Assembly: GCA_963784355.1 (NCBI GenBank) | Contig: CAWAQU010000006.1 | Location: forward strand, 14,517-78,516 | From: an uncultured bacterium | Lineage (GTDB): Bacteria; Patescibacteriota; JACMRA01 | Length of the DNA: 64,000 bases | Direction: 5' to 3' | Shown: positions 1-64,000 of the stretch, in pieces | How the letters are laid out: every line of letters starts with the position of its first letter | Position numbering within the stretch: position 1 is the first letter of the stretch | The notes under the pieces: model-generated | Told to the model about the DNA's origin: nothing | The model's database searches: none | What the model saw: the letters and a program-made list of their open reading frames with translations, nothing else | Program-made: the position numbers and the translations under genes

Positions 1-362
1 TCAATCAGGAAAATGTGAAAATTGAAGATAAAACCCTAAAAATGGATTTGAAATCTCCGGAAATTTTTAATGTAAATATAATTGAAGATAAAACTAGCCT
101 TTTGAAAGATGATTTGAGTTTGCTGTTTAGACTTAGGGAAAATCTTGATAATACAAAAAGACGAGAAATAAACGAATATTTACAAAAGCAAATCATTAAA
201 CAGAGCAAATTGGCCTTGGTAGAAGCGGCCTGCGAAAACAAAATATTGGATCAAGCAGGAGAAAATGGCAAAAAAAATATTGGAGAGCTTTTCAAAAATT
301 CAGCTTACGAAAAAGTAGAAGTAAATTTCGCTGCACCTAGTACATGTAAATATGCAGAATAA
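1..362 (+). CDS. Hypothetical protein, 5'-truncated by window edge
   Basis: Frame is open from the window start to TAA at 360-362; no recognisable motif. Confidence 0.6.
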   Translation, partial: NQENVKIEDKTLKMDLKSPEIFNVNIIEDKTSLLKDDLSLLFRLRENLDNTKRREINEYLQKQIIKQSKLALVEAACENKILDQAGENGKKNIGELFKNSAYEKVEVNFAAPSTCKYAE

Positions 363-368
363 AAAACT

Positions 369-986
369 ATGTCCATATTTGACCTGTTTGACCTAGCAAA
401 AACTTTGATTGAAAAAATGGGATACTTTGGAGTATTTTTGGGTACTTTTTTAGAATCGGTATTCCCTCCAATCCCTAGTGAAGTTATAATGGGATTTTCA
501 GGGTTTTTGATAAGTGAAGGAAGGTTTAGTTGGTTCCCGACGCTTTTTGCTGCAATTCTCGGAAATATGGCCTCAGTTAGCTTACTTTGGTACTTAGGAA
601 ATAAATATGGTAGAGGTTTTATTTTAAAAATCGGAAAATATGGTGGGTTTACAGAAAATGATATCGATAGAGGAGAGAAATTGTTTGCAAAGTATGGGTA
701 TATGATTGTACTTGGATGTCAACTTTTGCCTCTAGCTCGGTCCTGGATAGCAATACCTGCCGGCACACTTAAAACAAATTATTTTAAATTCATATTTTTT
801 AATACACTTGGAGCATCGATTTGGCTTTCTGTTTTGTGTTATGTGGGATATACACTAGGGAAAAACTGGGAAGAAATAGAGATGATCTTTAAACCCTATG
901 AAAGATTCTTTTTACTTATTTTAGCTGCAATTTTAATCTATATAGTGTATAAATTTTTCAGAAGTAGGATAGTGAAAAAAGCTTAG
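369..986 (+). CDS. DedA family membrane protein
   Basis: FLESVFPPIPSEVIMGFSG, LWYLG and ARSWIAIPAG motifs typical of DedA. Confidence 0.92.
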   Translation: MSIFDLFDLAKTLIEKMGYFGVFLGTFLESVFPPIPSEVIMGFSGFLISEGRFSWFPTLFAAILGNMASVSLLWYLGNKYGRGFILKIGKYGGFTENDIDRGEKLFAKYGYMIVLGCQLLPLARSWIAIPAGTLKTNYFKFIFFNTLGASIWLSVLCYVGYTLGKNWEEIEMIFKPYERFFLLILAAILIYIVYKFFRSRIVKKA

Positions 987-1133
987 TTATTTGGACTAGT
1001 TATTTTAGACTAACTAGCATTAGATTTCTCCTTAGTATTTTATCTGTAGGATAACCAAGCTCAAAATAAAAAATAATTTCAATTTAATTTTCCAGCTCTT
1101 GACTTTTTCTGTTTTTTCTGGATTAATTGGTAA

Positions 1134-1778
1134 ATGTCGAATCAACCACTATACGAGCCATTTGAGTTCGTTGAAATAGATGTACCTCAAGATTACCAGG
1201 GTGTAGTAATGCAAGAGCTCGGTAAAAGAAGTGCTGATATCCAAAATATTTCACCTAATGAGGCCGGAACCGAATTTCATTTTGAAGCTGTGATGCCTAC
1301 AAGAGCTTTAATTGGGCTTAAATCATTGCTTATTACTGCAACAAAAGGTACTGTTATAATGCACAGTATTTTTGATGGGTACAGACCAATGGTTAATTTA
1401 CAGATTAGTAGTGACCATGGAAGTTTGGTAAGTACTGAAACTGGTGTAACTTCAGGTTATTCACTGGATAATGCTCAGCAAAGAGGAGTTTTGTTTGTAG
1501 GACCTGCCGTTGAAGTTTACGCAGGAATGGTAATTGGTGAGTGTAGTAAAGACGAAGATTTGGAGATAAATCCTTGTAGAGAAAAGAAGTTGAGCAACGT
1601 TCGTTCAAAATCCTCTGACGATGCTATCATGTTAGCTCCTCCTCGCGAAGTAACGCTAGATACCTGTCTTGAGTATATTGGAGATGACGAATTGGTTGAA
1701 ATTACCCCAAAAAGTCTTAGAATCAGAAAAAAATATTTAGATCCAAACGATAGAAAGAGGTTTAAACATAAAATGTAA
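1134..1778 (+). CDS. typA: TypA/BipA C-terminal half only (domain V + CTD); G domain and domains II-III absent
   Basis: EPFE...PTRALIG...GVLFVGPAVEVYAGMVIGE...NPCREKKLSNVRS...DDELVEITPKSLRIRK; only 147 bp of non-coding DNA upstream. Confidence 0.9.
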   Translation: MSNQPLYEPFEFVEIDVPQDYQGVVMQELGKRSADIQNISPNEAGTEFHFEAVMPTRALIGLKSLLITATKGTVIMHSIFDGYRPMVNLQISSDHGSLVSTETGVTSGYSLDNAQQRGVLFVGPAVEVYAGMVIGECSKDEDLEINPCREKKLSNVRSKSSDDAIMLAPPREVTLDTCLEYIGDDELVEITPKSLRIRKKYLDPNDRKRFKHKM

Positions 1779-1815
1779 TTTAGATCAAAAACTCATTTTT
1801 CTTTGACAGAATTAG

Positions 1816-1838
1816 TCCTAGGCATCTAGGATTTTTTT
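1816..1838 (+). terminator. Intrinsic terminator after typA fragment
   Basis: TCCTAG-GCAT-CTAGGA followed by T7. Confidence 0.65.
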
Positions 1839-1888
1839 GTGCCCTAAAAATATTATTAAAGCTTAATAAAAACTAAATTAATAAAATT

Positions 1889-2743
1889 ATGTCAGCAGAA
1901 TTACAACCAAAACAACAGCAAAGTACTCAACCCGGACATGAATCTGAAATGAATCCAAAACCAATATTTATCAGAGCAGATTATCAAGGCAGTAACAAAT
2001 TACAAGATAAAATGGCCATAATCACTGGTGGTGATAGCGGAATTGGCCGTAGCGTAGCTATACATTTTGCTAAAGAGGGAGCTAATATTGCGATTGTTTA
2101 TTTGAATGAAAAAGAGGATGCAGAGGAAACTAAAAGAGAAATTGAAAAAATTGGAAGGCATTGCATGCTTGTTAGTGGGGATATAGGTGATGAGGAATTT
2201 TGCAAAAAAATAGTAAATGAAGTAGTAACTATGCATGACAAAATTGATATTTTAGTAAATAATGCAGCAGAACAGCACCCCCAGGAAAGCATAGAAGATA
2301 TAACTAAAGAGCAACTGGAAAAAACTTTTAGAACAAATATTTTTGGTTATTTCTATTTAACAAAAGCAGCTTTAAAATACATGCCTGAGGGGAGCACAAT
2401 CATTAATACAACTTCAGTTACAGCATATCGCGGCACAAAACAGCTATTGGATTATTCTAGCACAAAAGGAGCAATTGTAGCATTTACAAGATCTTTAGCC
2501 CTAATGCTCACCGATAAAAAGATAAGAGTAAATGGAGTAGCTCCTGGACCCATCTGGACTCCACTAATTCCATCAACTTTTAATGAGGAAAAAGTAGCCA
2601 GTTTTGGTAGTGAAGTGCCTATGCAAAGAGCAGGGCAGCCGGCAGAGGTAGGTCCTTGCTATGTGTTTTTAGCTTCAAAAGATAGCTTATACATGTCAGG
2701 ACAAGTCTTACATCCAAATGGCGGTGAAATAATAAACACTTAG
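1889..2743 (+). CDS. SDR family oxidoreductase (YhdF/YdaD general stress protein-like)
   Basis: TGGDSGIG, VNNAAEQ, YSSTK, PGPIWTP motifs. Confidence 0.93.
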   Translation: MSAELQPKQQQSTQPGHESEMNPKPIFIRADYQGSNKLQDKMAIITGGDSGIGRSVAIHFAKEGANIAIVYLNEKEDAEETKREIEKIGRHCMLVSGDIGDEEFCKKIVNEVVTMHDKIDILVNNAAEQHPQESIEDITKEQLEKTFRTNIFGYFYLTKAALKYMPEGSTIINTTSVTAYRGTKQLLDYSSTKGAIVAFTRSLALMLTDKKIRVNGVAPGPIWTPLIPSTFNEEKVASFGSEVPMQRAGQPAEVGPCYVFLASKDSLYMSGQVLHPNGGEIINT

Positions 2744-2785
2744 ATATTGACTTTTTTGTAGACTCAGCTTAGAATTTTTGCTAGT

Positions 2786-3172
2786 ATGTCTTTACAAACA
2801 AAATATAAACCAAATAATTGGATAGATAAAACATTAGTAGGTGTTAATGGACTTAAAACAGCATTTAGAAGTGAACCAACGCTTGCAATTCAGGTAACGG
2901 TAGGTACCATTGCTACAATATTAGCTTTGTTTATCGGTGGACAGTGGTGGTATGTCAAACAAACAATATTTATGACTGTGGCTGTAGTTTTGGCAGAGCT
3001 AGTTAATACCTCGTTTGAATATTTATGCGATCTTGTAGAACCAAACAAAAATTCCAAAGTCAAAAAAATTAAAGATATTTTAGCCGGTGTAGTCTTGATT
3101 GTTGCTTTAACTGCTATATTCATCACACTACTTGACCTTATAAATATCCTCAGAAATTATTACTTAAAGTAA
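2786..3172 (+). CDS. DgkA-family diacylglycerol/undecaprenol kinase
   Basis: ELVNTSFEYLCD...KIKDILAG; three TM segments. Confidence 0.85.
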   Translation: MSLQTKYKPNNWIDKTLVGVNGLKTAFRSEPTLAIQVTVGTIATILALFIGGQWWYVKQTIFMTVAVVLAELVNTSFEYLCDLVEPNKNSKVKKIKDILAGVVLIVALTAIFITLLDLINILRNYYLK

Positions 3173-3174
3173 TT

Positions 3175-3798
3175 ATGCTAGAGATGGAGAATAAAAGTTT
3201 AATTTTCGATTTTGATGGAGTTATTGGCAATACTTTTGAGGCTTCAGTCCAATTTATTGCAAAATATTTAAAAATAAGTCCTGAGAGAGCTAGAATTATC
3301 CTAATCAAAGATGGATTAAAAAACAGAAAGGACAGTTCTATTTATAGATTTGTGAAAAACTGGTATTACAAAAGACTTCTAAGCTTTTTTGAAAAACAAA
3401 CGGATTTACTTTTTAAAGATAAGATTGAAGATATTGAAAGACTTTGGCCACATAATCCCAAGGCAATATTAAGTCGTAGTGATAGTAGAATATGTAGAGC
3501 ATTATTGGCTGATAAACAAGATATGTTTGAGTTTGTTCTTGGTAGAGATAAAGTAAAAACTAAGCTTGAAGGGTTGGAGATTATTAATCTTAGTTCAAGA
3601 TTTAAACTGGAAAACTGTATTTTTTTTACGGACTCTGTTGGTGATTATAGGGAAATGACAAAAATATTAAAACCCGAGCAGATTTATGTAGTAACTTGGG
3701 GTTTCCAACCAAAAGACTTCCTGGAAAAATATATTTCAGACAAAAGACTATTGGATAATTTTGCAGATATTACAGAAAAGGTTGACAAGTTAGCCTAA
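3175..3798 (+). CDS. HAD-superfamily hydrolase
   Basis: IFDFDGV motif I, FTDSVGD motif IV, TWGF. Confidence 0.8.
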   Translation: MLEMENKSLIFDFDGVIGNTFEASVQFIAKYLKISPERARIILIKDGLKNRKDSSIYRFVKNWYYKRLLSFFEKQTDLLFKDKIEDIERLWPHNPKAILSRSDSRICRALLADKQDMFEFVLGRDKVKTKLEGLEIINLSSRFKLENCIFFTDSVGDYREMTKILKPEQIYVVTWGFQPKDFLEKYISDKRLLDNFADITEKVDKLA

Positions 3799-3933
3799 AT
3801 GTTTTTTTATAGGATTACTAACTATGATCATAAATATATGACAAAAAGTACAAAATTTACCCCAATAAAATAAGGGCGCATTTTTTGCCGATCATAATCA
3901 TCAACAAAACCTTTTTTAAAATTAACCAATATT

Positions 3934-3957
3934 AACTCCCCACAAGGGGGTTTTTAC
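3934..3957 (+). terminator. Intrinsic terminator
   Basis: AACTCCCC-ACAA-GGGGGTT followed by T tract. Confidence 0.6.
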
Positions 3958-4071
3958 TTTGGCTAAATTTCAAGATTGAGCAGAAATAATTAGGCAGGTG
4001 ACAAAATAAACTATGATTTAAAACAAAACAAAAAGCCCTATGATAGGACTAATTATGTGTCTAGAAAATTT

Positions 4072-4145
4072 TGGAGGCAACGACCGGGTTCGAACCGGTG
4101 TACAAGGTTTTGCAGACCTCTGCCTAACCACTCGGCCACGTCGCC
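4072..4145 (-). tRNA. tRNA-Cys (GCA), CCA encoded
   Basis: GGCGACGTGGCCGAGTGGTTAGGCAGAGGTCTGCAAAACCTTGTACACCGGTTCGAACCCGGTCGTTGCCTCCA folds as a cloverleaf with anticodon GCA and TTCGAA T-loop. Confidence 0.97.
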
Positions 4146-4222
4146 AAAAAACAAGCTGTTGACAAAGAACAGGTTACGTACTATTTACTTAAGTAAAAGA
4201 TTTAACATTTAGTCAAGTTATT

Positions 4223-4801
4223 GTGCCTAACCTTTCCTTTAAAATTAGTGGAAATCAACTATTTACACCAGCGATATTAATATCGATTTTTGCCCTGACT
4301 TACATTATTTCTATTCAGGAATTTAAAGATAGCTACAATACTTATTCCATAATACTTGCCACTGCTATTTCCTTCTTCCTTCTAAAGACCTTTATAATTT
4401 CATTTGCTACTATTGAAAAGACACTTATCAACAAAAAATGGTTTTTCTTAGGCTTTAATTTAATTGCAGCTTTTGCACAAACTTGGGTATGCTGGTTAGC
4501 TTTGAGAGAATTAACTATAAATTCATACCCTGTTTATACTGTAGGTGGACTTTTGATTGCTAGCCTAGGTTTTTATTTGCAAGCTTTTATAAATAAGGTT
4601 CCAGGACTTCTGAAAATGTGTATAACTGGGTTTTTAGTCTACACAATTGTTTTTGTGCTACTGCTAACTACAGCTTTTGATGCTTTTGTAGGCAATAACT
4701 TACTTTTACTTGTCTTTCAGCAGACTACCGGGTACATGTCTTTAGGTATCGAGACTATCTTATTATTCCAAGTTGCCAGGCAGTTTATCAATAAGAATTA
4801 G
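4223..4801 (+). CDS. Hypothetical multi-pass membrane protein
   Basis: 192-aa ORF with about 6 hydrophobic segments. Confidence 0.7.
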   Translation: MPNLSFKISGNQLFTPAILISIFALTYIISIQEFKDSYNTYSIILATAISFFLLKTFIISFATIEKTLINKKWFFLGFNLIAAFAQTWVCWLALRELTINSYPVYTVGGLLIASLGFYLQAFINKVPGLLKMCITGFLVYTIVFVLLLTTAFDAFVGNNLLLLVFQQTTGYMSLGIETILLFQVARQFINKN

Positions 4802-4824
4802 TTTAATCTTGATTTCTTTAAAAT

Positions 4825-5466
4825 ATGCAAAATAAAAATAAATATTTAATCTTTGATTATGATGGCGTTTTAGGTAATACCTGGAATGCTGCAATAAAAT
4901 CTATCGCACAAACCAATAATATAACTAATGAAGAGGCTTCAAAACACATATTGAATCACACCAAAAAGCCAATATACGCAAAGAGTAATAATTTATCTGA
5001 AGAGGAAATACTAAAAAATCAATCTAGAATTATTAAATTAAATTTGCTGATGATGGAGCATAAATTTAACTTGTTTGAAGAATTTTTAGAAGAAATCGCA
5101 AAAATATCAGATACTAAGCTTGCAATTGTTTCAAGTGGGTCCGCAGAAATGATGATAAAACCTTCTTTGAAGTCTCATCCATTAAAATTTACGCATATTT
5201 TAGGCATTGAACATCATAATTCCAAAGAAGAAAAAATTGAACAAATTTGTGCTGATTGGAAAATTTCAGTCAAAGATGTTTATTATTTTACTGATACTAC
5301 CACTGATGTGTATGAGCTAGAGCAATTTTTAGATTTTAAGAAAATAATTGGTTGTAGTTGGGGTTGGCATGGATATGAATTATTATCTACTATCTTGCCC
5401 GACGCTCAAATTTTAAATAGCTTTAGTGATATACACAGATTATTTCAATCCACTAACCAAGTATAG
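4825..5466 (+). CDS. HAD-superfamily hydrolase (paralog of 3175-3798)
   Basis: IFDYDGV, IVSS, FTDTTTD, SWGW motifs. Confidence 0.82.
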   Translation: MQNKNKYLIFDYDGVLGNTWNAAIKSIAQTNNITNEEASKHILNHTKKPIYAKSNNLSEEEILKNQSRIIKLNLLMMEHKFNLFEEFLEEIAKISDTKLAIVSSGSAEMMIKPSLKSHPLKFTHILGIEHHNSKEEKIEQICADWKISVKDVYYFTDTTTDVYELEQFLDFKKIIGCSWGWHGYELLSTILPDAQILNSFSDIHRLFQSTNQV

Positions 5467-6618
5467 CTGCTTTTCTTTTTGACTATCAGGAGAGAGTACT
5501 GAAGGTTTACCTGGATTAGCTTCCCAAAGAATTTTAGCTGTGTTCACAGTGCTGATATAATCAATCAAATAATCTGCGTTAAATGCTTGGGTCCATTCTT
5601 CTTGAACACCTTCATAATTTTCTATGTCTACAGAGCTTTCACTGGAGTATCCATCTTGGGTTTGGGCAGACAAAACAATTCTAGAGTTTTTAGGATCAGC
5701 TTTTAAGGTAACAGAGTGATTTATAGTATTAGTTCTTGCAAACAAATAAACCTGCTTTAGACTATTTAAAAGGTCTTTAGAAGAAATACTAAATGTACAA
5801 TTAAAACTTTGCGGAATAATTTTATCATAATCAGGATATTTTCCTTCTCCGTATCTCATTATTAAAGATGTGTTATCAAACTTTATCCACAAAAAATCTT
5901 TTTCAAAATTGAATTCAATAGAATCTTCAGACTCAACTGCACTAGTCAAAAGCTGTACACTTTTAGGATTTATCAAAAAATTTACGGATGATTCAGTTTG
6001 AATAAATTCGTTTAGATTATCGTAATTTGCGACCAATACATTTTTTGTAATCCTATAGCGGTCAGTAGATACAATTAACATCTTGTTTTCACTAGGTTTA
6101 AGAGTAAAACAAATATTCAAAAATTCGGGCTGATATACATTTTTAGGTTGGCCTACAGAAATCTGTGCTGATTTAATAGCATCTAAAGCTTCTTGTGTGA
6201 TTAATCTCGCGGTAGCTTGCAGTTCTTCAGGTTTTTCACTTGGTAAGACGAAATCAGCAAGCATTTGATTATTTATCCTCAAAGTATGTTTACTTTTAGC
6301 TCCTTGAATAACTAGAGTACTTTTTTCTAAATCTATTTCCAAGCTTACTTTTTCATCTGTAATCAAAGCAATACTGCTACTAAATACATCGGTTTTGATT
6401 AAAAATGATAGCTCAATTTCAGGTTTATCAATATTTTGAATCTTTAGTTTGGTCTTGAAAAATAAACTGGGATTTAGAGCGGATAGAGCTAGTTCCCCAT
6501 TTTTAATATCTACTCTTGTATAAGTAAAAATTTCCACTTCACTTTTTTTAAGGCTAACCTGATTACAAATACTTAATTTAGTTAAGAGGTCTTTTTGATT
6601 TAAGCTAAAAAATTCCAT
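5440..6618 (-). CDS. dnaN: DNA polymerase III beta sliding clamp
   Basis: VSTDRYRI, EGKYPDYDKIIP, AFNADYLID; about 390 aa. Confidence 0.9.
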   Translation of the reverse strand: MEFFSLNQKDLLTKLSICNQVSLKKSEVEIFTYTRVDIKNGELALSALNPSLFFKTKLKIQNIDKPEIELSFLIKTDVFSSSIALITDEKVSLEIDLEKSTLVIQGAKSKHTLRINNQMLADFVLPSEKPEELQATARLITQEALDAIKSAQISVGQPKNVYQPEFLNICFTLKPSENKMLIVSTDRYRITKNVLVANYDNLNEFIQTESSVNFLINPKSVQLLTSAVESEDSIEFNFEKDFLWIKFDNTSLIMRYGEGKYPDYDKIIPQSFNCTFSISSKDLLNSLKQVYLFARTNTINHSVTLKADPKNSRIVLSAQTQDGYSSESSVDIENYEGVQEEWTQAFNADYLIDYISTVNTAKILWEANPGKPSVLSPDSQKEKQLYLVSGLK

Positions 6619-6731
6619 ATTACAAGGTAAAAAATCTGATAAGTCATTTTAAAGAAAGCCTAATTTTGTACTAATGTCAAGACTGGTACTACTAATATTA
6701 GCATTTAAACTAGGTCTGAAACCTTCAAATA

Positions 6732-7139
6732 TTAAAACGAAAGATTTTTAAAAATAAACACAATGCTAATTTGATACAATATAACCACGAGCCAAGACAA
6801 GGCAACCATCAAAACAGCTCCTGCAGCGATGTCTTTGATTATTTTGACCTTAGGGTGATAATCAGGCTGAACTAGGTCACAAAGTGTCTCTATAGCTGAA
6901 TTAAGCATCTCTAGACTTATTACAATGCTCATCAAAATCAAATTAGCAACAGCAGTAACCCACCTTTGGTGAAATATTCCGAAGATTGTAAAAGATATAC
7001 CTACAAATAATTGTAAACTAAGATTTGGCTCTCTTTTGAAAGCTGTGTAAATACCCACAAGTGCATAATACGGACTCTTTAATATATTGTACTTCATTAC
7101 TTTCTCCGGTATTATGATTTTATCTTCTTCATCGTACAT
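6732..7139 (-). CDS. DgkA-family diacylglycerol/undecaprenol kinase (second paralog)
   Basis: EMLNSAIETLCD...KIIKDIAAGAV. Confidence 0.9.
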   Translation of the reverse strand: MYDEEDKIIIPEKVMKYNILKSPYYALVGIYTAFKREPNLSLQLFVGISFTIFGIFHQRWVTAVANLILMSIVISLEMLNSAIETLCDLVQPDYHPKVKIIKDIAAGAVLMVALSWLVVILYQISIVFIFKNLSF

Positions 7140-7140
7140 A

Positions 7141-8433
7141 TTATTTGTTTAAAGCAGTTTTTGTAATATTAGCTATTTTAGTTGCATCTGATGTGGTTGT
7201 GTTTATATTTGTAGGTAAATTTAATACTTTATTTCGAATTAGCTCTGAAATATTGGTTAGGTCAGTTATTTTATAGTTGTATGCTTGCTCGTCATTTATT
7301 GCTGTGCCTAAGAATACTTTATTATACCATTTTCCCAAAAAAATACCTTGGTTTTTCATGGCTGTGTATATCTTATTGTAAATTTCTTCGTGTGTAAGTT
7401 TGTCTATAAATATTGGCAATCTTAAGTACACATTTTGAGGATTAAAATCTATATCTAGCTCATTAGCGTAAATCAAAGCTAATTCTTGCCTGTGTTTGTT
7501 GTATCTCTCTAGTTTGTTTAATTGATTAAGGAGTAGCGGAAATAAATTTAAACTCATTATTAGTGGGGTAGGGAATTGGTCCACATTCAAAGTTTTTTCA
7601 GAGGTAGTATAAACCGGTTTGCTTAGTTTTGTCTTGGTACTAAAAATAGCAATTGCCTTACCAATTCCAAAATAGTACAAAGGTTTTATAAAAACTGTAG
7701 TTAATATTACGTAGAGTAAATTTTGGACTGAAGCTTTAAGATTCATTACTTCTAAAGTGTGGTGCGTCGCCTCAAATGCTTTTTCCCAGCTTTCAAAATC
7801 AACTTGAGCTTGGAGTGCATTTTCCTTATTAAAAATAACTGCTCCACCACTAGTTGTGGATATAATTTTATCTCTTCCAAAACTGAAAGCTGCAGCATGA
7901 CCAAATTTACCTACCTCAAACTCTTGTTTACCCAAACTAAATCTAGCTCCCAAACTATGAGCACAGTCTTCAATTAGAATTAAATTATATTTATTACATA
8001 TTTCTAAAACTCTTTGCATGTTCGGCACTATGCCAAAATTGTATTGTAAAATCCAGACTTTGGTATTTGGGGTAATTTTCGCTTCCAATTTATCCAAATC
8101 AAAATTAAAATTTTCGGTAGATACGTCACAAATTATAGGTTTTAAGTTTGCTTGAAGCACAGCATTTGGTACGACAATACAAGAAAATCCCTGTACAAGT
8201 ACCTCAGTATCAGAATTTAGATTTAAACTTTTTAGCAACAGGTATATACCACCTCTGCAAGTATCAAAAAACCACACATTTTCTACACCAAATTTATCTT
8301 TAAACCAATTTTCAACTTTAGCTTTGGCACCTTGAAATGCCTTTTTATTCGGTAAAAATAGAGTTTTCAAAGTGGTAATTACATCGTCTTTTTGGTAGTT
8401 TGGTCCAATTTCCAAGCTAATTAATCTTTTCAT
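7141..8433 (-). CDS. DegT/DnrJ/EryC1/StrS PLP-dependent sugar aminotransferase
   Basis: IEDCAHSLG, FSFGRDKIISTTSGG with PLP lysine, LNLPT. Confidence 0.88.
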   Translation of the reverse strand: MKRLISLEIGPNYQKDDVITTLKTLFLPNKKAFQGAKAKVENWFKDKFGVENVWFFDTCRGGIYLLLKSLNLNSDTEVLVQGFSCIVVPNAVLQANLKPIICDVSTENFNFDLDKLEAKITPNTKVWILQYNFGIVPNMQRVLEICNKYNLILIEDCAHSLGARFSLGKQEFEVGKFGHAAAFSFGRDKIISTTSGGAVIFNKENALQAQVDFESWEKAFEATHHTLEVMNLKASVQNLLYVILTTVFIKPLYYFGIGKAIAIFSTKTKLSKPVYTTSEKTLNVDQFPTPLIMSLNLFPLLLNQLNKLERYNKHRQELALIYANELDIDFNPQNVYLRLPIFIDKLTHEEIYNKIYTAMKNQGIFLGKWYNKVFLGTAINDEQAYNYKITDLTNISELIRNKVLNLPTNINTTTSDATKIANITKTALNK

Positions 8434-8434
8434 A

Positions 8435-10111
8435 TTACAGTTCTAAAAAGTTTTTACTTTGATAACCTAATAATAATACAAGATTATCTTGGCCAGTTAA
8501 TTTTGAAGCTACCTCAGCTTTGATTTGTCGGGTATTTTTGCCATTCCAGCTGAAAATATTGCTTTTTTCAAAACCGTATTCGATTAATTTGCTTTCCAGT
8601 AACTTGTTAAAACTTCTACCTAAAAGTATAATTTGAGTAGGATTAGTTTCAAATATTGACTTACTTAATTTCTCATGAATTTCATTAGATTTGCTACCCA
8701 ATTCCATTATATCATCAATAAAAATCACTTTTTTACCTTTGTAATTTTCCAATAGGCTTAAAGCGTTTATAATCCCGTCTTCGTTGTTATATTGATTGTA
8801 TAATAGTCTGCCCCACTTTTTATCAAAAATTTGCAATCTGCCCTCAATATCAGGTAAATTTAAAATTATTTCACTAACCTCCTCTACAGTAAACAAATTA
8901 TTCTCTCTTACATAGGCTATTGCATGCAAAATATTTTGGATATTTCCTTTACTGATTAAATTGGTTTCCAGATAGTAAGTATCTTGCCCATTGATGACTA
9001 AATCAAAAGTTGTGCCTTGAAAATTAATTTCAATATTTTTTGCTAAATAATTTACATCATTATTGAATTCACCGTTACTTATTTTATCATTAGTCTCAAC
9101 TGCGCACTTAATTACTTTAGCTTGTTTAGGAAAATCAATTTTATGACAAAGTGGACTACTCCAATTTACAATAATGATTTCTCCGGGCTTTAAAAAATGA
9201 ATTGATTCACTTTCTGCTTTGATAATGTTCTCTTCACTTCCAAAAAAACTAAAATGTTGATAGTTTAAACCTGTAACTATAGAACTGTTGGGTGCTATAA
9301 ACTCACAGATTTCATTACCATCACCTCTTTTGTAGGCTCCAAGTTCACACAAAAAATAATTTGTATCGAGATTTAGTTTTAAAGTTCTTCGGGCACAACT
9401 TACATTGGAATTCTGATTTTTAATAGTTTTTTCTACTTTATACTTTTGGCTTAATACATGGTCCAGAATCTCCTTGGTTGTAGTTTTACCGTAGGCTCCG
9501 GAGATTGCAACCACATTCAAATTTTGTATTGTCTGTCTGTACTTGGCAGCCTTTTTAAAAAGTTGAGATTTGGTATACCAATCAAATGGAAAAAGAAATA
9601 AAATCCAATATCCAATATTTATCGGCACAAGTAGAATTATTAAAGTACAGAAAAAAGATAAAAGGTTCAAACCTGCTATACTAAAATCATGCAAATCATT
9701 TTTTACAAAAGAATACCAGAGAAAGGGTAACAAAACCATTATGGCTAAAAAACTAAGTATCGTGAGCAAACCTGCCTTGGCGGTAATTTTTGGAAACTTA
9801 ACTCTTCTTCTATATAAATCAAATAAGAATTTTACAATTTCAAGAAAATTTGCTATAATTAAAGATGTTGTAATAATAGTTCGTGTGATACTATTTTCAG
9901 TAAAAAATGCCGATAAAAATAAAATTATGAGAAATAAAAATCTTAAGATAGTCCAATAATCAAATATAATTTTCTTAGATTCAGGTAGTTTTAAGTAATC
10001 AACCATTTTGTCACCTCGGTATTCTTTATTTTGCCAAAGATATAGCCAAAAGAGATTTTGTTTAACTATAATACCAAAGAATAAAATCAAGGATAAATAC
10101 CAGAGATACAT
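8435..10111 (-). CDS. murF: MurF-like Mur ligase with N-terminal TM region
   Basis: ISGAYGKTTTKE P-loop, ELGAY, IEGRL, DIMELG motifs. Confidence 0.75.
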   Translation of the reverse strand: MYLWYLSLILFFGIIVKQNLFWLYLWQNKEYRGDKMVDYLKLPESKKIIFDYWTILRFLFLIILFLSAFFTENSITRTIITTSLIIANFLEIVKFLFDLYRRRVKFPKITAKAGLLTILSFLAIMVLLPFLWYSFVKNDLHDFSIAGLNLLSFFCTLIILLVPINIGYWILFLFPFDWYTKSQLFKKAAKYRQTIQNLNVVAISGAYGKTTTKEILDHVLSQKYKVEKTIKNQNSNVSCARRTLKLNLDTNYFLCELGAYKRGDGNEICEFIAPNSSIVTGLNYQHFSFFGSEENIIKAESESIHFLKPGEIIIVNWSSPLCHKIDFPKQAKVIKCAVETNDKISNGEFNNDVNYLAKNIEINFQGTTFDLVINGQDTYYLETNLISKGNIQNILHAIAYVRENNLFTVEEVSEIILNLPDIEGRLQIFDKKWGRLLYNQYNNEDGIINALSLLENYKGKKVIFIDDIMELGSKSNEIHEKLSKSIFETNPTQIILLGRSFNKLLESKLIEYGFEKSNIFSWNGKNTRQIKAEVASKLTGQDNLVLLLGYQSKNFLEL

Positions 10112-10150
10112 ACTTATCTTTAGGCTGTAGTTGCGTTTTTCGTCAATAGG

Positions 10151-11665
10151 TTATTCCACTTTTGAGTCCTTCTTATAAGAATTGTATTCAGATAAGTTAA
10201 AACTTGGCCAAGCGTAGTTTTTATTTGAATATTTTCTTCTTAAATTAGCTCTTCTAAATTCTAGCCTTTCTACAATAACTGCTTTTGTAGACTCCGGTAA
10301 ACCTGATGAATTTACTTTATTAATCAGATCATTTGTACTGGCTGCATCGGTACTTAATTGTCCATAGTACTCACTAGCTTGTCCACTTTCTTCTTTAGGT
10401 AAATTGTTATAAATTAAATTATCAAAGTTAATAAAATTGACCATTAAAATGATTGAAAATGTAAAGATTGCAGCTACTTTGAGTAGGTATTTACTTCTGT
10501 AATCTAACAATTTAACAAACAAAATTATTACTATACCGACTAACCAGGCAATTACAGCAAATCCATAAAGTCTTTTAAATGTTAGACCCCAAGTTGTAAT
10601 ATAGTCTAAATCACTTTTGAATGCTATATAAATTAAAAATAAGTTTTGAAGTAGTAAAATCAAAGAAGTTGTTAAATTTAGTCTTTTTCTAAGTTTGTCA
10701 AAATACACTAAAGCAATTACGATAACAGCAACAATTGAAAGTTGAGCAAAAACCTCATTATTCAATCTACCATAGCTATATCCTAAGCTTGCTAATGCCG
10801 CTGATGTAGCTAAATATAGTTGAATTTGCGCTATAAAGAAAGCAAATAAAACTGCAATTGTAGTTAATTTTGGAATACTAAAACTGATAAGATTTCCTTT
10901 TTCATAACTATCGTCATTTGTTACAATCTCATAATTTTTTACAAGTTCAACTACTTTTGGAAGATTAAAGTATAAAATCAAAAACATTATTAATCTAATA
11001 ACATTTAATGGCGTGTAGATTGCATTTATTATTTTGGCTATCAAAAGATTCAAACTAGAAATGAATTGATTCAACCTGAAAAAGTTCAAAGTATTATTAA
11101 TGAAATCTTGAAAAATTGGATTAGACGAAGAGAGAAGAGGTAAAACTATAGCTAAAATTAGGATAGAAATTACAGAACCGATCAATATTCCGCTCCAGTT
11201 TATATCTTTTTTAGTTAAATTTGTTTTAGCTGCAGTTAGATCTTTATGAAAATCTATACGTTTGTACACTTCATTGTAGTATTTATCTTCAACTTTAACT
11301 TTAAAAATAGATCTTAGCACAAGAAGCGGTGCGGCTAATATTTTTATCAACTTATTTTTTCCAAAGTCTAGAGGGTCAATAATTAAAAAACATGTGCTAT
11401 AAATTATAGCAATTAGATTCAGAAAAGTTAGTAGAGAGTTTGCACGAATTACAAAGCATAAACAGAATAAAATTGTGGTTATATAAAAAACTGAAGCTTT
11501 GGATTTATTTTGCTTACTCAAAAATATTAAAGTGGCAAATAAAATCGTGCTCAAACTTAATCCGGTAAAGGGAAAGCTTGAGTTTCCTAAAACAAGTAAG
11601 AATGGAACTACAATTGATAAAGCCAGAATCGAAACTTTTTGCAGTAGATTGGTTTTTGGTGACAT
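10151..11665 (-). CDS. DUF4153/DUF4173-like polytopic membrane protein; start reassigned to ATG 11665
   Basis: LPLLSSSNPIF, YITTWGLTFKRLYG, LSTDA motifs; the longer predicted N-terminus overlaps groEL and its terminator. Confidence 0.7.
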   Translation of the reverse strand: MSPKTNLLQKVSILALSIVVPFLLVLGNSSFPFTGLSLSTILFATLIFLSKQNKSKASVFYITTILFCLCFVIRANSLLTFLNLIAIIYSTCFLIIDPLDFGKNKLIKILAAPLLVLRSIFKVKVEDKYYNEVYKRIDFHKDLTAAKTNLTKKDINWSGILIGSVISILILAIVLPLLSSSNPIFQDFINNTLNFFRLNQFISSLNLLIAKIINAIYTPLNVIRLIMFLILYFNLPKVVELVKNYEIVTNDDSYEKGNLISFSIPKLTTIAVLFAFFIAQIQLYLATSAALASLGYSYGRLNNEVFAQLSIVAVIVIALVYFDKLRKRLNLTTSLILLLQNLFLIYIAFKSDLDYITTWGLTFKRLYGFAVIAWLVGIVIILFVKLLDYRSKYLLKVAAIFTFSIILMVNFINFDNLIYNNLPKEESGQASEYYGQLSTDAASTNDLINKVNSSGLPESTKAVIVERLEFRRANLRRKYSNKNYAWPSFNLSEYNSYKKDSKVE

Positions 11666-11726
11666 ATAAAAATAAGTTGAAATGTATATTAAAGATTGCT
11701 TACTAATTAGATGACTATAGGGGTAC

Positions 11727-11750
11727 AAAAAAACCGGCCTTTGCAGCCGG
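11727..11750 (-). terminator. groESL intrinsic terminator
   Basis: CCGGC-TGCAAAG-GCCGG-T7 on the minus strand just after the groEL stop. Confidence 0.8.
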
Positions 11751-11774
11751 ATAAAATTTAATCTTGATTTTAAT

Positions 11775-13409
11775 TTAGTAGTCCATTCCACCCATTCCTC
11801 CTCCGGGCATTGCTGCTTTTTCCTCTTTTGGTTCGTCAACAATTACAACTTCTGTGGTAATTATAGAGCCTGCAACTGAAGCAGCATTTGAAACGGCTTG
11901 TTTTAAAACCATTACCGGATCAATAATACCTGCTTCCAGCATGTTGTCCACACCCTTCATATCTTTAAAGTCAAATCCAAATGTCTTATTTTGAACGATT
12001 TGGTGTAGAGTGATGGATACATCGTAAATTCCGGCATTTTTAGCGATTGCTCTAAATGGAGTATAGAGAGCTGATTTAAATATTCTAACTCCTACTTTTT
12101 CATCTTCATCAACAGTGCTATCCATAACCTCATTAAGTGCTTCAGCAATTCTTACTAAAGTCACTGCACCTCCAGGTACCACACCTTCAGCAATTGCAGC
12201 TTTTGTAGCATTAAGCGCATCTTCTACAGTGTATTTAAGCTCTTTCATTTCTACTTCTGTAGCAGCACCAACTTTGATTACTCCGACACCACCGACTAGT
12301 TTGGCCAATCTTTCTTCTAATTTCTCTCTGTCATAATCTGATTTAGTATCTAAAACAGCAGCTTTAATAGTATTTACTCTTTGATCAATTGCAGATTTAT
12401 CACCTTTACCGCCTACAATAGTTGTATTGTCCTTAGTAGAGATTACTCTGTCAGCAGCACCAAGATCGTCTATTGTAGCTGATTTTAATTGCATACCAAG
12501 ATCACTTGATATAAAGGTTGCTCCGGTCAAAATTGCAATGTCCTCAAGCATAGCTTTGCGTCTGTCACCAAATGCAGGAGCCTGTATGGCAAATACGTTA
12601 AATATACCTCTGATTTTATTAAGTACAAAAGTAGCTAGAGCCTCACCTTCGATATCATCAGCAATAATTACTAAATCTTTTTTGCCTTGTTGCGCCATTG
12701 ATTCAATTACAGGTAAAACATCTTGAATGGAAGAAATTTTGCGATCTGTGACCAAAATCATAGGTTTTTCTGCTACGGCTTCCATTCTTGCAGTGTCGGT
12801 AACAAAATAAGGTGATTTATAACCTTTATCAAATTGCATACCTTCTACAACTTCTACCTCAGTTTTATTGGAATCTCCGCTTTGAACAGTAGCTACTCCA
12901 TTTGCTCCAATTTTTTCTAGCACATCAGCAATCATGTCACCAATTTCACGACTACGACTTGAGATTGTAGCTATATCTGATTTTTGTTCTTTAGTAGTTA
13001 CAGCAACAGCCTCTCTATTTAAGTAATCAAGACTAAATTGAACAGCTTTTTTGATACCCGTGCGAATTTTTACAGGATCATTTCCAGCTTCCACAACTTT
13101 CAAACCTTCATTTATTAATGCTCCGGAAAGTACTGTGGTTAGAGTAGTTCCATCTCCGGCAATATCGTTTGTTTTGTTGGCAGCTTGTTGGATGAGACTT
13201 ACACCCATTTGTTCTAAACCTTCGAGTTCTACAGCTTTTGCAATGGTTACACCATCATTTGAAATGTCAGGTCCACCGTAAGATTTACCAATCACGCTTG
13301 TTCTTCCAAGTGGTCCATAACTGGTTTGTACTGCATTTACAACAGTATTTACACCTGTTTGAATTGATTTCCTGGCATCGCTACCGAATTTGATTATTTT
13401 TTTAGCCAT
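11775..13409 (-). CDS. groL: Chaperonin GroEL
   Basis: GDGTTL, EGMQFDKGY, APAFGDRRK, ERLAKL, C-terminal GGMGGM. Confidence 0.98.
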   Translation of the reverse strand: MAKKIIKFGSDARKSIQTGVNTVVNAVQTSYGPLGRTSVIGKSYGGPDISNDGVTIAKAVELEGLEQMGVSLIQQAANKTNDIAGDGTTLTTVLSGALINEGLKVVEAGNDPVKIRTGIKKAVQFSLDYLNREAVAVTTKEQKSDIATISSRSREIGDMIADVLEKIGANGVATVQSGDSNKTEVEVVEGMQFDKGYKSPYFVTDTARMEAVAEKPMILVTDRKISSIQDVLPVIESMAQQGKKDLVIIADDIEGEALATFVLNKIRGIFNVFAIQAPAFGDRRKAMLEDIAILTGATFISSDLGMQLKSATIDDLGAADRVISTKDNTTIVGGKGDKSAIDQRVNTIKAAVLDTKSDYDREKLEERLAKLVGGVGVIKVGAATEVEMKELKYTVEDALNATKAAIAEGVVPGGAVTLVRIAEALNEVMDSTVDEDEKVGVRIFKSALYTPFRAIAKNAGIYDVSITLHQIVQNKTFGFDFKDMKGVDNMLEAGIIDPVMVLKQAVSNAASVAGSIITTEVVIVDEPKEEKAAMPGGGMGGMDY

Positions 13410-13429
13410 AATAAGATAAAATTTTTAAT

Positions 13430-13726
13430 TTATTTTTCAATTATTGCCAAGATATCCTTAGCGTTGATTATTTTATAAATAGTTTCAGAATCTACTTCAT
13501 CTTTTACTTCTTCACCGGAGTATTTACCAAACATAACGCTGTTACCAATACTTAGACCCAGATTTTGTACATTTTCATCCTGGCCTATTCCGCCTCCAAT
13601 AGCAATCACTTCACCAATTGCCTGTTCGTTTTTCTCTTCCGCAGATAATATAATACCTGAAGCTGTTGTATTTTTTTGCTTAATAAGCTTTACAACAACT
13701 CTATTTCCTAGTGGTTTAATAGTCAT
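13430..13726 (-). CDS. groS: Co-chaperonin GroES
   Basis: IKPLGNRVVV, TASGIIL, DILAII; directly upstream of groEL. Confidence 0.97.
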   Translation of the reverse strand: MTIKPLGNRVVVKLIKQKNTTASGIILSAEEKNEQAIGEVIAIGGGIGQDENVQNLGLSIGNSVMFGKYSGEEVKDEVDSETIYKIINAKDILAIIEK

Positions 13727-13810
13727 AAAATGTATAAATTTTTTAGTGCAAAAGTAAAAATTGTTTTGCTACATTTTGCAGATTTAGCAACTAACTACTA
13801 CACTAAGTAG

Positions 13811-13837
13811 TTGGCAAACTAAAAACATATTTGCTAA
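13811..13837. promoter_or_regulatory. Degenerate CIRCE-like (HrcA) operator overlapping the groES promoter
   Basis: TTGGCAAAC-N9-ATTTGCTAA vs consensus TTAGCACTC-N9-GAGTGCTAA (6/9 each arm); TTGACA on the minus strand at about 13842-13847. Confidence 0.45.
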
Positions 13838-13907
13838 AAATTGTCAAGGATAAAGCTGCTTGACCTTATGTTGACAGAATTTACTATAACACATAATTTA
13901 AGCGGAA

Positions 13908-14867
13908 ATGCCAGAAAATAAAAATAATCCGCAACTTGATAAATTACAATCATATATATCTAGTTTTATAAAGCAGTTTGGGACTCTTATTTTATTTTTG
14001 TATAAGGAAATTAATGGATTCATAGTAAAATATAAATACCTTTTTACTGCCATTACCATTTTTTTACTTTCACTGTTTTTCTTTATAATAATCGGCTTTC
14101 CGGAAATTACTGTTTACTCTATTTTTTTTAAGCAGAGAACGCTTGGGCTTGCAATTTTGAGCTTAATTTTTTTATTTACCTTTCTCGTTGTATACTACTC
14201 AAAGTTTAGCAATTATCAAAAAATTTCTTATTGGTTGCAAAGTAATATTCTTACTTTTTTTTCCTTTGCTTACTTTCTTAGATTAAATGCAGCAGTAGTA
14301 AATTTCTCAAATTTTAATATCGATACTAGGCTAGTTGCTTTACCTTTATCCGGCTTTATTTTGTATGCTAATTATCAGCTACTTACTATCAATCAAAGAA
14401 AACTGACTTATCTGGTCCCTCAAATTGTAATTATAGCAGTGCAGGCTTATTCTTTTGTGAATTTAATTAAGCTTGATAGAACTTCCATCCGTAGTTTTTC
14501 ATATGATTGGCTGGCTCTGTTATTTAATCTGCCAGGTTTTATTTGGTTTGTAGTGTGCGCTCTTGCTATTACTTTAGTGAGCTTACTGAGCTACAAGTTG
14601 AAAACAAAAAAGCAAAATTTAATATTTGGTCTAATTTTATTTGTCTTACTTTTTCAAGCGTTGTTTGCAATTGACCATATAGCAGGACTTAGTTATTGGT
14701 ATAAAACATTCCTTTTTTTGGTTTTTTGGGACTTTATCTACAACCCTATTTATACTATCTCAAATCAAATTAATGACACTAAATACCAACCAAAATTAGT
14801 CGTGTCTGCAATTTACCACTTTGTATTAATAATAGCCCTACTAATCGGCCGACCTATTTTTGGCTAA
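13908..14867 (+). CDS. Hypothetical polytopic membrane protein
   Basis: 319-aa ORF with about 9 hydrophobic segments. Confidence 0.75.
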   Translation: MPENKNNPQLDKLQSYISSFIKQFGTLILFLYKEINGFIVKYKYLFTAITIFLLSLFFFIIIGFPEITVYSIFFKQRTLGLAILSLIFLFTFLVVYYSKFSNYQKISYWLQSNILTFFSFAYFLRLNAAVVNFSNFNIDTRLVALPLSGFILYANYQLLTINQRKLTYLVPQIVIIAVQAYSFVNLIKLDRTSIRSFSYDWLALLFNLPGFIWFVVCALAITLVSLLSYKLKTKKQNLIFGLILFVLLFQALFAIDHIAGLSYWYKTFLFLVFWDFIYNPIYTISNQINDTKYQPKLVVSAIYHFVLIIALLIGRPIFG

Positions 14868-14893
14868 AATTTTCTAACACCTATAAGTTTTTC

Positions 14894-15757
14894 ATGTCTA
14901 CAATTAAGTTAATTTCCTGGAATATTAATGGTTTCAGAGCTGCTATAAAAAAAGGTTTTTGGGAAAAAGTACAACAACTTGATCCTGATATAATTTGTCT
15001 TCAGGAAACCAAATCTGATATTGAAATTATGTCCAGTGAAGTGGTTAAACATTCTGACTATTCTATGGTATTCAATAGTTGCAGTATGAAAAAAGGTTAT
15101 AGTGGAGTGGCAACTTTATTTAAAAATGAGTATAAAAATAAGACTAGTGATGATTTATTTTTGACGGAAAAGACTGTAACTACAAACCCAAAAATTTTAC
15201 AAACTGATTATTTTATTTCACTTGATATTCCTGAGTTTGATGTAGAAGGTCGACTTGTTGTAACTAAATTCAAAAATATTGAAAAAAACTTTGAGTTTAC
15301 TTTATTAAATGGTTATTTTCCCCAAGGTGGAAGAGGGCCTGAGAGAATTGCCTACAAAATTAGATTTTATGAAGCTGTTTATAAGTTAGCTAATGAAATG
15401 AGGGAAAAAGGCGAAAAAATAATTATATGTGGAGATTTAAATACCACTGTAACTGATATTGATTTAGCTAGACCAAAAGAAAACAAAAATACTACAGGAT
15501 GTTTGCCTGAAGAGAGGGATGCACTAGATTTATTTTTAAAAAACGGTTATATTGACAGTTTTAGATATTTTTATCCTGATGAGGCTAAGTATACTTATTG
15601 GGACCAAATTACCAGAGCTAGAGAAAGAAATGTAGGTTGGAGAATTGATTATTTTTTGGTTGATGAATCACTTGTACCAATGCTTAAATCTGCAGAAATT
15701 TTGAACGACGTTTTTGGTAGTGATCACTGTCCGGTCAGTATAGAATTACAATTTTAA
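14894..15757 (+). CDS. xth: Exodeoxyribonuclease III (AP endonuclease)
   Basis: SWNING, CLQETK, GYSGV, GDLN, GWRIDY, GSDHCP. Confidence 0.96.
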   Translation: MSTIKLISWNINGFRAAIKKGFWEKVQQLDPDIICLQETKSDIEIMSSEVVKHSDYSMVFNSCSMKKGYSGVATLFKNEYKNKTSDDLFLTEKTVTTNPKILQTDYFISLDIPEFDVEGRLVVTKFKNIEKNFEFTLLNGYFPQGGRGPERIAYKIRFYEAVYKLANEMREKGEKIIICGDLNTTVTDIDLARPKENKNTTGCLPEERDALDLFLKNGYIDSFRYFYPDEAKYTYWDQITRARERNVGWRIDYFLVDESLVPMLKSAEILNDVFGSDHCPVSIELQF

Positions 15758-15766
15758 TAATTTTTA

Positions 15767-15778
15767 TTATACGAAGTC
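15767..15778 (-). repeat. dif-arm copy 1 (GACTTCGTATAA on minus strand)
   Basis: Exact 12-mer in the xth-pgi gap; minus strand reads ACTTCGTATAA-TAAAAA-TTATTAAAATT. Confidence 0.85.
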
Positions 15779-15781
15779 AAT

Positions 15782-17032
15782 ATGCTTAAAGTAAATTTTC
15801 AAAATATACACGGTTTAACAGATCAAAATTCTATCTCAAAAGAGAGTTTATTGCAGGCTAGAAGTAAAATGGACGACCTGTATAATCAAATTTTAAACCA
15901 CAAACAAGGTTTTTTAGATTTACCCAATGCTTCCACAGAGGAGATTAAAACATTTACTCAACAGGTTACCAGCAAGTATAAAAATATTGTAATTTTGGGT
16001 ATTGGTGGGTCAATGCTTGGTCCAAAATGTATTCTAGATGCTCTCTATACATATAAAGATGGTCTTAAAGTCTACTGTTTAGATAATATTGATCCGGATC
16101 AGATTAGTATAATGGAATCTAGAATCGATCTCAAAGACACACTATTTTTAGTTCAAACTAAATCAGGTACTACTCCGGAAACTATTGCCCAGTATCTTTA
16201 TTTTAAAAAAAAAGTCGAAGCGGAAAATTTAGATTTCAGAAATCACTTTGTATTTGTAACAGATCCTGAAAAAGGTTATCTTAGGAACATAGCTAATCAA
16301 GAACAAGTTCCATGTTTTGAAATTCCACAGAACGTTGGTGGAAGATTTAGCGTACTTACACCTGTAGGCTTGCTCGTTGCTTCTCTGGTCGGTATTAATA
16401 TTGACGAGATTTTAAGCGGAGCTAAATACAGTACTGAGAATTTACTCAATGATGCCTATGATTTTGCGTATATCAACTACGAGTTAAGCGCCAAAGGAAA
16501 AAATGTTCATGTGATCATGCCGTACGCAACTAAATTGAAAACTTTTTCTGAATGGTGTGTGCAGTTGATAAGTGAAAGCATAGGTAAAAAAAGAAGTGTT
16601 GAAGGTAACATAGATAATGTAGGAGTTACACCATTGCCTGCTGTTGGAGCTACCGATCAGCACTCTCAATTGCAATTATTTGCCGAAGGTCCTAATGATA
16701 AATTAATTACTTTTATAGAAGTTGAGAAATTTGACACAACTGTTGCAATTCCTGCCAATTCTGAAAGTAGTTTAAGTTATTTAAATAACCATAGTTTCAA
16801 TGATTTAATCAAGGCTGAATTTTATGGAACTAGAGAAAGCCTAACTGAAGCAGACAGACCAAATATAACTATATCAATTGAAAAGCTGAATGGAAAGAGT
16901 CTGGGAGCTTTATTCATGTTTTTTGAAGTATATACTGCTTTTTTTGGTGAAATGTTAGGAGTAAATACCTTTAATCAACCCGGGGTAGAAAGAAGCAAAG
17001 TATTGGCCAGAGAAAATATCTTAAAATTCTAA
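15782..17032 (+). CDS. pgi: Glucose-6-phosphate isomerase
   Basis: GIGGS, KSGTT, VGGRFSVL, QLISESIGK, DQHSQLQL, FNQPGVE. Confidence 0.96.
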   Translation: MLKVNFQNIHGLTDQNSISKESLLQARSKMDDLYNQILNHKQGFLDLPNASTEEIKTFTQQVTSKYKNIVILGIGGSMLGPKCILDALYTYKDGLKVYCLDNIDPDQISIMESRIDLKDTLFLVQTKSGTTPETIAQYLYFKKKVEAENLDFRNHFVFVTDPEKGYLRNIANQEQVPCFEIPQNVGGRFSVLTPVGLLVASLVGINIDEILSGAKYSTENLLNDAYDFAYINYELSAKGKNVHVIMPYATKLKTFSEWCVQLISESIGKKRSVEGNIDNVGVTPLPAVGATDQHSQLQLFAEGPNDKLITFIEVEKFDTTVAIPANSESSLSYLNNHSFNDLIKAEFYGTRESLTEADRPNITISIEKLNGKSLGALFMFFEVYTAFFGEMLGVNTFNQPGVERSKVLARENILKF

Positions 17033-17053
17033 TCATAAATAATAAAATATAAA

Positions 17054-17551
17054 ATGCACTTTGGTTTATTGCCTAATATATTAGGTTTCTCGGCTCTAAT
17101 TCTCTATATACTAACTCTAATTCCTGGCTTATCCAGAGTTGCGTTGACCGATTTTAGGCGAACCAAGTTTGTGCTATTCTTGATGAAGTACCGTAGGGAA
17201 TTCGGTTTAGCAACTTTTGCTGTGGCCTTAGCACATGGTATATTGATTGGTATTGAGCGAAACTTGAATTTTTTGGAGTTAGGTACGATTTTTAAGTATG
17301 TTCAGGGTATTACTGCCATGATAATATTGATACTTCTAGCACTTACTTCAAATGACTTTAGTGTGAAAAAAATGAAGCGCAACTGGAAAAGGCTGCATTC
17401 TCTTACTTATTTACTACTTTTTATTTTACCCTGGCACATTGTTGATAAAATGAATGGTCACTGGAGCGTTTTTACACCTTTAGCTTTAGGATTGTTGCTT
17501 ATAACTTTGTATTTCTTTGCGGTGAGAATATTTAAGTTGTTGAGAAAATAG
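17054..17551 (+). CDS. Ferric reductase-like transmembrane (MsrQ/YedZ-like) heme protein
   Basis: RREFGL...ALAHG, LTSND, WKRLHSLTY...WH with heme-ligating His. Confidence 0.8.
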   Translation: MHFGLLPNILGFSALILYILTLIPGLSRVALTDFRRTKFVLFLMKYRREFGLATFAVALAHGILIGIERNLNFLELGTIFKYVQGITAMIILILLALTSNDFSVKKMKRNWKRLHSLTYLLLFILPWHIVDKMNGHWSVFTPLALGLLLITLYFFAVRIFKLLRK

Positions 17552-17727
17552 TATACTAACTTCATTTAAATAACCGCATTGTCTACAAATATAGGGATTT
17601 GATTTAATTATCTTATTCCTATTTTTTTTGGCTCGAATTAAGAGATATTACCAAATAAATACTGTTTGACTTTAACAAAAAAGTGTGCTATAGAATTAAT
17701 ACCAATCAAGTTAATTTGAGTAATAAT

Positions 17728-20272
17728 ATGAGCGCTATAGGCAAAATAATAAATCAATCTTTTTCAAAGTATTTCAACATCTTTCTGAGTTTAGCGTTGT
17801 TTTGCAGTATTTTTTCTGTATTACATGTAAATTCACAAACTATTCCGGCACCTGCAGAGCCAAACTGTCAGACCGTGAGTACAAACCCAGCTTTTAATCC
17901 ATATCCAATTACAACAAGACTCAGTGCGCCTGATATTATTTCAGGGGATTGTAAGGACATGCCGCTTATAAGCTTTTTCCCTATTGATTTTAGAAATAAC
18001 AACCCTAGAGAAAAAACGATAGTACAAGGACAGGACGTTAGCTTCCAACTATATTACATCAATGGTGCAAGGCCAGATGGTAGCGGAAATCCTAAAATTG
18101 AGAATCCTGTAGTAAAAATGGAGCTGATTAAGGAAAGCAACACTAAATATCGTGTTAGAGCTGTCTTATCAGGTAACAACGTTACTACTACTACTTCTGC
18201 TGATAAAGGTGGTGATTTAATTATCAATACGCCTGCAAATACAACTTTTAAAATAATGGGTAGAGATACTAGACACTATAATGATGCTATTGAGAGAAAA
18301 TATCAAGTAGAGACAGGGCAAAATTCACAACTATACGATTTTATTCAAGATAATTCGAACGGAAATACAATATCAAACCCTATTTGGTCTCGTTTTGAAG
18401 GTGTAAATTTACCAAGCACTTCAGGATTTCAAATTAAACCAAATTTAGAAGCAGGACTTTTAGGGTATGGATATATTCTTACTTCTATTACTGCTGAAGC
18501 ACCTGCACCTCAGCCCCCAACTCCTCCAGTTACCCCAGAAAATTTACCTCCTTCTTTACCAGGCGAAGAAATTACAGTAGTTAGAGGACAGAACGGTTCA
18601 TTCCAGAGATTAAATGGTACAGATCAAGACAATAATTACCCCCTTACCTACGATTTATCTCAATTACCAGCAAATTGTAGACAGACTAGTACTGGTACAG
18701 GAAGTAATGGTCCTGGTAGAACTGGTCCCGTGATCACTTGTTCAACTGATGCTAATACACCTACAAGATTTCAATTTATAATTACTCCAATTGATTCAAA
18801 AGGACTTAGAGGTACTCCAGGTACATTTATAGTAAATGTTATTGAACCAAAAATGACATCTATAAAGCAATGTTTCGTAAAAGGAACTAATAATCCATGT
18901 GCCTCTACTACATTAAAACCAGGAGATGATGTAACTTATAAAGTAACTGTTAATAGCACTGGTACATACAAATTGACCAATCTAAGAATCACTGACACCT
19001 ACGACAAAACTAGATTAAATACTATTACCAACATTAGTGATAACGGTACTTTAGGAGATGGTACAATAAACTGGAGTCTTGGTGATTTAGCTATTGGAGC
19101 TTCTAAGTCTGTCACATTTGATGCTAAAATTTCCAACAATGTACAAAATGGTGATATTGTTTTAAATAGAGCTGTAATCAAAGCAGACAACTTACCTGAT
19201 CAAAATGTAAGTGTGCAATTCCCTATCGCAATTGGAAATATTATTGCAGTAAAAGAGTGTTTCGTAAAAGGAACCAACACGCCTTGTGCTTCTGCCGAAT
19301 TGAAACCTGGTAATGAAGTAACTTACAAAATAACTGTAAAAAATACAACTCAAACTACCGTAAAAAATCTAAGAATCACTGACACCTACGACAAAACTAG
19401 ATTAAATACTATTACCAACATTAGTGATAACGGTACTTTAGGAGATGGTACAATAAACTGGAGTCTTGGTGATTTAGCCGGAAATGCAACTAAAACAGTT
19501 AATTTCAACGCTAAAATTACAGATGCTGCAAAATCCGGTGATGTAATTGTAAATATTGCTAAAATTGTAGCTGAGGGTATTCCTGAAATTACAGTACAAG
19601 TGCAGTTCCCTGTTGTTACAGATGAACCTCTTTTATCAACTTCTAATAAAGAATGTTTTAGACAATCTACAAATACAGCATGTAACCAAGCAAACCTAAA
19701 GCCTGGTGATAAAGTAACTTATAAGATTAATGTTAAAAATACAGGTAAAGGTATTGCAAAAAATCTAAGAATCACTGACACCTACGACAAAACTAGACTA
19801 AACGGTATCACAAATCTTAATCCACAAGGTCAAGTAAACACCGATCAAGGAACTATTACTTGGAGTATTGGTGATCTTACTGCAGGTCAAACATCTACAT
19901 TAGTATTTGATGCTACTATTACAAATGCAATTGCTAATGGTGATATTATTATTAACTCAGCTGTAATCAAAGCAGACAACTTACCTGATCAAAATGTAAG
20001 TGTGCAATTTGCTGTAACTTTACCTGGAATGCCACCTATTGTTACTCCACCTACACCAAATCTCCCAAATACACCTGCAAACCCAACCTTACCACAAAAT
20101 CTAACTCCTAATCCGGTTGCCCCCTGCAGTTAACTTTACCCCTAGAACTGGAGGTGTAAGTACTGCCGCTTTACTCTCAGGGTTGGTTATGTTTGGCTTT
20201 GGTTTTCTATACAAGAAAAATTCTAAATCTAGAGGAAGTTTTATTCCAAAAAGAAATAGTGAAATGAGATAA
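17728..20272 (+). CDS. Secreted surface protein with three DUF11-like Ig repeats and a TPRTG-TM-basic tail; +1 frameshift at C5 run 20120-20124
   Basis: N-terminal hydrophobic signal; 3x K..PGD.VTY.I.V.N...ITD...INW.LGDL; shifted frame continues PAVNFTPRTGGVSTAALLSGLVMFGFGFLYKKNSKSR to TAA 20270-20272. Confidence 0.78.
18979..19478 (+). repeat. 113-bp exact intragenic direct repeat (18979-19091 and 19366-19478)
   Basis: Identical DNA encoding NLRITDTYDKTRLNTITNISDNGTLGDGTINWSLGDL. Confidence 0.9.
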
Positions 20273-20322
20273 AATTCCAACTCAAAACGATAGAATTAAA
20301 GATAATAAAGCAAAGCGAATGG

Positions 20323-20347
20323 TCCCGGGTAACTCCGGGATTTTTTT
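20323..20347 (+). terminator. Intrinsic terminator
   Basis: TCCCGG-GTAACT-CCGGGA-T7. Confidence 0.8.
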
Positions 20348-20364
20348 AAAGCAAGATTAATCAT

Positions 20365-20736
20365 ATGTTAGAATACCCATCTTTTCCTAACAGACCAAAA
20401 AAAGAAAAATCTGAATTTACTCCAAAGCAATTATTCATTGAGCTCTTAGTTAATGAAAAAATTCACTCAGACGACTATAATCTAGAATTAGATATTCTTT
20501 TGCAGAAATCATCAGTAGAGTGCCAAGAGAAGACAATGCTATATATTACACTTTTAAATTTAGATATTGAATTAATAACCTCTAACCTAATTAAACGACG
20601 AATTGTATTTCTTAATGCAATGTTAGGAATTTTTAAAGGGGTTAAAGCAGCAAAATTGACAAAAGCGGACTCTTATAATTTAAGACATCAGCTCATTTTA
20701 GAAATAAATAAAATAATAGACCAAAGTAAATTGTAA
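20365..20736 (+). CDS. Hypothetical protein
   Basis: 123-aa ORF, no motif recognised. Confidence 0.55.
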   Translation: MLEYPSFPNRPKKEKSEFTPKQLFIELLVNEKIHSDDYNLELDILLQKSSVECQEKTMLYITLLNLDIELITSNLIKRRIVFLNAMLGIFKGVKAAKLTKADSYNLRHQLILEINKIIDQSKL

Positions 20737-20884
20737 ATTTATGTAAGTATTTTTGAGTTGTAAGTAGCCTCAAACTTATTATAATTTAATGATCTGACCA
20801 TGTACGAAATCTAGTTTTCTTATTTACAGGTAAATATATTTTAATTTCATCAAATTAAAGTTAAAACTTAGGTTAAAATTTGCC

Positions 20885-21382
20885 TTATCTTAATATCATT
20901 TTAATGCCTTTTTTATGTGAGTTTTCCGAGTTTAAATACTCAAATCCAAACTTCAAGTAAAATTTATCAGCAACAGTTGTTTCAAGAAAAATTGGTTTAT
21001 TCTGGATTTTATACTTTAGTATTGCATTCATTAAATTTTGCCCGATACTAATATTTTGCCAACTAGGGTGAACGAACATAGATTTTAACTCCATACTTTC
21101 TTCTTTATTAACTAAAAAAACACTTCCTACTGCTTCATTATTTATTTTGGCAACTAAAGCTAAACTTTGTTTTTTGGCTAAAATTTGTTTTAATTCAGTT
21201 AGCTTTTTTGACCAGTTTATATTATTTATTTGCTCTTCGGTAGCTTGGTATTCGTCATTAACATAATTTTTGATATAACAAAGCCTCTGAATTTCTACTA
21301 TCTGCTCAAGATCAGTAATATCTGCATTAGAAAAAGATAGGTTTTGCAGTAACAAGATTTTGTCTTCGGATAAAGAGTTCAT
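20885..21382 (-). CDS. GNAT family N-acetyltransferase
   Basis: MFVHPSWQNISIGQNLM acetyl-CoA motif, FYLKFGF. Confidence 0.82.
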   Translation of the reverse strand: MNSLSEDKILLLQNLSFSNADITDLEQIVEIQRLCYIKNYVNDEYQATEEQINNINWSKKLTELKQILAKKQSLALVAKINNEAVGSVFLVNKEESMELKSMFVHPSWQNISIGQNLMNAILKYKIQNKPIFLETTVADKFYLKFGFEYLNSENSHKKGIKMILR

Positions 21383-21421
21383 AGTACGTTTTGCTTCTAT
21401 GTGTTATTAGAACAAACTTTG

Positions 21422-23438
21422 CTACTCCATCAATTTAAACTCTTCTGTTAATCTATCTACTTTGCTTTTTTTGCCGAATACTAAAACTCCTAAATAATTT
21501 AATTCAGTGGATTTTTTTGGTTCTTGTTTATCTCGAGCTTTTTCATCACTATTACTATCTCTCATTTCTTCAGTAAATACAGCTATTTTTAAACCCTCTT
21601 TTTCAGCAGCTCTTTTTAGCTCCAACAATTGCTCTCTAGAATCTGTTTGTTTGATAATAATTGTATGTTGAATATTCATTGGAATTTCCTCGCCATCCTG
21701 AGTCTCGAATCTATCTATACCTATAAGCCTATCTCCCTGCCTAGCTGCTAAAGAGGCAGCCAAATGAGCTGATGTAGCAAGTTTACTCCAAGTTGGTATT
21801 TCAGGGGTGTTTAAAAGGATGCTGTGAGCTACTAAAGTCTTACCGGGTTTTTCAGAATCATTGTCGCGACTTCTTGTGTGAGGAAATGTAACACACTCTT
21901 TTATATGCTTACCAAGTAAAAATGAAACCAATCTTTCACTCATTCCAAAACCTGCAAGTGGCGGAAGTCCATATTCTAGAGCTTTTACATAATCTTCATT
22001 CATAAACTGTGCCTCATCGTCACCTGCATCTCTAGCGGCTTGCTGCGCTTTAAATCTATCCAACTGGTCAATCGGATCATTTAACTCACTAAAACATTTG
22101 CCTAGTTCAGCGGTACCAGCTACAATTTGCCATCTGTGAACAAGCTTAGGATTTTCAGGATCTCGCTTAGCCAGTGGTTCTAATTCCACAGGTTGCTCAG
22201 CCAAAAATATTGGATTTTGAATATAAATTCTAGCGACTTTTTTATAGATTTTATCAATTAAATTACTCATTGAAGTGCCTTTTTCAATTTCAATTTTGTT
22301 TTCATTGGCTATCTCAAGCAATTCTTTATAAGTTTTATTTTCCAAATCTACTTTGTCACCGGAAAAATATCTAATTGCTTCAAAATATGGAATTACCGGC
22401 CAACCATTTACTAGTTTCCACCCATGTCTATCTGCTTCTTCCTGACTACACCAATTACCCCAATTTATACTTTTACCATTGTAATCAATTTGTTCATAAG
22501 TACCTAAAAATTCTTGTACTATACGTCTATAAATTCTTTGAATTAATGGCATTCCGTCAAAATAGTTGGCATAGGCCCAATAAAATTCGATTTGAGTATA
22601 TTCCTGAAGATGTTGAGGACTGTTACCTTCATTTCTAAAAATTCTGCCAATTTCAAAAACTTTTTCAAACCCACCGGCAATCAATTTTTTTAAAGGTAAT
22701 TCTAACGATATGCGTAAATAGACTTCTTGATTTAATTCATTATAATAGGTTGTAAATGGTTTTGCATCTGCTCCCCCCGGAATTGTTTCAAAAATAGGGC
22801 ATTCTACTTCCAAAAAACCTTCCTTAATCATTTCTTCGCGCCAAATCTGCCAGTATCTTGATTTAAGTTTAATTATATCACGGACGGATAAGCCGTTTTC
22901 ATCTTTGGTGTTCATTTTGAAATCTGCAACTTTATCCAAATACCTTGTCTCCACATTTTCATAATCTAATTGCTCAGGTAGGGGCCTAAGTGATTTAGTC
23001 AAAATTGTGTATTCCTCTACAAATAAACTAGGCTCGCCACGTTGAGAAAGGTCCAATTTGCCTGTTGCTTGAATATAGTCACCTTCATCAAATAAATCTT
23101 TATAATTTTCAAAACTTAACTTCTTTTCAGTATTATATTCTTGAGGTAAATCATCTTTTTTAAAAATGAATTGAAATCCCTCAGGTAGACTCTCATCCTC
23201 AATTGTGCCAAAAGCAATTTTACCGGACATTCTTTTAGATTTAACTCTTCCGGCCAATGTAACTTGCTGACCTTTGTTTTCCTCAAATTTTGATTTTATA
23301 TCATATAAGGTATAATCTCTTTTTAGAGTAGGGGGTAAAAGGATTTTGACCTAGATCTTCTAGTTTATACATTTTCTCAATACGAATTTGGCGTTGAGTT
23401 TCGACGGATGAATATGAAATACCTGCTTGTTGAGACAT
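21422..23438 (-). CDS. lysS: Class II lysyl-tRNA synthetase with C-terminal DUF2000/PTH2-like extension; single-base frameshift near 23320-23340
   Basis: GGADAKPF, YLRISLEL, FRNEG, GFGMSERL motifs; N-terminus MSQQAGISYSSVETQRQIRIEK from ATG 23438 joins the main frame after removing one base in the C5/A5 runs. Confidence 0.92.
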
Positions 23439-23462
23439 ATTGGAATGATATAGTTACCTAAT

Positions 23463-23489
23463 TAAAAAACAAACTCCCTGGAAGGGAGC
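23463..23489 (-). terminator. Attenuator terminator in lysS leader
   Basis: GCTCCC-TTCCA-GGGAGT-TTGTTTTTT on the minus strand between the leader ORF and lysS ATG. Confidence 0.8.
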
Positions 23490-23516
23490 ATAAAAATAAA
23501 TTAACCGAGCCCCCTT

Positions 23517-23567
23517 TTACTGAGAAGTTTTTTTAGAATTTTTCTTGGAGAAGACTACGAGTTTCAT
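23517..23567 (-). CDS. Putative lysS leader peptide MKLVVFSKKNSKKTSQ
   Basis: 16 codons, 5 Lys; ATG lies 7 nt after TATAAT of a TTGACA-N18-TATAAT promoter; followed by antiterminator and terminator. Confidence 0.72.
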   Translation of the reverse strand: MKLVVFSKKNSKKTSQ

Positions 23568-23574
23568 GACTACA

Positions 23575-23604
23575 ATTATAGGACGATTAAGATATAGCTG
23601 TCAA
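23575..23604 (-). promoter_or_regulatory. sigma70 promoter of the lysS leader
   Basis: Minus strand TTGACA-gctatatcttaatcgtcc-TATAAT. Confidence 0.8.
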
Positions 23605-23775
23605 GGATAGGGGATACTGCTATTAAAATTTACTATAAATAATTAATACGCATAAGATTTTACAGTCTTACAAACTTCAGCTATACTATCTCAGCACTAA
23701 ATAAAATACGAATATAAAAATATAAAGTAGCTTCTGTCACACAAAAGTACTATATTATTGAATAATCTATCCAAA

Positions 23776-24945
23776 ATGAAAAATGTATCTTTTAAAAAAG
23801 TGGCATTAGTACTGTCTTTAATTGCATTCAGTTTAATTGTCTGTGCAGGTCTGCTTATAGGGCAAAGTATAAATACAGCAAAAAATGTAACTATTATAGC
23901 CGGAAACCCAAATGATTCAAAGTCCAATATAATTTTTGATAAACAATCTGCACAAGCTGGTAGCCAGGCAATAATTAACCAGCCTAAACAATCTTTAGTT
24001 CCTAAGAAAGAGCCGGTAGAAACAACTAGGTTAGCTCAAACTGCTGCTGATCTGGCTTTTGATGAATATGAAAAATACGAAACCGAGTTAAAACAACTTG
24101 TAATTAGCCAAGATCCCACTGTGGCTTTAAGAAAACTAAACAGCGATATCCACACAGTAAAATCCGCACAAGAATACTGCCATAGTCTAACTCATGCCAT
24201 AGGTAATGCGGCGCTAGATAAATATGAAAATAGTGTAGAAAAATCTTTGGCCTACAATGTGGACATTTGTGGAGGAGGCTATGTGCACGGAATTATAGAA
24301 GAGTATTTAGAAAAAAATTCAAATGCGGAAAAAGAGATCATAACTATTTGTAAAAAAGCAAGCGACGGAACCTGTTTCCATGCAATTGGCCACGGTTTAA
24401 TGTTGATTTATAAAATGGACATAGATAAATCTGTTCAGGCTTGTAAGCGCTTATCTAATTTTACTAAAGAGCTTTGGTGTGGGGAAGGAGTATTTATGGA
24501 AAATTTTGACTCGGAAAATGTCTCAGATGCCAAGAAACCATTTCTAAAATCTGATGATCCTATTTATCCATGTAGCAATTATAGTGATCCATACAGCGAT
24601 GCTTGCTATTATTATTCAGGAAGGTATATTTTTAAGCAAAATAAAGATGATCCTAAGGCTGCTTTGCAAAAATGTATTACTGTAAAAATAAACTCGGGTA
24701 CATGTATTCGCGGCATGTCGGCAGGTATTTTACGTGCAGATTTATTGAATCCAAATATAATGGAAGATTATTGCAATTCTGTTCCAAAATATAAATCAAA
24801 TTGTCTGCAAGGGGCCGTTAATTACCACTTATTCATGTTTGGAAACAATGATAAGACTAAAACTGAAATGTGTAATAAATTCATTGATATCACAAATAAA
24901 AATACCTGCATTAACCTGATTGCCCAGTCTCCTTTTAAAAACTAA
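23776..24945 (+). CDS. Membrane-anchored/secreted Cys- and His-rich helical-repeat protein
   Basis: N-terminal TM; CHSLTHAIG, CGGGYVHG, CFHAIGHG, CGEGVFMEN repeats. Confidence 0.75.
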   Translation: MKNVSFKKVALVLSLIAFSLIVCAGLLIGQSINTAKNVTIIAGNPNDSKSNIIFDKQSAQAGSQAIINQPKQSLVPKKEPVETTRLAQTAADLAFDEYEKYETELKQLVISQDPTVALRKLNSDIHTVKSAQEYCHSLTHAIGNAALDKYENSVEKSLAYNVDICGGGYVHGIIEEYLEKNSNAEKEIITICKKASDGTCFHAIGHGLMLIYKMDIDKSVQACKRLSNFTKELWCGEGVFMENFDSENVSDAKKPFLKSDDPIYPCSNYSDPYSDACYYYSGRYIFKQNKDDPKAALQKCITVKINSGTCIRGMSAGILRADLLNPNIMEDYCNSVPKYKSNCLQGAVNYHLFMFGNNDKTKTEMCNKFIDITNKNTCINLIAQSPFKN

Positions 24946-25003
24946 GTTTTATAGGTCCAGCGTTAATATTACAAGTTTACACAATTATTTCATCAAATAT
25001 ACA

Positions 25004-25015
25004 TTATACGAAGTC
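25004..25015 (-). repeat. dif-arm copy 2
   Basis: Minus strand GACTTCGTATAA-TGTATA-TTTGATGAAAT, intergenic. Confidence 0.85.
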
Positions 25016-25079
25016 TAAAGCTGAATCAAAATTATAAGCTTGACACAAAACAGGGAAGGTAGTAAAAAATGAGTAATTT

Positions 25080-25622
25080 ATGAAAGAACTAAAACTCAAT
25101 AGGAGTCTTTTATCAGGCTATTATGTATCTATTTTAATTTCTTTCTTTTTGTTTCAGCTAATTAAAGAATCTATTGTAAATCTTTGGACGACTTGGTTTA
25201 TTAGTTTCTTGGCTGCCGCATTTAAAATTAATGCTACAACGAGTGGGGCAACTTGGTTATCTTTAGTATTTATCTGTTTTATTGTTGTATTTGTTATTAG
25301 GCGCTTTGTGGTTGAGGTCCTAAATTTATATTCAGATAATGAGTCTTATAAACCATGGGAAAGTGGTGTTTTACTTATTTTAGTGGCCGGTTACTTTATC
25401 TATGTAGTAAACAAAGTTTTTAGCCAGCCGATGCCTTCTGCATGGTTTCCAGATTTTTTAGTAAAATTGTTAGGTGGAAATGGGGAAGGTATAGAAGTTG
25501 TTGCTTTATCAGTAGAGGAAAAAAATGCTTGGACTATTGTGCCCTGGCTTTGGACTATTGGCCCTGTAGCCTTTATGTATTTTCGTACAATTGCTTCAAA
25601 ATTTAAGTCAGGTGAAAAGTAA
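25080..25622 (+). CDS. Hypothetical membrane protein
   Basis: 180-aa ORF with 4-5 TM segments. Confidence 0.7.
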   Translation: MKELKLNRSLLSGYYVSILISFFLFQLIKESIVNLWTTWFISFLAAAFKINATTSGATWLSLVFICFIVVFVIRRFVVEVLNLYSDNESYKPWESGVLLILVAGYFIYVVNKVFSQPMPSAWFPDFLVKLLGGNGEGIEVVALSVEEKNAWTIVPWLWTIGPVAFMYFRTIASKFKSGEK

Positions 25623-25828
25623 AGACTTGCCAAAATTTGAAAAATTGTTTTAGATAATAAAGTTATAATATAGTTTGCGTTAAAAATGTTGGTTATTTGC
25701 AGTGTAATTGTATTAAATTATTCAAGCTTTATTGTAACAATTTGCTTAGACTGAATGTAGTTTCAGTTTACAATAAGCTATAAAGTAATAACTTTAATCA
25801 TTTATATTATATAATAATCAATATTTTT

Positions 25829-27184
25829 ATGTACGAAAATAATAATTCAGATAGAAGAAGATCATCATCATCAAACTCAAGTTCAAGCAGAAGTAGTAGA
25901 CCATCAAGTGGAGGTTTCGGAGGATCAGACAGAAATAGCTCAGATAGGGGTGGAGATAGAAGAAGATCATCATTTGGCGGAGGTAGATCATCAGGAGGTT
26001 TTGGTGGTGGTAATTCAGGGGGTGGAAACAGAGGAGGAGGCAGAAGATTTGGTAGACCAGTTAAAAGATCCAATTATGATCTTTATATTAAAGCTGCTAC
26101 AGAAAAAACCGAAGAAAAGAAATACAATTCAACTTTTTTATTTAAAGATTTAGAGGTAGACAAAGGACTAGTGGAAGCAATTTTAGCTTTAGGTTTTGTT
26201 GCACCTACACCAATACAAGATATGGCAATTCCTCATATTCTTGCTAAAAAAGATGTGATTGGTTTGGCTAGCACCGGTACTGGTAAAACAGGAGCATTTT
26301 TGATTCCTTTGATCCAGCAAGCTATAGAACATGAAGATAAAAGAGAAGAATGGCAGACTTTGATCATTGCTCCAACTAGGGAATTAGCTCTACAAATAAA
26401 TGAAGAATTTTCAAAATTTAGGCCAAGAAATCCAAAACTTTTCTCAGCTGTTTGTATTGGAGGATCAAACATGTATACTCAGATCCAAAATATGAAGAAA
26501 AAGAACCACTTCATAATTGGTACCCCAGGTAGAATAAAAGATTTAATTGAACGCAAGATTTTGAACTTAAGTAAATTTAAGTGTGTTGTATTAGATGAGG
26601 TTGATAGAATGTTAGATATGGGATTTATAGACGATATAAATTTGATTGTCTCTAAACTTCCTCCTGAACGCCAAAGTTTATTCTTCTCAGCTACACTTAG
26701 TAGAAATTTAGTTCCTATTGCAAATGCATTCTTAACTAATCCTGTCACTGTATCAATGGATGAATCAGGGCCAAGTCAAAATGTCCATCAAGATGTTGTA
26801 AAAACTACTAACAGATCTCATAAAATTGAAGCTTTACAAGAAATTTTAGCATCAGATAATTGTACTAAATCTTTGATTTTTACTCAAACTAAGATGGAAG
26901 CTGAAAATTTAAATGATGAGTTATATAAACTCGGCTATAGGTCAGAGTCTATTCATGGAGACAAAAAATTAGCTTACAGAAAGAGAGCTTTAGACTCGTT
27001 TAAAACCGGTAGAGTATCCATTTTAGTAGCTACTGATGTGGCAGCTAGAGGTATTGATGTGAAAGATATTAGTCATGTAATCAACTATGACGAGCCAGAG
27101 AATTACGATACATATATTCACCGTATCGGTCGAACAGGTAGGGGAGGCAGCACAGGATGGGCTATTACTTTTGTAAACGCTTAG
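25829..27184 (+). CDS. DEAD-box RNA helicase with N-terminal RS/RGG-rich tail
   Basis: PTPIQ, TGTGKT, PTRELA, TPGR, DEVD, SAT, ARGID, HRIGRTGR. Confidence 0.96.
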   Translation: MYENNNSDRRRSSSSNSSSSRSSRPSSGGFGGSDRNSSDRGGDRRRSSFGGGRSSGGFGGGNSGGGNRGGGRRFGRPVKRSNYDLYIKAATEKTEEKKYNSTFLFKDLEVDKGLVEAILALGFVAPTPIQDMAIPHILAKKDVIGLASTGTGKTGAFLIPLIQQAIEHEDKREEWQTLIIAPTRELALQINEEFSKFRPRNPKLFSAVCIGGSNMYTQIQNMKKKNHFIIGTPGRIKDLIERKILNLSKFKCVVLDEVDRMLDMGFIDDINLIVSKLPPERQSLFFSATLSRNLVPIANAFLTNPVTVSMDESGPSQNVHQDVVKTTNRSHKIEALQEILASDNCTKSLIFTQTKMEAENLNDELYKLGYRSESIHGDKKLAYRKRALDSFKTGRVSILVATDVAARGIDVKDISHVINYDEPENYDTYIHRIGRTGRGGSTGWAITFVNA

Positions 27185-27204
27185 CCATTTTTAAGACCAG
27201 AAAT

Positions 27205-27855
27205 TTAAAAAAATACCCAAACACTTAAATATCCGGAAACAATTGGTAGCATTAAATTGTCCCAACCATCTCCAAACACAGCTTCAACACAAGTTAGAAA
27301 TAAAGAACTAACTATACTTTTGCTAAATCTATCTCCAGTAATGCCCAGATTGTAGATAGGCAATAGAAATAGCATAAGTAAGACTGTGACAGTAAAAAAA
27401 GTAATGCTACCTTCAATTGTTTTCTCTACTCCAATTTGAAATTTGATCTTTCCATAAAGTTTACCTACTACGGCAGCTAAAGCATCAGAGAAACCTAAAA
27501 TTAGACAACACATTTGGTAAACATATGGCTCAAAGTTCCAAAAAGTTATCGCTGCAATCATTAGTCCCAGGACGAAAAATTGTGGCGATTTTGTTTTCAT
27601 GTAATATTCACCTTGAAATAACCAGACAAATAAACCTAATTGTTTTGAAATCGTAAGTATTAATATAAAAGCAAAACCGGAAATGATAACTGTATTTATA
27701 CTCATCCAGTAGGGTAGCAATAAAGCGATAATAGAACCTGCAATATGGGTTATATTTCTAGCAAAGTAATTCGGTGTATTTAGCCTATGAGCAATCTCAC
27801 CCAAGGCCATAGATACACAAAATAAGGCTCCAATTATCACTGCGTGCAATATCAT
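27205..27855 (-). CDS. CTP-dependent polyprenol/phytol/dolichol kinase-like (SEC59/DGK1/VTE5) membrane protein
   Basis: RNITHI, LGFSDALAAVVG, KTIEGS, GWDNLMLP motifs. Confidence 0.8.
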   Translation of the reverse strand: MILHAVIIGALFCVSMALGEIAHRLNTPNYFARNITHIAGSIIALLLPYWMSINTVIISGFAFILILTISKQLGLFVWLFQGEYYMKTKSPQFFVLGLMIAAITFWNFEPYVYQMCCLILGFSDALAAVVGKLYGKIKFQIGVEKTIEGSITFFTVTVLLMLFLLPIYNLGITGDRFSKSIVSSLFLTCVEAVFGDGWDNLMLPIVSGYLSVWVFF

Positions 27856-27929
27856 TACATTAATTATACCCTAAAACTTATGTTTAGTCTAATTCAAGGC
27901 AATCATTTATACTTTAAGTGATTAGAATC

Positions 27930-28976
27930 TTAAAATCCCAATAAATTAATCTCCGTTTCCAAATCAAGGTTATATTTTATTTTAGCTTCAGATTTTACAG
28001 CGTTGATTAGTTTCATCACATCTTCAGCTTTTCCCTCACCCTTATTTTCAATGAAATTGGCGTGTTTATCTGAAATCATGACTTCACCCTGAGTTTTTCC
28101 TTTCCAATTAAATTCTTTATCTACGATATAACCGACGCTTGGGGTAGGGAACCCTAATTCAGCTTGTTTTTCCAATGGTATATTTTTAAATGTGCATCCT
28201 GCGGTTCTACGTGGTTGAATTCTTTTGCGTTTCATCCATTCATTTGCTACAAATTTCGCTTTTTCTATATCTCCTTTAAATAAATTGAGTGTGACTGAAA
28301 CTACTATAATATTTTTATTGTCTCTTAAAACACTTTGATCATATCCGAAATTAAAATCTTTAAATAAAAATTCTTGTAACTTGCCATCGACTAGGACTTC
28401 TGCAGAATAAAAATTGTCAGAAAAATGTTTGGTGCCTCCATGGATATTATTAAATAAGGCTCCTCCAATTGTACCTGGAATTCCGGCAAAGAATTGCAAT
28501 CCGCTTATTTCATTTTTTAGTGTCCAAGCAATTGCCCAAGATAAATCTACACCTGAATCAAATTTCACTTTAGTTCTTTGGCCAGATTCTTCATAATCTA
28601 GATCTTTAAATGAGTAAAAACTTCCATCTTCTTCACCGTGTCTTGGTGGAATCCAAGGATTGTAAGCCTCTGCATCGACAGCACTGATTTTAGCTGTCTC
28701 AGTATGTTCTAAAAGCTCAATGTTTTTGGATTTATTTATAATAACCAATCCTTTTATACCACTATCTGAGATAAGTACATTTGAGCCACCACCAAGGATA
28801 GTGTAGGGGATATCATTCTCAATTGATATATTTACAAGTTCGATTAAATCTTTAGAGCTAGTTAATTCAACTAAATATTCTGCTGGGCCACCGATTTTCC
28901 AAGTGGTGTAGGGGGCTAATGGGCAACTTAGTTTTGGATTGAACTTAGATATTTGATTTAAAAAGATTGTGTTCAT
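27930..28976 (-). CDS. murB: UDP-N-acetylenolpyruvoylglucosamine reductase
   Basis: TWKIGGPA, LGGGSN, GIPGTIGGA, AGCTFKN, SDKHANF, LETE. Confidence 0.94.
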   Translation of the reverse strand: MNTIFLNQISKFNPKLSCPLAPYTTWKIGGPAEYLVELTSSKDLIELVNISIENDIPYTILGGGSNVLISDSGIKGLVIINKSKNIELLEHTETAKISAVDAEAYNPWIPPRHGEEDGSFYSFKDLDYEESGQRTKVKFDSGVDLSWAIAWTLKNEISGLQFFAGIPGTIGGALFNNIHGGTKHFSDNFYSAEVLVDGKLQEFLFKDFNFGYDQSVLRDNKNIIVVSVTLNLFKGDIEKAKFVANEWMKRKRIQPRRTAGCTFKNIPLEKQAELGFPTPSVGYIVDKEFNWKGKTQGEVMISDKHANFIENKGEGKAEDVMKLINAVKSEAKIKYNLDLETEINLLGF

Positions 28977-29087
28977 AGGGTTGAATTTTAGTCATTTACT
29001 AGCTTTTGTCAAGTAAGCCTTATATCATATATGATATATTATTGTATTTTTGACATTAAAGGTACTAGCTGCAATTATATGATTATA

Positions 29088-29990
29088 ATGAACTATTATA
29101 TAGTTTTACCGAGTAAAAAGATACCGCAGCCCTATTTAACTTATAAGTATACTGAAGAGTTGGAAGTAGGTAGAATAATTGAAGTAAACGTTAGAAATGC
29201 TAGTGTGTGGGCTGTGGTACTAAAAAAAGTGGATGTAAGTAGCTTAAAATTTGATGAATCCAAAGTTAAAGAGATTGAAAATAAATTACCTGTAATATTG
29301 GGGGAGCAAAATATAAAATTTTTATATGCCTTTAGTCAAAATACTTTTAACACATTAAATACAGTTTTAAATTCATTTTTACAACCATTTAAATTATTAA
29401 CAAAAAAGCAATGGTCTGAACTTAGTTCGAAACAAGTGGAATTGGCTCAAAATACCCCCCCGGCTTCTGGAAGTGGTTTCAATGTATTATTTGATCTAAA
29501 TATATATACCACGTTACGTATAATATACATTATACGAAGTCATTTAAATACAACAAAAAAAAGAATACTACTAGTCTTCCCTGAAACAAAACACATCAAT
29601 CGATTTTTAGATGAACTTACTAATCAACAAGATTTTACTGAAATAAAGAAAAAGCTCGACATTTTTATATATACAGGCTCTCCGGATAAAGAATCAAAGA
29701 AAACTGTGTGGAGTATTTTAAATCAAAATTCTAAGACTACTATTATACTTTCAACTCGCAGCGGACTCTTTCTACCATTTAATAAGTTGGATGAAATAAT
29801 ATTAGTTGATGAAGCAAATTCATTTCATATTCAAGACCAAAATCAGATTTATTTTGATACGCGTGACGTTATTTACCTAATGGCCCAGAGTTTTCAGTCC
29901 AAATTGACCTTCTTAAGTACCCTACCCTCAATTAGGCTCTATAATTTCTATCAGAGCGAAGTTTTTACTCAGTTTAAGGAAAAGTATTGA
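29088..29990 (+). CDS. priA: PriA N-terminal part (3'-DNA-binding domain + degenerate helicase lobe)
   Basis: LTYKY..ELEVGRIIEV, LLVFPE, STRSGLFLPF..L..IILVDEA, YFDTRDV, FLSTLPS; no intact Walker A. Confidence 0.78.
   Translation: MNYYIVLPSKKIPQPYLTYKYTEELEVGRIIEVNVRNASVWAVVLKKVDVSSLKFDESKVKEIENKLPVILGEQNIKFLYAFSQNTFNTLNTVLNSFLQPFKLLTKKQWSELSSKQVELAQNTPPASGSGFNVLFDLNIYTTLRIIYIIRSHLNTTKKRILLVFPETKHINRFLDELTNQQDFTEIKKKLDIFIYTGSPDKESKKTVWSILNQNSKTTIILSTRSGLFLPFNKLDEIILVDEANSFHIQDQNQIYFDTRDVIYLMAQSFQSKLTFLSTLPSIRLYNFYQSEVFTQFKEKY
29513..29540. other. Chromosomal dif-like Xer recombination site embedded in priA
   Basis: GTTACGTATAA-TATACA-TTATACGAAGT (11-6-11); minus-strand spacer TGTATA equals the E. 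coli dif spacer; KOPS converge on it; G/C skew flips. Confidence 0.8.
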
Positions 29991-31030
29991 TGTCTCAAAA
30001 AAAAGCTTTATTTATACATTGTAGACGTGGACTTTATCAGCTAACCAAATGCAAAAGTTGTGGTCATAGTTTTTCTTGTGATAATTGTGATGCTAAACTG
30101 GTTACTTATAAAACAGGTGGTAGCAGTCTTGAACTTCTGTGTCACCAGTGCCAAACTTATTATAAGTATCCAAATCATTGTCCTAAGTGTAACTCAAAGG
30201 AAATATTTTCTAAATATGGTGGTATTGAAGAATTAGCGCAGTTATTGGAAAAAGAAGATTATAAACTTATTAGACTTGATCAATCAAAAAACTTCCCTAC
30301 AAATCATGCAAATGAAATAGAATCAAATATTGAGGGTAAAAATATACAAATTTCTTTTAGACAAAATAAAAATGACCTAGTAAGCCCACATTTAACCAGT
30401 AATTTAGAAGAATATGATATTTACCTACATACAAGAATATTTGACCCGCTTTTACCCTACTCTATTTTTGATAAAATAGTATTTGTACAAGCTGAGAATT
30501 TACTTGCTAGCCCTGATTATCTAGTAAGCGAAGAAATAATCAAAGCAACTGCTGAAATTTTACTTCAATGCAATACAACTAATGAAATCATATTTGATAC
30601 AAATGCCCCTGAATTGGAATTATTTGAAGAGTTAAAAAAACTCCACTACGAGTATCCTGAAAATCACAAGGTCTATGAGTGGTATTTAGAATTTTTGGAA
30701 AAAGAGAAATCAAACAGGCAAAAATACGGTTTTCCACCATTCAAGAATTTACTTTTGATTACTACTCAGGAAAAAGATATTCAAAGCTCCAATAAAAAAC
30801 TAGAAACAATTACTAATTATCTGGATAAGATGAGAGGTGAGTTACCTGAAGTAAGTTGGTCTACCCCCTACCCTGCGAGGTTTTTAAAACGAAAAAATAT
30901 GTATTCACATCACATTTTGCTACGTTTCCCGCGCCAATATGAACATTTCAATCTTTTAAGAAAGGAAATCGGAGAAATTGTAGAGTTATATAGAGTACAA
31001 GTAAGGCTTAACCCCAGACATTTGTTTTAG
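29990..31030 (+). CDS. priA: PriA C-terminal part (Cys-rich Zn region + CTD)
   Basis: RRG..CKSC..CDNC..CHQC..CPKC, GIEEL, R.KYGFPPF; ATG overlaps the upstream TGA (TGATG). Confidence 0.82.
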   Translation: MSQKKALFIHCRRGLYQLTKCKSCGHSFSCDNCDAKLVTYKTGGSSLELLCHQCQTYYKYPNHCPKCNSKEIFSKYGGIEELAQLLEKEDYKLIRLDQSKNFPTNHANEIESNIEGKNIQISFRQNKNDLVSPHLTSNLEEYDIYLHTRIFDPLLPYSIFDKIVFVQAENLLASPDYLVSEEIIKATAEILLQCNTTNEIIFDTNAPELELFEELKKLHYEYPENHKVYEWYLEFLEKEKSNRQKYGFPPFKNLLLITTQEKDIQSSNKKLETITNYLDKMRGELPEVSWSTPYPARFLKRKNMYSHHILLRFPRQYEHFNLLRKEIGEIVELYRVQVRLNPRHLF

Positions 31031-31099
31031 AAACAGGCAGTAGAGCAATTTTTACTTAGGTTTTTACTTGTTTTGTTATATTTTTTGTGTAAATTTACT

Positions 31100-31111
31100 G
31101 ACTTCGTATAA
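31100..31111 (+). repeat. dif-arm copy 4
   Basis: GACTTCGTATAA-TGTATT, intergenic. Confidence 0.85.
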
Positions 31112-31146
31112 TGTATTAAGTATTTTATTTCAATTCAAATTAACTT

Positions 31147-31500
31147 TTAGTCGTGGAAACTTGTAATTTCAAACTCATTCCCTTCGATATCAACGCAAGA
31201 GACAGAATTATATTCATCATAATCAACATCTAAAATTTTTCCGCCTAAGTTTATTACTTTTCCTTTTAAAATCACTAATTCTGTGCTATTAAATTCAAAA
31301 ACTGGAACACAATTTGATCCAATCCATTTTTCATACTCTAAAGAAATAAAAGATAAATTTATATTACCAAAATCAAATTCTACCCATTCTTTAGTGTCTT
31401 TTTCAGGCTTTGGAGAAATATTAAACAGCTCTGAATATAAAGTTTTTAATTTAGTTATATCTTTGCTTTTAAAATATACTGTTCTGATTTTTAAGGTCAT
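31147..31500 (-). CDS. VOC/glyoxalase-like protein
   Basis: 117 aa; LYSELFN..P, WVEF, LGGKI, DIEGNEFEI pattern. Confidence 0.75.
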   Translation of the reverse strand: MTLKIRTVYFKSKDITKLKTLYSELFNISPKPEKDTKEWVEFDFGNINLSFISLEYEKWIGSNCVPVFEFNSTELVILKGKVINLGGKILDVDYDEYNSVSCVDIEGNEFEITSFHD

Positions 31501-31559
31501 GTATCCAAAAAAATAGAGTAGCTTATTACTGTCAAATTTGGAGTTAAGTTCTACTTTTT

Positions 31560-31571
31560 GACTTCGTATAA
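31560..31571 (+). repeat. dif-arm copy 5
   Basis: GACTTCGTATAA-TAATTT, intergenic. Confidence 0.85.
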
Positions 31572-31617
31572 TAATTTAACATTTGACATTTGCAGTTTTG
31601 GGAGCAATATTTATGTG

Positions 31618-32073
31618 ATGTCATATTACCTTTATTCCAAGCCATTTACTAAGTTACCTAACTGGACTGAGCTATACACGGCCAAAATAATATCACTACC
31701 CAATAATCACTTAGTTAAAATACACATCGGTCAAAACTTACATTATATCACTTCGGATAATGATAACCTAAACTTTACGGAAATACTTACGGAAAATCTA
31801 CCAATTAAGTTAGTACCAGATTCTTTAGAGTTTGAGCCAATTATTGATTACACAAATCAAACAGAGAATTATAAAATAAGTGTTAAAAAGTTCGATGAAA
31901 ACGAGATTGATGAATTCCTCAAAACTCCTGATTGTTTATTTTATTTATTTACAAATGGTGACTGGAAAATTATCAGATGGGAAATAGATAAGCAGCAATT
32001 GATATTCAAAACTCTACAAACTCTAGATGAAAACCAATTCACTATTTTTACCGAAACAAGCTATAATTTTTAA
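31618..32073 (+). CDS. Hypothetical protein (likely ATG 31618)
   Basis: Track start at 31558 is the TTG of the repeat; a TTGACA at about 31583 precedes ATG 31618. Confidence 0.6.
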   Translation: MSYYLYSKPFTKLPNWTELYTAKIISLPNNHLVKIHIGQNLHYITSDNDNLNFTEILTENLPIKLVPDSLEFEPIIDYTNQTENYKISVKKFDENEIDEFLKTPDCLFYLFTNGDWKIIRWEIDKQQLIFKTLQTLDENQFTIFTETSYNF

Positions 32074-32080
32074 ATCTTTT

Positions 32081-33898
32081 TTATTCTTTTACGCTAATAC
32101 CAAGTTCTTTTAGCTGAATAGGCAATACTTCACTTGGACTTCCGGTCATCACATCTATTCCAGAACCATTTTTTGGAAATGCAATTATTTCACGGATATT
32201 TGTTTCACCTGATAAGACCATCATTAAACGCTCAAAACCGTTTGCATAACCAGCATGAGATGGAGCTCCATACTCATAGGCTGTAAGCATGTGTCCGAAT
32301 TTAGCTCTAACTTGCTCCTCAGTGTAACCTACTACCTCAAAAGCTTTTAGCAAGGCCTGAGGTTCATGATTACGCACGCCACCGCTCAAGATTTCATAAC
32401 CATTACAGGTTGCATCGTATTGTATAGCTCTTAAATCAAGTAAGGTATTATTTTTAATTGCATCTTCAAGAGTTTCCAAAGGAGTCATGCCTTCATTAGG
32501 TTTCCATGCTCCAAAGGGATTGTGAGTAAAATCAACCTTATCTGTTTTTTCGTCTTTTTCAAAGAATGGGAAATTGTAGATCCAAGAAAATTTTAAAATA
32601 TTCTCATCAACCAAGTCAAAGTGCTTAGCAATATGTTGTCTCATTTGATTCTGAGCTTTCCAAACTATATTTTTATCACTGTTAGCTATAAACAAGATCA
32701 GATCACCTTTTTCAATTCCAAAATAGCTTTTAATTTCTTTCTTTTTATTTTCTATCTCCTCTTCAGTACCAAAAAACTTAAATATAGGACTTTTATCCTC
32801 CTCATCAAAATATTGAATATAGGCTATCCCAGGTAAACCGAATTGTCTACCAATATCCTGAATTTTATCTAAATCTGATCTACTTAACTTATCTACTTTT
32901 CCTTTCAAAACAAGAGCTTGTACTCTGGCATTTTTATCTTCACACAAGTCAGCAAAAACTTTAAATCCACTTTCTTTAAACACAGGTTTTGCATCTTTCC
33001 ACTCTAAATTATACCTTAAATCAGGCTTATCTGAACCAAATTTGTCCATTGCATCATCAAATGTATATCTCACAAATTGCTCATCAGCTAGCTTTTTATC
33101 TGTAAATTCAGGCCTTACTAAAACTTCTCTTACATATTTCTCAAACAGTCCAAAAATAGCCTCTTGATCAGCCCATGCTACCTCTAAGTCAAGCTGGTAA
33201 AAATCCCCTATAGCTCTATCTGCCCTTGGATCTTCATCTCTAAAACAAGGTGCAATTTGGAAATACTTATTAAATCCACCAACCATTAAAAGTTGCTTAA
33301 ATTGCTGTGGAGCTTGTGGTAAAGCATAAAATTTGCCTGGGTGCAGTCTTGACGGTATTAAATAGTCTCTTGCTCCTTCCGGTGAAGAATTTGCCAATAT
33401 TGGAGTTTGTATCTCAACAAAACCTTCACTATCAAACCAATTACGACTAGCTAAAATCAGTTTATGTTTTCTTATTAAAAGGGATTTCAATTTTTCTCTT
33501 CTCAAATCTAAATATCTATACTTCAATCGTAGATCTTCATTTGCCAAATTTTTATCTTCAGCGTGTATGTCAAAAGGTAAGAGTTTTGCTTTAGAAACTA
33601 CTTCTACTTGTTTAATATTTATTTCAATCTCTCCGGTTGGTAAATTTGGATTTATTGTATCCTGACTTCTTTTTCTAATCTCTCCAGTGACTTTAATTAC
33701 AAACTCGGGTTTTAGTTCCTCAATTTTGGCTAATATTTCTCTATTTTCTTCATTACTTATTACACATTGCAAAATATCTAAACTGCTCCTTAAATCAATA
33801 AAGATTAAGCCTCCATGGTCACGAATGTTGTGTATAAAGCCGCCGACTGTAACAACTTCTCCAATCTGTTTATTGAGATTTTCAGGAATAATATACAT
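32081..33898 (-). CDS. aspS: Aspartyl-tRNA synthetase, probably non-discriminating (Asp/Asn)
   Basis: IRDHGG (His typical of ND-AspRS), PEGARDY, LPQAPQQFKQLLM, CFRDED, GSDKPDLR, GFERL, IAFPK; GAD insert. Confidence 0.95.
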   Translation of the reverse strand: MYIIPENLNKQIGEVVTVGGFIHNIRDHGGLIFIDLRSSLDILQCVISNEENREILAKIEELKPEFVIKVTGEIRKRSQDTINPNLPTGEIEINIKQVEVVSKAKLLPFDIHAEDKNLANEDLRLKYRYLDLRREKLKSLLIRKHKLILASRNWFDSEGFVEIQTPILANSSPEGARDYLIPSRLHPGKFYALPQAPQQFKQLLMVGGFNKYFQIAPCFRDEDPRADRAIGDFYQLDLEVAWADQEAIFGLFEKYVREVLVRPEFTDKKLADEQFVRYTFDDAMDKFGSDKPDLRYNLEWKDAKPVFKESGFKVFADLCEDKNARVQALVLKGKVDKLSRSDLDKIQDIGRQFGLPGIAYIQYFDEEDKSPIFKFFGTEEEIENKKKEIKSYFGIEKGDLILFIANSDKNIVWKAQNQMRQHIAKHFDLVDENILKFSWIYNFPFFEKDEKTDKVDFTHNPFGAWKPNEGMTPLETLEDAIKNNTLLDLRAIQYDATCNGYEILSGGVRNHEPQALLKAFEVVGYTEEQVRAKFGHMLTAYEYGAPSHAGYANGFERLMMVLSGETNIREIIAFPKNGSGIDVMTGSPSEVLPIQLKELGISVKE

Positions 33899-33938
33899 AT
33901 ACAATATAATTTGCAAATTTAGAATTATGAGCTTTTCA

Positions 33939-34487
33939 TTAGATCAAAAGTAAGATGAGACCTAGTATAAAACCGCCTACCAATCCACCCAAGTGGCCAA
34001 AATTATCAATTCTGGGATCGCTGAGGCCAATACCAAAGATAAATAAAATATTAATCATTACACTTCCCAAAGTGGAATAATCCCTAGTAATAATTGCATA
34101 GGCCAATACTGCTCCAACCAAACCCATAATAGATCCACTAGCACCTAAGCTAGGCACATTCGGATTAAACAGAAAAGAGAATAATGATCCAACAATACCA
34201 GAAACTATATAAATTAACAAAAACTTAAAACTGTCTCTATAGATTAAAAGTACTACCGGCCCTACATTATATAGAGATATCATGTTAAATAACAAATGTA
34301 AGAAGCTACCATGTAAAAAAGTGGAAGTCAAAAACCTGTAGTAATCACCACTTATAATATCAGGATTGCTTTTCCACCCCAAGCTAATAAAACTAGTAAA
34401 ACTATCCCTACCAAACCTGCCAAAATTGAAAACAAAGGGTATGGCAAATACTACAATATTTATTATAATTAAAATCAAAAATACCAT
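33939..34487 (-). CDS. Rhomboid family intramembrane serine protease
   Basis: FLHGSFLHLLFNM, GASG, GHLGG. Confidence 0.93.
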   Translation of the reverse strand: MVFLILIIINIVVFAIPFVFNFGRFGRDSFTSFISLGWKSNPDIISGDYYRFLTSTFLHGSFLHLLFNMISLYNVGPVVLLIYRDSFKFLLIYIVSGIVGSLFSFLFNPNVPSLGASGSIMGLVGAVLAYAIITRDYSTLGSVMINILFIFGIGLSDPRIDNFGHLGGLVGGFILGLILLLI

Positions 34488-34488
34488 A

Positions 34489-35100
34489 CTACTCTTTTTT
34501 TAGGTTTTCAGGTATTATAATTGCGAGTAAAATACCAAACAACCAGCCCCCTAATATTGGTAAAGCTTGAAATTGCAGTGGCCTCTCAACATTTACTACT
34601 GCCTCAGTAAAATTTTTCATCGGAGTGACTCTAAACCCGATTTGTCTAGAATCGTTCCATTCATCAACCAACTTCAAATATGCTGATTTGGCACCATTTA
34701 AGAATTTATTAGCATCTTCATTAGATTGAGCCTGATAAGTTAAATTTACAAACCCTGCAGCACCAGCACCAATAACATAGAAAGGTGTTTTTTCGCTATA
34801 ATTCGCAATTTTAAGTCCAGCATTTTTTGCAACTGTATCTTGAATATCAATATTTTTAAATCTGGATTCTAGATAACTACTAAAATCTTTATTGGCAGTT
34901 AGATACGCAAGAGATTTATCATTGCTATTTTGGTTTATGACCAAATAAGATTGATCATTTAAGTTCAGACCAAATGTAAGACTAGCTTGGTATGAATTTG
35001 TTTTTGCCCAAGGAAATAAAAGTAGTGTAAATAGTAGAGTACTTAATAGTATTACCCACCAACGTTTAAAAATACGCCTACGTAGTTGATCAATCGTCAT
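34489..35100 (-). CDS. Two-TM protein resembling Wzz/CpsC chain-length determinant
   Basis: KRWWVILL N-terminal TM, Y.AS, C-terminal P...GG..G TM. Confidence 0.45.
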   Translation of the reverse strand: MTIDQLRRRIFKRWWVILLSTLLFTLLLFPWAKTNSYQASLTFGLNLNDQSYLVINQNSNDKSLAYLTANKDFSSYLESRFKNIDIQDTVAKNAGLKIANYSEKTPFYVIGAGAAGFVNLTYQAQSNEDANKFLNGAKSAYLKLVDEWNDSRQIGFRVTPMKNFTEAVVNVERPLQFQALPILGGWLFGILLAIIIPENLKKE

Positions 35101-35122
35101 ATATATTAAAATAATTTATATA

Positions 35123-38100
35123 TTATCTATCAAGACTCCCCTCATCAACAGATAAAGCAAGCTGTTCATCCACTTTTCTATCATATTGATCAGCAGTTTC
35201 TGTAACTTGCGCATTTACTTTAATACCTAATGCAGTCAACTCATTAGCTAATACAATAAATGAACTAGGTAAATTAGGACTGAATATTGGTTTTTCTCTT
35301 ACTATTGCTTCAAATGCTGCATCCCTACCTTTTACATCATCAGATTTTATAGTCAACATTTCTTGTAAAGCATAAGCCGCGCCATAAGCTTCTAATGCCC
35401 ACACCTCCATTTCTCCAAATCTTTGCCCTCCTGAATGGCTTCTTCCTCCGAGAGGTTGCTGTGTAACCAGTGAGTAAGGCCCTGTAGAACGAGTGTGCAC
35501 CTTGTCATCAACTAAATGGTGAAGCTTGTTTAGATACAAATACCCTACTACGATAGGTCTATCATATTTATTTCCTGTTTGTCCATCCCACAAATCAACC
35601 TTACCATCTTCTCTAAATCCAGCTTGTATCAACTGTTCTCTTACAATATCCACGGAAATTTCGTTTAAAGGTTGGGTTATGGCCATCAAACCTTCTTTTT
35701 TACATATTAATCCCAAGTGCGTCTCTAAAAGCTGCCCTAGATTCATACGTCCAATAACACCAAGCGGATTAAGCACAACATCAATAGGCACTCCATCTGC
35801 TGTATATGGCATATCATTTACAGGAAGTACGACTGAAACTACTCCTTTATTTCCATGTCTTCCGGCCATTTTATCACCAGGTTTGATTTTTCTGGTAGTA
35901 GCTAACCAAATATGCACTCTTTGAATAACGTCATTAGGTAAAGGATCACCTTTGCTTCTGTTAAATACTCTAATTGAAACTACCTTACCATTTAAACCGT
36001 GCTCCAAATATAATGAGCTATCTTTTACATCTCTGGAATATTCACCAAATAATACGCGGATTAATTTATCTTCAGGAGAAAGATCAACCTCTCCTTTTGG
36101 AGTAATTTTACCTACTAAAATGTCGCCTGATTCTACATAAGCACCTTGATGGATAATACCATCTTTATCCAACTTTCTTAGCTTATCACTTGCAACGTTA
36201 GGAATATCTCTAGTAATTTCTTCATTTCCTAATCTTGTTTCGTGCACATCACAAGTCAATTGGTAGATATGTGTTGAAGTAAATTTATCGTCTGCAACAA
36301 GCCTTTCAGATAAAATAATAGCATCTTCAAAATTATAACCTTTGAATGGCATAAATGCAACACGTACATTTTGTCCAATTGCAAATTCTCCATTATATAT
36401 ACCAAATCCTTCTACTAAAATGTCGCCTTTAACAACTTTTTCTCCCGGTCTTACCCTTACTTTTTGATTAATTGTAGAATTTCCGTTTGCAGGTAAAAAT
36501 TTAAGTGGTTTATAAAAATATTTTTCTTTAGTTTTAGCATCTTGTATAGTTACTTCAGTGCTATCAGCCTTCAAAACTACTCCATCACATTCAGAAATAA
36601 ACATGTAACCACTATAATCCGCAGCAATTTTCTCAAATCCAGTTGCAACGATTGGTTGTTCCGGTCTTACCAAAGGAAGAGCTTGCCCTTGTTGATTTGT
36701 TCCCATGAGTACACGTGTACCGTCAGTTTGAGCTACAAAAGGAACCATACAAGTAGAAAGACTAAAAATTTGATTGGACGCCACATCCATAAACTCTACC
36801 TCTTCTACGCTTACTTGAACAGGATTTCCTTCTTTTCTAGCACCGACTGTTTCAATTTGAATATGACCCAATTCATCAACCTGGTTAATGTTTTCTGCAA
36901 TTATATTTCTCATTTCTTCTTCACTACTAAACCAAACTATTTCATTTGATACATGCTTTCCTACCTTAACATCATAATTCGGATCTACTGAGTTCAATTT
37001 TTCCCAAACATCTTGAGTTACTAATTGACCTACTTTAAACTGTCTTTTACCATCAATTACTATATCTTCTTGGATTATTCTAGAAATCAAATTTTTGTCA
37101 GAAGCTTTAAGACTATTTTTAATTCTAAGGTATGGAGTTTCTAAAAAGCCCATTTTATTGATTCTGGAATAAATTGCCGCGTGTAAATTTAAACCAAAAG
37201 CAGGGCCTTCAGGAGTATTTACAGGACAAATTCTACCATAGTAACTAGGTTGTACGTCACGTACTTCAAAACCAGCTCTTTCTCTTGTCAAACCTCCTGG
37301 CCCGGCACATGTCATAAACTGTCTCTGATCCATTTCAGACAATAGATTAGTTTGATCCATGAATCTGGACAATTGTGAAGTATTGAAGAAATCATCGACC
37401 ATTGCAGCAAGTGGTCTCATATTTACCAGTTGAGCAGGAGTAAAGTTCTGATCTTCGTTAAGTGTCATTTTATCTTTTGTATTTCTAACAACTCTACTTA
37501 ATCCGGCTTTAAATGTATTTCCAAGCCATTCACCCACACCTCTTACTCTTCTGTTGCTTAGTGAGTCAATATTATCAGGCTCCACTTTTTCTACTGCCAT
37601 CCTTACCAATTCTTTCATCGCAGCTGTAATCTCTCCAACTGACAAAGTTTTCTTATAATCACTACCTGCTTCAGGTTTAGATTTAAAATCAAGTCTTGTA
37701 TCAAATTTATATCTACCAACTCCTCCAAAATCATACTTTGCACCGTCTTCAAATAATGAAACTAAGTATTTCCTACCTTGTTCAATTGAAACAATATCTC
37801 CAGGACGTATCTTTTTGTAAATTGAATTTACGGCATCTTCAATACCAAAAGCAGAATCTTTTTCTAAAGTAGCTTGAATATAGCTAATCTTTTCATCTGT
37901 ATCTACATCTTTAAACAAACTAATGATTTCAGCTTCTTTTGTAATACCAAATAATTTCAACAGTTGCGTTGCAGGGAATTTTTTCTTTCGATCTATTCTT
38001 GCATAAATAACTCCATCAGCACCAACTTCCAAATCTACCCAGATTCCACGGCTTGGAATAATTCTAGCTGTGTAAACAAATAAACCTTTTTCCAGTTCTC

Positions 38101-38533
38101 TGGTATATAAAAGACCTGGTGATTTTACAAGCTGACTAACAACTATTTTCTGCACTCCATTAATAATAAAGTTACCTTTCCTTGTCATTAAAGGAATATT
38201 TCCTACAAAAACTCTTTGATTCTTTTTTTCCTTAGTGACTAGATTTTCTACGGTTACGCTTGCATATAAAGGTGCAGAATAGGTAGTTCCTTCCAACAAT
38301 GCTTTATACTCATCCATTGCAGGATCAGCCTCTAAATAAAACTCTGGCCCTATATTGATTTGCCATCTACCTGAGCTGGTATCACTAATTGGGCTAAATT
38401 CTTGAAATATCTTTGATAGATCCTGAGTCCAAAAATTTTGGTAGGAATCTTTTTGCATTGAATTTAAATTGGGAACAGGAAAAACATTTTGCTTTACACC
38501 GAAGCTACTACGCTGAACTTTTTTGATGGCCAT
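35123..38533 (-). CDS. rpoB: RNA polymerase beta subunit
   Basis: GPGGLTRERAGFEVRDV, YGRICP..TPEG, GYNFEDAI, GDKMAGRHGNKGV, GGQRFGEMEVWALEAYGAA. Confidence 0.99.
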   Translation of the reverse strand: MAIKKVQRSSFGVKQNVFPVPNLNSMQKDSYQNFWTQDLSKIFQEFSPISDTSSGRWQINIGPEFYLEADPAMDEYKALLEGTTYSAPLYASVTVENLVTKEKKNQRVFVGNIPLMTRKGNFIINGVQKIVVSQLVKSPGLLYTRELEKGLFVYTARIIPSRGIWVDLEVGADGVIYARIDRKKKFPATQLLKLFGITKEAEIISLFKDVDTDEKISYIQATLEKDSAFGIEDAVNSIYKKIRPGDIVSIEQGRKYLVSLFEDGAKYDFGGVGRYKFDTRLDFKSKPEAGSDYKKTLSVGEITAAMKELVRMAVEKVEPDNIDSLSNRRVRGVGEWLGNTFKAGLSRVVRNTKDKMTLNEDQNFTPAQLVNMRPLAAMVDDFFNTSQLSRFMDQTNLLSEMDQRQFMTCAGPGGLTRERAGFEVRDVQPSYYGRICPVNTPEGPAFGLNLHAAIYSRINKMGFLETPYLRIKNSLKASDKNLISRIIQEDIVIDGKRQFKVGQLVTQDVWEKLNSVDPNYDVKVGKHVSNEIVWFSSEEEMRNIIAENINQVDELGHIQIETVGARKEGNPVQVSVEEVEFMDVASNQIFSLSTCMVPFVAQTDGTRVLMGTNQQGQALPLVRPEQPIVATGFEKIAADYSGYMFISECDGVVLKADSTEVTIQDAKTKEKYFYKPLKFLPANGNSTINQKVRVRPGEKVVKGDILVEGFGIYNGEFAIGQNVRVAFMPFKGYNFEDAIILSERLVADDKFTSTHIYQLTCDVHETRLGNEEITRDIPNVASDKLRKLDKDGIIHQGAYVESGDILVGKITPKGEVDLSPEDKLIRVLFGEYSRDVKDSSLYLEHGLNGKVVSIRVFNRSKGDPLPNDVIQRVHIWLATTRKIKPGDKMAGRHGNKGVVSVVLPVNDMPYTADGVPIDVVLNPLGVIGRMNLGQLLETHLGLICKKEGLMAITQPLNEISVDIVREQLIQAGFREDGKVDLWDGQTGNKYDRPIVVGYLYLNKLHHLVDDKVHTRSTGPYSLVTQQPLGGRSHSGGQRFGEMEVWALEAYGAAYALQEMLTIKSDDVKGRDAAFEAIVREKPIFSPNLPSSFIVLANELTALGIKVNAQVTETADQYDRKVDEQLALSVDEGSLDR

Positions 38534-38631
38534 AAATATATGTAATAACGATTGAAATCCTCTTTTTTGTCAAGCTGGCTCTTTTTTATTCAAAAAATCT
38601 TGTTTGGAAAGAAATACATCTTACTCACCAA

Positions 38632-40329
38632 TTACAATTTTGCACTTTTCAATTTTAAATACAAATTTTTTAGGTTTTCATCCAAAGCAAAACTTATTAA
38701 TTTACTATCCAAATAATGAATGACCGTACTCCACATACTCTGTCTTTGATTGAGATCAAGTAGCTCTTTTTTTTCATCAATAATCATCGCCATAATTTCA
38801 GTATTTTCCTCCAGATAATTACCAAAGCTTGAATAGTTATCCAATTGCGGCAATAAAGGTTTCAATAATTCAAAAGAGTGAGCAATATTTTCGATAAATT
38901 CCGGCTGTATACTCAAAGTTGCCGCCAGTAAATTTTCCCAGGATAAATAAACTGACTGTTCCAAACTCAATCCCTTATCATTATCTTCAGTATTATCCGG
39001 CTTTATTTCTAATGTATTATCTTTTACTAGGCTATCAAGCACGCTAAAACTTACCCCACTTATTTCACTTAATTTTTTTAAATAATGTTCTCTGGAAACA
39101 GGATCTAAAACTTCCAGCAAATCAACTACCTTATGTATGGCTTCTTTTTGTGTATTTAAATCTCCACTTTTCAATTCCATATTAAGTCTTGATAACATCC
39201 AGGTTAGATATTCTGTAATATTTAATTCTTTAGGATTTTCAATTGATAAAAATTCATCCAAATCTTTATACTGAGTCGGAATCACAACTTTTTGTACATT
39301 AAAACCCAACATTGTTGCCGCTTTAAACAGTTTATCAGAAGAAATAATCCCGGCCTCATCATTATCAAAAGCAACCTGAATATTTTTAGTCACATTTTTC
39401 AGAATTTTCAGCTGATTTTCCGTGAAAGAAGTACCTTGACTAGCTAAAGTATTTTTAAAACCTGCCTTAAAGCTCCCTACTACATCCATATTTCCTTCTA
39501 CAATAATTGCAGCTTTAGTTTGTAAAATATGGGTTCGAGCCAGATGCAGTCCAAACCACAAATCACTTTTATTAAACCAGATACTTTGAGGCGAATTTAA
39601 ATATTTTGGTCTTTCAGTTTTATCATATGGCAACACCCTACCTGTAAAGCCTACTACCCTACCCTGACGGTCAAAAACTGGTATCATCAACCTATCTGAA
39701 AATTTGTCGCTGAGTTTTGCATTTTGATTTTCTTGCTCTTTTTCTTTAAACACACCAATGTCCAGCATTAACTCAGTATTCAAATTGTATTTTTGAGCCA
39801 AACTAAGTAACATATTACCTCTCGGAGCATAGCCTAGCTTAAATTCATCAATGATTTCCTGTGTCAAACCTCTTTCCAGACAATATTTAGTTATAGGATT
39901 TTCTCTATCTTGTAAGACTCTTAAAAGTATTTTGTAATATACCTCACTCGTCCATTCAAGTAATTTTAGTCCTTGTTCAAACTTACCAATACTAACTTTT
40001 TCTTGTTCAGGATCACTATTCTCATGATAGTCACTGTATTCTTTAGTTTTTTTCAACTCAACTCCAGCTTTTTTGGCAAGTTTAGTTAGTACCTCTTTTT
40101 TTGTAATATTCTCAATTTGCGTTACAAAAGCAAAAATATCACCCCCTGCCCCACAACCAAAGCAATGCCAAATTTTTTTTTCCGAATTAATCACTAGCGA
40201 CGGACTTTTTTCACGATGAAATGGACACAACGCTTTATAAACACTGCCTTGAGTTTGCACAGGAATATACTCTTGAATCACATCTTCAATAGCCAATCTA
40301 TCTTTTACCTCCTGCCAAACTGAATACAT
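38632..40329 (-). CDS. dnaG: DNA primase
   Basis: CPFHREKSPS...CFGC Zn ribbon, PKYLNSP, VEGNMDV, FDNDEAG TOPRIM. Confidence 0.97.
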   Translation of the reverse strand: MYSVWQEVKDRLAIEDVIQEYIPVQTQGSVYKALCPFHREKSPSLVINSEKKIWHCFGCGAGGDIFAFVTQIENITKKEVLTKLAKKAGVELKKTKEYSDYHENSDPEQEKVSIGKFEQGLKLLEWTSEVYYKILLRVLQDRENPITKYCLERGLTQEIIDEFKLGYAPRGNMLLSLAQKYNLNTELMLDIGVFKEKEQENQNAKLSDKFSDRLMIPVFDRQGRVVGFTGRVLPYDKTERPKYLNSPQSIWFNKSDLWFGLHLARTHILQTKAAIIVEGNMDVVGSFKAGFKNTLASQGTSFTENQLKILKNVTKNIQVAFDNDEAGIISSDKLFKAATMLGFNVQKVVIPTQYKDLDEFLSIENPKELNITEYLTWMLSRLNMELKSGDLNTQKEAIHKVVDLLEVLDPVSREHYLKKLSEISGVSFSVLDSLVKDNTLEIKPDNTEDNDKGLSLEQSVYLSWENLLAATLSIQPEFIENIAHSFELLKPLLPQLDNYSSFGNYLEENTEIMAMIIDEKKELLDLNQRQSMWSTVIHYLDSKLISFALDENLKNLYLKLKSAKL

Positions 40330-40368
40330 GATCTAATATAAATATACTTTTCATTTTTTGGCAATATT

Positions 40369-40380
40369 GACTTCGTATAA
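40369..40380 (+). repeat. dif-arm copy 6
   Basis: GACTTCGTATAA-CATGTTAAAG in the femX-dnaG gap. Confidence 0.85.
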
Positions 40381-40391
40381 CATGTTAAAGA

Positions 40392-41543
40392 TTAGTCTTT
40401 TTTAAATTTCCACACTAATTTTCTCAAATTATCTTTATAACCTGTACGTAAAAATATAATTTTACCCCATAACCACGATTTTAAGGGATTTATAGGTAAA
40501 ACAAAAAGTCCGTAATTATCAATTCTATAGCCGCCAAAACTAAGCTTGTGGTCTGAATAACCTGAATGTTGACCGGAATTAGGCACTACCCCCCAAAAAT
40601 CATAGGTTTTTGAACCATATTTCTTAGCTGCTAGAATTGACTCCCAGCGCAACAAATACATAGCTTTAACCTGTGGATGCAGTCTATTGGAAGCAGCATA
40701 AAAAGATGAAGACCAGTATTTTGTTCTTTGGGAAATATTGATAGCAATCACATCACCCTCATAGCTAGCTTCAAAAAGTGAGATATTATTAGTACCCTTA
40801 AATACCTCAAATAGTCTAACAAAGCTTTTCAGGGGTCTAATCGGATAGCCTTTAGCTCTTTTCTGAGTTTCCAGTAATAAATTGTAGAATTGCTCAATTT
40901 TATCATGAATTTCAGGAGAATCAGGAGTATGCTCTTTTACAACTACACCTTTTTTCTGAGCCAACTTTATATTATAACGAGTATTTTTATGGCAAAGACC
41001 AAGTAAATTTTCCTTTGTAGCAGAAAGATCATAATACAATTTGTATTTTGGCTGTACATTTCTAGGTGTTTTTTTAAATCCGTTTTTTATAAGTATTTCC
41101 GATAGTTCCGGATCAACGAAGTGTTCTAAATCTAAAGGTAATTCAACTTCCAAATTTGCGTTAACTCCTATTTTAGGCTCAATCTCAAGAGTAAAAATGT
41201 TATATTTCTGGGTAATTTTTTTAAGTTCAGCTATAAATAATGGTAAGGCAGTTTCTAAATTCATTTTATCAGTAAAAATAGGCCCGTGTGGTACGTACCC
41301 GTAATTTCCTAAAAACCCGGCTTTTTTATACAATATCTGCGCCCCAAATAACAACCTGTCACTTTCACCTGACTTCTCGAAAACCCCTACTTTTAATGAT
41401 TTCCAGTCTTCTTCTTTTTTAACTTCACCCCATTCATGAAATTGTAATATATCACCCCATTTGGAATTATCTACAAACTCATCCCACATTTTAAGCTCAA
41501 TTTCCAAAAGCTCCCTAACTATAAATTCCGAAGACATAAACAT
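40392..41543 (-). CDS. FemABX/MurM-family lipid II aminoacyltransferase
   Basis: ILQFHEWG, YVPHGP, KNTRYNIKLAQKKGV, YLLRWE, YDFWG. Confidence 0.88.
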   Translation of the reverse strand: MFMSSEFIVRELLEIELKMWDEFVDNSKWGDILQFHEWGEVKKEEDWKSLKVGVFEKSGESDRLLFGAQILYKKAGFLGNYGYVPHGPIFTDKMNLETALPLFIAELKKITQKYNIFTLEIEPKIGVNANLEVELPLDLEHFVDPELSEILIKNGFKKTPRNVQPKYKLYYDLSATKENLLGLCHKNTRYNIKLAQKKGVVVKEHTPDSPEIHDKIEQFYNLLLETQKRAKGYPIRPLKSFVRLFEVFKGTNNISLFEASYEGDVIAINISQRTKYWSSSFYAASNRLHPQVKAMYLLRWESILAAKKYGSKTYDFWGVVPNSGQHSGYSDHKLSFGGYRIDNYGLFVLPINPLKSWLWGKIIFLRTGYKDNLRKLVWKFKKD

Positions 41544-41719
41544 TTATCTCATCTTGCAGATTTAAAATAATGTCAATTTTACCAATGATAGCTAAAACTA
41601 TTTAATATTAAATTTATGAATGAGAAAACAACTGTCTGAGTTACGATACATTTAAAATTACCGCTAAATTCAAATAACGAGTTTTGTTTTAGAGTAAGTA
41701 AGTTTAGTATTAAATGGCC

Positions 41720-41746
41720 ACAAAAAAAACCCGGTAAAAACCGGAG
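41720..41746 (-). terminator. Intrinsic terminator
   Basis: Minus strand CCGGT-TTTT-ACCGG followed by long T tract after the 402-aa gene. Confidence 0.7.
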
Positions 41747-41770
41747 TAAAATTTAAAGTTAATTTTTTAA

Positions 41771-42979
41771 TTAGAAAGCGTATGTAGAATAACCATCGTA
41801 TGTTCTAACTACACCATTAGGATCGTTAGCTCTAGGTCCTCCAATATCAGGATTTTCCCAGTCTAAGAAGTTGAATGAAATTATCTTGTAATCTCCATCA
41901 TTAGCTCCTAAACTACACTCTACAGGGTTACCGTTACGTACCATCTTACTTCCGTTTCTCTCATATAAATCACCTACTCTTACACCATTTACTGTTGCTC
42001 TATAAACACAAGCTGTAGATCTATATCCATCATCCCAAGAAGCGTAAAAAGTATGAGTATGAATAAACATGTTTGTGTTTGCATTGTTGTTTCCTGCTAA
42101 TTGTCCACCATATTTAGTTCTAAAGAAACTCATACACTGATCAACGTTACTGTCATTAAATCCAAACCAAGTCTTACATTCATCTCTTGTAGGGTATTTG
42201 ATTACATAAATATATTGAAATGCATGAATACTTCTTTCTTCAACAGTAGCGTTGTTTTGGAATTTACATTCTTTAGAAGGGTTGTTTACATCAATACCAT
42301 AATCGCTAGGTTTGTAGGTGTCTAACCCATTAAGGCTAGATCTTACAGAAATTTGTCCATTTTGGATATCACAGTTACCACCTAAGTAAGTATATTTGTT
42401 ATTTCCTAAATCAATCAATTTATCTACACCTGTACTGAACCATCTAGGTACTCCCTGCCCTTGTAGACAGTTGCTACCATAACTTGGGTAAATTCTACAT
42501 TTGTACTCATCAGTAAAGATCTTATCAAGCTTTACATTTTCTGCTCTATTTACTGAAGCAACTGCTTGTTTTACACTTGCATCTTCATTATAAGTACTTA
42601 CATTTTGATTGGTTACACCCATTAAAGGTAAGTTTAGACTACAAAAGTCTTGCTTTGTATTACCTGTATTGGTATAAATTGTATCAAAATTACAATAGTT
42701 ATTTTTTTGTGCAGCCCCATTTACAAAAAGTTTGTCTTGGCTTACACATCCTTTTTTATCATATGGTTTGGTATTTGAGTTACCGGCAGCTAAGTCTGCA
42801 ACTTTTTGTCCAAAATTAAAAACTTCCATACAAGCAATCATGCTCATTGAAAAATCTTGTGATTGAGAGGGGATTGTAGTAGCCGCATAACTTGGAATAC
42901 TAAAACCCAAGAGACTAACAAAAGCCAAAGCTAAAGTTATATTTCTTAATTGTTTTTTTGCAAATTTATATATAGTCAT
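41771..42979 (-). CDS. Secreted Cys/Asn-rich hypothetical protein
   Basis: Signal peptide (KFAKK..ALAFVSLLGFSIPSYAA) and many dispersed Cys. Confidence 0.75.
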   Translation of the reverse strand: MTIYKFAKKQLRNITLALAFVSLLGFSIPSYAATTIPSQSQDFSMSMIACMEVFNFGQKVADLAAGNSNTKPYDKKGCVSQDKLFVNGAAQKNNYCNFDTIYTNTGNTKQDFCSLNLPLMGVTNQNVSTYNEDASVKQAVASVNRAENVKLDKIFTDEYKCRIYPSYGSNCLQGQGVPRWFSTGVDKLIDLGNNKYTYLGGNCDIQNGQISVRSSLNGLDTYKPSDYGIDVNNPSKECKFQNNATVEERSIHAFQYIYVIKYPTRDECKTWFGFNDSNVDQCMSFFRTKYGGQLAGNNNANTNMFIHTHTFYASWDDGYRSTACVYRATVNGVRVGDLYERNGSKMVRNGNPVECSLGANDGDYKIISFNFLDWENPDIGGPRANDPNGVVRTYDGYSTYAF

Positions 42980-43037
42980 ATTTCAATTCTAATTAAGTTT
43001 ATAGCACATATTTTTAAGATAGTCAACAGGGTTTAAA

Positions 43038-46000
43038 TTAGTTACCACCACCCGCTTGAGGAACCCAAGGATTTGTATTAACTCCATTATTAAATTGGAT
43101 TGACGGCCTTACTGGTTGCACTATTGGTGGTGGAGTTGTTGGTGCAATAGGCGTTACTACTTGCCCTGGTAATGACCCTGGAAGAGTTTCGGGAGTTCCA
43201 ATTCCGCTACCCACACCTACATCAGGTTTAACTATAACAGGTGTTTCAGGCACTACTACTTCGGGTACTTGTGGTTGTACTGGCACTGTTGGCTGTGTTG
43301 GAGTTACTGGTGGTTGCACTATTGGTGGTGGAGTTGTTGGTGCAATAGGCGTTACTACTTGCCCTGGTAATGACCCTGGAAGAGTTTCGGGAGTTCCAAT
43401 TCCGCTACCCACACCTACATCAGGTTTAACTATAACAGGTGTTTCAGGCACTACTACTTCGGGTACTTGTGGTTGTACTGGCACTGTTGGCTGTGTTGGA
43501 GTTACTGGTGGTTGCTCAATTACTGGAACTACATCAGGCTTTGGCACTACTACTTCTGCTGGAGTTGATGTTGGTACTGTTGGTGATTGAACATTACTTG
43601 TTGGTATATTTACCTCAGGTTTAACTGGAGCAGTAGGTATTGGCCCCTGTTGCCCTGTTGTTGCTGGAGTTGTTGTACCAGTTGAAACACCTTCATTAAC
43701 GTTCACACTTGGTTTTGGGGCTGGAGCAGTAGGTACCTCTACTCCATTACCTGTTGAACTTGGTTGTGTTGGTGATGTAGATCCTCCTTGATTTGGAGTT
43801 ACATTTTTAGGAGCCTCAGGCGTTGGCCCTTGATTTGGCTGTGATGTTGGAGTTGTTTCCGAAGTTGCATTACCTTGCTCCCTTTTAATTTCTTTTTTCA
43901 CTTCAGGTTGGCTATGACTAGGTGTAGCTACAAGTGAAATTCTGCTATTTCTTTGCTCAATTTCAGCTAAATGTACTTCTTTCACAGCTTTCAAAGCTTG
44001 ACATAGTGCCACATCCTGCAAATCGCTTTCTGTACTCATAGTTACTTCCATGTATCTGCTACTACCAATACTTAGGAATAATTTTCCTGTAAATAGACCT
44101 AGAATGCTTGATGATGATCCTTTTTTCAAGTTGAATGAAGTAATATCACTTCTAGCGAATCCTTCTATAATCATTTTAGCATTTTTAGTATCTCCGTTTG
44201 CAATCAAAACATTCAAGCCTTCAATTACATCATGCATAGTTACATTAGGTGCAACATTTCTATTGGGTATTCCTGCTAATTTTTGTTTTAGCTGCGCATC
44301 TGAAAGAGGTTTAAGATTTGTAATATCTTTTCCGTAAATTGAAATTACATTGTTTTTGAGTGCAGGGAAGCATGATTCAAACATTTTTTTAGCAGATTCA
44401 TGCAATTTTCCAAGTGATTCACCAGCTTCAACTGTATTATTTCCTTTTATTGAATCAACAGCTAATGCAGCTCCACTCGATTTAGTTTTCTGCTCATATT
44501 GAGGTACAGTAAGACATTCTGCTGCTGTGGCTACTACACTAATATTTCCTTTAAACTCAGGTTGATTGACTAAAGACAAATTGTTGCACCACAAAATTTC
44601 GAAAGAGTGGTCATTAAACATTCTAATCCTGGTATTACCATTTTTCAGCAATGTAGCCGTAACATCAAGTTTAGTATTGCTGTTATTTGAAACAACCTGG
44701 GTAATAACCTTATTTAATAAACCAGCCTCACTAACTGTGGTAATTTTACCTCCACCATTTGCAAATTTCTTTATTTCAGAAGCATTGAAATCTCCAGAGG
44801 ATTTTAAGTATGCTGCTGTAACAGCCTTGGGACTATGTCCGACTTTCTTAATCAAGCTTTGGATTTGTGCTTTATCATGATCTAATCCTTTCAATCTTCC
44901 TTCAGCTACAATTCCACCTGCCTGTTTTAGGTGTCCTCTAATTTCATCACTTAGATCATTTGTATGACCTGCCATTTGTTCTAGACTAGAACTTGCTCCA
45001 GTTACTATAACAGGATTACTTCCTGCTACACCCGTTCTTACACCTCTATTTCTTTCAGTTGAAATAATCAAAGCAGTGTTTTGAATAGCTTTAGCAACTT
45101 GAGCAGCTTCCTCAGCACTATTTATTGTAAAACTCTTACCATTTCCAAGATTGATAGTGTAATTAATTTTACCACTTTTATCACTTACTGCTTTAGTAAA
45201 CGCTGTAATAAATGACGCGCCATTAGCAGTTTCATTTTTAATTACTCCCGCCAATTTTGGATCAGTTTCAGCAGACTTATAAACAGCTATAGTTTGTAAA
45301 AAGTCATCTTTACTTTCCACTCTAATTCCACCTTTATCTTCACCGCTCCAACTAACAAAACCTCCATATTTTAAAAGTGGTACAACAATATGTAATAGTT
45401 CCGCTGCCCTTGGTAAGCCATATTTTACTTTGTAATCATTAGAAATTTCATTGTAAATTTTATTTAATCTGGCCACTTCTTGTGGATTATTTGGACTGAA
45501 ACCGATTTCACTATTAGTACTGCCTCTTTCATAAATTCCCCAAGGAGTAGGTATAATTATTCCTGAAGTACTAGCTTTTCTTACAAATTGTTCTTTACTC
45601 AAAGTCTCTTGCCCCTCTGCTTTCAATAATGCATTTAATTCAGAAAGGTTATTATTGAATTCTTTATCTGTAGCTGTACCTCTATTCCTGCTATATAAAT
45701 CACTGTAGCGGTATTGATTTGCCAGATCTAACGCTTCTTTAGCTTGCTCGCTAGTTAACTTATTATACTTTGCCATATGAGCTAAATCGTTTAATCTTCT
45801 AGGCATTCCTCTTGATTCAGAAAAATTACCTTCTCCAAACCCAGCAACAATTTTATTCATTCTACTTAGAGTCACATCCATAAACGCTGTCACTCCATCA
45901 GCACCCAACGCAGCTTGTGCAAGATTTATATCTCTGATATTTAGTCGGCCATTACTAGCAAGTATTCTATCACCTCCAGGTAACCAACGTAATCCAACAG

Positions 46001-49000
46001 CAATCTTAACAAATCTACTTTGAGCCGGAGTTAGTTGATTATATGAAATTTTACCATTACTAAAGTCTGCATAAGTACTTCTTAACGCATTTAGTAAAGC
46101 TCTGGTATCCATATCAGATTTTCCTTCTGCCCCAGCTGCCAAAATTCTAGTTACTGATACTAAATCTGTAGGTGGAACACCTATTTTTATAAACCTGTCC
46201 CTTAACTCCTTATCTGCAACAGTAGCTTTAAACCGACTAGCATCCAAGGCTTTTGATAGTGAAATTTCTTTACCGTCTTCACCAGTTATTCTCATGTTTT
46301 CAAGAGCAGCTAGCCCGTCTAATCCATTTGCGTTAGGATTTACACCTGGCTCAATTCTAGATCTTACTCTAGGATCATTAGGGTTTACATCTATAATCCT
46401 ATCTCTAACCTCATCTTCGGACAGACCCGTATTTATCATTTTAGATAAATTTTCTCTAGATAAAGCAATATCAGCTGAATGTTCACCATTGATATGTTCT
46501 CCGGCAATATAAAAATTTGCAATTTGTGAAGTATTACCAATTCTATAAGCCTTCTTAGTTACAGTATCAATATATACCAATTTAAATGTATATTTCTTTG
46601 TTTCTTGATTCCTATCCGCAACAAATCCAAGTGCAGTGTTGTTTTTATCAGCCTCACTAACAATCTGTACATCATTCAAACTTAATTCAGGACCTCTAGT
46701 AAGTGTATCAACTCCGGTAAAGGTAACTTTTACTAGTTCAATAACGTTGTTTCCGGATATTCTTGCATTAACATTTTTATTTAAAGTATTCTCCTTATCG
46801 GCTACATTAATAGCTTTGTTAGAATTTTCTAATTTGCTAGCTGAATTTTTTACATTGTTTAAGTCAGCCCTTGCAACTTTTAGTTGTTTTTGCAGTTCAT
46901 TACGTGTTTTAGGATTTTTTGTACCATCCAATTTCTTTTGCAAATCAGATATTTTAGATTCTAAAGGCTTAATTTTAGTATTATAGGACGCTGACTGTTT
47001 ATTTTGCTCCAAAACAATCTTATTATTAGCACTAGGTTTAGATATTACTTCTGCTTTATCAACTATCACTTCATTTCCGCCGTTAACAGCATTAATAACA
47101 CTTGAACCAGCTCCATTATTTTCATTGGTTTCTACACTTTGATTACTTACATTAACTTTAGTTACATTAGCTACGGCGTTTTCCGGATTTGGAATTTTCA
47201 ACCCTAGATTTTTATAAACTTCAGCAACTGGCATGTCTGTCCTTAAAGCATAAGCTTCGACTTTTGTTCTCAATTGAGTATCGGCATATGTTAGTTGATC
47301 AGCTATTCTTTGAACTTGCTTTTCATTAGCAACAAGCTGAGATTCAATCCTTCGTGCAATGGTTCTTCTAGTTTCTACACTTCCTTTATTATTAGCCCTA
47401 TATTGCTTTCTCAATTCCTCATTTTTTAGATATAATCTTCTGGATTCAGCTTCAAGTCTTCTTTTTTCTGCTAGTGTACCCTTAAACTCCGGTGTAACTT
47501 TATTTATATCAATATTATTTCTTTTAGCTTCAGTAGTGGACTGCTGTTGTAGTTCGTCATTTTGCTCATTTGAGTCTTCATTCCACCATACTGTCTTTGG
47601 GGAGTTTGGAGTTTTATTTGACTGTGCTACTACTTGAGGTTTCGGCTTGGGTTCAACTTTTTCAGCATTTACAGACACTGATTTAACCCATCCTAATTCT
47701 TGTTTAGCACTCTCACTTGGTCTATAAACTACATATTCTGCTTTTCCACCAACATTGAATGGTCTAACAAGCAGTTTTTCAGGATTACCCTTTACATATC
47801 TAACTAAGAACTCCTGCCCGTTTAATTTCACCGTTTCATCCTTTATACCTGTGATGAGCTGCGAAGCTTTAATAGTTGTCTTAGTTAACAAACCTCTCAT
47901 TAAATCATTGCTAAATCTAGCTTCTTGGATTTGTAAGTTATTATTTTCTGCAACAGGATTATTGCCATTATTTACATTTTGATTAGTAGGCTCCGGCTTT
48001 GCATCCACTGCTATATCCGGATAGGCATTTACAGCTACATTAGGATAAATCTTAGAATTTTTGTTTGCTTGAGCTTGTTGGTTAACTATAGTCGGTTTAT
48101 CCCAACCCAATGAAACTCTAGTATCTTTTGTTGGTTCATAAATCACTGACTTACTGTCACCACTGTCACCCCTTACAACAAATGTTCTAACAAGTACTTT
48201 TTCATTCGTGCCTTTAACATAGCCAACTTTAAAACTCTCCTCATTTACTGTTACAGACTGTATTTTTGTACCGTAGGTTATTTGTGAAGGAGTTAAATTA
48301 CTTTTATCAACCCAACGATCCATTGATTTATTAAATCTAGTTTCTTGAGCGGCCAGATCACTAATATTAAGATTAGCTATTTGTACTTGATTGGGCACTT
48401 GTACAGGCTTCGCGTCATTTTGATTTATAGCTTGAGTTTTAGACTCAACAGGACGTGCTGTAGGTTTAGTTACAGGTTTTGTTGGTTCAACATTAGGAGT
48501 TACTATAGGCTTTGGTTTACCTACATTTTGAGCTACAGCTTGACTATTATTTCTTTCAATAGCAACTAATAATTTTTGTCTTGCACCTTCAGAGATTGGG
48601 TTACCTTGTGAATTGATAAAGTATTTAAGTGATTCTTCACTAGGTACAACTACTTTTCCATCTTTTCTAATCAAATACCAAGCTTCTCCACTTTTTGATT
48701 TATAAATTGAAAATGGCTCTCCTCCATAGGTGATTTTAGTATTGGCACTAATCAAATTTGAACGAGATATTTTGGCAGACTCTAATTCAAGTACAGGCCT
48801 TAATGGAGCATTTTGAACTACTTCTGTTCTTGTTGGTTGTTTTGGCTTAGACTCAATTGGAGTTGGAGCTGCTGCTCTTGTTTGAGCTTCTTTAAGCGCT
48901 GATGCTGAACTTACAAGCTTACTTCTAATCTCTGCAGGTAAAGTTTGGAATCTTTGATCTTTTGATACCCTATCACTTACTACAAAAGCTTCATTATTTT

Positions 49001-52000
49001 TGTTGACTAAGTATAATCTATTTCCGTCTTTACTTACTCTAAAAGTGAATTCTAAATTACCAGCAAGCTTTATACCTTCAATTCCTCGATATGAGAAGGT
49101 TTTGGTGTCTCTTGCAATATTTATATTAGGAACTTTGGTTAGATCAGTTGGTGCAAGTATATTATTTAAGGGTAAAAAGTTGAGGTCAGAAGCACCCTTT
49201 ATATCAGGTATACTTTGATTTTGAGATATAGCTGCAATCTTTTCCTCTGTAGCATTTGAGTCGTTAAAACTTGCATTAGGTGTTAATTTACTAGTATCAG
49301 GTAAATTTCTACTACCCTGAGCATTGTTTACACTGGTAGGAGCTTCACTATGTTCTGCATGAGCAATTTTAGTAGTTTGCCCTGCCCAAGGATTAATAGG
49401 TTTAACAATATCATTTGTACTTACAGTTGTAGTTTGAGAGCCTTGAACTGTATTTAATACCTTATTCAAAGAACTTCGATAGTCACTTTCCCCATTAATT
49501 TTTCTAGCACTAGCAATATCAAGCTTTGTACCTATAATTTTATTATCACCGGTAGCAGTTAACGAGTATACAGATCCTGATTTATCAGTAAACACTGTAC
49601 CTGAATTTCCTCTTCCTGTGCTTAAATCACCATTTTTACCTAGAATATTGTGTATTTCAACTCCACTTAAAGATTTTATCCCGTCACTAGTATTAAATAC
49701 ATATAAACCTTGTCCTAAGCTTTTCGCCGGAGAAAGATTTGTTTTGATTGCTTTTGATTCTAGATTAGATTTTATGATATTAAAGTCACCTACACCCAAA
49801 TTAGTACCTTTTGGTACTGCCACCAATAATTCACCACCAATTGTATAGACATCGTTATTTGTATTAAGCTTACCATATTCTTTTACATCGTGACCGGCAA
49901 AGCTAATAGCTTCAATTTTTTTACCCGAAGTTGAAGTAAAATCAACATTGTAAGTACGAGATGATAATCCAAACACTCCTCTGAGTGAAGCTGCCATGTC
50001 TGCTCCAACTGATTTTCCGTTAAATTCGATCTTTTGTAAATTTTTCTCAGCTACAGTTGCCACACTATACATCCCTTCATGAACAGCTTTACCAGCCTCA
50101 GTTTTCATTGCAAACTCCCCACCAAATTTTACGGCTCCAATTACTCCATTCATCAATCTACCTTGAGCATATATAGAACCACTATTTAATAAAGCTTTTG
50201 CAGCTATATCCTTCGCATAATCACCATCGGTTAGTAATCTTTTTATTCCAGCTGGACTTATAAACCTTCTATTTTTTTCATGCGCGTTAATTGATTCCTG
50301 TAATTCGGCATCACTCGCAACTTCTTCATTTCCTTCCAATAAAGCTTCCAGTCTGGCTGCCATCCTAATTGCATCAGTTCTACTAGTAGGCTGATTTACT
50401 TGAGCTTCAGCATTAAACCTCTCCATGAAATCTTTTCCGAAATGGCTACTTGCAATTGCAGTTGCCTGGTACAATTGTTGAGCATCCACACCTACTTTTG
50501 AATTCATAGTTGTATAACCCAAAAGTTCGCTTGTAATACCTTTCCAGTAATTTTTATATTTATTATTTTGGGCATCTACAGCTTCTTTAAGACCGGCAGC
50601 TAATAATTGACTTACATAAGCCTCGGATTTCCCCTGTGCTATAGCAGCATTAATCAAATTCGGTAAACCCATTTCCTGATCCTGAGTCAAAAAAGTACCT
50701 GCCAAAATTCCCGTTGAAGCTGGAATCCATGAGGTATATGGATTAAACATGGCTCTTGATACAACTCTACTCATACCTTTCAACAAAGCTCTAGGATAAA
50801 ACTTCCATTTACCATTTTTATCTTTTCCGACAAAATTATAAACACCTCTAGCGTCACCGGCAGTATTCGTTATACCAATACCCTCATATCCTTCAACCTG
50901 AGTATTTTGCAATGTTTCTATGTGCTGATCCAGCTTGCCTGCTTTTTTAGCAAACGAAGTGATTTTATACTGCCCCCTTATAAAGTCAAAAGCTTTGTTA
51001 AATATACCTATAAGCTCTGCAAGTGACTTATATTTTTCAATGTCTTTAAATCCACCCTGAGCAAAACTGTTTAAATCTTTTTCAAATCCCATTCTAGTTA
51101 CACTAGCCAATTGAGTTAAACCTCTGAATAGAGCAGTATTTTCCTTATTTTTTTGTCCTGAAAGTTGTTTACATAAATTTACTAAAGCATTTTTAGCTAA
51201 CTCATTTTTGTCCTCCAAAACTGAACTATTTACAACAGCCTCTAGTCCGGTCATTTTCTTACCATCGACATCTAGCTCTACAAACTTGCTATCTGGACTT
51301 ATAATAGCTTTCCAAGTTTCAGTGATATCAGTACCTGAAAGCATTCCCGGTAGTTTTAGCTTAAACCTATCAGCAATAAACCTTTGACCCCAACCCAAGC
51401 CTCTACTCAAGACGCTTTTGCCTTTCTCTGTATAATCTGTTGTATCTTTAGTTAAATTAATACCAAAAGTACCTGTTAGTACATTGGCTAAAGCACTAAT
51501 CGAATCCTCATTACTTAAAGCTGTAATAGTTTCTTTTCTATCTTTTTGAATATTATTATCTACTTCCAATTCTCTAGTGTATTCTTCTACTCTATATCGC
51601 CTTATATATTCAAGCTTAAAAGCAGATTTTGATAGATTAGCAGCTAAAGCAGATTGAGGATATTTTTTTTCATTATTAATATCGGCTGGAATCAATTCAA
51701 AATATGATGTCAAATCTAAATTTCTCCTTAAAAATCTTTTAAAATCAGAATACTTTGAAGACGCAAGCAATTTAACAATTAATTCATCATTGATTTCTAA
51801 GCTACCGTTACTTTTCTCCTCAGGTGTCAAAGTTTTGCTTATAAATTCTTCAAATGACTTTAGTTTAGAGTTTTTACTTCCCTCTTCTTTACTTAAACCC
51901 TCAACAATAGAATTTGTCATTGGATCTGACTTTCTAAAAAATGGAACTATATTATTTTTTGAAGCTAGATTATCTTGCTTACCCCTATTAAACGGTACTA

Positions 52001-52073
52001 TGTTATTCGCTGCATGCTGATTTTTCAATAGGTCTTTATTAGAGCTTTTAGATTTTGATTCAAGTGTAAACAT
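43038..52073 (-). CDS. Giant 3011-aa hypothetical protein with internal repeats and Pro/Thr/Val-rich C-terminus
   Basis: Uninterrupted 9-kb ORF; no signal peptide seen. Confidence 0.88.
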   Translation of the reverse strand: MFTLESKSKSSNKDLLKNQHAANNIVPFNRGKQDNLASKNNIVPFFRKSDPMTNSIVEGLSKEEGSKNSKLKSFEEFISKTLTPEEKSNGSLEINDELIVKLLASSKYSDFKRFLRRNLDLTSYFELIPADINNEKKYPQSALAANLSKSAFKLEYIRRYRVEEYTRELEVDNNIQKDRKETITALSNEDSISALANVLTGTFGINLTKDTTDYTEKGKSVLSRGLGWGQRFIADRFKLKLPGMLSGTDITETWKAIISPDSKFVELDVDGKKMTGLEAVVNSSVLEDKNELAKNALVNLCKQLSGQKNKENTALFRGLTQLASVTRMGFEKDLNSFAQGGFKDIEKYKSLAELIGIFNKAFDFIRGQYKITSFAKKAGKLDQHIETLQNTQVEGYEGIGITNTAGDARGVYNFVGKDKNGKWKFYPRALLKGMSRVVSRAMFNPYTSWIPASTGILAGTFLTQDQEMGLPNLINAAIAQGKSEAYVSQLLAAGLKEAVDAQNNKYKNYWKGITSELLGYTTMNSKVGVDAQQLYQATAIASSHFGKDFMERFNAEAQVNQPTSRTDAIRMAARLEALLEGNEEVASDAELQESINAHEKNRRFISPAGIKRLLTDGDYAKDIAAKALLNSGSIYAQGRLMNGVIGAVKFGGEFAMKTEAGKAVHEGMYSVATVAEKNLQKIEFNGKSVGADMAASLRGVFGLSSRTYNVDFTSTSGKKIEAISFAGHDVKEYGKLNTNNDVYTIGGELLVAVPKGTNLGVGDFNIIKSNLESKAIKTNLSPAKSLGQGLYVFNTSDGIKSLSGVEIHNILGKNGDLSTGRGNSGTVFTDKSGSVYSLTATGDNKIIGTKLDIASARKINGESDYRSSLNKVLNTVQGSQTTTVSTNDIVKPINPWAGQTTKIAHAEHSEAPTSVNNAQGSRNLPDTSKLTPNASFNDSNATEEKIAAISQNQSIPDIKGASDLNFLPLNNILAPTDLTKVPNINIARDTKTFSYRGIEGIKLAGNLEFTFRVSKDGNRLYLVNKNNEAFVVSDRVSKDQRFQTLPAEIRSKLVSSASALKEAQTRAAAPTPIESKPKQPTRTEVVQNAPLRPVLELESAKISRSNLISANTKITYGGEPFSIYKSKSGEAWYLIRKDGKVVVPSEESLKYFINSQGNPISEGARQKLLVAIERNNSQAVAQNVGKPKPIVTPNVEPTKPVTKPTARPVESKTQAINQNDAKPVQVPNQVQIANLNISDLAAQETRFNKSMDRWVDKSNLTPSQITYGTKIQSVTVNEESFKVGYVKGTNEKVLVRTFVVRGDSGDSKSVIYEPTKDTRVSLGWDKPTIVNQQAQANKNSKIYPNVAVNAYPDIAVDAKPEPTNQNVNNGNNPVAENNNLQIQEARFSNDLMRGLLTKTTIKASQLITGIKDETVKLNGQEFLVRYVKGNPEKLLVRPFNVGGKAEYVVYRPSESAKQELGWVKSVSVNAEKVEPKPKPQVVAQSNKTPNSPKTVWWNEDSNEQNDELQQQSTTEAKRNNIDINKVTPEFKGTLAEKRRLEAESRRLYLKNEELRKQYRANNKGSVETRRTIARRIESQLVANEKQVQRIADQLTYADTQLRTKVEAYALRTDMPVAEVYKNLGLKIPNPENAVANVTKVNVSNQSVETNENNGAGSSVINAVNGGNEVIVDKAEVISKPSANNKIVLEQNKQSASYNTKIKPLESKISDLQKKLDGTKNPKTRNELQKQLKVARADLNNVKNSASKLENSNKAINVADKENTLNKNVNARISGNNVIELVKVTFTGVDTLTRGPELSLNDVQIVSEADKNNTALGFVADRNQETKKYTFKLVYIDTVTKKAYRIGNTSQIANFYIAGEHINGEHSADIALSRENLSKMINTGLSEDEVRDRIIDVNPNDPRVRSRIEPGVNPNANGLDGLAALENMRITGEDGKEISLSKALDASRFKATVADKELRDRFIKIGVPPTDLVSVTRILAAGAEGKSDMDTRALLNALRSTYADFSNGKISYNQLTPAQSRFVKIAVGLRWLPGGDRILASNGRLNIRDINLAQAALGADGVTAFMDVTLSRMNKIVAGFGEGNFSESRGMPRRLNDLAHMAKYNKLTSEQAKEALDLANQYRYSDLYSRNRGTATDKEFNNNLSELNALLKAEGQETLSKEQFVRKASTSGIIIPTPWGIYERGSTNSEIGFSPNNPQEVARLNKIYNEISNDYKVKYGLPRAAELLHIVVPLLKYGGFVSWSGEDKGGIRVESKDDFLQTIAVYKSAETDPKLAGVIKNETANGASFITAFTKAVSDKSGKINYTINLGNGKSFTINSAEEAAQVAKAIQNTALIISTERNRGVRTGVAGSNPVIVTGASSSLEQMAGHTNDLSDEIRGHLKQAGGIVAEGRLKGLDHDKAQIQSLIKKVGHSPKAVTAAYLKSSGDFNASEIKKFANGGGKITTVSEAGLLNKVITQVVSNNSNTKLDVTATLLKNGNTRIRMFNDHSFEILWCNNLSLVNQPEFKGNISVVATAAECLTVPQYEQKTKSSGAALAVDSIKGNNTVEAGESLGKLHESAKKMFESCFPALKNNVISIYGKDITNLKPLSDAQLKQKLAGIPNRNVAPNVTMHDVIEGLNVLIANGDTKNAKMIIEGFARSDITSFNLKKGSSSSILGLFTGKLFLSIGSSRYMEVTMSTESDLQDVALCQALKAVKEVHLAEIEQRNSRISLVATPSHSQPEVKKEIKREQGNATSETTPTSQPNQGPTPEAPKNVTPNQGGSTSPTQPSSTGNGVEVPTAPAPKPSVNVNEGVSTGTTTPATTGQQGPIPTAPVKPEVNIPTSNVQSPTVPTSTPAEVVVPKPDVVPVIEQPPVTPTQPTVPVQPQVPEVVVPETPVIVKPDVGVGSGIGTPETLPGSLPGQVVTPIAPTTPPPIVQPPVTPTQPTVPVQPQVPEVVVPETPVIVKPDVGVGSGIGTPETLPGSLPGQVVTPIAPTTPPPIVQPVRPSIQFNNGVNTNPWVPQAGGGN
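43113..43515. repeat. Exact 198-bp tandem duplication (66 aa x2)
   Basis: tggttgcact recurs at 43113 and 43311 with identical sequence in between. Confidence 0.92.
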
Positions 52074-52082
52074 AATGTTAAT

Positions 52083-52562
52083 TTAATTCGTTTTAGAGTT
52101 TAGATTTTTAATAAGTTCAAATATTTCTACTACAGACATATATTCTGCTTTTGGTTCCAATTTTAATTTATAGGCTAGTTTAGCATATCCAAACACTATG
52201 CCCGTCATAAAAGCTTCAGTGTATTTATATTCAGACATCAACTTTAAAAGAATTTCCAAATATTCTTCTTCTGATGCAATACTATCCATTCTTTTATCCA
52301 ATTCCTGCTTGTCTTCTTCACTAAGCAGAGCTTCTAAGTTATCAAAACCATATGTAAAAATATAATCTTTAAAAACTTGCTCACTTTCTGTTCTTCCCGC
52401 CCTATGCATCAAGTCTTGGACCATTAATTCATATAATTTATTATAGTCTGAATAGTAATCTACATCTTCCTCTACTTTTGGATGATTTGTTTGTTGTTTC
52501 TGTTTTTGACTCAGATAGTCTAAGAATTTTGCTTTATCTGAATTGCTTATTTGTAATGACAT
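52083..52562 (-). CDS. Small acidic helical protein upstream of the 3011-aa gene
   Basis: 159 aa; stop 9 bp before the giant gene ATG. Confidence 0.78.
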   Translation of the reverse strand: MSLQISNSDKAKFLDYLSQKQKQQTNHPKVEEDVDYYSDYNKLYELMVQDLMHRAGRTESEQVFKDYIFTYGFDNLEALLSEEDKQELDKRMDSIASEEEYLEILLKLMSEYKYTEAFMTGIVFGYAKLAYKLKLEPKAEYMSVVEIFELIKNLNSKTN

Positions 52563-52871
52563 ATTGTTGTAATCTATAAATAGAATTAATTAATTATAGC
52601 ATAGTTTTAATGTATAATCAATAGTTAAACTCACCTATAGCACAAAAAAACACCCTAGTCAAAGGTTTTTAAGTTTTAAATCCAATCTCGCAAGCGCAAT
52701 ATAAAAATTATCAAGAAGTAATTCAAACTAGTAAGCAGCTTTAAAAATGCTTGTTATATGGGTATTTACAAGACACTAAAAGTATGTTATACATAGACAA
52801 ATAAGCCCTTAGTTTGCAAAGAGTTAAAATATGAGATATAATTATACTAATACAAAATAAAAATAACAGAT

Positions 52872-53219
52872 ATGTCAACCTTAGATTTTCAAAAAACCGT
52901 GGATTTAAACTACCATTCCGTCTTGGAACAAATGCCAAATGGTGAGCTAGTTACCTCCTTAAAACTCCAACTCGGAGAGGATAAATTTTTAGAAGTTGCC
53001 AACGATTTGTGGGAAATAAGTCTTAATAGTCTTTATGTGAATTTAAGCGAAGAGGCTCAAACTCAAATCAGTGAACTTATAGATAAAAAAGATTATGAGA
53101 GCGTCAATAATTTATTAACTACAATATTTGCTACAAGCCCTACCAGTTTTGATTTATTTGGAAAAGGATTGAAATTAGCAGTTAAAACCATTGCAAAAGA
53201 AAATAACATCACCCTTTAA
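52872..53219 (+). CDS. Small acidic helical protein upstream of the 2180-aa gene
   Basis: 115 aa; stop 3 bp before the giant gene ATG. Confidence 0.78.
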   Translation: MSTLDFQKTVDLNYHSVLEQMPNGELVTSLKLQLGEDKFLEVANDLWEISLNSLYVNLSEEAQTQISELIDKKDYESVNNLLTTIFATSPTSFDLFGKGLKLAVKTIAKENNITL

Positions 53220-53222
53220 AAT

Positions 53223-56200
53223 ATGCCTATAGAGCAAGCTACAAATAAAAATCTTGGCCAAAATCATCCCAAGCCAATCAAACCTTTTATTAGACCAAAC
53301 CAAAATATGACAGAAAAACATAACCTTAGTAATTCTTCAATTGAGAGATCTTTAAGGAATATTCAAGAGGTTCAAAATCTACCTGAAAAAGAATCACTAG
53401 AAAACCGTCTTAAACGACTGAAGACTAATTGGACTGAGACAGAATTAAACTGGCTTGAAAACAAGGTACCTACAAATTTACAACCTTGGTTAGAACTACA
53501 GATGGACAATTTAAACAATTTTTTGTCAGGTCTGGACCAAATTGATTCAGTAACTTCCAGTATTAAAAATATACAAGAGGATTACGCTAAAAATGGCCTG
53601 GCTGGAATGGGGGCTGGGAAATTATTTGGTAATGCTGGGAAACTAGCACTTAGTGGGGCCCAAATCTTAAAAAACAAGATAACCGGTGGTGGTGGTACTA
53701 AAACCAGTTTTGATAGATACAAACAAATTTTGAGTAAAGTTAGAGATTCTAAAAAGGGAATCAGTTTTAATGAGTTTATAACACTAAGGCAACAATTACT
53801 TAACTCCACTTTAAATGAAATAAAAGATCCTCAAAAAAGAGAAAAATTAGAGAGCTTCATGGTTGAGGATGAAACAAATATTGCCTTGATGGCAAAAAGA
53901 GTTGCTCTGGAAGGTAATTCATCAGATACAAAAATTAGTGCCGGAATCAAAGCTAATATTGCCTCAGCCAATAAAGAAATGCTTCGTACAAATATGGTTT
54001 TGGGTGCTGCAACTGTCGGAGCTACTGCCCTATTTGGACCTGTAGGTTCAGCTTTAGCTATTTCAGTAAGAACCAAGTTTAGATTAGGTCAAAATTTTGA
54101 GAGAGATGTAAATTATAATCTGGCAAAAAACCAAGAAGAGATTCTGAAAAAAGTAAGCCAAGATTTTGTAAATGTACTTTACAGCCCAGACTTCGCTTCA
54201 GTATTTACTGACTTAAATGATGGCCAAGAAATATTACAATCCGATTATGACACACTATACTCTACATTGTTGGAAGCTAATGCAATTGACGGCTTGTCTA
54301 ACGAAATTCAAGAGCAAACTGTAGATTATTTAATAACTCTAAGAAAAGCAAAGAAGGAAGGAAAAATTACTAATAGTCAAAACAATCAGACAAATGCTTT
54401 AAAAGAAAGGGTGACTAAAGTAAGAGGGTTAGTAAACGTAATCAAGGAAAGTGCTAAAGAAGTAAAAATTGCAACTAACAGAAAAGTTGCAGAAGCTCAA
54501 GCTAGAAGTGGAGGAGTTGTAGAAATTAAAGATAGTAATGGTAATATTTTAGAAACTAAAAAAGTTGAAGGAGCTAAAAAAGTTGCTTTCGGAAAAGAAA
54601 TCATGGGTCAAAGAAGTTTTAGATTTTTACAGGCAGCCTTAGCAGCGGCCGGATTGGGATTTGCAGCAAATAAAATCATGCATACTGATGATATTTTACA
54701 AGGACCACTCTTGAAGGCACTTGGAAATACTGTACAAAAAGCGGATTATCAACATTTCAACGGAGCAATGAGAAGCTTTTTAGTAGAACATGACATTGTA
54801 GAATCAGGTAAAGTGAATAAATTTAATATCCGTGGTATCGAAGGAGCGATTGTAAGTCCTCATGATACAGATGGCTTAAACGAAATGGTGCAAAAAGGCT
54901 ATGTTGTGGATGTGGACCATTCAAACGAAGCTAGAACTGTGCTTATCAAAGCTGGACAACGCCTGGAATCACAAATAAACCCTGACCAATTCATTACAAG
55001 TGGTATAAAAGTACAATTTGACCCGGAAAAAATGACAGCTACTCGCGATGGTTTGCTTAAAATGAAAATTCCTCAAGATCAACTAAGTAAAAACTATGTA
55101 GAAATGAATTTAGGTGGTCAAAGTCGTGTATTTGGATCAGGACACTCTAATGAAGTAATTTCAATCAATGGTGAAAAATATTATTTAGTAGGTAAAAATA
55201 ATGGAGAAGTAGTTTTTGCTAAATCCGGAGCTAATGTGCCTGAACAAATGGATGAATTATGGGCTAATACGCCTAAACCTCCTGGGCCTCAAGAACTTGA
55301 GTTGCCTGATTATCTTGAAGGGATAACAAAAAAATATGCTGAAGATGGGCTAATCAAACCTGAAGAAAATAGCAAAATCATTGCTGAGCTGAATAAAAAA
55401 TTAGATGAACTTGTTTCTCAGCAAAAGACTTATAACTCTATAGAACAAAAAAAAGTCACCGGTCTTATAAAAACGCTTCAAAAATTTAAAAATCAGAATT
55501 TACTTATTGAAGATAAAAGACTATACATTTCTACTAACAACAATCCAATTAACTTTAGATTTAGTGCTAAAGCTTATCAAGGATTCAACGGATTAAATAA
55601 CCAGATAAGTGACGGAAAAATCAATAAAGCTGAAGCAATAGAAATATTGAACATACTTAAAGCCGAGCAGAATTCATGGAGATTTGAAAATAAGACCTTC
55701 CCGTTAGAATTACTGAAAAAGCAGTTGCAAGAATTAAAGCCCAACGAATACATATTACTTTCAAATAAACCAGACAGCTTCTCAATAAATGGTTCTGCAA
55801 AATTTGAATTAAATGGTGATATTTATATACAGAAAGTCAAGCAAGTAGATATTAATGGCAATGATATAGGAGTAAATATACCAAGCAAGACTCCTATTGG
55901 TATACAACCAGCACAAGCGGCTACAGCACAAACTCCTCAAGGTACAAACGCAATACAAGCACCAAAACCAGTTGCAGCTAATCCGGCAAACGCAGTGGCT
56001 CAAGTGACAACACCTACAGGGGCTACACCACAAAGCACAGAAGTAGATATGGCTGGAGCTAGTGATAATGGAAGAAATAGTGGTTGGGGCGGCTTTAAAA
56101 GAATTGACGATGCCAGAAAAGAGGTTGGAGCTAATGCACCACAATCAAAAGTAATGAGTAAATTTTTGCAACTACAAATAGAAGCAGGTTCGGGTAATAA

Positions 56201-59200
56201 ACTTAAGCTTAGCGATGAACGAGCAAGCAAGATTCTAGATGTAATGATTGCAGAATATAAAAAAACTGATTCTACAATAACGAAAGAGAAATTTTCCCAG
56301 TTATTTAATCAAGGGCAAATAAAAAGATCTAAGGAGATGGGAGATGCAATCGAAGCTGAATTAAATAAAATTTTTCCAGGAAAAAATGGTAAAGGTCTAG
56401 TATTTAATAGAATGACTGCTGATGCTATTAGACAAGGTGAAAATGATTGGGCTGGTAGAAAGATAACTGAACCACAATATACGACTTACGTTAATGAAAC
56501 TAGAACAAATCTAGGTTATAATACTCCTGAAAATCAAGCAAATGGAGTAATACCATCTACTGAAGAAGATAAGTTTGCCCCTCCTAGCGATCAGAGTATA
56601 CAAAGCCTAGGCAATTTTCCAGGAATGAAAAGTGTTGGTGAGATGGCAGAAGCAATGAAAAAATTTGCAAATGAATACCCTATTGTGGCAATACCTATAG
56701 GTACCGCTGTTTTGATTTATGCACGACAAATACCAGGATTATTTGCTAAAGATTTTAACCAAAGAAAAATGTTTAATCCAGGAGAAGCGAAAATTTCTTA
56801 TGGAATTAGAAGGGCAATAGATGCTGTAGGTGTTGTCGGATTAGCAGTTGCAGCTGGATGGCCAGCAGGCTTTGCTTTTGCTTTTGCTACTGCTTATGAT
56901 GCATGGCTTAAGCAGGGCAACATACAAAATAAATTTCTTGTATTACCAAAGATAGGTGAGCCAAGTAAATACAAAAATGCCAATGACGCCACAAATGAAA
57001 TGATGAAAGCAAGTGAGGACATAAAAAATTTAAGCAAAGATGCTACAATTGAATCCTTTGTAAATAATATAAAAGCTCTACATGGAAAATCCCAGGCTGT
57101 TTTGGGTATAGAGGAAAATAATACAGAAGCAATATTACAAGCTGAAATGGCAGATAAATTGTTTATTGATATAATTACTAACGCTAAAGGTATTCACAAT
57201 GATCCAAAAATTTTAGAGTTAATTGAATACTATAATAACGACCGTATAGGTAAGATTAAAAATAAGAAATTAGAAGAAAAAGTGAAAGAGTCAATTAGCA
57301 AATTTGAAAAGAAAATTGCAGAGGGCATTAGAACAGAGATTTTAAGCCATACAGGTGAGCCGGTATTAAAAGACCTAAGTGATGGCAATCTATTAATTCC
57401 AGATCAAGTTAGGGCAATAAATGATGCGCTTGGTAAAGCAGAAATTAAAAAACCCGAGTATAAAGAATTTGTAAATAAAGTGATAGCCAGGCTTGCAGCT
57501 GAAGAACTTGAAAGTACATTTAAAGCTAGTGGTGAATCATTACCTAACCCAGAAGTTTTGAATGACCCATTAGAAAGGTTAAACAGTGCTCTTAACACAA
57601 TACCTGAGTCAGACGGCAAAAAACTTTATGCAGATTATGTCAAAGACTTTGATGAAAGAATTAAATTAATTTTAGGGGTTAGTGATACTCTAACCGAATG
57701 GGACAATATAGAACACAAGACACCTAGTGCAGCTGCTTTTAGGACAAGTATAATGGCACTTTTAGCAGGAGAAGTACCAATTACAATAAAGGAAACCGGG
57801 CCTATTGAATTCAAAGAAAATCAAATACTTTATAATAAAAAAACTGGTATTGAATATTTTATAGAAAAGATAGAAGGGGACAATATTACACTTAAACAAA
57901 GAGGTACTGAAAATATTTTACAAGGTTCAAAAGCTGATTTACTCGAAACAATAGAAGGGGAGCTTTATCAATTAATAGAAATAGATCCTAAAGAAGGAAA
58001 AGTATATGAGCATATAAATAAAGAAAGTGGTACTATAGAAGGACAACTAAAAATTACTAAAGTAGAGACTATAGATAATAAAACTATGGTAACCTACGAT
58101 TATTACAAAGATGGAATAAATTTAGGACCCACAAATAGATCTATAACTGAACTTGATGCGTGGCTCAAAAATGGCTCAATGCAACTTAAAACTGATCCAG
58201 ATTCTAGCCCAGATGATATTGTTGAGGAAGAAAGCAGCACTGAAACTCTGAAATTGGATATTGGAGATATATATCAAATGAAATTTAATGATACACTAGT
58301 ACCAATGGAAATAGTCAAAATTTATGAAGGTACTGGCTCTGTAGGATACAAAATGTTAACTGACACTGAAGGAAAAACTCACACATTAACAAGGGAGCAG
58401 TTTGAAAATTTAGTGAAGGGTGGTAGTTTTGAATTCGTGAAAAAAGGCGAAGCACCTAAAGCAAAAGAAGAGCCAATTGAAGCTAAATTTGAAATAGATG
58501 CTATATGGACAAGAAAAGGTGACAATGGAAAGATAAAAGTAATTGGTGTAAGAGGAGATGGTATAAGTCAAATTATAGACTATGAAGCAATTGATAATAG
58601 TCATATAAGAGGTAGCTTGCAAAAAGATGACCTTGAGAAAAATTACATTTACGATAACTCAGAAAACAATGTATCAGAAATAGAATATTCTAAATACATA
58701 AAGCTAGATCCTGCTCTTGAAGCCAAACCAGAGGTCATAGCATTAAAAGATCAACTTATAAAAAATCTTGTGAAAGCTGAAACTAAAGTGGGAGGTAAAA
58801 ACTTTGTTCAGTTCCTAACCGAGAGTAAAGATGATTATCTTGTACAAAAATGGCTAAATCCAGCCATACCATATATTTATTTCTTTAGTGCTGCAATCAA
58901 AAACATTATTTCTGGAACAGCAGCTCTAGAATCACTTGTTAGAGCATCAGAAAAATTTGATACATTGCAACCTTTTGATGAATTCAAAAAAGATTTTATA
59001 GAAACTAAAATGGGTGAGATAGAAGCAAATATAAAATCAGATATTAAGAATACTCTTGAAGCTGAAAATTTATTTGATGGTGCGAAATATACTCTAGAAG
59101 GATCTACAGGTATAAATAAAGATATTGCAGAATCTAAATATTATAACTCTATTCCTGAAGCAGAGCGAGAGAGCTTTATTAAAAATATAGGGTTGGCAAA

Positions 59201-59765
59201 ATTTGGTGCTCGTTTAATTGCAAATTTACCGTCATCTGATGATAAAAAACTAGATTACAACTATTATTTCCTACTTGAACAGCTTAAAATGACAAAGCAT
59301 GAAGGTATTATTAAACAAGCTAATGATGAATTACATAAAAAAGGTCTCCAACTTATTAGTGATAAACAAAGTTCTGATATATGTAATTCTGGTAGAATTT
59401 TTTCAGATCCCAATATTCTATCTACTGGAAATTTTACAGATAAGGGTGGTAAATCGCTAGAATTAAATGATGATAAAATTGCAGCGTTATTTGATGTGTT
59501 TGGTAAAATGATAGGTAAAGAAGTATATAAATACACTCGAATTGCTGATTTTCTACCAGAGCCTACTACCAGCAAAAGTGAGGTTAGTGAACCTGAATAT
59601 AAAGTAGGTCAACCTCTAATTCATGCTGATATGGGAGAATACACAATCAAAGAAGTTGGCACTAGCTGGATAACTCTTCAAAAGAGTAACGATGAAGAAA
59701 TAATGTACACCAAGAAAAAGTTTGATGAGGAGATTAAAGATGGAACGCTTAAGTTCAGAACCTAA
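53223..59765 (+). CDS. Giant 2180-aa hypothetical protein with Gly/Ala-rich hydrophobic segments and C-terminal small beta-barrel-like repeats
   Basis: Uninterrupted 6.5-kb ORF; no signal peptide seen. Confidence 0.88.
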   Translation: MPIEQATNKNLGQNHPKPIKPFIRPNQNMTEKHNLSNSSIERSLRNIQEVQNLPEKESLENRLKRLKTNWTETELNWLENKVPTNLQPWLELQMDNLNNFLSGLDQIDSVTSSIKNIQEDYAKNGLAGMGAGKLFGNAGKLALSGAQILKNKITGGGGTKTSFDRYKQILSKVRDSKKGISFNEFITLRQQLLNSTLNEIKDPQKREKLESFMVEDETNIALMAKRVALEGNSSDTKISAGIKANIASANKEMLRTNMVLGAATVGATALFGPVGSALAISVRTKFRLGQNFERDVNYNLAKNQEEILKKVSQDFVNVLYSPDFASVFTDLNDGQEILQSDYDTLYSTLLEANAIDGLSNEIQEQTVDYLITLRKAKKEGKITNSQNNQTNALKERVTKVRGLVNVIKESAKEVKIATNRKVAEAQARSGGVVEIKDSNGNILETKKVEGAKKVAFGKEIMGQRSFRFLQAALAAAGLGFAANKIMHTDDILQGPLLKALGNTVQKADYQHFNGAMRSFLVEHDIVESGKVNKFNIRGIEGAIVSPHDTDGLNEMVQKGYVVDVDHSNEARTVLIKAGQRLESQINPDQFITSGIKVQFDPEKMTATRDGLLKMKIPQDQLSKNYVEMNLGGQSRVFGSGHSNEVISINGEKYYLVGKNNGEVVFAKSGANVPEQMDELWANTPKPPGPQELELPDYLEGITKKYAEDGLIKPEENSKIIAELNKKLDELVSQQKTYNSIEQKKVTGLIKTLQKFKNQNLLIEDKRLYISTNNNPINFRFSAKAYQGFNGLNNQISDGKINKAEAIEILNILKAEQNSWRFENKTFPLELLKKQLQELKPNEYILLSNKPDSFSINGSAKFELNGDIYIQKVKQVDINGNDIGVNIPSKTPIGIQPAQAATAQTPQGTNAIQAPKPVAANPANAVAQVTTPTGATPQSTEVDMAGASDNGRNSGWGGFKRIDDARKEVGANAPQSKVMSKFLQLQIEAGSGNKLKLSDERASKILDVMIAEYKKTDSTITKEKFSQLFNQGQIKRSKEMGDAIEAELNKIFPGKNGKGLVFNRMTADAIRQGENDWAGRKITEPQYTTYVNETRTNLGYNTPENQANGVIPSTEEDKFAPPSDQSIQSLGNFPGMKSVGEMAEAMKKFANEYPIVAIPIGTAVLIYARQIPGLFAKDFNQRKMFNPGEAKISYGIRRAIDAVGVVGLAVAAGWPAGFAFAFATAYDAWLKQGNIQNKFLVLPKIGEPSKYKNANDATNEMMKASEDIKNLSKDATIESFVNNIKALHGKSQAVLGIEENNTEAILQAEMADKLFIDIITNAKGIHNDPKILELIEYYNNDRIGKIKNKKLEEKVKESISKFEKKIAEGIRTEILSHTGEPVLKDLSDGNLLIPDQVRAINDALGKAEIKKPEYKEFVNKVIARLAAEELESTFKASGESLPNPEVLNDPLERLNSALNTIPESDGKKLYADYVKDFDERIKLILGVSDTLTEWDNIEHKTPSAAAFRTSIMALLAGEVPITIKETGPIEFKENQILYNKKTGIEYFIEKIEGDNITLKQRGTENILQGSKADLLETIEGELYQLIEIDPKEGKVYEHINKESGTIEGQLKITKVETIDNKTMVTYDYYKDGINLGPTNRSITELDAWLKNGSMQLKTDPDSSPDDIVEEESSTETLKLDIGDIYQMKFNDTLVPMEIVKIYEGTGSVGYKMLTDTEGKTHTLTREQFENLVKGGSFEFVKKGEAPKAKEEPIEAKFEIDAIWTRKGDNGKIKVIGVRGDGISQIIDYEAIDNSHIRGSLQKDDLEKNYIYDNSENNVSEIEYSKYIKLDPALEAKPEVIALKDQLIKNLVKAETKVGGKNFVQFLTESKDDYLVQKWLNPAIPYIYFFSAAIKNIISGTAALESLVRASEKFDTLQPFDEFKKDFIETKMGEIEANIKSDIKNTLEAENLFDGAKYTLEGSTGINKDIAESKYYNSIPEAERESFIKNIGLAKFGARLIANLPSSDDKKLDYNYYFLLEQLKMTKHEGIIKQANDELHKKGLQLISDKQSSDICNSGRIFSDPNILSTGNFTDKGGKSLELNDDKIAALFDVFGKMIGKEVYKYTRIADFLPEPTTSKSEVSEPEYKVGQPLIHADMGEYTIKEVGTSWITLQKSNDEEIMYTKKKFDEEIKDGTLKFRT

Positions 59766-59934
59766 ACACAGTAGGCCATAATCTTAAGGTTAATTTATTA
59801 AACAAGTAAGCAATAACAAGCATAAAATGGATAAATTAGAGTTGAAGTTATACTCGTATATCAATGTACGCCAAATTTAGTTAATTGCCCAAAACTATCT
59901 TCTGTGCTATAAAATTTGTAGAAGTTTATCTATT

Positions 59935-61005
59935 ATGAAGAATACATTCAGTGAGTCTAAGAAAATCATTAACAAACCATCCAAAGATACTTTAATATTG
60001 AATCACTTAAAAGAGAAAAAGGATAGAATACTTAAAAATAAGCTACTTACTGAAACTGAACGGTCTGAGTTACTAAAGAAAATCCACCAAGAAATAGAAA
60101 GTATTGAAAACAAGGTTAGTTTAGATAGTAAAAGCCGTAGGCAATTAAATCAATCACTTGCAAACAAGTCTGCATCTAAGCCATCAAAATTTGAAAACAT
60201 ACTTAAACCCGCGAAAAGGGCCTTATCAATTGCTTTGATTTCCATAATAGGAAGTTTTAACCCGAGCTTAGCTGCAGGTACTAATTCTACTGTACAAATT
60301 CAGAATAATCATGCCCAAGCTTTAAAACAATCCACCACTCAGAAGGATTTTGAATCTAATTTTAAACAAAAAATCACATCCCCGGATTCACAGCGACCTA
60401 CTACTCTAGAAATAATTTATAATACTGTAGAAAAAGATAATACTATAACTAGAGATAATCTTGCAGAATTATTTAATCAAGCTTTACTAGCCAATTTCAA
60501 AACTACAGAAAATCCTCAAACTGATCTAAACACCAAGATTGCAGACACAGCACTTAGTATTTCTAACTATTTTACAGACAACAATAATTCTCAAATTACA
60601 CATGCAGAATTTATGTTGAAAATTCAAAATCCAAACACTGCTAAATTTATAACAAAAAAGTTAAATATGTATTTTGGAAAAGATGTTACCGTGTTAAGTA
60701 AATATTGGACATCGCTACTTGACCCTAATAACTCTACAAAAGTTGGCCAAATTAATGAAAATTTCAAAAAACAAGGAAAAGACCCTGAGAAATACAAACA
60801 AAATAATCCAAGCTACTTGCAAATGGTAGAGTCGCGTAATGAATCTAAAGGAGATAATGCAAATGTGGTTTGGACGGCAACATTATTTTTGATTTCAACA
60901 GCACTACAAAGTTTAGCTAAAAGATTCTCTGCAAATAAAAGTACTCAATATATAAGACCAACCCCTACCCCAGGAAATCTTTCACGTCGCTCACAAAATC
61001 TTTAG
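59935..61005 (+). CDS. Hypothetical protein with internal signal-like segment and C-terminal hydrophobic helix
   Basis: KRALSIALISIIGSFNPSLAA at about residue 95; ANVVWTATLFLISTAL near the C-terminus. Confidence 0.7.
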   Translation: MKNTFSESKKIINKPSKDTLILNHLKEKKDRILKNKLLTETERSELLKKIHQEIESIENKVSLDSKSRRQLNQSLANKSASKPSKFENILKPAKRALSIALISIIGSFNPSLAAGTNSTVQIQNNHAQALKQSTTQKDFESNFKQKITSPDSQRPTTLEIIYNTVEKDNTITRDNLAELFNQALLANFKTTENPQTDLNTKIADTALSISNYFTDNNNSQITHAEFMLKIQNPNTAKFITKKLNMYFGKDVTVLSKYWTSLLDPNNSTKVGQINENFKKQGKDPEKYKQNNPSYLQMVESRNESKGDNANVVWTATLFLISTALQSLAKRFSANKSTQYIRPTPTPGNLSRRSQNL

Positions 61006-61840
61006 TCTTATCATCCATTGGTTCATGGCCGGCAAAACTGTAAATTTTGTATTTAAAGTTTGTTAGGCCCGGCTTGTTTGGACCTACCACAGTTTTCCTA
61101 AGTGACAATAGTTTATTTTGTTCATCTAGGTATTTTCTAAGTTTTCTGAGACTGCCGGACGGAGTCAACGGATCAAACTGTCCTCCAATACCAAGCACAG
61201 GAATTTCGTTAAATAGCAATTGTTCATCAAGACTCATTTTTTTATATATCTTATCAAATTGATAGTCTTTAATGATATCTTTGCAGGACCTTAGGCCTTT
61301 TCTTTCCGGATTATCTATGCAAATGCTCAATATAGTTTTATAGCGTATGTTTTTTACGTAATCAAATAGCTTAATTACCCTTTTTAAATTAAATTTAAAG
61401 ATAATTTTTTCGTAAAAGAGTTCCAAAAATGCTACCGAGATAGGATTAAAATTGAACCCACAGCTTACAAGTATTAATTTATTAACTCTACTTGAGTTTC
61501 TAAGCGCGAAATATAAAGCAGCAACCCCCCCAACTGAGTGGCCAATTAGAATTAATTTATCTTCTTTTAATGCAGCTACAGCTTCCTGATTTTTAGAAAA
61601 AAATAGTTTATCTGCCAATTCCATTTGTTTTTGATGTCTTTCTGCTGCTTCTTGTTCAATGAACTTTTCTAAATCACTTAAATCAAAGTACTTGTCATTC
61701 TTGGGATGTCCAGGAAGTGAAATTGTAAATAAGTCCAGCAAAAACTTGTCGCTATAACTTTGATCCAGGCCTAAAATTCCTCTAATTTGAGGAAGCCAAA
61801 AACTATTTGTTGCTCCTGTACCATGAATGAAAAGAAACAT
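60965..61840 (-). CDS. Alpha/beta hydrolase
   Basis: IHGTG, LPGH, GHSVGG nucleophile, FDPLTP, AGHEP. Confidence 0.85.
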   Translation of the reverse strand: MFLFIHGTGATNSFWLPQIRGILGLDQSYSDKFLLDLFTISLPGHPKNDKYFDLSDLEKFIEQEAAERHQKQMELADKLFFSKNQEAVAALKEDKLILIGHSVGGVAALYFALRNSSRVNKLILVSCGFNFNPISVAFLELFYEKIIFKFNLKRVIKLFDYVKNIRYKTILSICIDNPERKGLRSCKDIIKDYQFDKIYKKMSLDEQLLFNEIPVLGIGGQFDPLTPSGSLRKLRKYLDEQNKLLSLRKTVVGPNKPGLTNFKYKIYSFAGHEPMDDKTKDFVSDVKDFLG

Positions 61841-62034
61841 GTATTCTATATTTAGCTATACATCAATCTTAAGGTGTTGTCAAAAATTTATACTGATTCT
61901 AATTAAAAATTTTACCATAAGGCATAGATTAGTACACTCCGTCGATAAAGGCAGTATAATAATAGTTCAATATAGACGTCACCACGAATAAGAACAAGCT
62001 CAAGAAAGATTTAAAGATTAACGCTGAAACCCCC

Positions 62035-62064
62035 TTGACCAAAGTTAGAAACTGAGGCTAAATT
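62035..62064 (+). promoter_or_regulatory. Putative sigma70 promoter directly upstream of the lepA fragment
   Basis: TTGACC-N18-TAAATT ending 8 nt before ATG. Confidence 0.5.
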
Positions 62065-62072
62065 CAAGAAAT

Positions 62073-63290
62073 ATGCTACAGGCTCTTATATTTGATTCTT
62101 TTTACGATAAACATCGCGGCGTGGTGGCTTATTTAAGGCTTTTTAACGGTGAATTAAAACCGGGCCAAACAATTCACTTCTTAGCTACAGGCACCAAAGC
62201 TGTTTGTCAGGAAGTAGGAACCTTCAGCCCTGAAATGACTCCTGCAAAAGTGTTGGAAAATGGTGAGGTAGGATATTTAATTACCGGTCTAAAGGAATTG
62301 CAAAATGTAAAGGTCGGTGACACTGTCTGTGATAAAGATGATAGGTCTCTTGCCCTACCCGGTTATACTGAAGTAGTACCAAAAGTCTTTTCCAGTCTTT
62401 TCCCTACAAATGCTGATGATTATCCTAAATTAAGAGATTCTATCAATAAATTGAAGCTAAACGATGCAGCTCTCACTTTTGAAACTGAAAATATTCCTGC
62501 ACTAGGTTTTGGTTTTAGATGCGGTTTTTTGGGACTTTTGCACATGGATATTGTCCAGGAAAGATTGAGCCGTGAATTTGATTTGGACCTAGTAATCACT
62601 ACACCTTCTGTAGAGTACAAGATTATTTTAACTGATGGTGAACTTATTTCTATCCATACTCCAAGTGAACTTCCGGACCCGTCAAAAATAAAAGAAATCC
62701 AGGAACCTTGGATTAAGATTGAAATTATTACTCCCGAAGAATATACAGGTAAAATTATTGAGTTAGTCACCAGTCGCAGAGGTAGCTATGACAGTATAAA
62801 CCTGCTTTCTCAAGGACAACTACAAATCACCGGAGAAATGCCACTTTCCGAAATGATTGTTGATTTTTATGACGATTTAAAGTCTGCAACCAAGGGTTAT
62901 GCAACGATGTCTTATGATTTGATCGGCTTTAGAACTGAAACTTTGGTCAAACTTGATATTTTGGTAAATCAAAGGGCAGTTGATCCATTATCTATTATTA
63001 CACACAAATCCCAATCTGAGGAAAGAGGTAGGCAAGTTTGCGAAAAATTAAAAGAATTGATCCCTCGTCAACAGTTTGAAATAGCAATTCAAGCGTCAAT
63101 TGGTTCTAGAATTATAGCAAGAGAAACTATCAAACCATTTAGAAAAGATGTAACGGCGAAACTGTACGGTGGCGATATGACACGTAGAATGAAATTGCTT
63201 GATAAGCAAAAGGAGGGTAAAAAACGAATGAAAATGGTAGGTAATGTGGAAATTCCTCAAACAGCATTTTTAAATGTATTGAAAAAATAG
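62073..63290 (+). CDS. lepA: LepA/EF4 lacking the entire N-terminal G domain (domain II to CTD)
   Basis: Starts LQALIFDSFYDKHRGVV; LGFGFRCGFLGLLHM, RKDVTAKLYGGD, KQKEGKKRMK; no GxxxxGKS upstream in any frame examined. Confidence 0.92.
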   Translation: MLQALIFDSFYDKHRGVVAYLRLFNGELKPGQTIHFLATGTKAVCQEVGTFSPEMTPAKVLENGEVGYLITGLKELQNVKVGDTVCDKDDRSLALPGYTEVVPKVFSSLFPTNADDYPKLRDSINKLKLNDAALTFETENIPALGFGFRCGFLGLLHMDIVQERLSREFDLDLVITTPSVEYKIILTDGELISIHTPSELPDPSKIKEIQEPWIKIEIITPEEYTGKIIELVTSRRGSYDSINLLSQGQLQITGEMPLSEMIVDFYDDLKSATKGYATMSYDLIGFRTETLVKLDILVNQRAVDPLSIITHKSQSEERGRQVCEKLKELIPRQQFEIAIQASIGSRIIARETIKPFRKDVTAKLYGGDMTRRMKLLDKQKEGKKRMKMVGNVEIPQTAFLNVLKK

Positions 63291-63293
63291 AAG

Positions 63294-64000
63294 ATGGCAG
63301 ACTTTATTGATATTAGATCTTTTTTAGCCTCAAATGTAGATAATCTACTAGAAAACTTGGCTATTCGCAGGCAGTCTACAAAAAACGATACAGAAGATCT
63401 ATTTGGAGAAGCACATGAAAACAGTAGTGAAATGAATTGGAAACTGAGCTATAATCCATATTCCAAGATTGACGTCCTGTTGCAAGAAAAAGAGAGTTTG
63501 GGCTTGTATGTATCCGGTCACCCTTTAGATGACTACAAAGAGCTACTGTATTGGTGTAGAGAGGTTTGTGCAAGGGATGACATATATATTGTTTTAGTTG
63601 ATAAGATCAGGAGAATTTTTACTAAAACTAACGCTATGATGTTTGCTTTGGAGATATCTGTACCTGATTTGGAAGCTGAGGGTATAATTTTTCCGAAGAA
63701 TGCTATGCATTTGGCCCCACTTTTGGAAGATAAAGAAATTTATTGGGTAAAGGGTAAAGTACAACAAAGTAAAAAGGCTGCGGCTGCGGCTAAAAATAGT
63801 AAAAAGGCTGCATCAGATTCTGTAGATGTGGAAGCGGTAATTGAAGAAGAAAAAGAGGAAGGTGAAATAAGAGAGTACGATGAATTGCCCAAGTTAATTA
63901 TTGATAGCTTGGTAAAGTTTGAAGAAGGCCTTGTACCTTTATTTCTACATGAAGAAATTCCACTAGCACTTAATCGATTAGAAAAGATCAAAAAAATTAA
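63294..64000 (+). CDS. dnaE: DNA polymerase III alpha C-terminal part only (clamp-binding region + OB fold); not in ORF track, runs off window
   Basis: MADFIDIRSFLASNVDNLL...EDLFG...LLQEKESLGLYVSGHPLDDY...IRRIFTKTNAMMFALE...EGIIFP...VKGKV; ATG 3 bp after lepA stop. Confidence 0.82.
   Translation, partial: MADFIDIRSFLASNVDNLLENLAIRRQSTKNDTEDLFGEAHENSSEMNWKLSYNPYSKIDVLLQEKESLGLYVSGHPLDDYKELLYWCREVCARDDIYIVLVDKIRRIFTKTNAMMFALEISVPDLEAEGIIFPKNAMHLAPLLEDKEIYWVKGKVQQSKKAAAAAKNSKKAASDSVDVEAVIEEEKEEGEIREYDELPKLIIDSLVKFEEGLVPLFLHEEIPLALNRLEKIKKI

Follow-up and report, generated by a model that had tools for sequence, protein, structure and literature searches.

A polarised array of isolated dif half-sites around the terminus in a family of Patescibacteria, a candidate Xer-based roadblock system

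The window analysed here is a 64-kb stretch of DNA (64,000 nucleotides) from a 13-contig genome, G000, of an uncultured bacterium whose assignment to the Patescibacteria/CPR was borne out. It was compared with relatives in its family (f1), among them the complete single-contig genome G018, and with G025, a genome of the sister family. A scan of the window found six exact occurrences of the 12-mer GACTTCGTATAA against a chance expectation of 0.33, and none of 100 shuffles contained six or more. As the initial annotation had reported, three copies (15767, 25004 and 29530) are on the − strand and three (31100, 31560 and 40369) on the + strand, and a one-mismatch core is present at 31750. The copy at 29530 belongs to an imperfect palindrome within a priA-like gene, which we assign as the dif site of the family on the grounds given below. 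The features of the locus are as follows.

7566–7573, + strand: KOPS-like octamer GGGTAGGG, left replichore
15767–15778, − strand: isolated dif half-site, 13.8 kb left of dif and directed towards it (TTATACGAAGTC on the + strand)
25004–25015, − strand: isolated dif half-site, 4.5 kb left of dif, intergenic
28142–28149, + strand: KOPS-like octamer GGGTAGGG, the final one ahead of dif
29031–29990, + strand: priA-like N-terminal ORF (319 aa; PriA_3primeBD, E 9e-06), holding dif in frame
29513–29540, no strand: assigned dif, an imperfect 11-6-11 palindrome, GTTACGTATAA-TATACA-TTATACGAAGT on the + strand
29920–29927, − strand: KOPS-like octamer, the first beyond dif, polarity reversed
29987–31030, + strand: priA-like C-terminal ORF (347 aa; PriA_C, E 1.9e-07)
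31100–31111, + strand: isolated dif half-site, 1.6 kb right of dif, with the dif-like spacer TGTATT
31560–31571, + strand: isolated dif half-site, 2.0 kb right of dif
31750–31760 (46266 on contig C6), + strand: one-mismatch 11-bp core ACTTCGGATAA, right-hand orientation
40369–40380, + strand: isolated dif half-site, 10.8 kb right of dif, intergenic
30866, 39657, 40144, 42453, 49380, 60963 and 62353, all − strand: further KOPS-like octamers right of dif

The 12-mer copy at 29530–29541 forms the right arm of the palindrome, and a longer form, CGTTACGTATAA-TATACA-TTATACGAAGTC, spans 29512–29541. Eight of the 11 arm positions are symmetric. The palindrome is translated as ..TLRIIYIIRS.. within the N-terminal ORF; the C-terminal ORF is distinct from it and has a visible cysteine-rich zinc motif. 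Placement of the palindrome within priA-N is identical in nine relatives. With up to two mismatches allowed, the scan recovered one palindrome in each of 19 family genomes out of 26, and direct inspection located it inside priA in four of the seven that the scan had missed. A homologous palindrome also lies in priA of G025, and there and in G018 the spacer is TGTACC, which is identical to the spacer given for Thermococcus kodakarensis dif in the available text of PMC11840125.

KOPS-like octamers of the form GGGNAGGG converge on this palindrome. Ten are present in the window, where 2.28 are expected: two on the + strand to the left and eight on the − strand to the right. In G018, the same octamers (n = 94) flip between 911 and 921 kb with the palindrome at 914 kb, and GGGTAGGG occurs 41 times on the leading strand and never on the lagging strand. 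The cumulative GC skew of G018 has its maximum on a plateau at 887–922 kb, which contains the palindrome, and its minimum at 241–300 kb, antipodal to it. Because the octamers converge there and the G018 skew maximum coincides, we conclude from sequence that the palindrome at 29513–29540 is the dif site of this family. Three features expected of an Xer/dif system are present: an inverted repeat, a single terminus site at the point of polar convergence, and an encoded Xer-family recombinase.

The partner arm is exclusive to the copy at 29530, and the other five 12-mers have no conserved second arm. All five were said to be intergenic, and they do lie between ORFs, with the caveat that the copy at 31560 overlaps a doubtful TTG-start ORF only. 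The half-site at 15767, without any second arm, sits between an Exo_endo_phos gene (14894–15757) and a PGI gene (15782–17032) and ends 3 nt ahead of the PGI ATG. That at 25004, 64 nt upstream of the ORF at 25080–25622, retains the dif spacer (TGTATA) beside a degenerate second arm. To the right of dif, the half-site at 31100 lies between priA-C and the 3' end of the − strand ORF at 31147–31500, and that at 31560 is 59 nt upstream of the ATG (31500) of this ORF, which encodes 117 aa and is flanked by the two as a direct pair. The half-site at 40369 is 39 nt upstream of the dnaG start (38632–40329, − strand) and adjoins femAB (40392–41543, − strand). The one-mismatch core at 31750 could be a chance occurrence, given that one-mismatch copies are not uniformly polar. 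The proposed flip in orientation across the centre is real, and it coincides with the octamer flip between 28142 (+) and 29920 (−).

The array extends well beyond the window. G000 contains 20 exact 12-mers on 8 of its 13 contigs. Scatter across the genome without strand bias had been named as evidence against a terminus system; copies do occur on other contigs, yet this does not refute the reading, for 17 of the 19 non-dif copies match the polarity of the local KOPS-like octamers and the array occupies only the terminus-proximal ∼40% of the chromosome. The two exceptions are found on contig C3, at the margin of a probable mobile element. In the complete chromosome of G018, all 15 copies of AYTTCGTATAA fall within 260 kb of dif, and all 15 read TTATACGAART on the leading strand towards dif. 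Their distances from dif (7, 18, 18, 31, 33, 60, 65, 69 kb and on) show that they become denser towards it. The predicted clustering at the GC-skew terminus thus holds in this genome, where the copies surround a dif that is itself on the skew maximum. Half-site density in the terminus zone is about 1 per 35 kb, out to 250 kb from dif.

The same polarity was observed throughout the family. On 18 family contigs with at least two 12-mers there are 41 adjacent pairs, 35 in the same orientation, six switching from − to + and none from + to −, and no contig switches more than once, the switch being at dif. In stretches from seven relatives, all 24 outlying copies of TTCGTATAA are on the − strand to the left of the palindrome and on the + strand to the right. 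The copies can therefore be described, in G000, in G018 and on the terminus contigs of the seven relatives, as isolated dif arms polarised towards dif and clustered at the terminus. A local departure was seen in genus g4, where one anti-polar 9-mer is found to the left and another to the right of dif, both no more than about 0.5 kb away. Of 24 relatives in family f1, 21 contain the 12-mer; none of 16 genomes of other families does. Since G025 has the same dif in priA with just four non-dif copies of TTCGTATAA, Xer/dif function can dispense with the array.

The positions of the half-sites are not conserved, whereas their zone is. Among 13 host genes of G000 with a counterpart in G018, only priA and one other carry sites in both genomes, and several of the G018 counterparts lie more than 500 kb from dif. 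Sites thus turn over between genera, and therefore track chromosomal place and not genes. Exact 11-mers are found inside long ORFs in 17 of 26 cases in G000 and 9 of 10 in G018, in all three frames; the host genes are unrelated to one another, and many are housekeeping ORFs. The sense strand reads TTATAC.. in 23 of 26 intragenic exact 11-mers, compared with a fraction of 0.55–0.585 for neighbours with two to three mismatches (P = 6e-4 at a baseline of 0.57 and 0.009 at 0.66). Coding bases on the leading strand make up 0.625 of the total in the terminus zone, and once this excess is considered the sense-strand bias is modest. It suggests that the half-sites avoid head-on transcription.

What could bind these arms? 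Xer-type recombinase genes are located at 15543–16622 of contig C4 in G000 (359 aa) and at 883330–884475 in G018 (381 aa). A count of Xer genes had been proposed, and the profile search returned a single tyrosine recombinase (PF00589) gene in G018. It reaches none of the NCBIfam equivalog cut-offs: its best hits are XerC (198 of 335), XerA (194 of 220) and XerD (186 of 330), and relative to the cut-off it is nearest to the archaeal XerA model among the NCBIfam matches. Archaeal XerA is not known to need FtsK; G000 and G018 each encode an FtsK that has a gamma domain. The XerA, XerH and XerS systems resemble the present one in having one Xer-type gene and a near-palindromic 11-6-11 dif. They differ in that the Xer studied here falls short of all equivalog cut-offs and that its dif is inside priA; nor are extra half-sites reported for those systems in the portions of the literature available.

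In 10 of 22 family loci the xer ATG is preceded, at 3–27 nt, by a half-site with at most one mismatch, which often falls in the −35/−10 spacer; at two further loci the distance is 78–82 nt. These promoter half-sites occur in both orientations. No half-site was found upstream of the xer gene of G000 itself (contig C4, downstream of gatB) or at seven other loci. The isolated arm is identical with the dif arm, and 10 of the 22 xer loci have a half-site at the promoter; together these argue that Xer would bind isolated half-sites.

We consider an Xer-based one-way fence at the terminus, with the arms as polar roadblocks, to be the best explanation of the array, at a probability of about 0.42. The 12-mer would be the core of a 13-bp arm (T-G-A-C-TTCGTATAA) through which the recombinase binds the dif of the family, and some 15–25 isolated arms, with the polarity of the KOPS-like octamers, are maintained up to roughly 250 kb away on each side of dif. 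Isolated arms could not recombine because they have no partner arm. Each would be held by one monomer of the single Xer-type recombinase of the lineage. Movers heading towards dif (KOPS-guided FtsK, the replisome, and RNA polymerase in the host genes) would meet the inner, spacer-side face of the monomer, and those heading away from dif its outer face, so that motors would be admitted to the terminus region and halted on exit. The likeliest target is FtsK, and forks that overshoot the terminus are a possible second. We infer Xer occupancy, the roadblock behaviour and the target motor from sequence comparison. Several observations weigh against the fence: xer loci without an upstream half-site, that of G000 among them, the few non-dif copies in G025, the wide spacing of the sites out to 250 kb, the anti-polar 9-mers of genus g4, the nearness of this Xer to the XerA model and the modest size of the sense-strand bias.

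The closest precedent is the FtsK stop on half-sites (Graham et al. 2010, PMC2800217), in the available text of which FtsK is stopped about 5-fold better at the outer than at the inner face of XerD or Cre monomers bound to half-sites. These measurements were made with E. coli FtsK, XerD and Cre, and the recombinase here is a CPR Xer. The layout of the array matches, with the inner face predicted to be origin-ward and the outer face dif-ward; the published system differs in being in vitro on an artificial substrate, and the text available describes no natural half-site array. If the proposal is true, it adds another way of building a directional terminus, one that needs just a recombinase and repeated single arms of the site it acts on, in an uncultured lineage with a reduced genome in which searches for Smc, ScpA and MukB found no condensin; the one-sided stop by a half-site monomer would also gain a natural, testable system. 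The array follows plain sequence rules (a 13-bp arm, KOPS polarity, a place within ∼250 kb of dif), and the arms could be transplanted with the recombinase into a model bacterium.

The half-sites share with KOPS a leading-strand polarity towards dif and a flip at dif. KOPS are skewed, G-rich 8-mers read by FtsK gamma and spread along entire replichores. The half-site is 11–13 bp long, several-fold rarer (15 copies in G018) and restricted to the terminus zone, and the KOPS role is already filled by GGGNAGGG; we rejected the half-site as a KOPS. MatP/matS is similar in that a short site recurs many times within the terminus region alone and grows denser towards dif. The matS site, in contrast, is a non-polar palindrome, and its protein MatP acts on MukBEF.

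A broader evolutionary reading, which we regard as doubtful, is that the array represents a third, independently evolved terminus trap, in which the dimer-resolution recombinase would double as a Tus-like polar barrier on ∼15–25 dif arms and confine forks, FtsK or both. Known fork traps and terminus organisers occur in few lineages and use unrelated proteins (Tus, RTP, MatP, XerD/XDS). The zone of the array is centred on dif in priA, in a CPR family in which no Smc, MukB, Tus or RTP was found.

The geometry of the one-way fence is identical to that of a replication fork trap, where Xer-bound arms would act like Ter sites, forks would enter but be arrested on exit, and termination would be confined near dif. 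FtsK stops and a Ter-like fork trap are both compatible with the array and are not separable by computation. The terminus is flanked, over ∼40% of the chromosome, by asymmetric sites in two opposed groups, a layout described for Tus/ter of E. coli and RTP/ter of B. subtilis (PMC13220808, in part), and dif lies between the innermost sites, as the accessible text of PMC10331603 reports for fork traps; the enter-but-not-leave logic is likewise shared. Unlike in those systems, neither Tus (PF05472) nor RTP (PF02334) was found in any of three genomes, with controls matched in E. coli and B. subtilis, respectively; this leaves neither trap protein to act in place of Xer, and the presumed binder is a tyrosine recombinase because the site is a dif arm. 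However, our literature search gave no case of a tyrosine recombinase arresting a replisome, and the polar stop described in PMC2800217, as far as its text is available, is of FtsK, a double-strand translocase. The array is also missing from the sister family, and known fork traps are dispensable according to the available part of PMC13220808 and would therefore be under weak selection. We thus consider a fork trap rather unlikely.

Less credible than a fork trap is a passive role, in which the arms would keep recombinase near dif or, with the promoter operator, buffer free Xer. Polarity would then be a mere constraint, with selection purging copies that block FtsK, forks or RNA polymerase en route. 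The promoter half-sites at 10 of the 22 xer loci and the rise in site density towards dif in G018 agree with such a reservoir, and both polarity and sense-strand bias are equally expected from constraint. Yet sites 150–250 kb from dif are left unexplained, as is the turnover of positions with site number and zone retained, and the constraint already presupposes that bound arms are polar roadblocks.

It is improbable that a dedicated non-Xer binder, a Tus-like factor evolved to read a dif-arm-like sequence, occupies the sites. An array specific to f1, though the sister family shares dif, could mean a gained factor. Nevertheless, no candidate protein was found. The arm matches the consensus dif arm exactly and is seen again, in either orientation, at the xer promoter, which points to the recombinase itself as the binder.

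Karaboja et al. in 2021 are said to have found that XDS of B. subtilis bind XerD and unload Smc-ScpAB. The initial annotation had likewise proposed SMC unloading, by which the arms would be XDS-like sites for releasing a loop-extruding SMC complex arriving from the origin. XDS and the present sites are alike as dif-like sequences of the terminus region that bind Xer (presumably so here) and are not recombination sites (PMC11840125, PMC10945525 and PMC11894783, as far as available). The present sites differ in being single arms with strict KOPS-like polarity over ∼40% of the chromosome, and the client was not found. SMC_hinge and ScpA were absent from both genomes searched by profile, where positive controls matched and SMC_N matches were confined to ORFs of at most 704 aa. 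In five family genomes, the best match to full-length Smc (TIGR02168) reached 32.5 bits against a cut-off of 567, controls again matching, and MukB was found in none. With Smc, ScpA and MukB not found, including in the single-contig G018, SMC unloading is very improbable.

Least probable of all is that the sites are a transcriptional regulon or promoter element, as suggested by four of the six window copies lying 3–64 nt upstream of co-oriented genes and by a motif that includes TATAAT, or scars of Xer-integrated mobile elements (IMEX or pdif-type), as suggested by the small non-conserved ORF between 31100 and 31560 and by the three copies beside a small recombinase gene in the contig C3 element: sites inside long ORFs of unrelated hosts do not follow orthologues, a regulon would neither be confined to the terminus zone nor flip at dif, the motif read as TATAAT is antisense to the host genes, and scars cannot form within conserved housekeeping genes. 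IMEX/pdif modules were likewise rejected, as the outlying sites are one-armed and most lie inside housekeeping ORFs, with the contig C3 element as the exception. For annotation, the half-site offers a simple marker with which the terminus can be found and contigs ordered in genomes of family f1.

The 12-mer half-site GACTTCGTATAA occurs six times in the window, as the initial annotation had stated, where 0.33 copies are expected and none of 100 shuffled sequences gets to six. A one-mismatch copy of the 11-mer core ACTTCGTATAA is likewise present at 31750. Alignment of the six copies shows that only a T directly after the motif is conserved beyond it, and bears out that the copy at 29530 alone has a partner arm. 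The stretch, C6 14517-78516 of the source genome, belongs to a 1.14-Mb, 13-contig assembly of 33% G+C that reads well with code 11, and its protein homologues, named 'Patescibacteria group bacterium', agree with the CPR-type genome that had been proposed. One soil sequencing run contained a fraction of 0.11 of the sampled words, and its contigs covered the sequence only patchily, with no joints and no variants.

Half-sites and dif in the window
15767, 25004 and 29530, minus strand: exact copies of GACTTCGTATAA
31100, 31560 and 40369, plus strand: exact copies of GACTTCGTATAA
29512-29541, plus strand: predicted dif palindrome, CGTTACGTATAA-TATACA-TTATACGAAGTC

The palindromic copy is not intergenic but lies in frame within a priA-like ORF. 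A pattern search allowing up to two mismatches found a single near-palindrome of dif type in each of 19 genomes among the 26 of the family, and four of the seven genomes that it missed have a slightly more diverged palindrome within the priA-N homologue. In a scan of 300 genomes of the phylum, matches to the palindrome outside the family were no more frequent than those to the reversed pattern used as control. In the relative G018, a single contig of 1,272,640 bp, the palindrome (914,114-914,140) sits on the maximum plateau of the cumulative GC skew (887-922 kb), opposite the skew minimum (241-300 kb). Words with strand skew, sought de novo in G018, gave GGGTAGGG, with 41 copies on the leading versus 0 on the lagging strand; this word agrees with the KOPS consensus. 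The polarity of the KOPS-like octamer GGGNAGGG flips in G018 at 911-921 kb and again at 188-341 kb. The window has 10 such octamers between 7566 and 62360 (2.28 expected), two on the plus strand before 29.5 kb and eight on the minus strand after it, with the flip between 28142 and 29920. Since its form, its terminus position and the convergence of KOPS agree, the palindrome is, as judged from sequence, dif. An FtsK with a gamma domain is encoded in both the source genome and G018. GGGNAGGG, a canonical-looking predicted KOPS, operates in this CPR family alongside the gamma-domain FtsK. The half-site was also considered as the KOPS of these genomes and was ruled out because GGGNAGGG fills that role. 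The KOPS-like word also helps in ordering and orienting contigs.

Genes that carry dif
Window 29031-29990: priA-like ORF with PriA_3primeBD
Window 29987-31030: separate ORF after 29031-29990, C-terminal part of the priA-like gene (PriA_C)
Window 29031-31030: priA with dif, source genome
G018, 911772-914745: priA with dif
L134 (contig C21 of G025, a sister-family genome), about 11785: priA with dif

The dif site is in frame in priA at a common residue position (..LRI[IM]Y[IL]IR..) in the source genome, in G018, in contigs of eight further relatives and in G025. Within family f1, that of the source genome, separate ORFs encode the N- and C-terminal parts of PriA, with a further ORF between them in G018; the Walker A lysine is not recognisable, and the priA-N match has one in-frame stop in six relatives. 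In G025 the palindrome is at the same place in an intact priA ORF of 814 aa.

Half-sites other than dif form a polar array around the terminus. The source genome has 20 exact copies of the 12-mer over 8 of its 13 contigs (none on C4, C5, C9, C10 and C12), and each contig has one orientation, the sole exception being C6, which has a single flip. Of the 19 non-dif copies, 17 agree in polarity with the GGGNAGGG octamers nearby, when polarity is called as the majority of the nearest three KOPS and near-dif sites and single-octamer contigs are judged by hand; the remaining two are at the edge of a segment of contig C3 with inverted octamer polarity. The clustering at the terminus and the strand polarity that the annotation had proposed to check are both found in G018. 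Its ten exact 11-mers comprise six on the minus strand at 659-896 kb and four on the plus strand at 947-1165 kb, with none elsewhere. When Y is allowed at the second base, all 15 copies are less than 260 kb from dif, a zone that makes up 41% of the genome, and in every case the leading strand has TTATACGAART pointing to dif. They lie 7 to 255 kb from it, at higher density close by; the chance values for their place and their polarity are about 1.5e-6 and 3e-5, respectively.

The 12-mer is found in 21 of 24 relatives in family f1 versus none of 16 genomes from other families, with 0-2 matches per genome for the reversed-pattern control. On 18 family contigs with at least two copies, 35 of 41 adjacent pairs have the same orientation, six go from minus to plus and none from plus to minus, counts that are not independent because the genomes are kin. 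In stretches from seven relatives the orientation switches at the priA-N palindrome, and all 24 outlying copies of the 9-mer TTCGTATAA there are minus to the left and plus to the right. As genome-wide counts of this 9-mer are about equal to those of its reversed control, what carries the signal is the 11-12-mer together with where it lies and how it points, rather than how often the 9-mer occurs. The exception to polarity is genus g4: both of its genomes have an anti-polar 9-mer to the left and another to the right of dif, at most about 0.5 kb away.

Anti-polar TTCGTATAA pairs around dif in genus g4
G004, contig C41, 19863-20621
G019, contig C4, 42268-43060

A consensus of 82 half-sites is T-G-A-C-TTCGTATAA, a single 13-bp arm, followed by T in the source genome; neither a spacer nor a second arm is conserved. 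Crude ORF calls place 17 of the source genome's 26 exact 11-mers within long ORFs, with all three frames represented, and the sense strand reads TTATACGAAGT in 15 of these 17; the 11-mer is thus a signal in the DNA and no protein motif. Thirteen site-bearing genes of the source genome have a G018 counterpart by tblastn, and a site at the same residue is shared only in priA (dif) and one other, while several counterparts are 500-700 kb from dif and have no site. These comparisons indicate that sites arise in whichever genes are near the terminus and get lost elsewhere, a turnover by location that argues for selection on chromosomal position and against a regulon. Scars of integrated elements cannot account for the sites that lie within conserved genes. 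The same dif is present in G025 with only four further copies of TTCGTATAA, scattered, so the array is an addition in family f1 and no by-product of dif.

The likely binder is a Xer recombinase. G018 has one tyrosine recombinase gene, with an orthologue on contig C4 of the source genome; the top NCBIfam matches of the protein are XerC, XerA and XerD, each under its cut-off. In G018 a half-site occupies the spacer of TTGACA/TAATTT, 20 nt before the xer ATG. With up to one mismatch, a half-site is 3-27 nt upstream of xer in 10 of 22 family loci, in either orientation; two further loci have it at 78-82 nt, another two have two-mismatch versions, and eight, the source genome's own among them, have none upstream. 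A gene with an operator in its own promoter typically encodes a DNA-binding protein, and we take the half-sites at xer promoters as good, if indirect, evidence that this Xer would bind isolated arms. An insertion of 40-70 residues in Xer varies among family members without following the array. The end of contig C2 in the source genome (21590-25469) repeats C4 14043-18106 (gatB-xer-pyruvate kinase) in inverted order, with stops breaking both xer and the kinase; it represents a strain variant, an assembly duplicate or else a second copy in decay.

What such bound arms could do is suggested by their orientation. The arms of dif have their TTATA end toward the spacer (the inner face) and their GAAGTC end outward, and each outlying arm is oriented as the far arm of dif, so that a motor moving toward dif meets the inner face first and a departing motor the outer face. 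Graham et al. (PMC2800217) showed that XerCD-dif halts FtsK. A lone XerD or Cre monomer on a half-site also stopped it, several-fold better when approached from the outer face than from the inner one, and the gamma domain was dispensable for stopping. Together, arm orientation and outer-face stopping give the arrays the layout of a one-way fence. KOPS-guided FtsK would be free to reach dif past the inner faces, and FtsK overshooting dif or running the wrong way would be halted at the outer faces. We give this FtsK-centred role a probability of 0.42.

A fork trap, as described in PMC13220808 and PMC10331603, would have the same array geometry; we consider it unlikely. Profile searches of three genomes found neither Tus nor RTP. 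A passive reservoir of Xer, in which polarity is merely a constraint, seems a slimmer prospect. Unloading of SMC, the role of the XerD-binding sites (XDS) of Bacillus subtilis according to later papers, is very improbable here, since SMC_hinge and ScpA have no match in the source genome or G018 with positive controls, SMC_N matches only ORFs of at most 704 aa, the full-length Smc model, with its cut-off of 567 bits, scores no more than 32.5 bits in any of five family genomes, and MukB has no match in the family genomes searched. Smc, ScpA and MukB were found in none of G000 (the source genome), G001, G008, G010, the single-contig G018 and G025, and cells of this order may, judged on these three, be without any condensin. 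Loss of SMC is uncorrelated with the array, as G025 is without both. In favour of bound arms acting as polar obstacles, there is a hint that head-on transcription is avoided: the sense strand reads TTATAC... in 23 of 26 intragenic exact 11-mers versus 0.55-0.585 for neighbours with 2-3 mismatches, a modest bias, and of the coding bases in the terminus zone of G018 a fraction of 0.625 is on the leading strand.

Non-recombining Xer sites at a terminus are, in the form of XDS, of an already known kind. What appears to be new here is that the array consists of single dif arms, is strictly polar and KOPS-co-oriented, and belongs to a lineage where no condensin was found. In the open-access literature no paper pairs 'dif site' with 'Patescibacteria', and on Xer, half-site, terminus and polarity no similar array is among the matches listed.

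Several minor observations concern the surroundings of the sites. The half-sites at 31100 and 31560 are direct repeats around a 117-aa ORF (31147-31500, minus strand) without a Pfam family, and direct pairs near dif at 100-1500 bp spacing also occur in the relatives G007, G016, G022 and G021; such pairs may be small cassettes. The ORFs adjoining dif (117, 171, 180 and 395 aa) have no near-dif counterpart in nine relatives, and no accessory gene is conserved there. On contig C3 of the source genome, about 14.2-22 kb (L001) is a probable integrated plasmid-like element with a tyrosine recombinase of 200 aa that comprises only the catalytic domain, together with a ParA-like ATPase and small ORFs; immediately downstream of the recombinase gene, a span of 400 bp contains three half-sites (15597 and 15869, minus; 15959, plus), and GGGNAGGG polarity within the element is opposite to that of its flanks. 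In the source genome the DnaA family (PF00308) has no more than a weak match (E 7e-4), and the only strong DnaA-family gene of G018 (L059, 856615-857100) is 58 kb from dif and ~550-600 kb from the GC-skew/KOPS origin at roughly 250-300 kb.

Follow-up and report, generated by a model that had tools for sequence, protein, structure and literature searches.

Leader-peptide attenuation has already been reported for several aminoacyl-tRNA synthetase genes, namely pheST, trpS, leuS and cysS. In E. coli, pheST is controlled through a terminator and an antiterminator by pheM, a leader peptide in which the cognate amino acid is abundant (RF01859). Attenuators that combine tandem cognate codons with a terminator have been predicted for trpS and leuS in Streptomyces, as the accessible text of that study describes them (PMC1262725). 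In Rhodobacterales, the predicted uORF attenuator uORFC-8-2 lies before cysS and, in the available portion of its description, likewise joins tandem cognate codons to an intrinsic terminator (PMC8632094). Leaderless short ORFs are part of other known systems. In S. meliloti, the trpL/rnTrpL RNA is about 110 nt long, carries a leaderless short ORF and forms protector, antiterminator and terminator stems (PMC6614838, PMC10117765, in the sections available), and in mycobacteria leaderless polycysteine sORFs are described, in the part of the preprint at hand, as sensing charged tRNA (10.1101/834739). Tandem Lys codons (AAG-AAA) occur in a regulatory uORF of B. subtilis, the one that encodes the MTKKNII leader peptide of abrB, according to the accessible text (PMC13733827). 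For lysyl-tRNA synthetase (LysRS) itself, the available part of one survey gives tRNA-responsive control in 4 species in 891 genomes, always by a T-box, and calls it puzzlingly rare; transcription of these T-box genes (B. cereus lysK and those of three species) responds to the charging of tRNA-Lys (PMC2916919).

Neither a leader-peptide attenuator of lysS nor any attenuator in Patescibacteria was among the results listed by full-text searches of largely open-access literature. An earlier sequence-only reading of the DNA discussed here had been aware of no described lysS attenuator of this kind, especially in CPR. The terms lysS, lysyl and LysRS are absent from the supplements of PMC8632094 and PMC6429828, and no lysS attenuator is described in the accessible parts of PMC4833913, PMC13236596, PMC13402693, 10.1101/834739, PMC5314783 and PMC6429828. 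The DNA is a single stretch of 64,000 nucleotides (the window), to which all coordinates refer. From this one sequence and from folding models, the region upstream of lysS is read, with moderate confidence, as a ribosome-mediated transcription attenuator that would sense charged tRNA-Lys and control lysS.

The elements of this unit, their order and their potential to pair are directly visible, and all of them lie on the minus strand. The gene lysS (21422..23438, with its ATG at 23438) encodes a class II lysyl-tRNA synthetase with a C-terminal DUF2000 domain according to Pfam, and the best NCBIfam matches of its product are lysine--tRNA ligase models, below their curated cut-offs. The C-terminal DUF2000 fusion (21422-21800) is common to most of the 119 LysRS relatives. 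A GNAT acetyltransferase gene (20885..21382) begins 40 nt downstream of lysS and, given this spacing, is probably co-transcribed with it. The sequence-only reading had listed a promoter, an ORF, a strand directly after its stop codon, a terminator and lysS, and every one of these was found where it had placed them. A protector hairpin, a helix that sequesters the 3' arm of the terminator, a frameshift in lysS and a candidate lysS promoter (P2) are additions of the present analysis. The host is taken to be a member of a deep Patescibacteria lineage. A guess at a CPR host had been made before, and the labels of the relatives fit it: the closest LysRS relatives are 70-73% identical (65-73% over the closest full-length ones, P0002-P0018), and the three that carry organism names are labelled Patescibacteria group, SR1 and Abawacabacteria. 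For RpoB, a protein labelled 'Patescibacteria group bacterium' shows 85% identity, and a match further away is labelled Thermales.

The unit begins with P1 (23575..23604), a sigma-70-type promoter TTGACA-N18-TATAAT that matches the consensus at 12 of 12 positions (-35 TTGACA at 23604-23599; 18-nt spacer; -10 TATAAT at 23580-23575). It is the sole 12/12 match on both strands of the window, where sites scoring at least 11 number three. Judged by this spacing, transcription would start at about 23568-23567, and the ATG of the leader ORF is at 23567, 7 nt downstream of the -10 box. An ATG 5-8 nt past the -10 box was observed at 5 of the 13 intergenic promoters scoring at least 10/12, against a background of 291 among 6686 intergenic positions (4.4%). 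Four of these five promoter-adjoining ATGs open ORFs of at least 100 codons, and the fifth opens the leader ORF. Leaderless gene starts are frequent in the window as a whole, and just one start in 37 has an SD-like word in front of it. Together, these figures indicate that a promoter followed directly by an ATG is a normal gene start here. Since the leader ATG has the position used by leaderless genes, translation of the 16-codon ORF is probable. The other synthetase gene considered, aspS, is without an analogous leader and directly follows a rhomboid protease gene.

The leader ORF (23517..23567) reads MKLVVFSKKNSKKTSQ and ends at a TAA stop codon (23519-23517). Lys is encoded at codons 2, 8, 9, 12 and 13 (AAA, AAG-AAA, AAA-AAA), which gives 5 of 15 residues and two KK pairs. 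In the 27 proteins of the window Lys makes up 8.4% of residues, and the binomial probability of at least 5 in 15 is 0.006. None of the 27 genes starts as Lys-rich as the leader ORF, and two KK pairs are present in 16 of 3271 open intergenic frames. At least five Lys codons also appear in 3887 of 9673 stop-free shuffles that keep the leader ORF's own dinucleotides (40%), which is not above chance. The two other frames also read 3-4 Lys, and the Lys codons sit within two A-runs. By eye, a period of 12 nt can be made out in the 3' half of the ORF (23549-23514, minus strand: S-K-K-N, S-K-K-T, S-Q-stop), which would suggest a duplication of the KK pair.

Segment 2, the antiterminator strand AAGGGGGC (23509..23516), begins at the first base past the stop codon. 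The claim that it can pair fully with the 5' arm of the terminator was borne out: the AAGGGGGC:GCUCCCUU duplex with 23489-23482 has 8 bp and -13.5 kcal/mol. A duplex at least as stable turned up in 46 of 5000 dinucleotide-shuffled leaders and in 21 of 3280 real stretches of 75 nt. The predicted fold lengthens this antiterminator by an outer helix between AACUUCU (23523..23529, codons 13-15) and the 3' arm of the terminator. Segment 1, the predicted protector strand (23549..23563, codons 2-7), would pair with 23515-23503 in untranslated RNA. The resulting hairpin has 13 bp with bulges, three G-U pairs and -9.8 kcal/mol, and 33 of 200 shuffles fold as well. Directly 3' of this 1:2 hairpin, a U-rich spacer (23490..23504) is a candidate pause site for RNA polymerase. 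Segments 3 and 4 form the intrinsic terminator with its U tract (23464..23489), which consists of the hairpin GCTCCCTTCCAGGGAGT (23489-23473) followed by TTGTTTTTT, where the U tract is broken by one G. The terminator stem, at about -9.4 to -9.8 kcal/mol, is weaker than the terminators of five E. coli attenuators (-13 to -26), and it is more stable than all 200 of its shuffles (0/200 as good; z -3.0). At the four other terminators found in the window, the upstream competitors are weaker (-1.5 to -9.5 versus -13.5 kcal/mol).

The effect of a ribosome on this fold was modelled at equilibrium, by keeping the RNA unpaired as far as 13 nt beyond the A site, and also 11 and 15 nt. With the 13-nt footprint, the probability of the terminator is at most 0.15 while the A site is on any of codons 2-13. 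It is 0.17 on T14 and rises to 1.00 on S15, on Q16 and on the stop codon. In this model the antiterminator zone covers codons 2-14, both KK pairs included, and the terminator zone covers codons 15-17. The change-over falls just past the last Lys codon and is shifted by at most one codon with the other two footprints. The folding model, in silico and at all three footprints, thus agrees with the earlier proposal that a ribosome at the stop codon hides the antiterminator and one at the Lys codons frees it. When the equilibrium fold was applied to five E. coli attenuators, all read as terminated in every state. It is therefore not a validated predictor, and a co-transcriptional version, in which the transcript is folded before the 3' arm of the terminator exists, was used instead. 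In this version four of the five controls, pheM, trpL, thrL and leuL, showed sequestration along the control codons and release once the ribosome was at the stop; hisL was not recovered. The lysS leader resembles these four at both places, with a predicted sequestration of 1.00 through T14 and then 0.80, 0.25 and 0.21. Without a ribosome, the 5' arm of the lysS leader is fully sequestered in the co-transcriptional fold, versus 0.00-0.70 in the E. coli controls. The equilibrium fold of untranslated RNA gives a terminator probability of 0.95 at the hairpin end and 0.27 with the U tract included. The protector is the least secure part of the model, because this ribosome-free state is unlike that of the E. 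coli controls. Among 2588 dinucleotide shuffles of the leader with the ATG and the terminator fixed, any switch was seen in 39; in 7 a KK pair fell within the antiterminating zone, and 3 satisfied all criteria, which were set after the sequence had been seen.

In the proposed mechanism, the transcript made from P1 would begin with the AUG. A 70S ribosome would initiate on the leaderless ORF, with transcription and translation presumably coupled, and RNA polymerase would probably pause in the U-rich spacer that follows the 1:2 hairpin. With ample Lys-tRNA, the modelled ribosome would reach codons 15-17 and cover AAGGGGGC, the 3:4 hairpin would form, and a transcript of about 100 nt would be released. 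When Lys-tRNA is short, the ribosome would wait at K8-K9 or K12-K13, covering segment 1 and not segment 2. The free segment 2 would then pair with the 5' arm of the terminator, and the polymerase would read into lysS and the GNAT gene. Untranslated RNA may form the 1:2 hairpin and terminate, depending on the model.

What the ribosome would respond to is open to another reading. A translation-coupled attenuator might sense a general slowing, an arrest early in elongation or the slow decoding of AAG by an under-modified tRNA-Lys(UUU). The antiterminating zone spans all of codons 2-14, so any stall there would suffice in the model, and the Lys codons of the leader cannot be separated from its A-runs, nor Lys enrichment from A-richness, in a single sequence. 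The first pair, AAG-AAA, is also the pair found in the abrB leader peptide of B. subtilis, as given in the accessible text (PMC13733827). Lysine is nevertheless favoured as the signal, since the gene downstream is the cognate synthetase and K12-K13 lie at the edge of the antiterminating zone, where the co-transcriptional fold also places the control codons of trpL and thrL; no residue but Lys stands in tandem twice. From the downstream gene and the positions of the KK pairs we infer that lysine is sensed, and the general stall sensor is considered unlikely. It is less likely still that the ORF is an accident of A-rich sequence in front of a constitutive, leaky terminator or of a switch made of RNA only or controlled by a protein. 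Such an accident would fit the fold of the whole 96-nt leader, which is not above chance (23 of 200 shuffles as good; z -1.27), the near balance of the naked RNA between two folds, and the 1326 of 2588 fixed-ATG shuffles that give an ORF of at least six codons ending before the terminator. It fits poorly with an ATG at the start position of real genes and a stop codon that abuts segment 2. As for RNA-only switches, Rfam found no T-box and no lysine riboswitch in 23400-23720 up to E 10, where its seven sub-threshold matches are not meaningful, and in the whole window only a tRNA-Cys reached the gathering score. Among the Rfam leader families (Phe, Trp, Thr, His, Leu), the best match was Phe_leader, at 17.4 bits versus a gathering score of 55 (E 1.8), and it was driven by the terminator.

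There are two further readings. The locus could consist of two independent units: from P1 would come a stand-alone transcript of about 100 nt, a small RNA or the mRNA of a small peptide, that ends at the terminator, and lysS would be transcribed as a leaderless gene from P2. This candidate promoter (23445..23472, minus strand), TTGTTT-N16-TATCAT, overlaps the U tract, and 6 nt separate its TATCAT from the lysS ATG, as is usual for leaderless genes in this genome; a -10-like box is seen by eye near the ATG of several distant CPR lysS genes, and for a synthetase gene a promoter as strong as P1 is unusual. The -10 box of P2 matches at 5/6 positions and its -35 box at only 3/6, and a -10 box that good is found at 6% of intergenic positions. 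Two separate units would leave unexplained an 8-bp competitor of the terminator that begins exactly at the stop codon, and the supposed small RNA has no Rfam family match. On balance this arrangement seems improbable. P2 could also supply basal transcription alongside an attenuator. The leader ORF could also be an N-terminal extension of LysRS that was broken off, or some other product of a sequencing error. Its ATG and that of lysS share one frame at a distance of 129 nt, Lys-rich N-terminal extensions exist in some relatives (P0017, P0057), and the contig has indels. A terminator with its U tract lies between the two ATGs, though, and the four closest relatives start at, or a few residues from, the position of 23438. 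Two in-frame stops led to the rejection of a broken extension, and the reading as a whole, other sequencing errors included, is held to be very improbable.

Sequencing errors do affect the contig. The frame of lysS changes at an A5 run (23324-23320, minus strand), where tblastn aligns four relatives in two frames, and a one-base homopolymer indel is the probable cause. In the incoming frame the site reads TCT-AAA-AAG, a tandem Lys pair. A +1 slip there would restore the frame, and instead of an error the change could thus represent another step at which Lys is sensed. The four closest relatives are continuous, the N-terminal block is in one ORF in 94 of the 119 LysRS relatives, and a second one-base homopolymer break lies 3.2 kb away. 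A programmed frameshift is unlikely for these reasons, and a second sensing step is held to be very improbable. The other break is in a DUF11 surface-protein gene (17683-, plus strand), at a C5 run near 20120, with a PRTGG motif and a membrane anchor in the other frame; it is a probable second homopolymer error. With at least two such frameshifts in the contig, the homopolymer runs within the leader (A5, A7, A4, G5) may be affected too. By frame inspection, the loss of one base from either A-run would make the ORF read on as ...KKLLSKRGLG to a stop at 23504-23502. A ribosome at that stop would still hide segment 2, and by this reasoning the attenuator model does not depend on the exact run length.

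A genome scan with the LysRS alignment used patterns common to many LysRS and listed 80 loci of 598 stretches. Among these 80, a single locus (L001, 59% identity) is a member of this LysRS clade; its LysRS is N-terminally truncated, and its upstream region has no terminator. The unit of promoter, short ORF and terminator was not seen in the upstream DNA of the 35 of 80 listed loci that were viewed. The architecture was also surveyed in the window and in the 17 of the 80 listed loci titled CPR or 'bacterium' (644,020 bases, both strands), and the combination of promoter, leaderless short ORF and terminator was found only here. Sixteen of these 17 loci are distant (37-44%), too distant to count for or against conservation. 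A GreA-like gene lies just upstream of lysS in 11 of the 17. No close relative was found in collections of plasmids and phages, where the best matches listed have 35-39% identity and all records are below 60%. A pattern test set apart a LysRS subclade, 15 of the 119 relatives, that shares a new N-terminus without the first part of the anticodon-binding domain (L001:807 onward; P0067-P0070, P0076, P0079, P0081, P0083, P0087, P0103, P0105, P0109, P0111, P0114, P0118). This N-terminally short group is possibly a split LysRS, and some of its members have AlaRS-type domains.

Other features of the window were recorded along the way. The 12-mer TTATACGAAGTC has six exact copies, at 15767, 25004 and 29530 on the plus strand and at 31100, 31560 and 40369 on the minus strand, where 0.22 copies are expected even allowing one mismatch. 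Five are intergenic and one is inside a priA-like ORF. The 12-mer resembles one arm of a loxP-kind tyrosine-recombinase site, and it could alternatively be an operator or an uptake sequence. The priA-like gene (29031-31030, plus strand) consists of two ORFs that overlap at TTGATG (29987-29992), by a natural split or an error. Only the C-terminal 214 residues of BipA/TypA are present, as a stand-alone ORF (1134-1778, plus strand). Two ORFs are very large (43038-52073, minus strand, 3011 residues; 53223-59765, plus strand, 2180 residues).

Patescibacteria are usually thought to be poor in regulation. If the lysS leader works as proposed, it would show regulation at the RNA level and the coupling of transcription to translation in this group, and lysine, an amino acid with abundant codons, would join the set that attenuators can sense. 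The unit takes only 130 nt and would offer a template for the search of such genomes: a promoter, an ATG at +1, cognate codons and a terminator. A broader view can be held only tentatively, and falls a little short of what we would call probable: that a leaderless Lys-codon attenuator, the first for lysS, has been kept across a deep Patescibacteria lineage, whose reduced, host-dependent cells would couple transcription and translation to meter the synthetase.

Set beside the described systems, the lysS leader shares parts with each and departs from each. T-box control of LysRS relies on direct binding of the tRNA, without translation, and no T-box match was found at the lysS leader. With the abrB leader peptide, it is the translation of a transcription regulator that is controlled, and the signal is the U34 modification of tRNA-Lys; a terminator switch is not described in the accessible part of that report (PMC13733827). 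In the mycobacterial polycysteine sORFs, the effect is on translation of the next gene, with no intrinsic terminator route in the portion of the preprint available (10.1101/834739). The trpL leader of S. meliloti senses Trp, controls the biosynthetic gene trpE(G) and belongs to the Alphaproteobacteria, as the sections available describe it (PMC6614838, PMC10117765). The predicted synthetase attenuators of Streptomyces respond to other amino acids and are backed by conservation across genomes (PMC1262725, accessible text), as is the Cys system uORFC-8-2, with 145 examples in the part of the source at hand (PMC8632094); the lysS leader is known from one genome. Compared with E. coli pheM-pheST, the lysS leader has Lys instead of Phe, a weaker terminator, a leaderless start and no family match, and it is similar in its modelled release profile.

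Follow-up and report, generated by a model that had tools for sequence, protein, structure and literature searches.

A probable chromosome dif site read in frame within priA in a family of uncultivated Patescibacteriota

We report that the 28 bp at 29513-29540 of the analyzed window (the whole 64,000-nucleotide stretch of DNA, from an uncultured bacterium of the Patescibacteriota) very probably constitute the chromosome dif, embedded in frame in priA, at which a Xer-type tyrosine recombinase would resolve chromosome dimers at the terminus. The inner arms of this 11-6-11 site are frozen at the DNA level across the whole family, most genomes have just one copy, the copy of a relative assembled as a single contig falls at the terminus as defined by skew, and a polar half-site motif that occurs genome-wide converges on it. 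The last of these observations, the convergence of TTATACGAAGTC half-sites on the priA site, is new relative to the first-pass annotation of this DNA. The comparison set comprised the window's genome (G000), 25 other genomes of its family and 34 genomes of more distant families; 61 genomes were searched overall.

Results and discussion

A dif-like site within a split priA gene

The 28-mer, GTTACGTATAATATACATTATACGAAGT, lies within the plus-strand ORF 29031-29990 and is composed of two inverted arms of about 11 bp around a 6-bp center, with an inner ATAA-N6-TTAT core and a perfect inverted repeat formed by the inner 7 bp of both arms. The frame through it reads T161-L-R-I-I-Y-I-I-R-S170 of the N-terminal priA ORF; the coordinates and the LRIIYIIRS reading given by the first-pass annotation are thereby reproduced. 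The site and the gene that carries it are made up as follows:

29513..29540, strand (.): dif-like Xer site, GTTACGTATAA-TATACA-TTATACGAAGT, 11-6-11 layout
29513-29523: left arm, GTTACGTATAA
29524-29529: central region, TATACA
29530-29540: right arm, TTATACGAAGT
29031..29990, plus strand: priA N-terminal ORF, 319 aa, with the 3'-DNA-binding domain, a variable linker and a helicase lobe-1 remnant; the site occupies codons 161-170
29987..31030, plus strand: priA C-terminal ORF, 347 aa, with a Cys-rich zinc-ribbon region and the PriA C-terminal domain

The same layout is seen in the 28-bp archaeal dif, as quoted in PMC11840125; its central hexamer, TGTACC, is also that of the relatives G016, G018, G022, G006 and G025, and the ATAA-TGTACC-TTAT core of the Thermococcus kodakarensis site is common to several relatives' sites. 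That dif is normally intergenic is confirmed by published surveys, in whose relevant sections 94-96% of known sites are non-coding (96.3% of predicted proteobacterial sites and 93.9% of all predicted sites; PMC3025954, PMC2731167). The present site differs in this respect from Escherichia coli-type XerCD/dif in that it lies within a conserved gene, and specifically within an open priA frame in 23 of the 26 family genomes. The coding location counts against the identification as dif. An intergenic place is a usual feature of dif and not a mechanistic requirement.

In the window's genome the gene is split into two ORFs that overlap by 4 nt in different frames. Both the N-terminal 3'-DNA-binding domain (PF17764, E 9e-06, in ORF 29031-29990) and the C-terminal domain (PF18074, PriA_C, E 1.9e-07, in ORF 29987-31030) score above their cut-offs, and a Zn_ribbon_PriA match in the second ORF (E 0.041) falls below its own. 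The TIGR00595 model aligns with the N-terminal ORF only from model position 18, at residue 168, and with the C-terminal ORF over model positions 202-497; its best score, 104.7 bits, is below the equivalog cut-off of 230, and the other PriA models are likewise below theirs.

The site lies at the skew-defined terminus of a relative and has a candidate recombinase

The position of the site relative to the terminus is clearest in G018 (1,272,640 bp), the only single-contig relative, whose circular closure is assumed. Its cumulative GC-skew has a minimum at 251 kb (251,000) and a maximum at 899 kb (899,000), and its sole two-armed site lies at 914,113, 15 kb from the maximum. The whole-genome skew proposed as a check by the first-pass annotation therefore agrees with a terminus position, and the better two-armed dif at the skew extremum that would have told against it was not found, no better palindromic candidate occurring within 150 kb of the maximum in G018. 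The 15-kb distance is comparable to the 7-35 kb tabulated for dif sites in PMC2731167.

The window's own contig is consistent with this position but coarse. Its strand-corrected GC3 skew passes from plus-strand-leading to plus-strand-lagging across about 12-32 kb of the window, which yields no more than a 20-kb plateau, and cumulative GC3 skew peaks about 12 kb to the left of the site; G000 is in 13 contigs, and a sign change is also present in several others (C1, C3, C9, C10, C12). The inversion of skew at the site had earlier been deduced from G/C counts in two adjoining 420-bp segments. These counts are exact (G74:C54 over 29101-29520; G53:C76 over 29521-29940), but they are not evidence by themselves, as the skew of neighboring 420-bp windows ranges between -0.46 and +0.37 and the local inversion is within this noise; we have replaced them with the strand-corrected GC3 skew and the whole-genome skew of G018.

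A candidate for the cognate recombinase is a Xer homologue of 359 aa with Phage_integrase and SAM-like domains, encoded outside the window (G000:C4:15546-16622). One Xer-like ortholog is present in each of the 26 family genomes, and in G018 it is the only PF00589 gene, hence the only tyrosine recombinase, 30 kb from the site. It scores 198, 186 and 194 bits against the XerC, XerD and XerA models, for which the NCBIfam cut-offs are 335, 330 and 220; it is therefore best termed Xer-like rather than a typed member of one of these named subfamilies. The G000 genome also encodes an FtsK of 735 aa (G000:C7) with the 4TM, alpha, motor and gamma domains, the FtsK_gamma match (E 1.6e-21) being above its cut-off.

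Taken with the 28-bp length, the two 11-bp arms, the 6-bp center, the ATAA/TTAT core, the low G+C content and the single copy, the presence of FtsK with a gamma domain resembles the Escherichia coli-type XerCD/dif system, from which the present one differs in that only one Xer-type recombinase was found. One recombinase and a strongly palindromic site are features of archaeal XerA/dif, XerS/difSL and XerH/difH, and the nearly equal scores on the XerA, XerC and XerD models are in keeping with the archaeal system. The difSL and difH sites are of a longer type, and the 28-bp site described here is instead like classical dif. As in single-recombinase systems, xer lies near the site (6-43 kb) in some of the genomes; in G000, by contrast, it is not adjacent but on a different contig. 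The single 359-aa Xer homologue would bind both arms, and FtsK would activate it at division through its gamma domain. Exchange between identical sister sites would regenerate the site exactly, so that the priA reading frame would never be altered.

Polar half-sites converge on the priA site

The arm sequence TTATACGAAGTC also occurs as single half-sites, in 20 copies against 0.27 expected. The enrichment, about 75-fold, is confined to the exact 12-mer, one-mismatch variants being at random level (10 against 9.6 expected). Of the exact copies found on the contig of the site, 40 in 12 genomes, every one points to it, and in G018 all 15 copies of TTATACGAART are directed at the priA site. The latter are all within 255 kb of the site, split 7 to 8 between its two flanks, and span about 40% of the chromosome. 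The motif is 11-12 nt long and its density is one per approximately 34-57 kb. In the window the copies directed at the site are:

15767..15778, plus strand: half-site TTATACGAAGTC, intergenic, left of the site, ending 4 nt before the ATG of the ORF 15782-17032
25004..25015, plus strand: half-site TTATACGAAGTC, intergenic, left of the site; 19 nt here (AATATACATTATACGAAGT) are common with the site and correspond to its central region and right arm
31100..31111, minus strand: half-site TTATACGAAGTC, right of the site, in the gap after the priA stop, the first copy past the orientation flip
31560..31571, minus strand: half-site TTATACGAAGTC, right of the site
40369..40380, minus strand: half-site TTATACGAAGTC, intergenic, right of the site

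The polarity of these elements is confounded with gene orientation, in that the genic copies of G000 are 17 sense and 2 antisense. A promoter role, considered in view of intergenic copies upstream of co-oriented genes, was set aside on account of the exact-only enrichment, the occurrence of genic copies in all three reading frames (offsets determined by hand) and the flip of orientation at the site in 12 genomes. A repeat driven by an encoded peptide was rejected for this same use of three frames.

Ter and KOPS are asymmetric leading-strand motifs that flip orientation at the terminus, and the half-sites resemble Tus-Ter and RTP-Ter sites in being polar and terminus-flanking; their number and spread in G018 are like those of Ter sets. 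KOPS occur at a density far above one per 34-57 kb, and the half-sites are thus far sparser, with a length of 11-12 nt. They further differ from both Ter and KOPS in being identical to a dif arm. KOPS, which FtsK recognizes, guide towards dif according to PMC2800217. Searches of G000 and G018 with the Tus and RTP profiles (PF05472 and PF02334) gave no match, and no fork-trap protein of these types was found in them.

Another parallel is with Bacillus subtilis, where XerD unloads SMC near ter. Reportedly, in work ascribed to Karaboja et al. 2021, XerD there acts on SMC at half-dif sites. Extra single Xer-arm-like sites, scattered terminus-proximally and apart from dif, are common to both cases. 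The half-sites of the present family are strictly polar. The SMC hinge (PF06470) and ScpA (PF02616) gave no match in G000 (81% complete) or in the single-contig G018, and all SMC_N matches are in frames of 704 aa or less. A Bacillus-type Smc-ScpAB was accordingly not found in these two genomes, and a role of the half-sites in SMC unloading is weakened.

The few, polar half-sites of G018, none of them more than 255 kb from the site, are closer to Ter or matS-like sets than to recombination targets, and one might suppose that a sequence-specific protein other than Xer, such as a terminus-organizing or fork-arrest factor, binds both the half-sites and the priA palindrome as its dimeric site. We consider this improbable: known dif sites have the same 11-6-11 layout and ATAA-N6-TTAT core, the two-armed copies on mobile-like DNA adjoin recombinase, terminase and partition genes, and Tus and RTP homologues were not found in G000 or G018. 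The motif is further linked to Xer by 4 genomes in which the start codon of xer has an exact half-site 19-78 nt upstream.

Copy number and mobile elements

Exactly one two-armed site is present in G000 and in 20 of the 25 other family genomes. Three genomes have more (G001 and G015 with 2 each, G020 with 3), the extra sites being confined to phage-like or plasmid-like contigs, as would be expected of a Xer target exploited by such elements; an exact copy is lacking in G021, which has a site with one mismatch, and in G002, which is 84% complete. Contig ends fall inside the left arm of the site in G001 and 58 nt beyond it in G012. One public soil-metagenome run, which contained 25% of the sampled words, yielded six 151-nt contigs, none of them across the site.

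These contig breaks, along with the similar two-armed sites on phage-like or plasmid-like contigs, could be taken to mean that the site is mainly an attB for the integration of mobile elements, which keep it without any role in dimer resolution. This is slightly less probable still than binding by a protein other than Xer, as an attB alone leaves the terminus position, the family-wide single copy and the chromosome-wide convergence of half-sites unexplained. Furthermore, Xer-using elements as a rule make use of a dif that is already there, as is generally held and as is stated in PMC9226527; the attB and dif roles are therefore compatible.

Dual use of one stretch of DNA

The pattern CGTATAA-N6-TTATACG is found at homologous priA codons and in the same frame in 23 of the 26 family genomes, and G025, from the sister family, has the same site in the same priA frame within an 814-codon open frame. 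The exact core is present in 23 of the 25 other family genomes as against none of the 34 genomes of more distant families, and a control with the reversed pattern gave 0 matches in all 61. PriA proteins of the genomes that share the priA site are only 29-56% identical. The priA ORF is open through the site in 23 of 23 cases, with lengths of 323-573 aa where it lies wholly inside a contig; four ORFs truncated by a contig end (197-323 aa) are likewise open through the site. The openness of the ORF in every genome indicates dual use of one stretch of DNA, as the first-pass annotation had proposed, rather than a dif in a dead gene.

Among the genomes with the site, 22 show no variation in the inner 7 bp of either arm, and G021 has one mismatch there. 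Third-position identity averages 0.53 over 230 aligned priA codon columns and reaches 0.95 or more in only 5; 4 of these 5 are the arm codons CGT, ATA, ATT and ATA. The third positions of both arms are thus frozen among family relatives while the rest of priA diverges, which is the constraint on synonymous sites that the first-pass annotation had suggested looking for. The peptide that it expected to recur does so as well: RI(I/M/R/K)xIIR is recurrent in family PriA proteins and always encoded by the site. A natural control is provided by G017, whose PriA has RITDLLY at the homologous place and no site, its only two-armed site being in non-coding DNA on a different contig.

Such conservation might be ascribed to the protein or the mRNA, through a requirement for an essential R-I-x-Y-I-I-R helix, the peptide being conserved in 23 ORFs, or for an mRNA hairpin, into which the arms are able to pair. 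This is very improbable, in that selection on the protein cannot account for the invariance at third positions of the Arg and Ile codons, and the PriA of G017 does without the peptide. The hairpin is weak (-6.1 kcal/mol, z -0.94), 39 of 200 shuffles folding as well, and a tRNA at 4075-4145 was the only match of an Rfam scan, which left the site without any; neither need would account for the half-sites or the terminus position. Least credible of all is a chance AT-rich palindrome in a genome of 33% G+C: although the 20-nt core with up to 2 mismatches has at least 1 match in 23 of 100 shuffles of the 64-kb window, and more perfect TAA-N6-TTA palindromes occur elsewhere (G018 has 5 and G000 has 11 in which 9 or more of 11 positions pair), it is excluded by conservation across genomes and not by window statistics, in that the site recurs at homologous codons in 23 of the 26 family genomes and the reversed control gave a null result in all 61.

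Predicted dif sites in annotated coding sequences are on record in the two surveys by Carnoy & Roten 2009 and Kono et al. 2011 (PMC2731167, PMC3025954), one of which counts 6 of 161 while the other gives about 6%; these are mostly in hypothetical or phage ORFs, with one in a transporter gene on a third chromosome. For such sporadic cases there is no evidence of long-term coexistence, whereas here one housekeeping gene has kept the site in an unchanged frame in at least 17 genera and a sister family.

The protein that hosts the site is unusual in itself. As the first-pass annotation had observed for the window, the Walker A motif (GxGKT) is absent, and this holds for all 23 family PriA ORFs, that of G000 included; a bare GKT occurs only in the G018 ORF, on the upstream side of where the P-loop would be. 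DExN or DExS stands at the Walker B position in 15 of the 23, DEAN in G000, and the combination of Walker A and DExH motifs looked for in PriA is thus missing. The further claim that the helicase function has decayed stands as regards these motif losses, from which a decay of the activity itself may be surmised. Canonical GVTGSGKT does occur in families of the phylum other than this one; 10 of the 24 priA loci in such families also lack Walker A, and a dif-like site at that place was seen in none of the 24. The loss of Walker A is therefore not tied to dif. The arms dictate the PriA peptide R-I-x-x-(I/L)-I-R, which is the cost of the site, and the hosting region corresponds to the helix after the lost P-loop, where the protein seems to tolerate the imposed peptide.

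A possible polar system built on the dif arm

A more extensive proposal, which we advance tentatively and hold to be somewhat less likely than its converse, has two parts: that dif has resided in priA since before the split of the family from its sister family, dictating seven codons of a P-loop-less PriA, and that the arm half-sites are a new polar element of the chromosome. Monomers of the single Xer recombinase on TTATACGAART half-sites might then serve as one-way barriers or signposts, permissive in the direction from origin to terminus and obstructive away from the terminus, for replication forks, FtsK or RNA polymerase. They would thus fill the role of Ter/Tus, KOPS or matS in a lineage where an SMC hinge, ScpA, Tus and RTP were not detected. 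The half-site upstream of xer in four genomes suggests that Xer might in addition be autoregulated.

Conclusion

A cis-acting chromosome-maintenance site and a protein frame that share 28 bp over at least 17 genera represent a case of long-term dual coding, in which the DNA site visibly shapes the protein, with RIxYIIR where the site is present and RITDLLY where it is not. As P-loop-less PriA recurs in the phylum, one may ask what the function of an ATPase-dead PriA is. For a small-genome, uncultivated lineage whose replication and segregation are otherwise unmapped, a dif, a likely single Xer recombinase and a terminus marker are now defined. In fragmented assemblies of the family, contigs can be oriented and the terminus located by means of the site and the polar 12-mer, and the polarity of the half-sites points to a possible chromosome-polarity system based on the arm of a recombinase site.

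A dif-like site within the priA coding sequence

The two-armed sequence GTTACGTATAA-TATACA-TTATACGAAGT (arm-centre-arm) lies, as the first-pass annotation had claimed, inside a priA coding sequence in G000, the genome of the window, where it is translated in frame as T-L-R-I-I-Y-I-I-R-S (codons 161–170 of the N-terminal ORF):

29031–29990, plus strand: priA N-terminal ORF, 319 aa, with the Pfam PriA 3'-DNA-binding domain
29513–29540: dif-like site
29987–31030, plus strand: second priA ORF, with PriA_C and a weak PriA zinc-ribbon match

Both ORFs align to NCBIfam PriA models, every score being under the cut-off. They occupy different frames and overlap by 4 nt (29987–29990), directly preceding an A8 run; the split (29031–31030) could represent two genuine genes or a frameshift. 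Among relatives, the N-terminal ORF often stands alone (323–390 aa), is followed by a 280–350-aa ORF in only some cases, and is longer in six genomes (436–573 aa), whereas priA of the sister family is one 814-codon open frame. Elsewhere in the window, two very large ORFs lie back to back, beginning about 13.5 kb right of the site (43038–52073, minus strand, 3011 aa; 53223–59765, plus strand, 2180 aa), and the only Rfam match is a tRNA (4075–4145, minus strand).

Alignment to the TIGR00595 priA model starts only at model position 18 (residue 168), and to the solved PriA chains of E. coli and Klebsiella at residue 214. Anchoring on the conserved ILLVFPE block would place the site at the helix after the P-loop, in agreement with the location proposed earlier. 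The absence of Walker A, likewise noted from the sequence, extends across the family: GxGKT is found in none of the 23 PriA ORFs, and one bare GKT, in the single-contig relative G018, lies upstream of the P-loop position. In 15 of these 23 ORFs the Walker B position is occupied by DE-x-(N/S) (DEAN in G000). Elsewhere in the phylum, other families have PriA with the canonical GVTGSGKT, but Walker A is missing in 10 of 24 priA loci outside the family (loci including L127, L128 and L133–L140); a dif-like palindrome within 250 nt of the P-loop position is seen in none of these 24. Loss of the P-loop thus recurs in this phylum without depending on the site; judged from these loci, dif being hosted in priA is not its cause.

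Conservation and copy number

Protein searches matched the N-terminal part of priA in 25 of the 26 family genomes (29–56% identity). Read on the correct strand, nnnnCGTATAA-N6-TTATACGnnnn occurs at the homologous place in 23 of the 26, although the members are related and these counts are not independent events. The frame is identical in all 23, with one mismatch in the G021 site, and the priA ORF is open through the site in every case (323–573 aa if wholly within a contig; 197–323 aa in four cut by a contig end). The LRI(I/M)YIIRS-like peptide anticipated from the window recurs in all 23 as x-R-I-(I/M/R/K)-(Y/N/C/V)-(I/L)-I-R-x. In the sister-family genome G025 the site reads FRIMYLIRN inside the 814-codon frame, and this one-piece PriA also lacks Walker A.

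Three family genomes lack the priA site. The G001 assembly stops at GTTACGT within the left arm and resumes on the next contig roughly 26 nt beyond the site (C35 start, C9 start; L115, L116). G002, with a completeness of 84%, has neither a priA match to this query nor an exact site. G017 offers a natural control: the corresponding stretch of its PriA reads RITDLLY and contains no site, and the only two-armed site in that genome falls in AT-rich non-coding DNA, 118 nt off a contig end. The G012 assembly also breaks, 58 nt past the site (C18 end, C14 end; L040, L034); the breaks in G001 and G012 could reflect population heterogeneity, such as integration of an element there, or chance.

Aligned by codon, the 23 ORFs give 230 columns in which at least 18 sequences are represented; identity averages 0.48 for amino acids and 0.53 for third positions. 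Third-position identity reaches at least 0.95 in only 5 of the 230 columns, 4 of which are the arm codons CGT, ATA, ATT and ATA; the synonymous-site constraint that dual coding had led the first-pass annotation to expect is therefore present. The central region of the site and the protein on either side are highly variable, with many indels.

The exact core CGTATAA-N6-TTATACG is present once in G000, once in each of 20 of the 25 other family genomes, and in 2–3 copies in G001, G015 and G020; it is absent in G002 and G021. One copy is present in the only sister-family genome, and none in the 34 genomes of other families of the phylum. A reversed-pattern control gives no match in any of the 61 genomes; the small genome sizes (0.5–2 Mb) are compatible with the CPR affiliation guessed in the first-pass annotation. 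Chance, as an explanation of the site, fails on several observations.

Extra two-armed copies and their neighbours (gene names from by-eye reading of ORF sequences)
G001, contig C13: ParA-like gene
G001, contig C21: 201-codon short tyrosine recombinase frame and UmuC-like gene
G020, contig C9: terminase-like gene
G020, contig C42: serine recombinase
G015, contig C108: HTH antitoxin-like gene

These extra copies sit on mobile-looking DNA. The proposal that the site is purely an attB nevertheless fails on several observations.

According to two surveys, 96.3% of 161 proteobacterial dif motifs and 93.9% of all predicted sites are non-coding, and those in coding regions fall mostly in hypothetical or phage ORFs (PMC2731167, PMC3025954); in contrast, the family site is inside priA in 23 of 26 genomes. 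Our literature search found no dif maintained in a housekeeping gene, though the supplementary tables of these surveys may list further coding cases, and no paper combining Patescibacteria with dif and XerD.

Position relative to the replication terminus

The G and C counts given in the first-pass annotation are exact, but the local skew inversion it drew from them carries no weight alone, as nearby 420-bp windows range from -0.46 to +0.37. The G000 genome (1.14 Mb, 13 contigs, 33% G+C) does have real strand asymmetry in third-position G versus C when plus- and minus-strand genes are separated. By this measure the plus strand of contig C6 goes from leading to lagging: the cumulative curve peaks at about 17.5 kb of the window, remains on a plateau to about 31.5 kb and falls steadily after. 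The site (29.5 kb) falls within this plateau, a coarse placement, with sign changes on other contigs too.

The decisive test was whole-genome cumulative skew in G018, the only single-contig relative (1,272,640 bp): the curve has a single minimum at 251 kb and a single maximum at 899 kb, and the sole two-armed site of this genome maps to 914,113, within priA. No better dif candidate lies at the skew extremum: within 150 kb of the maximum, no palindrome of the TAA-N6-TTA type pairs 9 or more of its 11 arm positions.

Polar half-sites converging on the site

The right arm of the site plus one base (C) forms the 12-mer TTATACGAAGTC, of which G000 has 20 copies versus 0.27 expected from base composition, an approximately 75-fold excess; one-mismatch variants number 10 versus 9.6 expected. 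The window has six copies against 0.03 expected, a number reached in 0 of 100 shuffles:

15767–15778, plus strand
25004–25015, plus strand
29530–29541, plus strand: the site's own arm
31100–31111, minus strand
31560–31571, minus strand
40369–40380, minus strand

Their orientation flips at the priA site, being plus up to 29530 and minus from 31100. Genic copies use all three reading frames (LYEV, YTKS and IIRS; offsets by hand), which places the constraint on the nucleic acid and not on the peptide; conservation of the site through protein or RNA constraint fails on several observations. The 12-mer is found in 21 of the 24 other family genomes searched (1–12 copies each; reversed control 0–1) and in none of 16 genomes outside the family.

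To our reading these polar half-sites are a new observation. All 40 exact copies on the same contig as the site, its own arms left out, point towards it, in 12 genomes (G000, G004, G006, G007, G010, G012, G013, G016, G018, G019, G021 and G022). In G018 the relaxed form TTATACGAART is on the leading strand in 15 of 15 copies, 7 left of the site (-255 kb to -18 kb) and 8 right (+7 kb to +251 kb), with none in the origin-proximal 60% of the chromosome. Its genic copies are sense in 13 of 14 cases, though only 56% of genes are co-oriented with replication, and other words containing TTATACG have no skew (32 leading versus 36 lagging). In G000, 25 of 28 half-site copies are on the locally G-rich strand, the exceptions being one in a mobile-like C3 region and two lying no more than 5 kb from the switch point; 17 are sense in genes, 2 antisense and 9 intergenic.

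Recombinase, FtsK and the function of the site

Contig C4 of G000 encodes a full-length Xer-like recombinase (359 aa; SAM-like and catalytic domains) with similar XerC, XerA and XerD model scores, all under cut-offs. Orthologues are present in 26 of 26 family genomes, and that of G018, 30 kb from the site, is the sole PF00589 gene there. FtsK is on C7 (735 aa; 4TM, alpha, motor and gamma domains). SMC hinge, ScpA, Tus and RTP families have no match in G000 or G018, leaving FtsK and Xer as the only terminus-related factors found among the six families searched.

At G000:C2:23074–24148, outside the window, lies a second copy of xer that shares 92–95% identity with the C4 gene. Its sequence is read across 2 TAG codons and then in a second frame; this copy is a pseudogene, or else the contig is a strain variant. 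At G000:C3:14848–16180 (L001 1474–2800, also outside the window) a short tyrosine recombinase (200 aa) consists of just the catalytic domain; the 730 bp of non-coding DNA after it contain three half-sites, two of them plus and one minus, along with a small HTH-like ORF. This looks like a mobile element carrying Xer-arm-like sites; a similar short recombinase adjoins the two-armed site in G001:C21.

In four genomes an exact half-site precedes the xer start codon by 19–78 nt and shares its orientation (G018:C1:883299; G022:C6:50845; G007:C32:1657; G021:C59:46671), suggesting that the recombinase may be autoregulated; G000 has no exact half-site upstream of xer. Their presence there and their identity to a dif arm point to probable binding of the half-sites by Xer. 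KOPS form a dense guide, whereas the family half-sites are few and, in G018, confined to the terminus half. Their small number, this restriction, and strict polarity with respect to replication and transcription would suit a one-way barrier or signpost better than a guide of the KOPS type. A role in SMC unloading, as by B. subtilis XerD, is unlikely because neither G000 nor G018 has SMC hinge or ScpA matches.

Use of the site by another DNA-binding protein fails on several observations. The anatomy of the site, the constraint on its DNA, its near-uniqueness, its terminus position and the convergence of the polar motif on it, with Xer and FtsK both present, are most simply accounted for by the site being dif. 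The Xer-like recombinase would bind both arms and be activated there by FtsK, so that chromosome dimers would be resolved at the priA site. Identical sister sites would exchange conservatively, leaving the priA frame intact. The only cost to PriA would then be the imposed heptapeptide, which would fall where the protein had already lost its nucleotide-binding role.
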